Made by a program: the position numbers and the translations under genes. Positions 1 through 54,213 of a stretch of DNA of 54,213 bases are shown piece by piece. The notes below the pieces were generated by a model that did no database searches, was not told the DNA's origin, and saw nothing but the letters and a program-made list of their open reading frames with translations. Source of the stretch: Barthelona sp. PAP020 (taxonomy: Eukaryota); assembly GCA_040182905.1 (NCBI GenBank), contig JARQWU010000039.1:1-54213 (forward strand), given 5' to 3'. Numbering within the stretch: position 1 is the stretch's first letter; every line of letters begins with the position of its first letter.

Positions 1-806
1 ATACTGACGCATATTACCACCATTCCTTTCATTGATGTCAATCAAATCCCAACATAAGTTGATTGACATGTCAAAATCTCTTTGATTCATGTAAACTCCA
101 GCACTGACAAATTCTCGGATGATGACACTATCTACCTTCATTGCAACAAGTGTTGATAAAAGATAGCCCTTATCCTTCACCAATTCAATTAACTCGGATT
201 TGGACAAATGCTCAAATTTCAAATCAACAGGCTGGCCACTCTTCAATTGTTGTTTTAAATTGGGACAGCTCAAAAGCTGTATTTGTTCTTTTTCCATTGT
301 TCATCATTTGTATACAATCTGTTGAAAAATAACAGCATATCTTCACCATATAAGTTTATTTCGGGACAATCTAGAAGCATCTTGACAACATCAAGATGAC
401 CTGTCCAACAACTGATGTACAATGGAGAAAATCCACCGTCCCCACACAAATTAACATCAGCTCCATGATCCAAGAGCATTTTGGCAACATCAAGATAACC
501 ATTTTGACAACTAACATACAATGGAGGACTACCATCATTAGGAAACAAATTAACATCAGCGCCATGATCCAAGAGCATTTTGGCAACATCAAGATGACCA
601 TGATAACAACTGACGTACAATGGAGAAACACCATTATTCTTACACAAATTAACATCAGCGCCATGATCTAAGAGCATTTTGGCAACATCAAGATGGCCTT
701 TTTGACAACAAAAATATAATTGACAAGTGCCATCATTCATACAAAAATTGTCATCAGCCCCATAATCAAACAAGAACTCAATAAATTTGGTTTGCCCTTT
801 TGACAT
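1..806 (-). pseudogene. Ankyrin-repeat protein with shared C-terminal domain; 5'-degraded, frameshifted paralog of 49035..50543; runs off the window start
   Basis: ORF 270..806 has 4 ankyrin units (SPLYVSC..GHLDVAKMLLDHGADVN). It stops at AGC TTT TGA because of a 1-nt deletion relative to the paralog (tacagcttttgagc vs tacagaattttgagc). The shifted frame continues LSCPNLKQQLKSGQPVDLKF...CWDLIDINERNGGNMRQY to position 1. Confidence 0.75.
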
Positions 807-934
807 AGAAATTTAAAATTTTTTTCCTTTAAAAACAATCTAATATGTGTGTGTGATTAGTGCATTTGCCCCGTGAAATATTTGGTGAATTGGACACAAT
901 AAACAAGTAAACATATTTTTATCAATGAATTTGT

Positions 935-3900
935 TCAATCATCTCTGGGTTGACATAACAGAGCAACACCCCTTTGAACCCAATGTTCTTCCAACATCTT
1001 AGTTGGTAAATATATAGACATGATAAAATTGGTACTTTGACCAGTTGTACTCAAGGCACCAGCTCTCATTGGTGTCTTGTACAAAGGACAATTATATCCT
1101 TCAGTAATAATTTCTTTTTCAGTTGGTTTTAACCAAATACAAGGAATTTCAGAGAAGAACTTACGTAAACCAGGTGTAGGCTCTCTTATTTCTTGAATAT
1201 CAGAATCCCATTCTGCACCTTCCAAGAACAAACCATGAATAAAGACACCTGTATTCGGATACTTTGTAGGCAATGTGAGATTTTTATCCAAATTGAGAAC
1301 TTCGGCATTGAATCTTAATGTGTCAATTGGAATGAAATGTTTTCTAGCATGCTGTTGCAAAACAGCGGTTAAAAAACTCTGAGGGAAAAAGAATCCAGGC
1401 AACCAAAAAGAAACTGGAACACCTGTCATTCTCCATGTGTTTATGAACTCAATTCGTTGGATCAGATCTTTATACCACTTACTTAATCCAAATACCGAAG
1501 GATAACCAGCGTTTGTCCAAGTAATTGGCACTCTTCCAACTAGCATTGCATTGAATGTACGTTCCAAGGATTCACTCATGACCACTTCTCCCTTGATAGC
1601 TCGAGCAAGATTGATTAATTCCTCCTCAATAACTTTCAGTAGTTTTTGGTATCTGTGAGTTTCATGAAGCTGAACAACATCTAATGAATCCATTGCACCA
1701 TCAATTCCAAATTTATACATAGATTCATGAGCTTGATCACGAGAAACTAGTTTTGGTAAAGTGTTCAACAAATCAACAGATTTGCTCAATACAATTTGAT
1801 CTGAAGATTGGGAATCAGCCCCAATAGAATGTGGTTGCAAATCAATAATGGTATCCAAAAGTTTTTGACACTCTTGCTGTTGCTTAACAACGCTCGCATT
1901 GGAATGTAAACCAAAAATTTCGGGAGAATCTTCAACACTGATATTTAACACGTATGAACGAAGTTGATTCAAAGATTCAATATCTGGGACTTTGTATATA
2001 CCATTAACTGTTAAAGTATGCCCGGTTTCCATGATACCAGGATTAATTATTCTTTTAAAAATGGTTTCAACACATCTTTGGTCCCAAGGATCTGTAACAC
2101 GACCAGAATAATTGATAATAGACAACATATATTCTAGATAATCCCAAGGTGGTGAAGAAAACTCGTTCAATGATGCAGAAAGCATCCTAGCACTCACAGA
2201 AAAATCTGCTAACATCCATTCATAGGGAATGTTAAATCCAATGGGTCCATATCGTTTTCTTTCTTGCAATACAACATGGAAAAATACCAGACCATATATC
2301 ATTTGATGGAATAACATTGGGGATACACAAGACTTCCACAATTCGTCATTAATTGCTCCAAGAGTATCCAATATATTCAGTCTAACACCTCTAGGTGGTT
2401 CATTAGTAATCTTAGTTCCTGCCTGTAAAACTGGAACAGGGAATGATTTTGATGGCATAGAAGTTAACCATAATCTAAAATCAGGAGATATTTTAACACC
2501 TGGGGCTGATAATTCATCTAATTTCCTTTCTAAATTAGGCATCCAAGAGGTACACAAATGACAATTTTGTAAAAATACCCATTGACCTTTAATAATTGCA
2601 TTATCAATAAGAGCTTCTGCAATTGGTCCTTGACCTTGACCTAAAGATAATGTAAATACTTCTTCCGATGTTTTTCCTTGTTCAGCAGCAAATTGCATAA
2701 GTTTAGCTGATGGATCAGCACCAGGAGACAATACAAAGATAATTGGGGAAATTGGATTGGAAGATGCAAACACTTCAGCAAGGGATGGTGCAGGTGCTGA
2801 AACAAAATCTTTTCCAAGTCGAGAAATAACAACTTCTTCAATGCATTTTGGGACTTTTTCACGTCTGAAAACTGAAAAGAATAAAAGACGTTCAAAAACT
2901 GTTAATTCAAAAGGTAAAGTTATATTTAATGGGTCATTAGACGATAAAAGAGTTCTGAAAAATTGGGTATCCTTACGCACTGTTTCAGCAAGATTCTCAA
3001 ATTTACTGTTCAATTGGCTTAATCCAATGACACCTGCCCAAAGAGAAGGTCCTAAAAATCCATAACCATCAACATCAAATTTATTCATAGCTTCATCTTT
3101 TTCATCAAAAATCTCAGCAGTTGGAGGATGCAAAAGGAAAGTGTAAGATTTTTGTTCAACAATGCCTTCATCTAACAGTAGAGACATTGTTACAAGGAAA
3201 GAGAATAATAACTTATGCTCTTCAAAAAGTCCTTGACTGACTGCCATGAATGTTGTACGTGTACAATCATTAATCAAAACATTAAGTCTATCAGCTACAG
3301 TGAAATTTGCTGGAGTTCGACAATTTTGTACAACATGCAACATCAAATCTTGGAAAAATGCTAAAGACCATTGATACATTGAATCAACAGTACTTAAATC
3401 GGCAATAACAAAATAAATAAGAGAACCACGATGTGCTAAAGCTCTATATTCATTACGAATGTCATTGATCTGTTGTGCAGTAATTTCGGCATCATAAACA
3501 CGTTTTTCAATCGAGGTAGCAGTAACTTTAGAATTTTCTAAAGCTTCAATAAGAATTTCATCTTCCAAAATTGTATCTGTATTAGCAGTAGCCAATAAAT
3601 CAAGAATCTTATCTTCAATGGCCTTTAGTAATTTTTTGTCATTTGCTATATTGACAACAATTGCATCTTTTTGTTGTTCAAGCTCAGGACGTTCAGTACG
3701 AATGATTCCAGCCAATAATTGATCTTCCAAACCTTTTTGGGTAACTGTAAAATCAATAATTGTTGTTTTAACAGCAATTTCTGGTACATACATAGGGTTT
3801 GCTAATTTTGTAGTCATATACAACTTGAATGATGGTGACCAATCCACATCTTGATCTCCTAATCTAACCAAATGTCTTCCACCAACAGAAGTAATCTGTT

Positions 3901-6900
3901 TCAAAAGTACTGGCTCTAAAATAGGGTCTAACGTTTCTCCAATGTTTTCAATCAACAAAGGAGTACCAACACGAATACAATTTTCAAGTGTTCTGGAAAA
4001 ATTGTTATCCCCCAGACGTATGACTTTGAGCCCATTATCTGCTTCAAACAGTTTTATCCATCGATTAGCTTGGCCTTGAGGATCAATGAGTAAAGGCCAT
4101 TTTTCTGTACTTTTTAAAATAACTGCATTGTCTAAACTGAAAGGATCATCAGGTAACGATTGTTGAACCCAATCTCTCCTATCTATTGGTTCAGATAATG
4201 TAAAAGCAAGATTAAACTCTTCATTAATTGGAATGTTAGCTTCCACACAAGAATCAATCCAATATTTAACTAATTTTGAACGATAAATCATTGAAAATGG
4301 TCCTAAATAAGCAGCACTTGCTGCACTTAATAATACATCACCTAAGATAGTGTCTGTTGAAGCTTTCAATTGTTTTAAAGAATCTTCCCAACGAACACGT
4401 TCACCAGCAAGACCATTTGTAAGTTTTTCAGCACGTTCTAATTTTGTTGCAGTTAACTTGATATTATTTTCAATGTTTTCCTTTTTAGTCAAAGCAATTT
4501 GATATTGTTGTCGCAGATCACTCAATTTCTGCTCAACACTAGCCAATTCTATTTGTTTCTCTTTTAATTCCCCTAAAATTTTATTTAAATTAGCTTCTGC
4601 TTCTGCTAACTTTGTTTTTTTAGGTGCTACATCCTCAGCTACATCTGCATATGTGCTTAAAGCAATAACCCATTGACATATACACTTAACAGCAACAGAA
4701 ACACGTTCAATGGAATCAGGTGAAAATTCAACTCGATTAATGTATCTCCTTTTAATGATATTTCTAATCTTGATTGGAATATGGTCTTTATCAAAATTCT
4801 CTAAAGACTTTAAGAATCCACTATTACTCAACAATCTGCGTCCATTTTCCCATCCAGTTGGTTCTTTCATTAATACACATACTGCATCCATGACAAGAAC
4901 AATATCACGATGAGGATTAGTAAATACACGAACTTCATCAATATCTTTCTTTTGTAAGGTATTTAAAGCTTCTGTAGCAGCATTAAAAGCTGGCATGGCT
5001 TCATCTAATATTGCCTTACATTCATCTGCAATTTCTTGAGTTTTTTCTGTTTCTAAACTAACAGTTGCTTCTTCATCTTGAACAATATTACGTTGTTTTT
5101 CGGCAATTTTTTCATCTTGAAGTAATTTGACTAACATGTCTTCAGTTTTCTTTGATTGTTTTGCTAATTCTGGTTGCATTTGAGTCAAAGATTTCTTTAA
5201 ATCAATAACCAATTCATTAACATGAGATAATTGTGATAAACCACTCTCAAAACGTTCAATTTTGTTATTAATTCTGTAACTTTGTCTTTCTAACATCTCA
5301 TTGAATAAATTCAATAAATTTAGGTAAGAAGTGGGTGTGACAAAATTTTTCCTCTTTCTCTCAATATACATTTGCTCGGCCTTTTCAATAACAGAACTAT
5401 GAATATTTGCACAAATAGTCACTAATTTTTCTGTAATTTCTTCCTTTGTCATTGCAGATTTTATGGCTTGAACAACTAAATCATTAGCACCTAACAAATG
5501 ATTAGCAACAGTATTTAGAGCATCTCGAGGCCAATCATGGTACCAATCAAGTGAACAACAATTAACCAAAGCAGGGAATTGACGTATACGATTTCTTAGA
5601 CTTGAACCTACAGGAGATAAAGCCAAAATAACATGTAAATGCTTGCGTAAACGTTTTGTAAATATTAACAATAAATTATCACGTGTAATAGGAATGTTTT
5701 CAGCAAGTAAGATTTCATTTAATGCGTTGGATATTTGTTCCATGTCTTCTGGCAACCATATTCCTGGAATATCACCAGTGTTCAAAATATTATTGACATC
5801 TTCCAAGAAACTTTCATCAGTAATTTGAGAATCAGTGATCAAAAACGCTGTTGCTTTGTTGTTACAACCTGCATATAACATAGCTTTCTTTAAATCTTCT
5901 CTGAATTCCAAAACTCCATAATTACCCGTGGTATTCACAGTGAATAATTGAACACCAACAATATGACAAGAAAATCTGGCAATTGACTGTTTTCCACTAC
6001 CACCAACACCAATCAATAAACAATGTGCACCTGATGTGGACAAACGAGATGCAGTACGACAGATATGTTCAATACAAGATTGGAAGAAAACCAAGTCCAT
6101 TTGATGTTGGGGATAAGTTAAATTGAAATCTTCTAAATAAGCATATAAAATGTGCTTTAATTTCACAAAATTAGCTTCACTGTATTTTAAAGCTTCACCA
6201 AAACCTTCAGAAAAGTCACAAAATACTAAATTTTCAATTTGATCATTACTGATTTCTACACCAACATCTTTATGAAAACTTACATTTAGAAGTAACTCAT
6301 TAAACTTCATGACATCTTCACCATTAATCAATCGATCCGAAAAAGCACGTTTGGATTCATGTAACCATAATCTAGTGATAAATGAATTGTTAGATAATTC
6401 TTTTTGAGGAGCACGAACCAAACCTCTGAAAATAGATCCTAAATCTCTTAAATTAAATGTATAATGAGATTTAGATGGTGTAGGTAATAAAGTCTTCTTC
6501 ACTTCATCATACAATTGGATGGAAGCTTTTACTAAAGGTTCCACAATATCTAAAGCCTCTTCTAAATCAAACCTAGTGAAAAATCCATTTAATAATGAAG
6601 TAAAAATACGTTTCAACGAATTATCGGATAATTCAGGCATGAAGAAAGTGTTGATATTTCCACTCAATCTTTGAGGTAATTTATGTCTTCCACCTCCTGG
6701 AGGTCCACAAGCAGCAACAACCATTGTATCAGCAATACTTTTACTGAAAAATTCTTCACGATCATATATAGATTTTTGATCAATCATTTGTCTTATCAAT
6801 TCTAAAGGTGGTTGAGCTCCATAAACCTCAGGTTTTGGCATATTTAAATCATCAACAAATAATATCATCTTTTTACCTGGTGGTCCGGCCAAAAGAGTTT

Positions 6901-9900
6901 TACGACGTCTTGTCCATTTATTTTCGATGAAAGCTTGCAATTGTTCAGAAGTGGTTCGACCACTTAAACCAGTAAAAACAGGTATTGCCCATTTATTTAC
7001 TTCAACAGAACGCAAATAATCATTTGCAATTAAAGTTTTACCAACACCACTGAAACCAACAAAATTAACGTGTTCACCTTTCTCCAATAACATATTTAAC
7101 AAATATTTGTATCGAACAGTGTCAATAGTTGGTACTAGCTGTTCACTGAATTCAATATCAGGTAAATAACTGAATTCAGGGATATTCTCATCATATGGTT
7201 TGATCAATAAATGATCAAAATCTATAGAATAATCAAAGAAGGTGTATGCCTCGTTCAATTGAATATTATGCAACAAAACAGGTGCATGAATCAACAATTT
7301 AGAGCGAATCTCTTTATTCAACAATAAGAAATCAACTTCATCTGCTTGTCGATCAAGCAAACGTTGAGGAATTCTGGCATCTTCTTCTATTGTTTGAATA
7401 AATGCAGTTTGACAATAATTCCAAGTTATTTCATGAAATTTAATTCTGTTTGATTCATCAACACATCCTCCAAAAGACCAATAAAAAGCAAATAAAAAGG
7501 AATAAAGATACACTTTTTCACGTTGCATCGCATCTAATTGCACAAATTTATCAGAACCAATCATTTCTTTACTTTTGTCATCATCCATCATTTGTAAATT
7601 TTCAAGACTACGTTTTGACCTTGAAAGATTAGACTCTTCTGCCACAAGGAAAAAAGGAGTCAACAAACCCTCATACAAATTAATACATGTTTGTACCATA
7701 AAAATCAACGGCATTTCTAACATATTTTGCACTTTAGGTTTAATTTCTCTCAAATAGAAATCAACAAAATAATCTAAATAACATGAAAACATATGTCCAC
7801 TGTTCTGTAATCTTTGCTCAATGCCATTTCTCCAAGTCTTTACAATGCTGCGCCATCCAAGATATTCCGCTTCCAAATAAACCATACCACATCTTGACAC
7901 AGTAGCAGGAGATGCTTCAGCTAAATCTTCAACTTCAAACAACATATTAATCGTATCCGGCAATTTAATACGTTGGCCATTGGCTAAAGTCAACATTTTG
8001 TTATCATCTAACACTGTATTCATATTTTCAATCCATAAAGCATCAACAGGGCCGTCAAAAAGTATCCATTTTTTGGAATCACTTTCTCTTGCATCTTCGA
8101 CAACTTTATTTGCAACAATACCAATTAAACCATCAGTCCATTCCAAAGAAATAGGATTTGTGTACCCATAGAGTTCGGTCATTGTTAAGGCTTTTGGATT
8201 AATCTTGGTAACATCTACATTCTTATAAAAATGTGATGAAGGCCCTTCAGTGATGCCTCGTTCATGTAATGAAGTTAAAGCGCTTTGTAAAGTATGAATC
8301 AAAGTTGTTTTTCCAGTTCTAGCTGCACCAACGACCATCAAACCATGTCTAACAATATGTGTTTCAAACAGTTGTTGAATTTTATCCACAAAACTAGCAA
8401 TGGGCATATAACCCAAAGCATCTAATTCATCAATGATTGCTTCTCTTAAAACTCCATAATCAACACTAGGCACGTCAATACCAGGGAATAAATCAGATAT
8501 GATACCCATGAACAAAGGAACATCTTCACGTAAAAATTTGGGAATATTACTGTCACGTAATGCCCGAATTAAGACTACATCCTCTGGTAAATGAGATTCA
8601 GCACGTTTCAAAGCTCCAGCCATTACCAATACAGATTTAACAGCTCTCATACCAAAATCATAATGGTCTTGTTGACTTAACTGTTCGGATGAAAGTTTGT
8701 AAAGTTGAACCATTTTACGACTGAGCGTATTAGCATCACTAAAACCTTCAGAATACAAAGTAATTTCAGCAATTAAAGAATAATCAGGGACAAGCATTGA
8801 TATAGGTCTAAATAATGCTTTCAAGTTATCTGGTAATTCAGTACGCCCAGCATAACCAGGGTTCATAGTAATGAAACATCCAAACGCACGATTGATTCTC
8901 AAAGCACGCCCTTCAAAATGGAAATGATCCGATGTTCCACGTACAGCAGATTGTATTGTCATTATTTGCTGAGCAATGACTGATAATACTTCGATTTCGA
9001 TTCTGTTAAATTCGTCGAAACATGCCCAAGCACCAACTTGAGCTAATCCACTAAACATTCTTCCCATTGTTTTTGCTTCCAATTCGCTACTACAATTCAT
9101 AACAACACAAAGATTTCCTAAAGCCTTGGCTAAATCTTTGGTTGTTTCTGTTTTACCTGTACCTGCAGGCCCTTGAGGATTTCCTCCCAATGAAAAATGT
9201 AATGCAGATGTTAATGTAATATAACAACGATCAGTAAGAGGTGTAATAACCAAACGAGGAGAATTTCCTAAATATTCATAACCATACTTAAATCTAGCAT
9301 TGGTTTGAGCCACAAAACATTGATCATCTTCCCAATAATAACGCAATTGCTTTTGCCATGCAAATGCATTTGTATTCTTTACTTCATCACGAATCATTTC
9401 ATCAGTGACTACATTGGCATGTACACCAATGACTAAAAGGACACTCAATAAAGTTCTTTGTAAAGATGTGAGATTTCCTTTAACAAGGTCAACCATTTGC
9501 AATAAATAAGTGTGTCTATCCTTATTAAATTCTTTCAAAGCATCTTTATCACCAGTTTCTATTTTGTTTAAGGCTTTCGTAACACCAAAAGTCCAAATTA
9601 ATTGTTCAACCGTTAATACAGATTGTGCTGAATGTTTGAACATCCAATCAGCATCTACAACCAAATTATCGGAATCTCGTTCCAACAAACATTTTTCTAA
9701 ACGCTTGTGAACAGTGCGTTTCATCATTGCTTCAACGTCACTCAACCAAAATTCAACAGCACCAGATGCTGCAACAGAACTAACAAATTCAACCATTTCT
9801 CCTTGTGGGGAAAACATAGCATTAATCATCAGCTCATTATCATCAGAATTATAAAATCTTAGACGTTCAATAGCATCAAAACATTTGCTCAAATGAGGCT

Positions 9901-12900
9901 GTATAGCTGTTGGATTAGTTGTTTGTGATAATACTTGTAGCAATTCATCATTTGAAAGGAAATAAAAACGAGGGAAAGAAGCTCTTTTAGTTTCAAGATA
10001 CTCTTCCAATTTCTTTTGTATTTCTTCCAAAGTTGAATTGGCATTTACAAAAGTTTCCAACAGGTTTTCAATTTTTAAAATTTCTAAAACCAAAGGTTCT
10101 CTCTTTACTGATGACATGACCATCATCCAAGAATCATTGACTTCAGCAAAAAGCTCAGATTCAGCAGGTAATTGTCTTTGAATATCACGTTGTGAAAAAA
10201 TTACAGATAAATACATCCAAGCCCTTTGTACAAGAGTCCACGAATCTAAGATGTCTTGCAAATGTGACAATTTTCCCTCCCATTCTAAAACAGGTTCTCT
10301 AATTCCAGCAATAAATCTTGAACTTTGCATAGCCTGTAAACTTACCATATTATCTTCTAATAATGAATAAATGTCTTCAATTTCACTCAAAACCAAACCA
10401 TCATCACCATGTTCTTTAACAGTAAACATTGTTTGTCCCCATTCTTCAGCAATCTTATTCAATTGAAGTTCCAAAACGTATTCACCTACAGCATTTGAAC
10501 AAATCTCAAGGACATAATTACTTTGATTATTGATACCAAACCATAACAATTGTTGTAGAGTTACTTCAGGAGAATATTGATTGCTTAATTGGTCAAATAT
10601 TTGCAGCCAATGTCTGCGTTGAACAGCAGGATTTCCCAATTCCACAAGGTAAATCATACGTCGTCTCCATTCATCCAATTGCTTAAACACCAATAAAACA
10701 ACCTCATCATTGTATAATTTGCTTTTAATTTGTACAACTTTTTTATACATGTTATTTACTTCTTCAGACATCTTTTTAACATCTAATTTAAGGAATATAG
10801 TGTTATTCCAACCTGTGACCTTGAAGTTCAACTCCTTATATAGACTCCAAAATGAATGACGTAAAGTATATTGGGTCTCGCATTCTGTAAGTTGTGAAAA
10901 AGGTGCTACATCTCGATCTAAAAGCTGATTTTGATCATTAACTATTTCAACACGATGTGTTAAAGTATTGATACGTTCTCTAACAAGCATTAATTTTTCC
11001 AACACATTTTCTGGATCTGCAGACTGATCAGTAAAAACTCCGGTGTGTAAATCAGCCAAAACATTCCTCAAATCATCTTTCACATCAGTAATAACATTTT
11101 CCAAAGCATTTTGCATGGAAGGTAATTGCTGATCACGATATTGTATGGCATCATTAAGGGTCTTTTGAAATGATTGATAAGTAGTTTTGACTGAACGGTA
11201 TCTGGGAACTTCAGTAACACTTAAACGAACACCATGTTCATTCATTAATGAATAAAGATCATCTAAATTTTTCAAACGTTCTTGAATATAATCTTGTTGA
11301 GCAACAATCGCATTCAAATGCCTTTGTTGTTCACAAAAATCTTCCAACTGTCTGGATTGCATTTGCAATTGTCTAATATGACTTCTTAGCATATTTTGTA
11401 CATCATCACACCATTTCGATCCACATTCACGTATAACTTTCTTTAGAGATTCAAGACTACGCTCGGGTATTGGATTTAAATGATCCCTTAATGATTTACT
11501 GTTCACAAACAAAACTCCAATAACCAAGTTTCTTTTGACTTTTGAGGCATTCATTGCCGTTTCCCATTCTTTAAACAAATTTAGATACTCATTGAATTCT
11601 TGTACAGTCCAATCATCTTTTTGTTCCAATTCTGATAATTTATTGGATTCACCAAATTCATATATCATTCTCCAGGGTTCAAAAATTTCGGCAAATTTTT
11701 GTGCAGCTTCAAAGTTCAGTTGTATCATCTTCAAAATGTTTTCACGACTGTTGTTGTATCCATCGTCATTGCTCAACAGGTCCAACACGTTTTGTCCTTC
11801 AGGAGGTGAACCGCTAAAGAAGAAACTACGTAACTTGGTATTGTGTAAAGATCTCGGAACATTCATTATAGTACGTTCAATTTCATCAAACAAATCATTA
11901 AAAACTTTTTCAAGATCAGAACATGATGGATTAAAGATCATCCCCTTATCTTCTTCCCCAAAAGAAATTTCAACCTGGAATAATCCAGAATTGTTTGAAT
12001 CTTTAGCTTGTAATTTATCCAAAGCAAGATTGGTTCTTTCAAAATTACTGACAACCATTCCTAACAATCTTGCGACAAACATGTGATCAATAAGCACAAT
12101 AAAATCACCCAACTTCGATTGTTCATGTCGAGCTTCCTTAATAGCTTTAATTCGTTGCTCTTGAAATTTCTTCAATTCAACCATTGAAAGAGATCGTTCA
12201 GACACAGCCAATTCATTATCATCATCTAAATATTGCACTTTTGCACGTGCAGAAACATCATTAGATAGAGCAACAAGGATATTTGTGATATTGTCCACAA
12301 TAGTCGTAACAGAAGATATCGCATCTTTTCTTAATTCTGTTTGGTCTTCCAGAAAAAATTGTCCATCAGCAAAACGCTTTGCAGTATTGATGGCAAATAA
12401 AGAAACACTTTCCAATTGAACCAAAATACTCTTAATATCCAATAAAGGTCCCACAAAACTTGGTTTTGATAAAAAAGAATTGTGAATGAAGCTGCGTCTA
12501 TTATACTCAAATCTTGACCGATTCACAACTTTTTTCCATCCTCTAAAACATTTTATAAGAAGGAAATTTTGAAAAAGTTTCAAATTTTTTAAAAGTTTAT
12601 AATAATTGGCTTCAACCATCCAATCATACAGAGGAGTAACCTCAGTTCCATCACTAGGACCAGAACCAGGAACATAAACCAATCCAGCCATTGACATGGT
12701 AAAATAACCACACCCACTTTTGATTGCTTCATCTCTAGAAACCACCCTTAAATCATAAGGATTATAATCTAATGCTAAGTGATCATCAATGGCAGGTTTT
12801 AAATACACAAATTTAACAGGATCATCCCTTCCTGCATGAGCAAAATGAAGAACAACATCTTCTGCAGTACGAAGTTCACTGATAATTTCGTTGACACCAT

Positions 12901-20176: not shown

Positions 20177-21262
20177 CTAATTTTGAGTTGATCCATGAAA
20201 TTGTTTTGGGTCAAGATCGGTCGGTAAAGTTAATGATTCCTTCTTATTTTTTGAAACAAAACTTTGTAAAGACTTGTTTCTTAATTGCTTGAGAGAACTT
20301 TTCATTAAAACTGGCATCTCCAAATTTGGTGCAACAACTTTGAATCTATTTGTTCCTACACTGCTCATTGAACTGATTCTTATAAATTCATTCTTAACCG
20401 ATGAGGTTTGCATGAAATATGGATGTTGTAAAGCTTGAGCTGCTGTAATTCGGTTATCTGGATCGGTATCCAAAAGACGGACTAATAAGGAAAATGCTAT
20501 TGGATTCATTCTAGATCGCAAACCATATGGAAAGCCTTCATGTTTAATGATAAAGTTAGCAAATATTGGATTTTTCTTCAGCAGATCAATATGTTCAGGA
20601 ATCAATGATCCAGCAATACTACAAACTTGAGATAACATGTCTAATTCTGAATCTCCTGGAAATAACGGCTCTCCAGTAACCATCTCCGCAAAAACACACC
20701 CAACTGCCCAAATATCAACAGCATTTGTATATTTGGCCCCAATTAATAATTCGGGGCTTCTGTACCATCGAGTCGCAACATATTCAGTAAGGTTCACACA
20801 AGTTTTATTTTGAGCTCTAGCAAACCCAAAATCACACAGTTTAACAACATTGTTATGTATTAGAATATTTTCAGGTTTAATATCCCGATGCGTAATATTG
20901 TTCTCGTGTAAATATTTTAATGCTTGCAAAAGTTCCCATAATATGCTTTGAATTTTTGAAAAATCTAACCCATGAGGAGAATAATCTAAGAGGTCCAATA
21001 AATTATTCTCACAATAATCCATAACCAAATATAATTTGTTTTTGTGTTTAAACGCTTCCTGTAAATTTACAATATATTCATGTTTAAAATGTTTCAGTAT
21101 TCTAATTTCACGATAAATGGTTTTTTTGTAATAATCATCTTCATCACTATCTTTTAATCTTTTAATGGCTACAATTTCATTCGTTTCTATTTTTCTAGCC
21201 TTTAAAACAGTACCGTAAGCTCCTTCACCAATAATACCAAGAATTTCATAACGTGAATTCAT
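20177..21262 (-). CDS. CDKL5: CDKL-family kinase, CDKL5/LF5-like
   Basis: GEGAYG, VAIK, HRDIKPEN, DFG and TEYVATRWYRSPELL; the TEY motif and N-lobe resemble CDKL5. Confidence 0.8.
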   Translation of the reverse strand: MNSRYEILGIIGEGAYGTVLKARKIETNEIVAIKRLKDSDEDDYYKKTIYREIRILKHFKHEYIVNLQEAFKHKNKLYLVMDYCENNLLDLLDYSPHGLDFSKIQSILWELLQALKYLHENNITHRDIKPENILIHNNVVKLCDFGFARAQNKTCVNLTEYVATRWYRSPELLIGAKYTNAVDIWAVGCVFAEMVTGEPLFPGDSELDMLSQVCSIAGSLIPEHIDLLKKNPIFANFIIKHEGFPYGLRSRMNPIAFSLLVRLLDTDPDNRITAAQALQHPYFMQTSSVKNEFIRISSMSSVGTNRFKVVAPNLEMPVLMKSSLKQLRNKSLQSFVSKNKKESLTLPTDLDPKQFHGSTQN

Positions 21263-21506
21263 TTTTTTTTCGTTTTTAATTGTTTGATAAAATTATGCAG
21301 GTAATTGTTTCTAATTGTTATGATACAAGTGTGTTTTAAAAATTATGAGTGTTTCATCCACCAAAAAAAAAAAAAATCTAAATTGGTTCAATTCTCGAAT
21401 TTTCATTTATTTTTGACACTATCAAGAACCAAACTGATAAATTATCAAAACAATTAACTACATACATATTTATCACTATTTTCAACAATTTTTTATTGAA
21501 AAAATA

Positions 21507-22217
21507 TTAAAGAATAACCAAAACACAAGCTGTCACATAAAGAAGTGTAACCGGAAATCCCACAACTATTTTATGGTTGTGTAATTTCCCTAGATGACAA
21601 AAAGAACGAGTAACTGAAACAATAGAAATAAACAATGCTGAAATTGCCAATATTCTTATTAACACAATCTGTTTACCTAGTATTAATGTTATTAGAGACA
21701 TTAATAATAATGGACTATTTCCATATCCTAAAATACTAATTATTTGATAAGATTTGATAGAATCTGGTTTGTGACACAACAATTTTAAAAATAAAAAAAA
21801 GAAAATAGATGAAAATATGGAAATACCATACAAAATACCAAAATGAACTTTTCCACGAGGTAATAATGAAAATGACAAAAATAACAAAACTAAAAGGGGA
21901 CCTAGCAAATCACTTTGATTGGAAGCGTGCGATAAACTTTTTTTAATGGTAAAAGGATTCAAATATCGGACAAAAGTAGAAAAAATACCTTTAAAATTAA
22001 TGTCAATCTCTTGAATTAAAGGTACAGGATCAATTACTGGCTCAAATAAATTTTTATCTTCACTAAAATTTGATGGTTGTGAAGGTAAATTATGCTGTTC
22101 AAAAGAAAAACTTCGATTTCTTGTTGTGGGATTTTGAACAGGTCTCACAGGTCGAGTGTGTGATGTTGTATTCGGATTTTCCCAAAGAGAAGAAAAAGTT
22201 TGAAAATTCTTGGGCAT
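21507..22217 (-). CDS. YIP1: Yip1/YIPF5-family Golgi membrane protein
   Basis: Hydrophilic N-terminus, DLLGPLL...GKVHFGILYG, SILGY..PL, multiple TMs. Confidence 0.85.
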   Translation of the reverse strand: MPKNFQTFSSLWENPNTTSHTRPVRPVQNPTTRNRSFSFEQHNLPSQPSNFSEDKNLFEPVIDPVPLIQEIDINFKGIFSTFVRYLNPFTIKKSLSHASNQSDLLGPLLVLLFLSFSLLPRGKVHFGILYGISIFSSIFFFLFLKLLCHKPDSIKSYQIISILGYGNSPLLLMSLITLILGKQIVLIRILAISALFISIVSVTRSFCHLGKLHNHKIVVGFPVTLLYVTACVLVIL

Positions 22218-22286
22218 TTTTGGAAGAAGTGGTAATGAATTGTTGTTTTCACATTGTTTTTTTTTTTTTCATTTTCTATTTTTAAG

Positions 22287-22691
22287 ATGGATCCAGGAAA
22301 AGGTTACAGGCAAACTAAAAGAACTGATGATTCAAATCGTCAACAATTATTTGGAGATTCAAAATCAATGAATGCAAACAAAGCCAAAGTTGAACAAATG
22401 TATGCAGACGCCAGGGCAGGGACAAAATCAATAGAAAATTCAATTTTGACAACAAATGACACAATCCTTGTTGCCAATGATACCAGAAATAGAATTAGAG
22501 GCAATCGTGAAAGATTACAACAAGTTGATGGTAAGTTAGATGCTGTGCACGATGAAGCAGCTAGAGGAGAAAGATCAATGCGAATGATATGGAGACGTGC
22601 AATTACCAACAAAATTGTGTATTGGTTAATTGTAATTATTCTTGTTGCTACCATTATTTTCACTGTTTATTGGAAATTAGCTCGTAAGTGA
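22287..22691 (+). CDS. Vti1-like Qb-SNARE (short form)
   Basis: SNARE coiled coil ending WRRAITNK followed by a C-terminal TM. First ATG is at 22287. Confidence 0.7.
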   Translation: MDPGKGYRQTKRTDDSNRQQLFGDSKSMNANKAKVEQMYADARAGTKSIENSILTTNDTILVANDTRNRIRGNRERLQQVDGKLDAVHDEAARGERSMRMIWRRAITNKIVYWLIVIILVATIIFTVYWKLARK

Positions 22692-22890
22692 TGATTTTTG
22701 TCTTTGATGTTTTTGTTAAGTAGATTCGATTTTTTGTAAAAAGTTATTGTTTTATTTATTTTAAAAATGTTACAAATTAAATGTACCTTCAAAGATAAAA
22801 CCTTTTTAACAACAAAAAAAAATGGACCAAATAGACAAAAAAAAGTCAATCAAAATTATTTAACAAAAATTTACAAGGAAAAAACTTGTT

Positions 22891-24753
22891 TTAGATGGTA
22901 AAAACCTCAAGGATTTTTTCTATCAATTCAGCTTTTTTCATTTTACCTAATTTTACACCTTTATTTTTGAGAATGGCCTTCAACTGAGGAACTTTAAGAG
23001 TGTTCAATTTGTTTGAATTAATCATTTCTTTCACTTGATCGTCATCAATATCTTCCAAGTCTGTTGTTTGAGCTCGAATTTGACGAGATGTTCCTGAACT
23101 TGAACCCATCAAATCAATATCGTCAAAATCAAAGTTGACATCTTTTCTTGTTCGCTTTGCTTTTGAGATATCAGCATCTATAACTCCATTCATGGGATGC
23201 TCATCAGCATTAATGAAAAAACTACCAATAGTATTCTCTGCTGGTTTTAGCATTTCGTCAGTAATTAATGTTGAATCTTCAACAGGAAGACCGCTATCTT
23301 CAGTACTATCTTCATTCACCTCAAAGTCCTCATCTAAGGCTATTGAATGTAAAGTTTTGTAAAAATGTTGAATTTTTGGATTTTTGAAATCAAAAGGGTG
23401 AAAACTTTCTCCGATTGTGAGGCGATGCACCATATCCTTCCCTAATTTCAAGACTTCTTCGTCAGGAGAACAACCATAGGTTGACAATTTCCAATGATCT
23501 AACTTCTTTCTTAATTCAATGGTAGGCAGTTCATACAACCAAAATCCATGACTTAAGGCCAATAAATTATTCTCAGGTTGAATTAACAAACAATAATACT
23601 TTGGAGAAATACTCTTTCTCAATGAACCTCTGACAATCATGAATACATTCTTCTTACGCATGGCCTCAAAGAGACAACAACTATTATTTGTAGAATTTGA
23701 GATTCTAAAGTCATCAGGCCTTAAGAATAATCCTGGTTTAAAGTGAATTTCATGAGGCAATTTGGCAAGAGACTCAAAACCAATGAATTGAAATCCAGAT
23801 TTTTGAACGGCATTAAATTTCGCCAGTTCTTCCCATTTAAATACTGCTTTTTTATCTGCCACTTCAACGCAACGTCCTAATTCATTTTTATCAAGTACTT
23901 CTCCTGTTTCTTCATTTACATAAACATGTTTTACTTCATATTGTTGATTATTGATAGTAGTCACTCGTTTTTCACGATAAGGCACTTTTGCAGGTGTATT
24001 CAACATATAAACATTAAATCCAATCATTGTCTTTGACGGCAAAATTAAATTTGCATGAGACAGCGGACGTTGACGATACTTTTTGGTAAAGAAATCTGTT
24101 TTACCAATTTCTGGATTTCTGAAAATAGAATCCTCTGAAATATAGTTTTCATATTTTGAAAAATCACCATTGTCATTTGTGAACACATTAAACTCAACAT
24201 TAACACATTTTAAAAGATCTAATTCGTTTTTTATTGACACATGATTCTTATCTTCAAAATCTTCTGAGAAAATCCACACACTTTTGTTATATTGGGTTGA
24301 TTGAGAACTGAACATCAATAAACATTTGTGTAATATCTGTTTTACGGTAACGTTATTCTCAGTAATTCCAAATTCTGATACTTTTTGTTTCATTTCTTTG
24401 ACAGTATTAATTGAATCTGAATTAACATGAGCCAAGTCTAAAATTACAACGGAACTGTCATTTATTTTCCCAATATTCGTATCAGAAATGGTAGTACTGT
24501 CAACGTTATACAAAATGATACTGATCAAATCCTCAGGAACATCAAAAGCTTTTTCTTTCATTGTTTGCACCATTATATCCATTGACAAATCAAATAAATC
24601 TTTGTTACATTGACAATTAATCAAAGATATGATTGAATTTTTGGTTGGAATAACAATTTCTTCAACATTTTCCTCATGATTTTCACTGGCAATTATCGTA
24701 TCAACCAATTCATCCAGATTAAAGTCTTCCTCATCAATTAATAGATCATCCAT
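22891..24753 (-). CDS. XRCC6: Ku70 (vWA, Ku core, C-terminal SAP)
   Basis: DLISIILYN, GFQFIGFESL, LFLRPDD..ISNS, GFWLYELP, FKNPKIQHFY..L..IALD, SAP LNTLKVPQLKAILK..G...KKAELIEKI. First ATG is at 24753. Confidence 0.85.
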   Translation of the reverse strand: MDDLLIDEEDFNLDELVDTIIASENHEENVEEIVIPTKNSIISLINCQCNKDLFDLSMDIMVQTMKEKAFDVPEDLISIILYNVDSTTISDTNIGKINDSSVVILDLAHVNSDSINTVKEMKQKVSEFGITENNVTVKQILHKCLLMFSSQSTQYNKSVWIFSEDFEDKNHVSIKNELDLLKCVNVEFNVFTNDNGDFSKYENYISEDSIFRNPEIGKTDFFTKKYRQRPLSHANLILPSKTMIGFNVYMLNTPAKVPYREKRVTTINNQQYEVKHVYVNEETGEVLDKNELGRCVEVADKKAVFKWEELAKFNAVQKSGFQFIGFESLAKLPHEIHFKPGLFLRPDDFRISNSTNNSCCLFEAMRKKNVFMIVRGSLRKSISPKYYCLLIQPENNLLALSHGFWLYELPTIELRKKLDHWKLSTYGCSPDEEVLKLGKDMVHRLTIGESFHPFDFKNPKIQHFYKTLHSIALDEDFEVNEDSTEDSGLPVEDSTLITDEMLKPAENTIGSFFINADEHPMNGVIDADISKAKRTRKDVNFDFDDIDLMGSSSGTSRQIRAQTTDLEDIDDDQVKEMINSNKLNTLKVPQLKAILKNKGVKLGKMKKAELIEKILEVFTI

Positions 24754-24810
24754 CAGAAAAAAAAGACAATGATGCAAGAAAAATAAAAAGAAATTCAACT
24801 CATAACTAAT

Positions 24811-25902
24811 TTATAAATCAGCATAAAATCCTCCTTTAGAAACATTTCCACTATTTTTCTTGCTCCCTTTTTTTCTTTTTGACTTTTTCTTTTCAATTTT
24901 AACTGAATCACCAAGTTCTTGTGGCTTAATAGCATCTTCTTCTTCTTGAAAGAAACTGATATCCCATAATTTTACAATTCCATCATCACTTGAAGATGCT
25001 AATATGCTCCTGTCTTGAGAAATAACCATACGTTCAATACCACCATCATCACCATGTTCTCCCAAGGCAGCAGGTTCAATTTGATTGGTAACTGAAACAA
25101 CTCTCAATATACCATCAGAAGAACCGGTAATAATTAAGTCTTCAGTGACAGGTTGGATGCAATCCACAGTGTTTGGATGCCCAGTAATATTTTCTTTGGG
25201 TTCATCAAAAGCATTCCATTTCCACACATTTATGACAAAATCAGAAGTACCAGTAACTAATATGGGATAAGATGTTGCTTTATTGATTAAACAAATGCTT
25301 AATAAATCATTGTCAAATTTTTCTGAAACTGACTCCAATTTGAACTCTGTAACATTGTAAACATATAAAGCTCCATGTCCACCGGCAACAAACAATCTCT
25401 TTGAATTTTCATGGTATTCAAATCCCGCAACAAAACCATCAAAATCATCAAACTGTGCCAAACATTGCTGGTTTGATAAATTCCAAATCTTAATAATTCC
25501 ATCATCATCCCCAGTAGCTAAATATTGAGATTCATATAGATACATAGTATTGATAGAATTTTTGTGCGCATCAAGTTTCTTCCAAATTAATTCTGGTTCA
25601 AAATTGTTTTCTCTATCAAACGAATGTATTTTAATACTGCTACCACGGACACCTCTTTCTTTCGAAGAGCAAGATATCAAATATTCACCATCTTCCGAAA
25701 ATAATAAATGTCTTACTGTTGTATTATACGGCTGAAATTCAACCAATAATTCATGTAAATCGGGTAAAGGTTTGTATTTGTATAATCTTATTACACCTTG
25801 TATCGTACCTATTGCCAATATTTGGGATACCGGACAAAAGGCCAATGACATTATTTCATCATTTTCTATTTGTATATCTGTGTAGACTATTGAACTGTCC
25901 AT
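24811..25902 (-). CDS. WDR55: WD40 ribosome-biogenesis protein WDR55/JIP5
   Basis: TGDDDGIIKIW, TGSSDGILR, LGEHG..GIE, basic tail ending FYADL. ATG at 25902. Confidence 0.8.
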   Translation of the reverse strand: MDSSIVYTDIQIENDEIMSLAFCPVSQILAIGTIQGVIRLYKYKPLPDLHELLVEFQPYNTTVRHLLFSEDGEYLISCSSKERGVRGSSIKIHSFDRENNFEPELIWKKLDAHKNSINTMYLYESQYLATGDDDGIIKIWNLSNQQCLAQFDDFDGFVAGFEYHENSKRLFVAGGHGALYVYNVTEFKLESVSEKFDNDLLSICLINKATSYPILVTGTSDFVINVWKWNAFDEPKENITGHPNTVDCIQPVTEDLIITGSSDGILRVVSVTNQIEPAALGEHGDDGGIERMVISQDRSILASSSDDGIVKLWDISFFQEEEDAIKPQELGDSVKIEKKKSKRKKGSKKNSGNVSKGGFYADL

Positions 25903-25954
25903 TTTTCTTTCGTCCTCGTTTAAAAATTGAAAAAAAAAAAAAGACAAGTGAAAT

Positions 25955-27178
25955 TTATTCTGATTTTTCTTTTGTTTCAACCTTTTTACTTTCTAAAGAT
26001 AATAAGAAGAGGAAAGAAAAGACAATAAATCCAACAACAGATACACCAATTGCCAAGTAATAAGGATAAGCTTGTTTCAAAAATCTGGGATAATCAGTAT
26101 GCAACAATGATCTAACAATAATTTTGTCATCAGCAAACAAATTAGAATAACCAGGGATTTTAGAATCAATCAAAAGAGTATAAATACCCCACTTTTCAGG
26201 TAATTTTACAGTTGTGGTATGAACACCCTTCTTGACCTCCAAAGTTTGACGAATAAAAGTGTTTAACATTTTGACATCTAATTGAACAGGTAATTGAGAT
26301 GGGACCCACTTCTTATCAACCAACTCCATAACTTGAATGGAATAATCCAATTCTTCTCCTACATACCAAACTTCAGGTGTTTCCCCAAAACGAGTATAAC
26401 TAATATCAACAACACGACGTACACCAGTCTCTTGATTTACCCAACGAATAATGGAGTTGACAAATTTAATTGTTTCAAGATTAACCAATTTTGAATTTAA
26501 ATAAGAGTCCAGGAGAATATCAGATGGTAAAGCTAATAATCTTGCATTATTACGACCTTGGAAAGCAACTAACAAAGAGGCAGGCAAATCTTCTTCTGCG
26601 TCATCAGAATCATCAGTTTTAATACCACAACCATTGGGAACTCTGGCGATATTATAACGGTTTGTGTCTACTTCAAAACCAACACCTTTTAAAACAACAG
26701 AATCTTTAATTTCACCAGTTATGACAGACAGGGGGATAATATCCTTCTTTGAAACGGTGATATATTCGTTTTTTTCTCCATCACTAATAGATGTATCAAA
26801 AAGATAAGATTCAGAAAACATAATCTTAAATTCAGTTGATAAGGCAGTAATCAAACTACCAGGTTCTTCACTGGCAGCAAAAACAATGTTACCTCCATTA
26901 TCAAAGAAATTGAAAAGATCAGAATCAGTTAAATCTCCAATAGCATCAATATCTGGTGATAAAATAATTAAAGTTTTGTATTCATTCAAATCTTTAATCT
27001 TTAAATCTGCTTCGCTGTGCTTCACATCAACAATAGAATTTGTTAATCCAGCTATCAACTGAGAATAAGATTTTTCACTTTCATCAGAAATAATCAATAC
27101 TTTAGAATATGTCTCTGCACACAAAGTTAATCCAAGAATACCAATGAAACACAACAAACAAATTGAGAAATTTTTCAT
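25955..27178 (-). CDS. DDOST: Oligosaccharyltransferase subunit WBP1/OST48
   Basis: Signal peptide, FFDNGGN, FQGRNNAR, LPEKWGIYT, HTDYPRFL..AYPYY, C-terminal TM and dilysine-type tail KEKSE. ATG at 27178. Confidence 0.9.
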   Translation of the reverse strand: MKNFSICLLCFIGILGLTLCAETYSKVLIISDESEKSYSQLIAGLTNSIVDVKHSEADLKIKDLNEYKTLIILSPDIDAIGDLTDSDLFNFFDNGGNIVFAASEEPGSLITALSTEFKIMFSESYLFDTSISDGEKNEYITVSKKDIIPLSVITGEIKDSVVLKGVGFEVDTNRYNIARVPNGCGIKTDDSDDAEEDLPASLLVAFQGRNNARLLALPSDILLDSYLNSKLVNLETIKFVNSIIRWVNQETGVRRVVDISYTRFGETPEVWYVGEELDYSIQVMELVDKKWVPSQLPVQLDVKMLNTFIRQTLEVKKGVHTTTVKLPEKWGIYTLLIDSKIPGYSNLFADDKIIVRSLLHTDYPRFLKQAYPYYLAIGVSVVGFIVFSFLFLLSLESKKVETKEKSE

Positions 27179-27601
27179 CGAATATACAAGAAAACAAAAA
27201 AAAATAGTTCTTTTCAAACATCCTCTTTGTCAAAACACCTTTTAAAATTTATCATACACTTATCCAATTGTATGTGCCAGAGATAAAAATAATTCTGCTT
27301 CAAAAAAAGCCGAGCTTTTGAAAAAAGAACTTTACAATTGTTTGTTCAAAATCATTCCAAAGTTTACCTGCAAATATACCAATTTCCATTCCAAAAATAA
27401 TATTTTATCAAAATTGAATGGTAAACAAAAATCTTTTTTTTGAGTTTAAATAACCAATTTAAAAAATGTAATACTAAACTTTAAACAATTTATTTCTATT
27501 ATTGATTAAAATTATTGAGGTTTTAAAAAGTCAAATCAGTATAAATTAGGTAAAATACAGCTAAGAATATTGTATGATTTAATATGTGAAAACGACATCG
27601 T

Positions 27602-28444
27602 ATGGGTGGTTATTTTTCGACAAATAGAGATGAAAACCTTACTTTTCAATTAATTAGTGATTTACATCTTGAATTCTTTGATAATTTATCACAAGCTATT
27701 GAAATTTTGAATTTACAAATAGCTGACGAAAATTATTCCAAATTTTTGATTATTTGTGGAGATGTTTGTGCTTTAGATAATGTAAGTATCACACTTTTTG
27801 AAGATTTTTTTCAATATGTTTCTTTAAACTTCAAACAAATCATTTATATTGCAGGTAATCATGAATATTATGGGTTAAATTTTGCAGATACAATAATTGA
27901 AATAAAAAATAGGCTTGTAAATTTTCCTAATGTAATTTTTTTGGAAAAAGAGCATATAAAAATTGGTAAATTAACAATATTAGGAACCACATTATGGACT
28001 TCACCAAATAGAATGTATTCTAGAGTGTTTAACAACTTTTCCAACGATTTTAAATGTATTAAGAATAAAAGGAGGGGGAAAATTCTTCCCTCTGATTTTA
28101 CAATTGAACACAACAATGCTGTGGAATTTATTCAAAATTGTTTAAATAATCTGGGACCTGATGAAAAGGCTTTGATAATAACGCATCATGTTCCAGGATT
28201 TCCTGATGTTCTCAAACAGCATGTAAAAGCAGCGGAGTTACTTTCATTATATGGTTCTGACATGATTTCTTTGCTCAGAAATAACAGACAAAGAATTGTT
28301 CTATGGTGTTGTGGACATTGTCATCGACGTATTCGTCGTAAAATCGGTGGGGTTTCTATTGTTTCAAATCCTTTTGGTTATTATAATTTGGGTTCTGATA
28401 GATATAACAATGAATTTAATAGTCAACAAGTATTTTCAGTGTAG
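27602..28444 (+). CDS. Calcineurin-like metallophosphoesterase
   Basis: SDLHLEF, CGD, GNHEYY, THH and GHCH metal-binding motifs; N-terminal MG. Confidence 0.85.
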   Translation: MGGYFSTNRDENLTFQLISDLHLEFFDNLSQAIEILNLQIADENYSKFLIICGDVCALDNVSITLFEDFFQYVSLNFKQIIYIAGNHEYYGLNFADTIIEIKNRLVNFPNVIFLEKEHIKIGKLTILGTTLWTSPNRMYSRVFNNFSNDFKCIKNKRRGKILPSDFTIEHNNAVEFIQNCLNNLGPDEKALIITHHVPGFPDVLKQHVKAAELLSLYGSDMISLLRNNRQRIVLWCCGHCHRRIRRKIGGVSIVSNPFGYYNLGSDRYNNEFNSQQVFSV

Positions 28445-28752
28445 ATAGTTTTATCAACAATTAGTTTTGTTTATTTTGAATATGTAGTATAAAAAATATC
28501 TTTACATTTTTTTTTTTTGTCTTCTTTTTTTTTTTTGTGTTTATCAACATTTCAAGAACCAAATCTAAATGTTAAAGATTCTTTTTCAAAATAATTCAAT
28601 TTTCCCCACAACAGTAAAAATTCAACCAAAACTTCAGACAATTCAAAGAACCAAGCAGGCAGTATGGATTAAGTGTGAAAGAAATAAACATCAATTTGTT
28701 TAGCACTGTCTGAAACCAATCGCAATTGTTTTCTTTTCTTAATTATTCTTTT

Positions 28753-29940
28753 ATGGAAGTTGAACTTATTGAAGAATTAAAAAGAAGAAAGATTTCAAAT
28801 TTTATTCCATGGAAAATTGACAATGAAACAAAATTAGACAATAGAATTCCTCAATACATATTTGATTGTGCGTATTCTCCAAATGATAAGTATTTTGCAG
28901 TGACAAGTTTTGTAAAAGTATACATATATGAAGTAGAAACCGGAAAGGTTGTTCACATTTTGAATAATCATTGTTCTTCTGTATTTGGTGTTAGTTTTTC
29001 TTCAGATGGACAATTTTTTTCAACTTGCTCAAGTGATTTTCATATTAATGTTTATAAAGTGGAAGATTTCTCCATCTTAACCCAAATGAGAAATGATACA
29101 TGGCTTTACAGTGTTTGTTTTTCTCCTTGCTCCAATTATTTGTATTCTGCAGATTTCAATGGATATGTTAAAAAGTGGAATATAAAAGATTCTAGTGTAA
29201 TTCTTGAATCAAAAATTCATTCTTGGTGGATTTGGTGTATAAAGCTTTCGTCTGATGGTAAGTATCTTTTAACTGGTGGAGGAGACAAAACTGCTAAATT
29301 GATTGATCCAGATAATTTATCTGTTATTCACTCATTTTATCAAGGAGGACATATAAGAAGCGTTGATTTTCATCCAAATGAAGCAATTATTGCTGTCGGA
29401 GATACTTCAAATAATGCCAAACTTTGGAATATTGATGATGGAACACTTATTCACACTTTCCATCTGCAAGGCACCATATTTTGTCTTGAATTTTTATCAG
29501 CTTCATTCTTGATTGTTATGTCTGGTGATGGTTTGATTACTTTATTTAATATAGCTACTCATCAAATGGTACAAAGTGTTAATTGTGGCTGTAATAGTCA
29601 TTTTTTTTCTTTTGCCATATCAAAAAATAAAACCCAATTAATTTGTGGACGCTGTGATGAACATTATATCAAAAAATATTCTGTTGAAAGTTTGTATACT
29701 TCTACTTTTGAATCAGAAGTTTTAAAGTTGGCAAAACCGGATGGTTATGTTGTTTCGATTTTGCTTTCCATGGGTTATGATATTTCTGTTATTCGAAAAT
29801 TAGTGAGTGAAGGCATTTGCCTTAATCAAAATGAATTTGAAACAATTATTGATTCGATAAGCGACTTGGTTGACGTCAATAAAGACAAAAATGGAAATAT
29901 TCATCAATTTCTTGATCTTTATCTGCAAGAAAAACAATAA
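28753..29940 (+). CDS. WD40-repeat protein with shared uncharacterised C-terminal domain
   Basis: About 7 WD repeats (e.g. LSSDGKYLLTGGGDKTAKLID), then SEVLKLAK...DLVDVNKDKNGNIHQF. ATG at 28753. Confidence 0.85.
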   Translation: MEVELIEELKRRKISNFIPWKIDNETKLDNRIPQYIFDCAYSPNDKYFAVTSFVKVYIYEVETGKVVHILNNHCSSVFGVSFSSDGQFFSTCSSDFHINVYKVEDFSILTQMRNDTWLYSVCFSPCSNYLYSADFNGYVKKWNIKDSSVILESKIHSWWIWCIKLSSDGKYLLTGGGDKTAKLIDPDNLSVIHSFYQGGHIRSVDFHPNEAIIAVGDTSNNAKLWNIDDGTLIHTFHLQGTIFCLEFLSASFLIVMSGDGLITLFNIATHQMVQSVNCGCNSHFFSFAISKNKTQLICGRCDEHYIKKYSVESLYTSTFESEVLKLAKPDGYVVSILLSMGYDISVIRKLVSEGICLNQNEFETIIDSISDLVDVNKDKNGNIHQFLDLYLQEKQ

Positions 29941-30133
29941 TAGCAGCATGATCTAATTTCTATGTAAAAATTTTAAACAATTTTCTTTCAAAAATCATAA
30001 ATTGTTTATCCTTTTCAAAAACTTTTTCATTTTTCTAAAAAAAAAATTTAGCCAACAAAAAAGAAAGTATTCAAAAGTTACACCGTTTATATGTTGACTA
30101 AGTGACCAAATGAGAAATAAAATATCTATCTTT

Positions 30134-31105
30134 CTATTGGTTTTCTTCTGTATATGTGTCTTCTTCATCATCATCCAATGCATTTTCATTTGCTATACCA
30201 TCTTTGATTTCTTCAATCAACTGTTGAAACCTTTCGTTGAATGATTGAAGATACTCCTTTGTTTGATCATCCAAATCGCTCATTTTTAAAGCACTATTTA
30301 TTGAAGTCTGTGCAATTTGCAAAATTTCACCAGCATCCTCCCACTTCTTTTGAATTGTGTAAATTGTAGCTAACAATTCAGTAACCTCAAGATCATCAGA
30401 ATTCATTGCCAAAACTTCTTCTAAGACCTCAACAGCAGGCTCTTGTTTCTCTAATTCCATTAAAATTCTGGCTGTTTGCATCAAAAATTGAACATCTGGT
30501 TGTTCATCAATAGGTAATTCTCTCAGAATTTCTACAACTTTGTCCATAATTTCCTCAGCAGAATCAACATCACATTGAGAAATCTTATAAGAAGCTTTAA
30601 TTTGCAAAGCAAACAGGTTTTCAGGATCAATTTCTAAAGCAGTATCAATTGCTTCACCACATTTGGCTTCAGCATCTTCATCAAAACATAAATCGGTTAA
30701 ATACAATTCAGAAACAGCTAATAAAGCTTGAATCAACATTTTCTTATTGTTTTCTTCATACTCTTCATCAATACCTTCTTGCAAAAGTTCAATAGCTTTA
30801 AGATAATGTTCTAAGGATTCATGTTCTTCCAATAATTGTCCCAAATATAAATGTCTGGAAGCTCTTGGCGCCTCAGGTTCTAATTCAATAGCCCTGAGAA
30901 ATAATTCCAAAGCTTCTTCATGAAATCCTAAAGCAAGGATTCCTTCCGCACTGACTTCAATTAAAAAAGCATCATCAGGTTGTAATTCAATGGCTTTCAA
31001 AAAGTGTTCATAGGCTATTTCAAAATTTGGATTGGTACTTCTCATATGATTTTCTGCTATTCTTAAATGTTCGGCAGCACTTCGTTGCTTTTTATTCGTG
31101 GGCAT
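30134..31105 (-). CDS. ACL4: TPR protein, assembly chaperone of RPL4 (ACL4-like)
   Basis: Acidic TPRs, HLYLGQL, ELYLTDLCFDEDAEAKC, acidic tail. ATG at 31105. Confidence 0.8.
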   Translation of the reverse strand: MPTNKKQRSAAEHLRIAENHMRSTNPNFEIAYEHFLKAIELQPDDAFLIEVSAEGILALGFHEEALELFLRAIELEPEAPRASRHLYLGQLLEEHESLEHYLKAIELLQEGIDEEYEENNKKMLIQALLAVSELYLTDLCFDEDAEAKCGEAIDTALEIDPENLFALQIKASYKISQCDVDSAEEIMDKVVEILRELPIDEQPDVQFLMQTARILMELEKQEPAVEVLEEVLAMNSDDLEVTELLATIYTIQKKWEDAGEILQIAQTSINSALKMSDLDDQTKEYLQSFNERFQQLIEEIKDGIANENALDDDEEDTYTEENQ

Positions 31106-31269
31106 TGAAAAAAAATTCAAAAAAATGAATATGATTTTTAGATTTGTTTTTAATGGGTATTTTATTAAGGTGAAAGGACGTTTGACGTTCTAGTAATGAA
31201 ATATATTTATGAAAATTGAATCAAAAATTTCAGATAATATTTTTCACCAAATTATCTTTTATCTTTACA

Positions 31270-32793
31270 ATGTCCAAGAAAGGTGTTAAAGGTAAAATTG
31301 TTCGTCCACAAGAGAAAGAAACTTTCCAAATTGATCCCTGGGTTGATTTTGCTTCATGGTTTGAAAACATCATGTCTTTGGCTGATATTGTTGATAAGAG
31401 ATATCCAGTTAAAGGTATGTATGTATTTAGACCATATGGTTGGTTTATTCATGAAGCTATTATGAGAATGGTTGAAGATGCTTGGATGGAAACCGGTCAT
31501 GAAAAGGTTCAATTTCCTTTAACGATTCCTTGGTCATTTTTAGCACGTGAGGAAGAACACATTGCTGGTTTTGAAAAGCAATGTTTTTGGGTTACCAAGG
31601 GAGGTTTGGAAGAATTACCTGAAAAATTGGCTTTACGTCCCACCTCTGAAACTGCCATGTATAACATGTTTAGTTTATGGGTTCAATCATTCCGTGATTT
31701 CCCTTTGAAAGTTCACCAAACTTGCAGTGTTTTTAGATATGAAACACAAGATACAAAGCCTTTAATTCGTACCCGAGAAATTTTTTGGAATGAAGCACAT
31801 ACTGCCCATGCTACTGCTGATGATGCCTTGGAAACTTTAAGAATTGCCTGGGAAGAATATGATCGTATTTTTGAAAATGATTTATGTGTCAAAGGAATTC
31901 GTTTAAGAAGACCTGAATGGGACAAGTTCAACGGCGCAGAACACACTGATGTTTTGGATGTCTTAATGCCTTGTGGCCGTTGTTTACAAGCTGTTGGTGC
32001 TCATTATTTGGGTCAAAAATTTTCCAAAGTTTTTGACATTAAGTATTTGACTGAAGCCAATGAGTTTGAAAATGCTTACATGACTTGTTATGGTGTTTCT
32101 ACACGTATGATGGCTTCTTGCATTGCTATGAATGGTGATGAAAGAGGTTTGATTCTTCCTCCTAAGTTAGCTCGTTATCAAGCAGTTATCATTCCTATTA
32201 TTAATAAAAAGAGAAAAGATGATGTTTTGGAAGCTTGTACAGCATTAAGTCAACGTTTAAACAAATCAGGTATTAGAACAATATTGGATGATGACACTTC
32301 CAAAAAGCCGGGTGATAAATATTATCATTGGGAAATGAAGGGTGTTCCTATTCGTATTGAAGTTGGACCTCGTGATTTGGATAGCAATCAAGTAATGATG
32401 GTTACTCGTTGTGATAGGCAAAAAAATCCAGTTTCTTTAGATGGTTTAGAAGATACATTAAACGCTGAATTCGTCCGTATTTGTGAAGTAATGAAACAAA
32501 GAAGTTTTGATCTTGAACAAGATAGAGTTGTCAACTGTTCAACAATTGAAGAAATTATTGCTGCAATTGAAAACAAGAAATGGGCCAGATTCCCTTTCCA
32601 TGGAATGGGTTTTGGTGAGAATGGTGAGGATGCAGAAGCTGAATTGAAAGAAAGTTTTATTGGTAAGGATATCAGTGCTCCTGAAGTTAGAGGTTATTGT
32701 CCATTGGAAGAGCAACCTGACTGTGACGACATCACATGTGTTGTTACCGGTAAGAGAGCTAAGTATTATGCTTACGCTGCTCGTTGTTATTAA
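31270..32793 (+). CDS. Prolyl-tRNA synthetase, archaeal-type
   Basis: DKRYPVKGMYV.RPYG, ALRPTSETAMY, FRYE..DTKPLIRTREI, HYLGQKFSK, anticodon-binding domain WEMKGVPIRIEVGPRD, C-terminus ARCY. ATG at 31270. Confidence 0.95.
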   Translation: MSKKGVKGKIVRPQEKETFQIDPWVDFASWFENIMSLADIVDKRYPVKGMYVFRPYGWFIHEAIMRMVEDAWMETGHEKVQFPLTIPWSFLAREEEHIAGFEKQCFWVTKGGLEELPEKLALRPTSETAMYNMFSLWVQSFRDFPLKVHQTCSVFRYETQDTKPLIRTREIFWNEAHTAHATADDALETLRIAWEEYDRIFENDLCVKGIRLRRPEWDKFNGAEHTDVLDVLMPCGRCLQAVGAHYLGQKFSKVFDIKYLTEANEFENAYMTCYGVSTRMMASCIAMNGDERGLILPPKLARYQAVIIPIINKKRKDDVLEACTALSQRLNKSGIRTILDDDTSKKPGDKYYHWEMKGVPIRIEVGPRDLDSNQVMMVTRCDRQKNPVSLDGLEDTLNAEFVRICEVMKQRSFDLEQDRVVNCSTIEEIIAAIENKKWARFPFHGMGFGENGEDAEAELKESFIGKDISAPEVRGYCPLEEQPDCDDITCVVTGKRAKYYAYAARCY

Positions 32794-32871
32794 AGTAAAT
32801 TTGTTCGTTTTTTTTTTGTTCAAAAAATAAAATTTTAAATTATACATTTATGTGCAATATAACTTTATAAA

Positions 32872-34119
32872 TTATTCAATAGTTTGTGTTGTTTCAAAAA
32901 TAGCTTGAGCAACATATTCAACATTCCCGGTATTGAGACCAGAAATTGAAATTCGACCAGAATTTGTCATATAAATACTGTAATTGTCAGCCAAATGACT
33001 AACTTGAGTTGGGGTTAAACCAGTAAATGAAAACATACCAAATTGATCTGTAATGTGATCCCACTTCTTAGGATTAACTTCAGGATTCTTTTCCAATTCT
33101 AATTTCATGATACCATTCTTCAAAGCATTTCTCATTTCAAAAATTCTACCAGACATAATTTTCATTTCATTATTCCAAGAATTAAACAAAGAAACATCCT
33201 TCATGATTTCAGTAATAATTTGAGCTCCATGAATTGGTGGCATAGAATAAGTAGTTCTAGCAATAATGTTAACTTGACTCAAACAAGCTTTTGCTTCTTG
33301 TTCAGAGGAACAAAGAATATATCCAGCACCAATTCTTTCACCATATAACCCCATATTCTTTGAAAAAGATTGACAAATAAAACAAGGACGGTTATGTTCC
33401 AAACTTTCTTCAGCAAACATTCTCAAAACCAAAGCATCTTCATTTAAATCTCCAGAACCAAATCCTTGATAGGCACAATCAATGAAAGGAATAAGATTAT
33501 GTTCAAAAATAACATTCATAATTTGTTTCCATTGGTCAACTGAAGGATCTACACCAGTAGGATTGTGACAAATAGGTTGAATAAGAACAATATTGCCTTC
33601 AGGAATGTTGTTAATATCAGCATACATACCGTCAAAATCTAAAGAACGAGTAGAAGCATCATAATAACGATAGGGATGAATTTGATCATCAGGGAACCTT
33701 TTTTTCAACATGGCAATATGATTAGGCCATGTGGGATCAGAATAGTAAAAATGTTTTTCGGGAGCAAATTTCCTAACGAATTCCATAATGTTAGTCAAAG
33801 CACCAGATCCAGATAGAGATTGAAAAGCGCAAACACGAGGATCTGTAACCAAAGATGAATCCATACCAAACATTACTTTTTTGGCAGCAACCAAATATTC
33901 AGGTTTTCCTTGAATTGGAGGATATTCATGATTGGGATGAGATTTTAATCTTTCCTCAGCTTCAGTAACGCAAGGTAAAACATAAGGTAACCCTTTGTTG
34001 TCTCTGTAGGCGCCAACACCCAAAGAAACTTTTTTTGGATTGGTGTCTGCATTGAATAAAGTATTCAATTTTAAAATACCATCAGGAGGTGCTTGTGAGA
34101 TATTGTTTAGAAAACTCAT
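32872..34119 (-). CDS. Aspartate aminotransferase (class I PLP)
   Basis: KVSLGVGAYRD, HNPTGVD, DCAYQGF, SFSKNMGLYGERIG, GMFSFTGL; no obvious targeting presequence. Confidence 0.95.
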   Translation of the reverse strand: MSFLNNISQAPPDGILKLNTLFNADTNPKKVSLGVGAYRDNKGLPYVLPCVTEAEERLKSHPNHEYPPIQGKPEYLVAAKKVMFGMDSSLVTDPRVCAFQSLSGSGALTNIMEFVRKFAPEKHFYYSDPTWPNHIAMLKKRFPDDQIHPYRYYDASTRSLDFDGMYADINNIPEGNIVLIQPICHNPTGVDPSVDQWKQIMNVIFEHNLIPFIDCAYQGFGSGDLNEDALVLRMFAEESLEHNRPCFICQSFSKNMGLYGERIGAGYILCSSEQEAKACLSQVNIIARTTYSMPPIHGAQIITEIMKDVSLFNSWNNEMKIMSGRIFEMRNALKNGIMKLELEKNPEVNPKKWDHITDQFGMFSFTGLTPTQVSHLADNYSIYMTNSGRISISGLNTGNVEYVAQAIFETTQTIE

Positions 34120-34498
34120 CGAAAAAATAAAAAATCTTTCTTGAATTCAATCAGTGGTTGGGGTAATTCGTTTTGAAAAAAAAAGACTTCATCCCAAATC
34201 CGAAGATGTTTTCCATTCTTTTGTCTTGAATTTAAATAATTTACATTTTTTAACAAACAAATAGCCATATAAAAACAATTGAAAGGAAGTTGAAAAAAAA
34301 AAAAGTCTTCATTATTTTTCTTTGTTATAAATTAAAAATTTTATCAAAAGAGTTGCCAAACATCTAGAGAGAAAAGCAAAACAAAAAAATCAACAGAAAA
34401 AAAAAGTCTTTTTTTTTACTTGAACATCCTGAATGGTTGAAAAATACAAGGGCACAAAATTTTTTTTTAGATCACACAAAATACCAATAAAGAACAGT

Positions 34499-34933
34499 TT
34501 ATTTCAATTGAAGAAATTCAATATATTTTTTACAAACTAGGATGATTTCCGTTTTTTCAACAAAAGGGTGCAATCCACATTCATTAAAATCAGGAAATAA
34601 ATACTGATTTTTCATAAAAATACACAAAAATCCAATAAATTCTTCCATACAGAACTCATTGTTGGAATTTGAAAAGCATTCTGCCAATAATTTATCTATT
34701 TCAGATGTTTCTAACCAAATACATAGAGTTTGTTGACTGATTGTTTCTTCAACAAACTGAAGTTCAAAAAGATGAAATATTGGTATATCTGAAGGATGTC
34801 CATTCTTTTCGAGACAATAAACGTTAATTAATACCTTTAAAAGATCAAAAAGAGGGTTTCCAGGAAAAAAATCTTTGAATAGGTGTTTTTTTTGAGCCAA
34901 AACATTGAAACAATGTTTTCCAAATGAAGACAT
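34499..34933 (-). CDS. Hypothetical protein (144 aa)
   Basis: ATG-initiated ORF flanked by AT-rich intergenic DNA; no recognised motif. Confidence 0.5.
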   Translation of the reverse strand: MSSFGKHCFNVLAQKKHLFKDFFPGNPLFDLLKVLINVYCLEKNGHPSDIPIFHLFELQFVEETISQQTLCIWLETSEIDKLLAECFSNSNNEFCMEEFIGFLCIFMKNQYLFPDFNECGLHPFVEKTEIILVCKKYIEFLQLK

Positions 34934-35166
34934 TGATAATAAAAAACTAATAACAATTGATAAGATTACTGTAAATGTAGAAAAATTAAGAAAATCAATC
35001 TTTCAAAAAAAAAAAAATGCGCAAAGCAATGAACCAAACTCCATCAATTTTAAATATTTACCAATTTAGAACCAAAGAAATCAGAATCGCCAATAAAAAA
35101 AAAATTTGAAAGGAGAAACATTTAATTTTAACATTCATTTTCCTTGCAATTTTCCGATAATATGAC

Positions 35167-37785
35167 ATGAAAGAACTTATATTTATTGTATTTTTGTTTT
35201 GTTTATATATTTGTAAGGGTCAAAATAATATTATTATTGATAATTCTCTCAATATAAATTTGGAGGATAAAATTGAAGGGTACACAATCAACACCACTAG
35301 CAGTGTATGTGGTGTTGGTCAATATTTAAGAAATTCGAATTGTTATTCATGTCTTGAACATTGCACCTGTGCTAATGATTTAATAGTTGTTGATGAAGGA
35401 TATATGGTTTTTGAATTCAGTAAAGTGTTACCATGTATAAATTCTGGTTGTGGATTCAAATACAATGCCACAACATCCAAATTGGATCCACAATGTACAA
35501 ATGGCACAACTGGAGATTATTGTAACATATGTCAAAGAGGGTATTTGAGATTAGAAAATCAATGCGTCAAGCCCAGTATTTCCACTATTTTTATATATCT
35601 AATCGCATGTTTTGCTCTTCCCATAGCTGTGCCATTGTTTTCTTATTTACTCACATTTCGAAACATTAAATGGTTTAGTAGCACTAGATATGCTTTTAAA
35701 TTATCGATTGTTGTTGGTTTTGGATACTATTTCACATCACCCTATTTACAACAGTCTTTTTTACCGATGATACCCAAACATTTTTTGTTAGGCATATTTA
35801 ATGGAGAATTAATGTTATATTTGGGGTTACCATATCAATATGTTGGAGCTACGAGATTATTTGTTGAGTTCTTTTATGTTTTGATTATTTTGATAATTTA
35901 TCTCATCTTGTTCAAGAATCATCGTCATTCATGGTGGCATGCATGTGTAGCTTATATTAATGTGTTTTTGGTGATGGTTCCTCTAGCAAATATGACTAAT
36001 TTTCAAAACTTTGCTTTAATGTTACATGATCCAAACTCAATATCTTACGTTGGGGGTGTTTATATCAGAACTGGAGATTATTCAGATATTGTCTCTATTT
36101 TTAGTGTGATTATTACCACTTTACTTAGTTTAGGAATTGTTGTTTGGATAGCAAGGCTTAACGAATATATATTTGACCATCCTGAATTAGATGATGTTGC
36201 TGGATATTTAACACATGAAGATTCTTCACCTGGAAAATGTAATGGTACTCAATTGACGATGATTTTCTTGTATGGAGTTCCTACATGTTTAACAATACCA
36301 CCAAATGATACCATATATTTTTCTTTAACTGTATTAGGATTATTCATTTTTGCCTTTATTTTTGCTTGGAGAGGGTTCTTCAATGGTAGACATAAAAAAG
36401 CAGATTACTTTGCTTTTACTTTATCATTTATTTCATTATTGGTTACTTTCACATCTAATAATACACCTTGGACACAAAATTCCAAAAAGGTTTTGCATTT
36501 GTGTCTGTTAATTTGCTTTGTTTGCTGGTATTTATTTTGTTTAGTTGATGTTTATGAGTTTAAATCTTTAACTGTAGTTAAATATGTTCAAGAACGAGTT
36601 AATTCAGTATTAAATTTTAAAAGTTCCAAAGAGTCAATAAATAACAAATACTTATTCAAAATTGATCGTAATATAATCATTCCACAAATGATAAACCGAA
36701 ATAAGATAAAGTTTTTAATAAATCTATTTGAAACAACAAAAGTTGAAGCAGAAATGGGTGTACAATTATTGTTATTGTTAAATGACAAGAATCGTAAGAA
36801 GAATAAACCGATTCATTTGGACGGATCTGAAATTTTCAGTTTAGAAAAAGATATAGGTATTGCTTATGATTCCATTGAATCGACTTTAGATCGAATTTTT
36901 CGAGGAAAATATGAAAATTACGATTTGAATTTGATATTGTCTTTGGTTAATATATTAAATAAACCTTCTAATTTATTTATAGAAGAAGATCAATTGATTG
37001 AGAACTTTAAACTAGTACAAAAGTGTAATTTTACTAAATATTCTGATAAAAAATTATTTTTTGATACAATAGAAAAATGTATCACTTTAAAAAGATTATG
37101 GTTTGATGAAAATCTAATTTTTGATAAAGATTTTTATCGTATTGATTTTGTTTGGGCTTGTAAAGCTATATTTTTCATGAGAATAGCACAAATGCAAAAA
37201 TATGCTAAATCAAAGAGATTACAAATGTTTATTGATTATTTAGAATCTATTCAACCAACTGAAATCATTAAAGTAGATAGAATTACTAAGATTTGTATCT
37301 TTAATCAAACTCAAATTGGTGTAGATTATATTCTGCAAAATCAACCATTTATTACTTTCAATGTATTACATAGACCTTTATTATTTTTAAGTAGTTTAGC
37401 TGAAATTACAGGAAGTCCTTTAAGAGGAATAATCCCAAGAAATCATTCTAATATGGATTCCAAATCATTACAATCAATTAATCAATATATAAATAATCTT
37501 TTAGTGGAATTCAATAATGGTGCTAAAAATACAATGAATATTTCATCTGATGAAGAATATCTCATTAAAAATGCTCGTAGAAACAATAAAAGGAATAATT
37601 CTTTGTCTATGTCAAACACAAATTCATCAGATCAAAATGGGTTCTTTTCTATGGCATCCAGAAGTTCAATCAACAGTAGTAAAAACGATCTTGTAGTTGC
37701 TACTAATGATGACATTGAGTATTTCAATGTCAATTATGACAATGAAATGATGGATGCTTTTACTGATTCAGAAACAGATTTGTGA
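35167..37785 (+). CDS. Cys-rich ectodomain, multi-pass membrane protein with long cytosolic tail
   Basis: Signal peptide, CGVGQY...CYSC..C.C, CTNGTTGDYCNICQRGY....QC, then roughly 8-10 hydrophobic segments and a ~400-aa tail. Confidence 0.75.
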   Translation: MKELIFIVFLFCLYICKGQNNIIIDNSLNINLEDKIEGYTINTTSSVCGVGQYLRNSNCYSCLEHCTCANDLIVVDEGYMVFEFSKVLPCINSGCGFKYNATTSKLDPQCTNGTTGDYCNICQRGYLRLENQCVKPSISTIFIYLIACFALPIAVPLFSYLLTFRNIKWFSSTRYAFKLSIVVGFGYYFTSPYLQQSFLPMIPKHFLLGIFNGELMLYLGLPYQYVGATRLFVEFFYVLIILIIYLILFKNHRHSWWHACVAYINVFLVMVPLANMTNFQNFALMLHDPNSISYVGGVYIRTGDYSDIVSIFSVIITTLLSLGIVVWIARLNEYIFDHPELDDVAGYLTHEDSSPGKCNGTQLTMIFLYGVPTCLTIPPNDTIYFSLTVLGLFIFAFIFAWRGFFNGRHKKADYFAFTLSFISLLVTFTSNNTPWTQNSKKVLHLCLLICFVCWYLFCLVDVYEFKSLTVVKYVQERVNSVLNFKSSKESINNKYLFKIDRNIIIPQMINRNKIKFLINLFETTKVEAEMGVQLLLLLNDKNRKKNKPIHLDGSEIFSLEKDIGIAYDSIESTLDRIFRGKYENYDLNLILSLVNILNKPSNLFIEEDQLIENFKLVQKCNFTKYSDKKLFFDTIEKCITLKRLWFDENLIFDKDFYRIDFVWACKAIFFMRIAQMQKYAKSKRLQMFIDYLESIQPTEIIKVDRITKICIFNQTQIGVDYILQNQPFITFNVLHRPLLFLSSLAEITGSPLRGIIPRNHSNMDSKSLQSINQYINNLLVEFNNGAKNTMNISSDEEYLIKNARRNNKRNNSLSMSNTNSSDQNGFFSMASRSSINSSKNDLVVATNDDIEYFNVNYDNEMMDAFTDSETDL

Positions 37786-38112
37786 TTTTTTTTTTTTTTT
37801 CAAAGAAATTTCACTGACACAAACAACCAAATAAAGAAATAAATTAACGTCTTTTTTTTTGTTTTTTTCATTTAAATCGATTTAAGTGTCAATTTAGATA
37901 TTAAGATTTCACCTTTAATTGCTTTGGTCTGCATCATTTTATCAAAACTATTTTTTGCAAAGGTTGCCCTTACAGCAAACAAAAAAATTTCTTTTTTATT
38001 TCATGTTTTCAACAAAAAAAAAAAAATAATCAAGTGAAATAAATGTTTTATCCAGCTTCCAACTAATTTAAAAAATTAAAATTGGTGGTGTCCTAATGAA
38101 AATTGAGCCAAA

Positions 38113-38775
38113 TTAGCAAAGACGCACAGCGGTACGGTTTTCAGTCTTAAATTGAGTTGACTTAATATGAACAGTGTCAATATTTTGCCATTTCTTCTTA
38201 AGGAGAGAAACAAGATAGTTAATAGAACGTAAAATGTTACTGACAGCTTGTTCTTCAGTAAGATTCATGTTACCAACAGCGGTGTGAAGACCGAAAGTCT
38301 TACGGAGAGTGAAGTTAACAGTCTTATTAACAGCATCAACCTTGGAAGCAATTTGAGCAGGGTTAGGAACGGGGGTAGGATACTTATGAGCACGATTGAA
38401 CATGGAACCACAGTATTTTCTGATATCCTTGGCCATAGAAGGAGCCATGAAGAAAACATCAGCAGATTTGATGAGTTTCTTGACTTCCTTGTTGTCCTTA
38501 AGAGCCTTTAAATCATCAACAGTAATGTGTCTGATATTATTGGCAGCACAAACTTGAGCCAAACGGGCATCAGCGATAACACAAACAGGAGTGTTCAATT
38601 TAACATCATTTTGCAATTGAACGGATCCACTGAAACGCTTATCCTTCTTTTCATAACCCTTAAGTTGAACTTGAAGTTCAATTGTTTCAACGAATCTATG
38701 GTACTTCTTGTTCTTATAGACTTCATAAATTTCATGAACGGCTTCACGGACTTGATCGCTAGAGATCTTGGACAT
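38113..38775 (-). CDS. RPL10A: 60S ribosomal protein L10a (uL1)
   Basis: FVETIELQV.LKGY..KDKRFSGSVQL, AVGN, NYLVSLLKKKWQNI; strong codon bias. Confidence 0.95.
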   Translation of the reverse strand: MSKISSDQVREAVHEIYEVYKNKKYHRFVETIELQVQLKGYEKKDKRFSGSVQLQNDVKLNTPVCVIADARLAQVCAANNIRHITVDDLKALKDNKEVKKLIKSADVFFMAPSMAKDIRKYCGSMFNRAHKYPTPVPNPAQIASKVDAVNKTVNFTLRKTFGLHTAVGNMNLTEEQAVSNILRSINYLVSLLKKKWQNIDTVHIKSTQFKTENRTAVRLC

Positions 38776-38878
38776 TTAATTCAACGGAAAATTGGAATTG
38801 AAAAGGAATAAAAAATAACAAAAAATTTATAAAAAATTTTCAACTTCCTTCCTCAACTTTTTTTAGTTATATAACAAA

Positions 38879-39352
38879 ATGGTTTGTGATTATGTGCGAT
38901 TCTATTTTAATCAACATCAACATGAGATTTAACGCCTTTATTTACTATTTTTATTTTGATCAAATTCTAATATTTAGGGTGGTGTTCGTACAAGAACTAT
39001 CAAGCGCGCTGCTAAAGCTATTATTGAAAAACATTATCCTAAGCTTACTACTGATTTCGAAACAAACAAGAAACTTATCGATACTGTTGCACAAATTCCC
39101 ACCAAGCGTCTTCGCAATAAAATTGCCGGTTATACTACTCATCTTATGGTTCGTCTTCGTCAAGGACCTGTTCGTGGTATTTCTTTCAAGCTTCAAGAAG
39201 AAGAACGTGAACGTTTAGATAACTATGTTCCTGAAATCAGTAAGATTCATGTCGGTGATGATGTTACTATTAATGTCAACCAAACCACCATGAACATGCT
39301 TGAAGCTTTGGAATATCAAGTTCCCGGTGTTAGAGTTTCTGGTCGTAAGTAA
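38879..39352 (+). CDS. RPS17: 40S ribosomal protein S17 (eS17); exons 38879-38881 and 38978-39352; 125 aa
   Basis: The spliced product is [21 protein letters not shown]...[16 protein letters not shown]...[23 protein letters not shown]. Confidence 0.95.
38882..38977 (+). other. Spliceosomal intron (96 nt) directly after the RPS17 start codon
   Basis: GTTTGT...TTCTAATATTTAG; removal restores the eS17 N-terminus. Confidence 0.9.
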
Positions 39353-39460
39353 GTATTTAATTTTGATGACTTTAAATAAACGCTTGCCCATTTATTCTTT
39401 TTTTTTTTTAGTTTGATTTCAAAATCTTCAAATAATAAAAGAGAAACACATTTACATATT

Positions 39461-41422
39461 TTATGAAAATAATGAACTGTTGAGATATTCACCAAATATT
39501 TCATTCAAATATTTGAGATTGTTTTCGTTTTCTTCAGTATATTGAAATAAAATCTCTGATTTAATGGAAAAGATTTTAATGTGAATAACATTGATTCTGA
39601 CATTATTATTGCATTCAGTGATGGTTTTGTGTGTAAAAGTTAATTTACCACTATATATCCCAAAATCCGCCCGATATTCTGTTGAATTTTCAAAATGACA
39701 ATCTTTGAAAAAAGGCTTCAAAGCATGTGGAAAACCAACAACAAGACATGGTGATAATTGATAAATGTTATCAATTTCATTTATGTCACCATCAAAAGGG
39801 GTTGAAATGTTAAGATTGGCAAGAGCATAATGAAACCAATCTGGCAAATAAACATTGATTACAGTACCTGCATTAGGAAATTTAGAAGGACTAATAAAGT
39901 CGAAATCCTCGTAACCAACTAATTCTAAGAATTGAAAGCTGGCAGATTTTAAAGGAAGACAAGTTGAATTGTTCCATTTGCGTAATATTTTTTTATTGCA
40001 TTCAATATTCCAAAATTCTTCAATGTGTTTCAAAAAATCAACTTCGTGCATTAACTCTTCTGTGGGATCGCTTAATTTGCTAACGATTTCACCAAATTTT
40101 TCATAATAAAGTTTTGACATCTTTTCATTGATAAACTGTACTTTACCCAATTTTGCAAGATAAAGTAAGATTTGATTTTCACAATTTTGAACTAGATCAG
40201 TAATTTTCAATCGTTTAAAAGAAGCAAAAATATCAATAAGATTGAAGAGAAAAATGGATTTGTATAATAACAAATCGTTACTAATAAAGTTAGCAAAAGA
40301 TTCTTTAATTGAAAGCAAATCATCATAACTAACACTTTTAATGATTAAACTCAAGAGTTGTACAACTTTATTATTTAAAATGCCTGGAAAATATGAAATA
40401 ATTTCATCAATACTGTATCCATTTGCTAGAATCTTTTCATAAAGTTTCTTTGAATTCATCTGCTCAAAAACATTAACCAAATCATATAAACGAATGAACT
40501 GAGTCAAACCAAGTCTGAATTTACTTTCAGTTTCCAATTTTTCAAACTTTTCGATCTTTTGAAAAAACTCAAACTTTGCATACATGTCATCAACTTTAGA
40601 ATTTATAACCAATCGACAAATACGCATCAAAGTATACAAAGAAAATTCATGATCTTTTGAAGTTTGAGCAAATAGATAGAGAGAATCCAGAATTTGCAAA
40701 CAAATAGATATGGAAAATTGACTCATATTCATCATTGCAAAAGGTTCAAATGATTGATCAAATTCTTCAAGTACTGACAATGTATTGGTAAAAGTGAATT
40801 TCATTTTTGATGAAGGATTGTATCTGAGTAAGAATGGGAATGCTTTGGCTAAAACACTAATATGTGCTGGATAAAGAAGGCAAATACTCAACACGCCACG
40901 AATGTTAAACATAAAATGATGTTCATACAACTCCATACTTAAATCTTTCAACAATTTTTCATCAAGAAAATACCTATATTTAGAAACTAAATGGATAAAA
41001 TAAACTTTTAAACTTTTAGAGATATTTTTACGTACTTCTAACAAACGATTTAGACAAATTAACATCAATCTATTCGTTTTATTCGTTCGTTCATATAAAT
41101 AACAAAAAATTAATAAAGAGTCGATCTCAAAGTCATTCATCTTATCTTTGTCTTTCTTTAGATATTTCTTGATGAGAGTTCTCAAATTTCGGGAAAAATC
41201 ATCACTTGTAGAATTTCGTGAACATATTCGCTTGTAAACACTGAGAATTTTTGTAACAGAAATATCAAAATTGTTATTTAATAAATTTCGAATATTTTTA
41301 GTCTTGTATTGTTTGACAAACAGTTGTTTCATAACAAAACTGTTTTTTTTTCTGGTAAATCTAACAATTCCATATGTTATTGAAGGAATTCCAATTAACA
41401 ATAATTTTTTCAAATGTTTCAT
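39461..41422 (-). CDS. Hypothetical helical protein (653 aa) with N-terminal hydrophobic segment
   Basis: Long ORF; N-terminal LLLIGIPSITYGIV followed by basic residues. Confidence 0.65.
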   Translation of the reverse strand: MKHLKKLLLIGIPSITYGIVRFTRKKNSFVMKQLFVKQYKTKNIRNLLNNNFDISVTKILSVYKRICSRNSTSDDFSRNLRTLIKKYLKKDKDKMNDFEIDSLLIFCYLYERTNKTNRLMLICLNRLLEVRKNISKSLKVYFIHLVSKYRYFLDEKLLKDLSMELYEHHFMFNIRGVLSICLLYPAHISVLAKAFPFLLRYNPSSKMKFTFTNTLSVLEEFDQSFEPFAMMNMSQFSISICLQILDSLYLFAQTSKDHEFSLYTLMRICRLVINSKVDDMYAKFEFFQKIEKFEKLETESKFRLGLTQFIRLYDLVNVFEQMNSKKLYEKILANGYSIDEIISYFPGILNNKVVQLLSLIIKSVSYDDLLSIKESFANFISNDLLLYKSIFLFNLIDIFASFKRLKITDLVQNCENQILLYLAKLGKVQFINEKMSKLYYEKFGEIVSKLSDPTEELMHEVDFLKHIEEFWNIECNKKILRKWNNSTCLPLKSASFQFLELVGYEDFDFISPSKFPNAGTVINVYLPDWFHYALANLNISTPFDGDINEIDNIYQLSPCLVVGFPHALKPFFKDCHFENSTEYRADFGIYSGKLTFTHKTITECNNNVRINVIHIKIFSIKSEILFQYTEENENNLKYLNEIFGEYLNSSLFS

Positions 41423-42080
41423 ATCATCTTTTGTGAATGTTGAAAAAAAAAAGGTTGATTAAATCAAAGATTTATTGATTGTTGAATTGAAAGTAATTAA
41501 TTTCTTTTTACAATGATAATATTTTCAATAATAGCATAAATAACTCAAACAAATCTTCTGAGACAACTGCAAATTCTTCCTTTTTTTCATTCTCTTTTGA
41601 TTAATTTTATCCCTTCTTCGTAATTTTGGACAAAAATATTTGAAGAATGTCTCATAATATTTGTTTTAATTTTAGTCTTCTTTTATTTGCAATCCTTTTG
41701 TATTTATTCAAATAAATTGCCTGTAAATTGATAAATAACTTGTGCAAAAGACTTAAAATAGAGTAAATTTTGTTTTGGGATGTTTTGATTTTTTTTGTCA
41801 GAAATTTCACCCTCTTAATGCCTTTGAAAATATATACATGAGAATGAATAAATAAGTGCTGAAAATATCATGAATTTTCCAAATTAGTGGAACTGCTCAA
41901 AAATTTGATTAACTCTTTTCTTTTTTACAATATAAAAACGCAAATCATTAACCTTTTTATGCAATAATTCATCAAACAAGAAAAAAGTTCAACAACAAAA
42001 ATGAGCTCCTGAAAAATGATTTTTCAAAAAAGAAAAATCTTTTTTTTTAATTATATCTTGATGTTTATGGGCACTTAAAG

Positions 42081-43190
42081 ATGAATTTTAGTCAGATTAA
42101 CGGAAACACAATACAATTAAATGACACTTTTTCCAAAATGTCAATGATTAATATAACTTCAAATGAAATGAAAAATAATCGCACTAATGTGACCATAAAC
42201 AATGTTGATTTACCAATAAATCATGAATTTATTCATAGTAACAGTAATGTACCTTCTTTTCGATTTGGGTCAACCCAAAAATCTAATTCTTCTCAAAGTT
42301 TAAAGAAAGGAAAATCCAATGAAAAAGTATCAATAAAAGAAACTCTTTTCAATAAAAAAATGAAAGAACCTCGTCGAAAAAAAAAATCTTCAGTTTCAAA
42401 GAATGATTTTGAAACCACCCCAAAAAAACAAAACAATGTAAATGATATTGACACTAATATTGCAACAAAAAGATATTTAACTTCATTGAAGAGAAAAAGA
42501 CCTGAAACTTCTCAAAGTTTTCGACGGTCAAACGAATTTCAACCAAGATATAGTTCTTTTGATAGTAATTCCTCGAGTAGCAGAGAAAATTCGTCAAATT
42601 TTTCCAAAATCAATTCAGATGTTGCAGAATTAAAAAGTTGGTTGAATGAACAATTAGTTGAGTTAAAAGCAAGAGACACCCAACCATGTCCAATTCGTTT
42701 GAATATTTTCCGGGAATTATTTGCGAAAGTGATTGAAAAAGCTGGTGAATGGGCTCCATTATTAACATTGATAAAGAATGAATATGATTCCATATATAGT
42801 ATGAACAGTTCAACCATAACACAAAATTCAATTGATTTTGATGATTTTTGTGAAAAATCAAGCACTGAAACAGAAAATTTGAACTGTGAAATTTCAAAAC
42901 TAAATTTTAAGATTAGGTCGCTTCAACAGAGTATTAAAACCAAAGATGCACAAATTAAACAATTGCAATCAGAAAATACTCGTTATAAAACTGTTGAAAC
43001 AATGGAAAATTATCACATTGAATCCACTAATCATTTTACATCAAAACAATTGTTGAAAGAAACAGAAATCTCAATTTTAGATGATAATAATGATGATGAT
43101 GTTCATATTGACATGGACAACTCAATCGACTTTGATTCACAGTCTTTCAAAGAACAATATGAAAGAATATCTACAATCATGAACATGTAA
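42081..43190 (+). CDS. Coiled-coil protein with TSNAXIP1_N-like domain
   Basis: LKSWLNEQL...RLNIFRELF..VI......PLL..IKNEYD resembles the TSNAXIP1/C6orf118 N-terminal domain. Confidence 0.65.
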   Translation: MNFSQINGNTIQLNDTFSKMSMINITSNEMKNNRTNVTINNVDLPINHEFIHSNSNVPSFRFGSTQKSNSSQSLKKGKSNEKVSIKETLFNKKMKEPRRKKKSSVSKNDFETTPKKQNNVNDIDTNIATKRYLTSLKRKRPETSQSFRRSNEFQPRYSSFDSNSSSSRENSSNFSKINSDVAELKSWLNEQLVELKARDTQPCPIRLNIFRELFAKVIEKAGEWAPLLTLIKNEYDSIYSMNSSTITQNSIDFDDFCEKSSTETENLNCEISKLNFKIRSLQQSIKTKDAQIKQLQSENTRYKTVETMENYHIESTNHFTSKQLLKETEISILDDNNDDDVHIDMDNSIDFDSQSFKEQYERISTIMNM

Positions 43191-43407
43191 ACAATTGTCA
43201 TCAACAATAAACATTCAAACTATATGGTATCCATTGCTCGTTGTTTTAAATGGAATGTAATTTATTATATTAAGGGAAATTTGTAAATAAAAAGAGACAT
43301 CTGTCATTTGTTTCATTGTTTTTTTATTTGTTAATTGTTGCAATAGTTAATTAGATTTGTTGGAGATTTAAGTTTTGTGTGATTTTCTTTTATTTTGGTA
43401 ATGTGTG

Positions 43408-44409
43408 ATGGTTTTTAAAATCAAACAGTACTTATTGGATCCACTAGATGGAAATATTTTAGATAATCCAGTTACAATTTGTTTTGAACCAAATTTTAGA
43501 TTTTCATCAAATAATCTTAATGATTTCGAGTTTTCCCCTACAAGTAACCGTAAGTTTTTGTTTTCAAGAGATGTTTATCCTGATTTAATGTTAAAGAATA
43601 TCATTGATGCTCTATTCATAAAAAACAATGAAGAGGAAGAGAACTTCATTCTATATAATTCAATAGTTAAAGGATATGAACATATAGTTGAATATTTATT
43701 GAAAATAAAAGGATTAAATCCTAATAAAGGGCCAAATGTTTCACCATTGACTTTTGCTGTTTCAAAAAATTATCTATCAATGGTAAAACTGTTATTAACA
43801 TTTGGAGCTGATATCGAATATGATAATGGTAATGGTATTACACCGTTAGCTGTTGCTTTACAATGTAACCAAGAAGAATCAGCGTTTCTTTTAATAGACA
43901 GTGGTGCTGATATTTTTAAAACAAATAAAGACAATTGTACAATGTTGCATTATGCCTCTTTTTCAAATAATGTCAATTTAGTGAGGAGATTATTAGAATT
44001 GCATGTTGATCCCAATTTAAAAACAAAAGATGATGTATTACCTTTACATATGGCTTCATCTGGTGATTCTGTAGAGGTTGTTAAAATGTTGTGTGAAAAT
44101 ACTGAAGATCCATTGGTCAGAGATCGAATCAATGATGCTAATGCTTTAATCATTGCTTCAAGTGAGGGTAGTTTCGAAATTTTTAAATATTTATTGGAAA
44201 AGGGTTTTGATCCCAATTCCACTGATAATAATGGATTTTCTGTTATTATGCATTGTGCTATGGGTAATTTTATGGAGAAAATTAAATATTTGTTGGAAAA
44301 CTATGAAGTTGATTTGAAATTAAGAAGTGTTGATGATGAAACTGTTCTGGATATATGTGTAGATATGAATTTAACAGAGATTCAAAGACACATTCAAAAG
44401 TTTTTTTGA
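43408..44409 (+). CDS. Ankyrin-repeat protein (divergent repeats; lacks the shared C-terminal domain)
   Basis: SPLTFAV, TPLAVAL, TMLHYAS, LPLHMAS and NALIIAS ankyrin units. Confidence 0.85.
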   Translation: MVFKIKQYLLDPLDGNILDNPVTICFEPNFRFSSNNLNDFEFSPTSNRKFLFSRDVYPDLMLKNIIDALFIKNNEEEENFILYNSIVKGYEHIVEYLLKIKGLNPNKGPNVSPLTFAVSKNYLSMVKLLLTFGADIEYDNGNGITPLAVALQCNQEESAFLLIDSGADIFKTNKDNCTMLHYASFSNNVNLVRRLLELHVDPNLKTKDDVLPLHMASSGDSVEVVKMLCENTEDPLVRDRINDANALIIASSEGSFEIFKYLLEKGFDPNSTDNNGFSVIMHCAMGNFMEKIKYLLENYEVDLKLRSVDDETVLDICVDMNLTEIQRHIQKFF

Positions 44410-44806
44410 AATTGATAGTGTTTTTCCCCTTTCATTTATTTGTTTAAGGTTGTTTAAGGTTGTAATTAATTGTTTATAAACTTCAGCAGGATCTTGATTT
44501 GTGATTTTCACTCAATAAAGCAGGATTTTCCTTTTTTGTTCAAATTTTTTTTTTTCGATTCTCATCAATTCAAAAAATAAAAAGTTTTGCCCCAGGAAAA
44601 AGTTTGTCTTTTTTTCATATGATGTTCTGTGCGCCTTTTACGAAAGAGAAAAGAAGATTATTGTGGATATTTTTTTGAATATCATTTATAACAAAAGATT
44701 TTACCACAAAGAGAAAAAGAAAAAAATGTTCAAAAGATAAAAATCTTAAAGACTTTGTGTAAACATTTTTTTTTCGATCAAAACTGATCTAAAGTGTTGT
44801 TTTACA

Positions 44807-45544
44807 ATGAAAATAGTATTTATAACAATACCATTGTTGATTTTATTGTCTTTAACGTTTGCAAAGCCTTCTACTGTTTCTTTGTACATGAATAATCCTT
44901 TTCAATCCAGTTATAATTTTCTTAATAATGAATACGGCAATGATGTCGTTGATAACCAGTTATTGACAACATATTCGGACATGAATTTTGGATTTATTCA
45001 TGCCAATTTAACTTTTGGATTTATGACTTATAAAGGATTATCTACTTTGGCATATGTTCATGACATGGGTCACAGATTTGATGTAGCTCATAAATACAAT
45101 ATTTCTGAGAGTAACAGAGGGGGTGAAACATTTGCTGCCTTTAATATTGGGGCTGGTGCGTTATTTGTTGGTAATACCAATATTACTGCTGATTTACCTC
45201 ATTTATTTAACAATAAAATTGGGTCTCCCATAAGGAACATCAGTCCCAAAATCAACCATATTTATATTGGTCGTGTGTATTCATTAAACTATGCCAGGGA
45301 TATCTTTTTTAAGTTACAAATTATCGATTATCAAAAAGAATCAAATGTAGTATTGATTTGTGATGTTTTATATGCTGGTAGTTCTTGGATATCGCCAAGT
45401 ACTCTTGGAATTATTGTTTTAGTCTTAGCTGTTGTACTTTCGTTATTTGTTGCCAAATTTTATTGTGATTGTGGTAATCGTTCCAGAGGTCGCATGGAAG
45501 AATTTGCTCCCTTAAACAGTTCTCGGGTAGAATGGAATGCTTAA
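44807..45544 (+). CDS. Predicted type I membrane protein of unknown function
   Basis: Signal peptide, ~175-aa ectodomain, TM LGIIVLVLAVVLSLFVA, Cys-containing juxtamembrane tail. Confidence 0.75.
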   Translation: MKIVFITIPLLILLSLTFAKPSTVSLYMNNPFQSSYNFLNNEYGNDVVDNQLLTTYSDMNFGFIHANLTFGFMTYKGLSTLAYVHDMGHRFDVAHKYNISESNRGGETFAAFNIGAGALFVGNTNITADLPHLFNNKIGSPIRNISPKINHIYIGRVYSLNYARDIFFKLQIIDYQKESNVVLICDVLYAGSSWISPSTLGIIVLVLAVVLSLFVAKFYCDCGNRSRGRMEEFAPLNSSRVEWNA

Positions 45545-45707
45545 TTGTATATGTATATATTTAAAGTAAAAACATACATCAACATATATTTACTTTTGAC
45601 GTTTCGAATTTCTGTATTAATAAAATCAAAACAAATTTTTCTTTTTTGAGCAGTTGCAAGCTTTTATTGATTAACCTACCGAGTTCTAAAACCAAGAAGT
45701 TTTGTGT

Positions 45708-46817
45708 ATGTCTGTTGAATCTACTGAATTGTTCAAACGAGAAACTATTATTAATGCATTTAATTGGGAAGTTGATGTAAACTTCATGAATGAAATTGAA
45801 GATGTTATTCAACTGATTTAAATGATTGTGGATATTCAACAAATGGTGAACTTTTTTTTACTTGCAGCAATAAAGAAGTGAATATAATTGATACAAAAAA
45901 TAATAAACTACTTTCCATTTTGCGTCATCATAAACACAATGTTTTGAATATTGCTTTTTCTCCAAACGAACAAATGTTTGCCGCATGTTCACTGATAAAC
46001 ACATCATTATATGCAGCTTAATAGATTTCTCCATCATATGTGGATTGATTAATGACACCTATGTAAATGGAATTTGTTTTTCCCATTGTTCTAATCATAT
46101 GTATTTTGGTGATGAAAGTGGTGACAAAGATGTTGTGTTTGAGACCAAAATTCACAATGAACAAATTTGCAAATTGAAGCTATCATTGGACGGCAAATAT
46201 TTATTGACTTGGAGTTCAGACAAAACTGCAAAACTGATCAATCCTAAAAATTTTTCAGTTTTTTGTTCAATTAGACAGGACGCGGTAATTTTTAGCATTG
46301 ATTTGAATTCTACTGGTAGTTTTATTGCTATTGATGACAAAGGGAAAAAGTTAAGCTTTGGGATATGAAAGGACACCTTGTTAAAGTATTCAATATGGAG
46401 AACTATGTATTTTGTGTTCGTTTTATGACTTCAAACATACTGTTTATTATAACTAATGGAGGTAATATTGCTTCATATAATTTACTTAGCCTTCATGAAA
46501 CACAAAAAAAAATTTTCGATTTTGATCGTTTTTCGACAATTTTTTCTTTTGCAATATCACGCAATTTTGATAAACATTCCGAACTCATTGCCTTATTAAA
46601 GGAAGGAGGTAACGTTGTATCAAATCTCATTTCTTTGGGGGTAAGTTCTTCGAAAATTCGACATTTACTAACTTTATATATTTGTTTAAATCAAAATGAA
46701 TACAGCTTGATCCTTGATACATGTTGAGATTTGATTGACCTGAATGAACAAAATGGAGGAAACATGTATGAGTTTATCGATGTGGAAAATGTCCAAACAA
46801 GTGATTGTGATGATTAG
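45708..46817 (+). pseudogene. Disrupted paralog of the WD40 + C-terminal-domain gene at 28753
   Basis: MSVESTELFKRETIINAFNWEVD aligns with MEVELIEELKRRKISNFIPWKID, followed by DCGYSTNGE and LSLDGKYLLTWSSDKTAKLINP. Frameshifts near 45810, 45990 and 46350, two internal deletions, and an in-frame TGA at 46725 (C*DLIDLNEQNGGNM). Ends at TAG 46817. Confidence 0.85.
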
Positions 46818-47446
46818 AAAAGAATGTTACCTTTTTTCAATCCTTCATTATTATTTTTCTGAGTTTTTTTTTTTTTTTCTGTATCTCTTTTTTTTAAAGA
46901 ATTGTTGGTAAATGGATTTGAGCACCCGTCCTCTTTTAATTTACAAAGAAATAATAAAGCGCTTAGTATTTTTGATTTGTATTCATTCACGTCTGATTTT
47001 GCTACAGTACACGAAACACTGTGCAAAAGACCAATAAAAAAGAAGATAAAATTTTTCTAATGCTTTTCGAGGATTAAACATCGGAATTTATGAGAGAATT
47101 TGTTGAAATATTTGTAAATAATAAACCTCCTTCTCAATCTCAATTAATAGTTTTATTGGGTAATATGTCAATTTGCGAGCTTTAATTCATCTATTTTTCT
47201 TTAATATATTCAATTTTGGAAATTTTATGATGTGGAAGAGTCTTAACGAATTTTTTTCCTAAAAACAAAAGATAAAACAGTAATTTTCTCACAATTATCT
47301 ACCTGAAATAAAAATTTTAGTTGTTTTTTTCAATTTGCCAGAATGGGTTTGTTCAATCTCAATCTTTTTTGGACAAAATGAGAGTTCTTTGAAACTGGAA
47401 TTATCCTATTTAATCGACCAATTTGAGCCACTCACCATGCCTAAAT

Positions 47447-47685
47447 TTGGTCGAGTTGTGAAACAACTATCTTTATTTACAAAGAAAAAGCAACCAAAGA
47501 AAGCTCTTTTCCTTAAATCTCAGCCAAAAAATGTGTAACTGTAATTGAATCTTGCTCAAGTATGAAAATTTTGGAAAAAATTTCTATTCCTATTTTTTTG
47601 TATCTTTACAAAAGCAAAATTTTAAAGTTTGAGTTTTGTCTTAGAAAATCTAAAGTTTTTCAATAGATCAATCGGGCCTCGAAAG
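47447..47685 (-). repeat. Degenerate repeat, inverted copy of 51140-51390
   Basis: Reverse complement CTTTCGAGGCCCGATTGATCTATTGAAAAACTTTAGATTTTC...TAGTTGTTTCACAACTCGACCAA matches 51140 onward. Confidence 0.8.
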
Positions 47686-47695
47686 TCTTTAACAT

Positions 47696-47781
47696 TTATT
47701 TCCAAGCCAAGAAGTACTGTGCGTATGGTGAATAGAAAAGAATAGTGTTTATTTGGTCAAAAGCTTTCGAAGCCTGATTGA
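47696..47781 (+). repeat. Direct copy of 51072-51157
   Basis: TTATTTCCAAGCCAAGAAG.A.TGTGCGTATG...GCTTTCGA.GCC.GATTGA occurs at both sites. Confidence 0.8.
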
Positions 47782-47837
47782 ACATTCAATTCACGTTAGG
47801 TACAAGAAAAGGTATACGAAAGCTTTTATATACGGTG

Positions 47838-47928
47838 NNNNNNNNNNNNNNNNNNNNNNNNNNNNNNNNNNNNNNNNNNNNNNNNNNNNNNNNNNNNNNN
47901 NNNNNNNNNNNNNNNNNNNNNNNNNNNN
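47838..47928. other. Assembly gap (91 N)
   Basis: Run of N. Confidence 1.
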
Positions 47929-49034
47929 AATCCCTAAAAAAAAAAAAAGAAATGACTTCAATAACTTTGGATAGAAAATTTGATTAAGGAAATTCAGACA
48001 ATGGTTGAAAATTTTGGGAAAATTTCTTTTGTAATCTTTCAAGATTCTTTATTAGCCAGTGAAATTAGATTCTTCTTTGTCTTAAGCTCAACTAGTTGTT
48101 TTATTATTTGAAAAATTCTGAAATACGAGAATTTTTGCTTGATTCAAATTCTGGCGCATTTCTTCACGCTTTTCTTTTTCCCTCCTTGTGAAATGCCCAC
48201 TACGCTACACAATTCTCCAAAAGTTAAAATTAAAACTGGATAATTTTGCTTTTGTCAAATCCAAAAAGGAAACAAGGACAAGAAGCTCTTTCTCAATGAC
48301 GCAACTTAGACCATACAACAGAATTTCAGTTTGGATCTCACACCATGAATTTTGACGGAAATTCACAGAAATGACTTTTTGGTTTGTTTTCTCTGCAAAC
48401 AAGTTTATGTCACCACTACACCAAAGTCTCATGCCACTTATATCTTTTCTTTTTGTTACAATACCGATTGTTGGAGTCCAACACAACAAGAACAAAAGAC
48501 AATTACAAATGATGTTGCTTTCATTTATTTACTTTGAAAGTTGTTACACAATACCAACGTTGGAGACTCTCATGAAGAAGAAAAAAAAAGTTTCTTCGAT
48601 TTAAGAAACAAGAGAAAATTTGACGGATAAATATCGCACAGTTGCAAGTTCAATTTGTGAATTTCGTGAGTAAAAATATGTCAATAGCATCATTACATCA
48701 ACAAATCTGAAAAAATAAATTGGAACAATGTCTTTTGTTTGAAAAATTCGAACAAACATCATTATGACAAACTTTCATAATTGTGCGACATTTTCACAAT
48801 GTTTAAATTAATATCGTAAGTTCAATTCGCTGCATCAATTCGAAAAAGGAAATCTCAAGAAAGAATAAAATTATATTGTAAAGAGTTCTCCACAAACCAG
48901 TCAATCAATTAACAAATTTCATTTTGCCAACAACCAAATTAAATTAATGCCTGATTTGAGGGATAAATATTGAATATCCAAAGAGAAATGATAAATTTGG
49001 AGGATCAAATTTTTTTTTTTTTTCTTTGTCGACA

Positions 49035-50543
49035 ATGGTTGTTAACACTGTAGTTGAGGAAACTGACCCTTATGTTAAGTACAACATGGATCAAGTTGTT
49101 GTTCCAGATGGGTTTGATGTGGATGGATTTGAAGATAATGGTCGTCCAAAGAAGATCTTTTTTGCAGCATGTGATGGTAATCTTGAGGTTGTCAAGCAGT
49201 GTATCAAAGCTGGCGTTGATGTGAACAAACAAGGCAAGGAAGGAAGGACACCGTTGTATGGAGCTTGTTTTAATGGGCAAATTGAAGTTGTTGGGTTTTT
49301 GTTGGATTATGGCGCTGATGTTCATTTGAGTATGAATGACGGTGCCTCTCCATTGTACATCAGTTGTCAAAATGGTCATTTTGATGTTGCCAAAATGCTC
49401 TTAGATCATGGAGCTGATGTTAATTTGTGTAATAATAATGGTATTTCTCCATTGTCCATCAGTTGTCAAAAAGGTCATTTTGATGTTGCCAAAATGCTCT
49501 TAGATCATGGAGCTGATGTTAATTTGTGTAATAATAATGGTATTTCTCCATTGTCCATCAGTTGTGAAAATGGTCTTCTTGATGTTGCCAAAATGCTCTT
49601 AGATCATGGAACTGATGTTAATTTGTGTGATAATGATGGTTATTCTCCATTATTTGTCAGTTGTCAAAATGGTCATCTTAATGTTGCCAAAATGCTCTTA
49701 GATCATGGAGCAGATGTTAATTTGTGTATGAAAACTAATCTTTCTCCATTGTACATCAGTTGTCAAAATGGTCATCTTGATGTTGCTAAAATGCTCTTGG
49801 ATCATGGAGCTGATGCCAATCAATGTACTAAAGATGGTGCTTCTCCATTGTACATCAGTTGTCAAAATGGTCATCTTGATGTTGCCAAAATGCTTTTGGA
49901 TCATGAAGCTGATGCCAATCAATGTACTGAAGATGGTGTTTCTCCATTGTACATTAGTTGTCAAAAAGGCTATCTTGATGTTGCCAGAATGCTCTTGGAT
50001 TATGGAGCTGATGTTAATTTGTGTAGGGACGGTGGATTTTCTCCATTGTATGTCAGTTGTCTACAAGGTCATCTTGATGTTGCCAAGATGCTTCTAGATT
50101 GTCCCGAAATAAACATATATGGTGAAGATATGCTGTTATTTTTCAACATATTGTATACAAATGAATGGGAAAAAATCCAATACAGAATTTTGAGCTGTCC
50201 CAATTTAAAACAACAATTGAAGAGTGGCGAGTCTGTTGATTTGAAATTTGCGCATGTGTCCAAATCCGAGTTGATTGAATTGGTGAAGGATAAGGGCTAT
50301 CTTTTATCAACACTTGTTGCAATGAAGGTAGACAGTGTCATCATCCGAGAATTTGTCAGTACTGGAGTTTACATGAATCAAAGAGATTTTGACATGTCAA
50401 TCAACTTATGTTGGGATTTGATTGACATCAATGAAAGGAATGGTGGTAATATGCGTCAGTATATGAAGATTAAAAAGGTCTTTTTTGTGGTAACATGTTT
50501 ATTCCATTTATGTTTTGTGGATATTTTCTTCACATATAAATAA
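49035..50543 (+). CDS. Ankyrin-repeat protein (~10 repeats) with shared uncharacterised C-terminal domain
   Basis: Two divergent plus eight near-identical ankyrin units, a linker, then SELIELVK...CWDLIDINERNGGNMRQYM. ATG at 49035. Confidence 0.9.
   Translation: MVVNTVVEETDPYVKYNMDQVVVPDGFDVDGFEDNGRPKKIFFAACDGNLEVVKQCIKAGVDVNKQGKEGRTPLYGACFNGQIEVVGFLLDYGADVHLSMNDGASPLYISCQNGHFDVAKMLLDHGADVNLCNNNGISPLSISCQKGHFDVAKMLLDHGADVNLCNNNGISPLSISCENGLLDVAKMLLDHGTDVNLCDNDGYSPLFVSCQNGHLNVAKMLLDHGADVNLCMKTNLSPLYISCQNGHLDVAKMLLDHGADANQCTKDGASPLYISCQNGHLDVAKMLLDHEADANQCTEDGVSPLYISCQKGYLDVARMLLDYGADVNLCRDGGFSPLYVSCLQGHLDVAKMLLDCPEINIYGEDMLLFFNILYTNEWEKIQYRILSCPNLKQQLKSGESVDLKFAHVSKSELIELVKDKGYLLSTLVAMKVDSVIIREFVSTGVYMNQRDFDMSINLCWDLIDINERNGGNMRQYMKIKKVFFVVTCLFHLCFVDIFFTYK
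49347..50100 (+). repeat. Eight tandem 99-bp ankyrin-coding units
   Basis: TCTCCATT recurs at 49347, 49446, 49545, 49644, 49743, 49842, 49941 and 50040. Confidence 0.95.
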
Positions 50544-50904
50544 TAGTTTATTCTTTTTTTGATATAGTCTCTGGTAAAGGTTTTTTACTAATTGAGTGAT
50601 TTGAAGAGGGCTTGGAATGTTTCATTTGGGGCGCTTTAACTTCACATAGAACTTCTTCTTTCATTCAATACAAAACTCAGATTCTTTGTCTAAGAAATAG
50701 AATATACCTTGTTGGACAATTACTTTATAAAAACAAAAGAGCAGTTGCTTTATTGTATTGTTTTGTAATTGTTAAACAGTTCATCATGACATTTTTGTCA
50801 TGCTATTTAATAACAAAGGTAATGTGCTACAAATCTCTTTTAGAATGATCAAAACCAATATTTCTATGCTGCTCTCTTCAATTTTTAATTTTCAAAAAAG
50901 AAAG

Positions 50905-51690
50905 TCAGAACTTTAAAATTTTGCTTTTGTTGGATACAAAGAACAGGGACAAGAAAATCTCACCAAATTTTCCCACTTGATCATCGAAGTTACATTTCAG
51001 TCCTTTAATTCTCCGCTTTGGTTTTGACTAAAATTCATCAAAGTGAGTGTTTTGAATAAATTTTATTGCAATTATTTCCAAGCCAAGAAGCAATGTGCGT
51101 ATGAGTAAACAAAAAAGATGGTGCTCATTTGTTTAATGGCTTTCGAGGCCCGATTGATCTGTTGAAAACTTTAGATTTTCTGGGGGAAAGTTTAAACTTT
51201 AATATTTTGCTTTTGCAAAAATACAAAAAAATAGGAATGAAGAATTTCTCTGAAATTCTCCTTCTTGATTATTCAAATTACATTTCAGTTCCTCAACTGC
51301 CCTCCTGGGATTTTGACTGAAGTTTGCTAGAATGAGTTTTCTGAGTTTACTTTCTTTGTAAATAATATAGTTGTTTCACAACTGGACCAATTATTAGATA
51401 TTTATGAGGTATGAGTTGTTCAGTGAACAACGAAACGAGTTAGTTTAAGGTTTTGGAAAACTCACGTGGATTCAGATGCCCAAGTAACTTAAAAAATTGG
51501 ACCTAAAGATGGTCAAGAAACAACAAATAAAGGGAGTGATATTTGATGACCTCTTTATATCTTCAATAAATTCCGTTCATTGAGCATGAACTTCCACATT
51601 TCTATTTACTGAGATTTGATGAAATGAGTTCTCCCAATTGCTTTTTCTTTGTAGGTAAATATTGTTGTTTTACAATTGGACAAATTTTTA
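50905..51690 (+). repeat. Degenerate tandem repeat region (~285-290 bp period), possibly a decayed gene
   Basis: AACTTTAA.ATTTTGCTTTTG...TTACATTTCAGT...TTTTGACT occurs at ~50910 and ~51195; ATGAGTT...TTCTTTGTA...TTGTTT.ACAA.TGGAC at ~51330 and ~51620. Confidence 0.6.
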
Positions 51691-51834
51691 TTTTAAATGG
51701 ATAAATAGATTACTATTTCTAAATTCTTTCTTGTTTTGAAAATTATAAAGAATAAGTTGGAAAAAAAGGTTTTAATACCATAAAAATAATGATATAACTT
51801 TTAACAATTTTGATGATAGAGTTTTCTATTCCAA

Positions 51835-51905
51835 GCGGTATTGGTCTACTGGTAGAATACTAGCCTTCCAAGCTGGGGAACCGGGTTCGATTCCCGGATA
51901 CCGCA
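51835..51905 (+). tRNA. tRNA-Gly (anticodon TCC)
   Basis: Acceptor stem GCGGTAT/ATACCGC, D arm, anticodon arm CTAGC-CTTCCAA-GCTGG, T arm CCGGG-TTCGATT-CCCGG, followed by TTTT. Confidence 0.95.
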
Positions 51906-51977
51906 AATTTTAAACAAAATTTATTATTTCGAGGATCGAGTCTTCGAAAATGAAATAATATAATCAACAACATTCAC

Positions 51978-52437
51978 GTGTTCGTGGCAAAGCGGACGGA
52001 TTTCACGTAAAAGACAATATAAATGTGTTTCACACGACAATAATAATAAATGTTTATAAAGATCTTTATTGTTCTCGGTTAGAGTTTGAGGGTACTTGCA
52101 GCTGAGTCGTTTTGCGTGGATGGTTCAGAACACTTTTAAAAAAAAAAGAAATACTTTAGGTGTGGATGGGGCGATTATCTAAATAAAAGTTTAATAATCT
52201 CTTTCCTTCTTGCCTATAAATTTTGATTGTTCTTCTCTGGGTTTCCTTGATGAAACCTTGTAATTCCTTGCTAACCTACTATGCACACTTGCATCCTTAT
52301 TACCCTGAATCATTTGATTCTTTGTTGTTATTTCACTTTCAATTTTGATATCCATTAATATCAGAAATTGCAAGAAGAAACCTTAAACACATTTATATTG
52401 TCTTTCACCTGAAATCCGTCCGCTTTGCTACGAACAC
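51978..52437. repeat. 53-bp inverted repeat pair (51978-52030 and 52385-52437)
   Basis: GTGTTCGT(G/A)GCAAAGCGGACGGATTTCA(C/G)GT(A/G)AAAGACAATATAAATGTGTTT; 50 of 53 positions match. Confidence 0.9.
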
Positions 52438-53011
52438 TGTTTTGATCTCCTCTTTTCCAGATTTAAAATTTTCTTTCTTATGGGATTATTAGGTTTATAT
52501 GCAGGAGTATTTTGGTTAGTTCTTCCTTTGCGTCTTCTTTCGGTGAAATTTTTGTTGTTGCCAAATTAATTTCCTGTCAATTTTAGAATACTCTTAAAAA
52601 AAGAAATATTTCTTGTTTAGATGCGGATGGTTTTGAAAAACAGTGTAACACTGTTCCACTCTTCCTTTATTCACTGATTCCATTAATTTCATAAATCTCG
52701 AAATTACATATTATTTGCTTTAGCCTTTCAATTTTGATGTGCATCAATATCAGAAATTGCAAGAAACCGTCAACACATTAAAACAAATCTTTGTAAAAAG
52801 AATTATGGGGCTTTTTGTCATGTAAACTTCATTATTGCCCAATTAAACCTAATAAAAGCTCATATTTTTATCAAATCGAAAAGAAGTTCAAATAATCAAA
52901 CTTAGATCAATTGTCTCAATATTCATTCTTAAACTAGACTAAAAACAAGGCAAAAAGCATTGTTAAATATAAAAAGAAATTGGTGAAAATATACATTTAT
53001 TGAAAAGAAGA

Positions 53012-53469
53012 CTAGACATCAAATTCTGAAGATTTCATGGATGTGTTGAACTTTTGGTCCATACCCATTGATTTCATTGTGCTGCCAAAAATATCATCAA
53101 CATTCAAGGGTTTATCATCAAAATCATCAAAATCATTATAATTTCCTTCAATTTGAGGGGTATTCATATACTCAGAAGAATTTCGGTCAGGTAATGTAAA
53201 AGCAGTATTAACATTGATGGTATTTTTCATTTGTGGGGAAGAAATAATTTCAGTTCGATTATGAATGTCTAATTGCCATGTTTGTCTTTGTTTTTCCAAA
53301 AAAATATTCATGTTTTCAATATTTTCATACAAATTAGCATGTGATTCCTTTGCTTTTGCAACTTCACCTTCTAATCGATTGAGAATATCGAAAAGTTGAG
53401 TGAATCTCTTGTTCATATCCTTAAAATTAGTTTTAATTTTTGAAATTATCAACATACATTGTCATTCAT
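53012..53469 (-). CDS. Small coiled-coil protein, candidate DASH/Dam1 subunit; exons 53469-53458 and 53419-53012
   Basis: The spliced product is MNDN|DMNKRFTQLFDILNRLEGEVAKAKESHANLYENIENMNIFL...WQLDI. Confidence 0.6.
53420..53457 (-). other. Spliceosomal intron (38 nt)
   Basis: GTATGT...AACTAATTTTAAG; splicing links ATG 53469 in frame to the ORF. Confidence 0.8.
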
Positions 53470-53522
53470 TTGAAAAAAAAAAAGTTTTTGAATGGAATCA
53501 TTGTGAACCACAAACTTCTTTC

Positions 53523-54087
53523 ATGCCCAAAAAAGTTCTTTATCAATTTATTTGTTACTAATCTTTAGCGACAGAATGTGAAAAATTTCAAACAACAAAG
53601 ATCCAAAAAACCTTTGAAAAAAAAAGATCCCCAATTGGAAAATGACGATTTGAAAGAAGGTGTTTGTAATTTATTAAATGTAGATAAAAATTCTGAGAAT
53701 TTTTCGATTTTGGCTTCATTGGAGAGGCTGATTTCTAAAGAGCATTATGATTCACCCAATAATAGTGGAAAAAATCAATTTTATGGTTCAATTGACGCAA
53801 TGTTTGAAATAACTTTATTACAAAAGAGAGTTGATGAATTAGAGAATCAATTGCTTCGATATAAGTTGATTGATCCTCATGATGAAAATTTGGCTGCAAG
53901 AATGATTAACAAGTGTGAAAATTTGCAAAAAGAAAATGATATTTTAAGAAAGATCATTGAATCAAATGGAATTCCTTTAGAATATTCTTCTAACACTATA
54001 TTACCTTCTCAATCTAATGTACCATTTGATGTTGCTGGTGCATTGAATGAGTGTTTGATAAAATTAAAAAAAAATAAATTGATGTAG
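53523..54087 (+). CDS. Hypothetical coiled-coil protein; exons 53523-53534 and 53569-54087
   Basis: ORF 53578 has only a GTG start; removing a 34-nt intron gives MPKK|RQNVKNFKQQRSKK in frame. Confidence 0.7.
53535..53568 (+). other. Spliceosomal intron (34 nt)
   Basis: GTTCTT...TACTAATCTTTAG. Confidence 0.75.
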
Positions 54088-54213
54088 AAATTGCTTTTTT
54101 ATTTGATATTTATGAATGTTTAATGAACAATTGTGAGGCGTATGTACGAAATTGTATTCAATTTCACTACCCACGGTGTACGAAAGAAACTGAAATACCC
54201 CAATTTGAACAAC

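Follow-up and report, generated by a model that had tools for sequence, protein, structure and literature searches.

The C-terminal segment that ankyrin and WD40 proteins of Barthelona sp. PAP020 have in common, called the tail in the following, is a real, portable and lineage-restricted domain within an expanded and transcribed family, and it has apparently gone undescribed so far. Barthelona is an oxygen-avoiding, free-living flagellate that belongs to a deep-branching lineage with a compact genome. The analysis started from a stretch of genomic DNA of 54,213 nucleotides, referred to as the window.

Tail-encoding genes in the window

A preliminary description of the window had reported four tails of around 67 residues. 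Translation reproduced all four amino acid strings, and a six-frame HMM scan recovered exactly four copies and no fifth. The identity of 26/67 that had been counted by hand between the ankyrin tail at 50265 and the WD40 tail at 29713 was obtained again; the other ungapped comparisons gave 27/67 (the ankyrin tail at 50265 with the tail of a WD40 pseudogene) and 31/67 (the WD40 tail at 29713 with that of the pseudogene), and shuffled controls yielded a mean of 4.7 and a maximum of 13 identities in 10,000 shuffles. Pfam assigned the regions upstream of the tails to ankyrin and to WD40.

Two of the copies follow WD40 repeats. The tail at 29713..29913 (+ strand) ends an intact, single-exon WD40 (beta-propeller) gene (28753..29940, + strand; open reading frame with Pfam WD40 at E 5.8e-27), the product of which has 395 aa counted from the first ATG and shares 46% identity over 355 aa with the transcriptome paralogue P0020. 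This tail scored 84 bits against the family profile, which includes the sequence itself, and is atypical: it carries Ile-Ser at the positions of the family Cys and Trp, and both one Gly of NGGN and the acidic end are missing. The other copy (46578..46778, + strand) belongs to a WD40 pseudogene (45803..46817, + strand) that lies in pieces in three frames; sequence has been deleted ahead of the tail, and an in-frame TGA stop codon at 46725-46727 occupies the position of the conserved Trp. The acidic end is retained.

The two remaining copies follow ankyrin repeats. An open reading frame at 49026..50543 (+ strand; first ATG at 49035) encodes about 10 repeats (8 share a near-identical scaffold), a linker and a tail (50265..50465, + strand) in which all invariant residues are present and the acidic end is replaced by a hydrophobic extension; it is 49% identical over 267 aa to the transcriptome paralogue P0014. 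The second ankyrin gene (1..806, - strand) is a recent duplicate of the former (88% over 771 nt), truncated by the window edge and with a frameshift near nt 277, in the linker between repeats and tail. The near-identity of its tail (1..198, - strand) that had been pointed out before amounts to 65/66 aa and 195/198 nt. The two ankyrin tails thus represent one recent duplicate, so that the window holds three independent versions of the tail. No tail follows the third ankyrin gene of the window (43405-44409).

Gene birth and decay are both seen among the tail genes of the window. Two of the four carriers are broken, and the acidic end is absent from both intact ones. None of the window's own copies turned up among the transcriptome proteins that were searched. 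Comparison of the two ankyrin genes gave 260/306 identical nt for the last three repeats aligned and 195/198 for the tails. Within the repeats, the variation clusters at unit positions 1, 3, 11, 12, 32 and 33, which we take to be the ankyrin binding face, and pN/pS was 1.28 at the variable positions versus 0.35 elsewhere, a difference that is weak evidence because the positions were picked after their variation had been seen.

An expanded family in a single lineage

When 1.84 billion proteins were searched with the profile, 38 matches came up, 37 of which are true relatives; P0045 was dropped as a false positive of the bacterial PPR/NB-ARC type. All ten relatives that were looked up came from the Barthelona sp. 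PAP020 transcriptome (10/10), and the earlier proposal of an expanded, lineage-specific family is thereby borne out. A word-index protein search returned 7 proteins with the 39-row tail alignment, all of them EukProt Trinity records, and nothing with the window tails alone; as the profile search demonstrates that relatives exist, the word-index search with single tails was too insensitive here.

The 37 carriers, a lower bound counted as protein clusters, comprised: 29 WD40/propeller proteins, 2 ankyrin proteins, 1 importin-alpha-like ARM protein and 5 unassigned proteins (2 fragments and 3 that Pfam left unmatched at E 0.01). The tail, which had been noted on two unrelated recognition folds, therefore occurs on three: WD40, ankyrin and armadillo. 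It is C-terminal in all carriers, with the Trp-Asp-Leu at most 43 residues from the C-terminus in 37/37. By eye, the N-terminal start of P0041 looks like a degenerate kinase-like region; Pfam and PDB searches gave ankyrin repeats only for this protein and no support for such a region. NACHT or NB-ARC domains were found neither among the best Pfam families listed for the 37 relatives nor in the window proteins. The tail tree is mostly unresolved (2/36 forks starred); the two ankyrin tails group together (99/90). Those of the ARM protein and of P0041 are placed elsewhere, without firm support.

Beyond Barthelona, a scan of viral, metagenome and prokaryote contigs with a 3-row alignment retrieved no relative, and viral contigs contained no match (0) to a CWDL-motif pattern. 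A description of the domain was not found in a literature search. In PMC11316075 the terms 'WD40', 'ubiquitin' and 'expan' are absent from the main text, and cullin, Skp1, elongin, WD40 and ankyrin are absent from five supplements; its large supplementary PDF and a scanned file, which were outside the search, might mention the family.

Predicted fold and conservation

The AlphaFold model of the tail at 50265..50465 contains five helices at a pLDDT of 92, and the tail is thus predicted to be a five-helix domain of about 70 residues. Structure prediction followed by Foldseek had been suggested as a check, and no described domain was matched with confidence: the best E values were 3.1 (PDB) and 2.2 (BFVD viral structures), and VIA-align against 48,161 chains gave a best Z of 3.9 (rmsd 3.5, 72 aligned) and none of Z ≥ 5. 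UBA, SOCS, F-box, EF-hand and death-fold chains did not occur among the best 50 chains listed. Searches of Pfam, the PDB and viral structures gave no convincing match, NCBIfam, PHROGs and PADLOC at most single weak ones, and ESM Atlas no usable one for two tails; the tail is thus unannotated, as had been supposed, and the lack of a structural match is not in itself proof of a new fold. Two candidates were rejected: the AAA+ lid fold (Z up to 7.3 with a first model built from 3 rows, pLDDT 62), which was gone with the confident model, and ribosomal protein L9 (E 0.007), which was lost once the family profile was used.

Seven residues are invariant (R34, G40, D57, L58, N62, G67 and N68), W56 is present in 36/39 tails and C55 in 34/39, the remaining five having Val, Ile or Ser, the intact WD40 copy of the window included. 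The resulting signature is CWDL-x-D-x-N-x3-GGN. The tail is more conserved than the propellers it follows: among 25 WD40 members the mean pairwise identity was 30% for the propeller, 43% for the tail and 51% for the tail core, with 31% for the N-terminal half of the tail. An acidic end, defined as at least five D/E among the last 12 residues, was found in 30/38 family members and in 2/23 of the other window ORFs.

Comparison with known box domains

A repeat domain followed by a C-terminal box is the layout of the WSB/ASB and poxviral ANK-PRANC substrate receptors (PMC3355856 and PMC4353913). WSB1/2 (WD40) and ASB (ankyrin) are Elongin BC-Cul5 receptors with a SOCS-box and VHL-box receptors use Cul2, according to PMC3355856 and PMC10591846. 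The Barthelona proteins are similar to the former in that the repeats come first and a small helical box last, and in that WD40 and ankyrin carriers share the box. Membership of the SOCS-box or PRANC families, which this layout had brought to mind in the preliminary description, did not hold: a strict BC box ((S,T,P)LxxxC/S/AxxxPhi, the consensus in PMC3355856) and a Cul5 box (LP-Phi-P) were found in 0/39 tails, and Pfam F-box, PRANC and SOCS gave no match for the 39 tails at E 1; an F-box core pattern occurred in 0/38. A Cul2 box (Phi-P-xx-Phi-xxx-Phi) was found in 3/39 tails. A relaxed spacing reminiscent of the BC box of SOCS/VHL-boxes (hydrophobic-x3-C/S/A-x3-hydrophobic) surrounds the conserved Cys, at positions 51-59, in 26/39 tails, but with Leu at position 0 in 0/39 and a preceding S/T/P in 5/39, and it would lie six residues inside a predicted helix of 20 residues, not at the helix start. 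Unlike the SOCS/VHL-box, of about 40 residues, the tail measures about 70 residues, has its own signature and an acidic end, and was detected in a single lineage. Like the poxviral and rickettsial ANK-PRANC proteins, the PRANC being an F-box-like C-terminal module (PMC4353913), the ankyrin members consist of repeats joined by a linker to a helical module at the C-terminus and form multi-copy families; unlike them, the tail has no PRANC/F-box Pfam match, its carriers are mostly WD40 proteins, and it resides on cellular genes of a free-living protist, with no relative found in viral contigs or structures.

Possible functions of the tail

Given its fixed C-terminal place, the unrelated carrier folds and a conservation above that of the propellers, the tail probably docks its carriers on a common partner. 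In such a model the tail would bring variable repeat proteins to a single partner, most likely the scaffold of a ubiquitin ligase or an adaptor of that scaffold, and targets bound by the repeat part would be tagged via the tail-docked ligase. From the architecture, a ubiquitin ligase is overall an even call as this partner; because the tails lack the standard motifs, any cullin would have to be reached via a box of a non-canonical kind. The same architecture may point to a defence role of the tail proteins. The complete scenario, in which an adaptor box of a new fold arose in barthelonids independently of the F-, SOCS- and VHL-boxes and these protists use a WD40/ankyrin/armadillo repertoire to send foreign proteins to one destruction or defence machine, is conceivable and on the whole unlikely.

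A defence function that does without a ligase would arise if the tail were a self-associating signalling or effector module, clustered by ligand like the death-fold or TIR domains of immune receptors. A variable repeat part joined to a small helical domain that is constant, ankyrin scaffolds that are near-identical and bear a variable face, and the birth and decay of genes in the window would all fit, and the latter two recall the fungal NLRs reported in PMC13449251, in which WD40/ANK repeats are internally conserved. Unlike those NLRs, the Barthelona proteins lack a NACHT/NB-ARC core, carry the constant module at the C-terminus and have WD40 blades that are not near-identical. As none of the best Pfam families listed for the relatives was NACHT/NB-ARC or another switch domain (0/37), the tail has no Pfam match to death-fold or TIR families, and the acidic C-terminal end would disfavour tight packing of tails, we consider self-association quite unlikely. 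That the tail merely caps or stabilizes one WD40 family, without a shared partner, and drifts after being spread by recombination, would agree with the 29/37 WD40-type carriers and with the state of the window copies (2/4 broken, the other two deviating); it is improbable in view of a conservation that exceeds that of the preceding propeller, a tail that by itself folds confidently in prediction, and seven invariant residues that persist where the carrier is an ankyrin or armadillo protein, for which a propeller cap would be of no use.

The resemblance to UBA helices that had been remarked upon is real, though weak. The window WD40 tail aligns ungapped over 45 residues to the UBA of XIAP (PDB 2kna, E 0.47), and Pfam UBA_BIRC2-3 (PF21290) was hit by 3/39 tails, at E 0.047 or worse and with at best 14 bits, below the cut-off of 27; in these few tails the helix spacing is comparable over ~45 residues to the IAP-type UBA of XIAP and BIRC2/3. 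The M-G-F/Y loop is, however, among the least conserved parts of the tail (1/39 strict, 4/39 relaxed), the family profile retrieves no PDB UBA at E 10, and the tail has two helices more than a UBA and a conserved NGGN loop besides, its best-conserved motif (N62-N68) lying past the UBA-like stretch. A strongly diverged IAP-type UBA that binds ubiquitin, which would make the carriers ubiquitin readers or shuttles, is hence very doubtful. We give equally little credence to a tiny catalytic or metal/ligand-binding module that uses the conserved Cys, Asp, Asn and Arg: the invariant residues are mostly polar (R34, D57, N62, N68) and C55 is common, but the Cys is replaced in 5/39 tails, the canonical 12-residue Ca-binding loop of EF-hands occurs in 0/38, and the polar residues may, going by the model, cap helices and form a salt bridge.

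Significance

Animals, plants and viruses are known to have receptor repertoires in which a constant box is joined to variable repeats. To our knowledge, little work has addressed the recognition and disposal of foreign or damaged proteins in free-living anaerobic protists. A box that bears a signature of its own and lacks a structural match would be new among ligase or signalling adaptors, and the tail offers a single handle for finding any shared machine. That a lineage with a compact genome retains dozens of divergent, transcribed members suggests that their function matters to Barthelona. Were the complete scenario, on the whole unlikely, to hold, the family would serve this deep-branching anaerobic protist as a system of innate-immune receptors, with a large and fast-turning repertoire against the proteins of prey bacteria, symbionts or viruses.

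The tail domain in the window

Six-frame profile scans of the window recovered the tail, the domain of about 67 residues behind the ankyrin and WD40 proteins, in four copies only: at the end of the right ankyrin gene (50265-50465 in 49026-50543, +), the left ankyrin gene (1-198 in 1-806, -), an intact WD40 gene (29713-29913 in 28753-29940, +) and a WD40 pseudogene (46578-46778 in 45803-46817, +). The translations agree with those of the preliminary description, and its ungapped count of 26 identical residues out of 67 between the ankyrin and WD40 tails stands against 10,000 shuffles that averaged 4.7 and never exceeded 13. The two ankyrin tails are a recent duplicate (65/66 amino acids and 195/198 nucleotides identical). 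The left ankyrin gene continues past the window edge and is frameshifted near nt 277, in its linker; the WD40 gene at 45803-46817 lies in three different frames, and a TGA stands where the family conserves a Trp. The window therefore holds three independent versions of the tail, and two of the four copies are broken. The tail of the intact WD40 gene is atypical (Ile-Ser replaces Cys-Trp). The right ankyrin ORF terminates in a hydrophobic extension of 25 residues (50466-50543, +), whereas its paralogue P0014 closes with a few acidic residues; as an alternative frame reaches a stop shortly past the tail, the hydrophobic end may be a recent frameshift.

The window DNA is eukaryotic, AT-rich, intron-poor and gene-dense, with housekeeping genes, and includes an axonemal-type dynein heavy chain (935-13771, -; a single ORF of 4278 codons, read by eye) and a tRNA-Gly(TCC) (51835-51905, +) located 1.3 kb downstream of the right ankyrin gene. 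EukProt holds letter-for-letter copies of 9 of the 16 non-family window proteins looked up, and one looked-up protein falls in a 98% identity cluster with a Barthelona sp. PAP020 record; the source is therefore a barthelonid, either that organism or a very near one. A third ankyrin protein, which lacks the tail (43405-44409, +), is likewise found in EukProt. The tail-bearing proteins encoded in the window did not turn up among the transcriptome proteins, where exact look-ups used forms other than the ankyrin one from the first ATG. Non-coding repeats, direct and inverted and 70-81% identical, flank the right ankyrin gene (47443-47781 and 50884-51687); together with a 53-bp inverted repeat (51978-52030 / 52385-52437, 94%) they are possibly remnants of a mobile element tied to its duplication. 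An assembly gap (a run of N, 47838-47928) separates the WD40 pseudogene from the right ankyrin gene, and assembly errors could be partly behind the frameshifts in the repeated genes.

Relatives and carriers

A profile from three of the window tails was searched against 1.84 billion cluster representatives and gave 38 matches at E 0.001. P0045, a PPR/NB-ARC protein matched via its repeats, was dropped, leaving an expanded family, as the preliminary description had supposed, of 37 relatives; this is a lower bound because the relatives are clusters at 50% identity drawn from a transcriptome. All ten that were looked up, chosen to cover the most divergent, are Barthelona sp. PAP020 transcriptome proteins; three further relatives and one additional member have EukProt Trinity names without organism. 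None of those looked up (10/37 by organism) came from another organism, in a library that may lack sister-lineage proteomes. Barthelonids are free-living anaerobic metamonads.

According to Pfam, the 37 carriers comprise 29 WD40/propeller proteins, two with ankyrin repeats, one armadillo solenoid (importin-alpha-like, E 5.5e-08), two fragments and three without a match at E 0.01. In every relative the tail comes last, and an acidic C-terminal stretch occurs in 30 of 38 members versus 2 of 23 other window ORFs. Unusual carriers among the Barthelona-type transcriptome proteins are P0027, which has the importin-alpha-like solenoid; P0041, an ankyrin protein of 998 residues whose front part is possibly kinase-like; and P0048 and P0049, of about 900 residues each and without a clear family match.

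Conservation and predicted structure

In the 39-row alignment of tails, R34, G40, D57, L58, N62, G67 and N68 are invariant, and C55 is kept in 34 rows, W56 in 36 and F72 in 33, which gives the signature IR-x-LV-xx-G ... CWDL-x-D-x-NE-x-NGGNM-xx-F. Mean identity among 25 WD40 members is 30% for the propellers, 43% for the tail, 51% for its C-terminal core and 31% for its N-terminal half. The AlphaFold model from this alignment (pLDDT 91.9, pTM 0.79) predicts five helices (6-12, 19-25, 30-38, 45-64 and 69-72). The earlier statement that no named domain is recognisable was borne out: no match above cut-off was found in Pfam, NCBIfam, PHROGs or PADLOC, no credible one with the family profile in PDB, and no convincing one in fold searches with the confident model.

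In the window ankyrin genes the repeat scaffold is near-invariant, and four to eight different residues occur at each of the unit positions 1, 3, 11, 12, 32 and 33, which make up the binding face that is randomised in designed ankyrin proteins. The two paralogues share 85% of their DNA in the last three aligned repeats and 98.5% in the tails. Over nine repeats, pN/pS is 1.28 at the variable positions versus 0.35 elsewhere, an excess that is only suggestive because it was their variation that led to the choice of these positions. Most of the branching in the tail tree is poorly resolved; at least two transfers between folds are needed, since three unrelated folds carry the tail.

Possible function

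The tail probably serves to dock its carriers on one common partner, because a small C-terminal domain is kept on three unrelated recognition folds and is conserved above them. The variable repeat front would recognise, and the constant tail would dock. That the partner would be a ubiquitin ligase, the carriers resembling cullin-ligase substrate receptors, is by analogy an even chance. The SOCS-box proteins of the WSB and ASB groups (PMC3355856) and poxviral ANK-PRANC proteins (PMC4353913) are described as such receptors, and are the best precedents for the tail proteins. The likeness proposed in the preliminary description holds for the architecture but not for the motifs: unlike SOCS-box receptors, none of the 39 tails has a strict BC box or a Cul5 box, and a Cul2 box occurs in three. 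A relaxed BC-like spacing around C55 is seen in 26 of 39, the Leu never being present and the site lying within a long predicted helix. The motif evidence argues against membership in those receptor families. As separate observations, a giant-virus MAG contig (L001, 136-636, +) encodes an Elongin C homologue with an N-terminal extension of about 70 residues, and L002, L005 and L008 encode Skp1-like proteins.

Among other explanations, a self-associating signalling module is unlikely, and a cap that hitch-hikes without any partner somewhat more so. A diverged UBA domain, to which an alignment with the XIAP UBA (E 0.47) and sub-threshold Pfam matches in 3 of 39 tails would point, is improbable; the UBA-like 'MGY' noted earlier in the intact window WD40 tail is present in that 1 of 39 and is no family feature. 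A small catalytic or metal site is equally improbable.

A description of the domain was not found in the literature at the level of listings and abstracts, and the main text of the group's genome paper (PMC11316075), of which five supplements were also searched, does not mention WD40 or ubiquitin families. The tail is a real, lineage-restricted and portable domain that is apparently new, in proteins whose architecture is of an already known kind.
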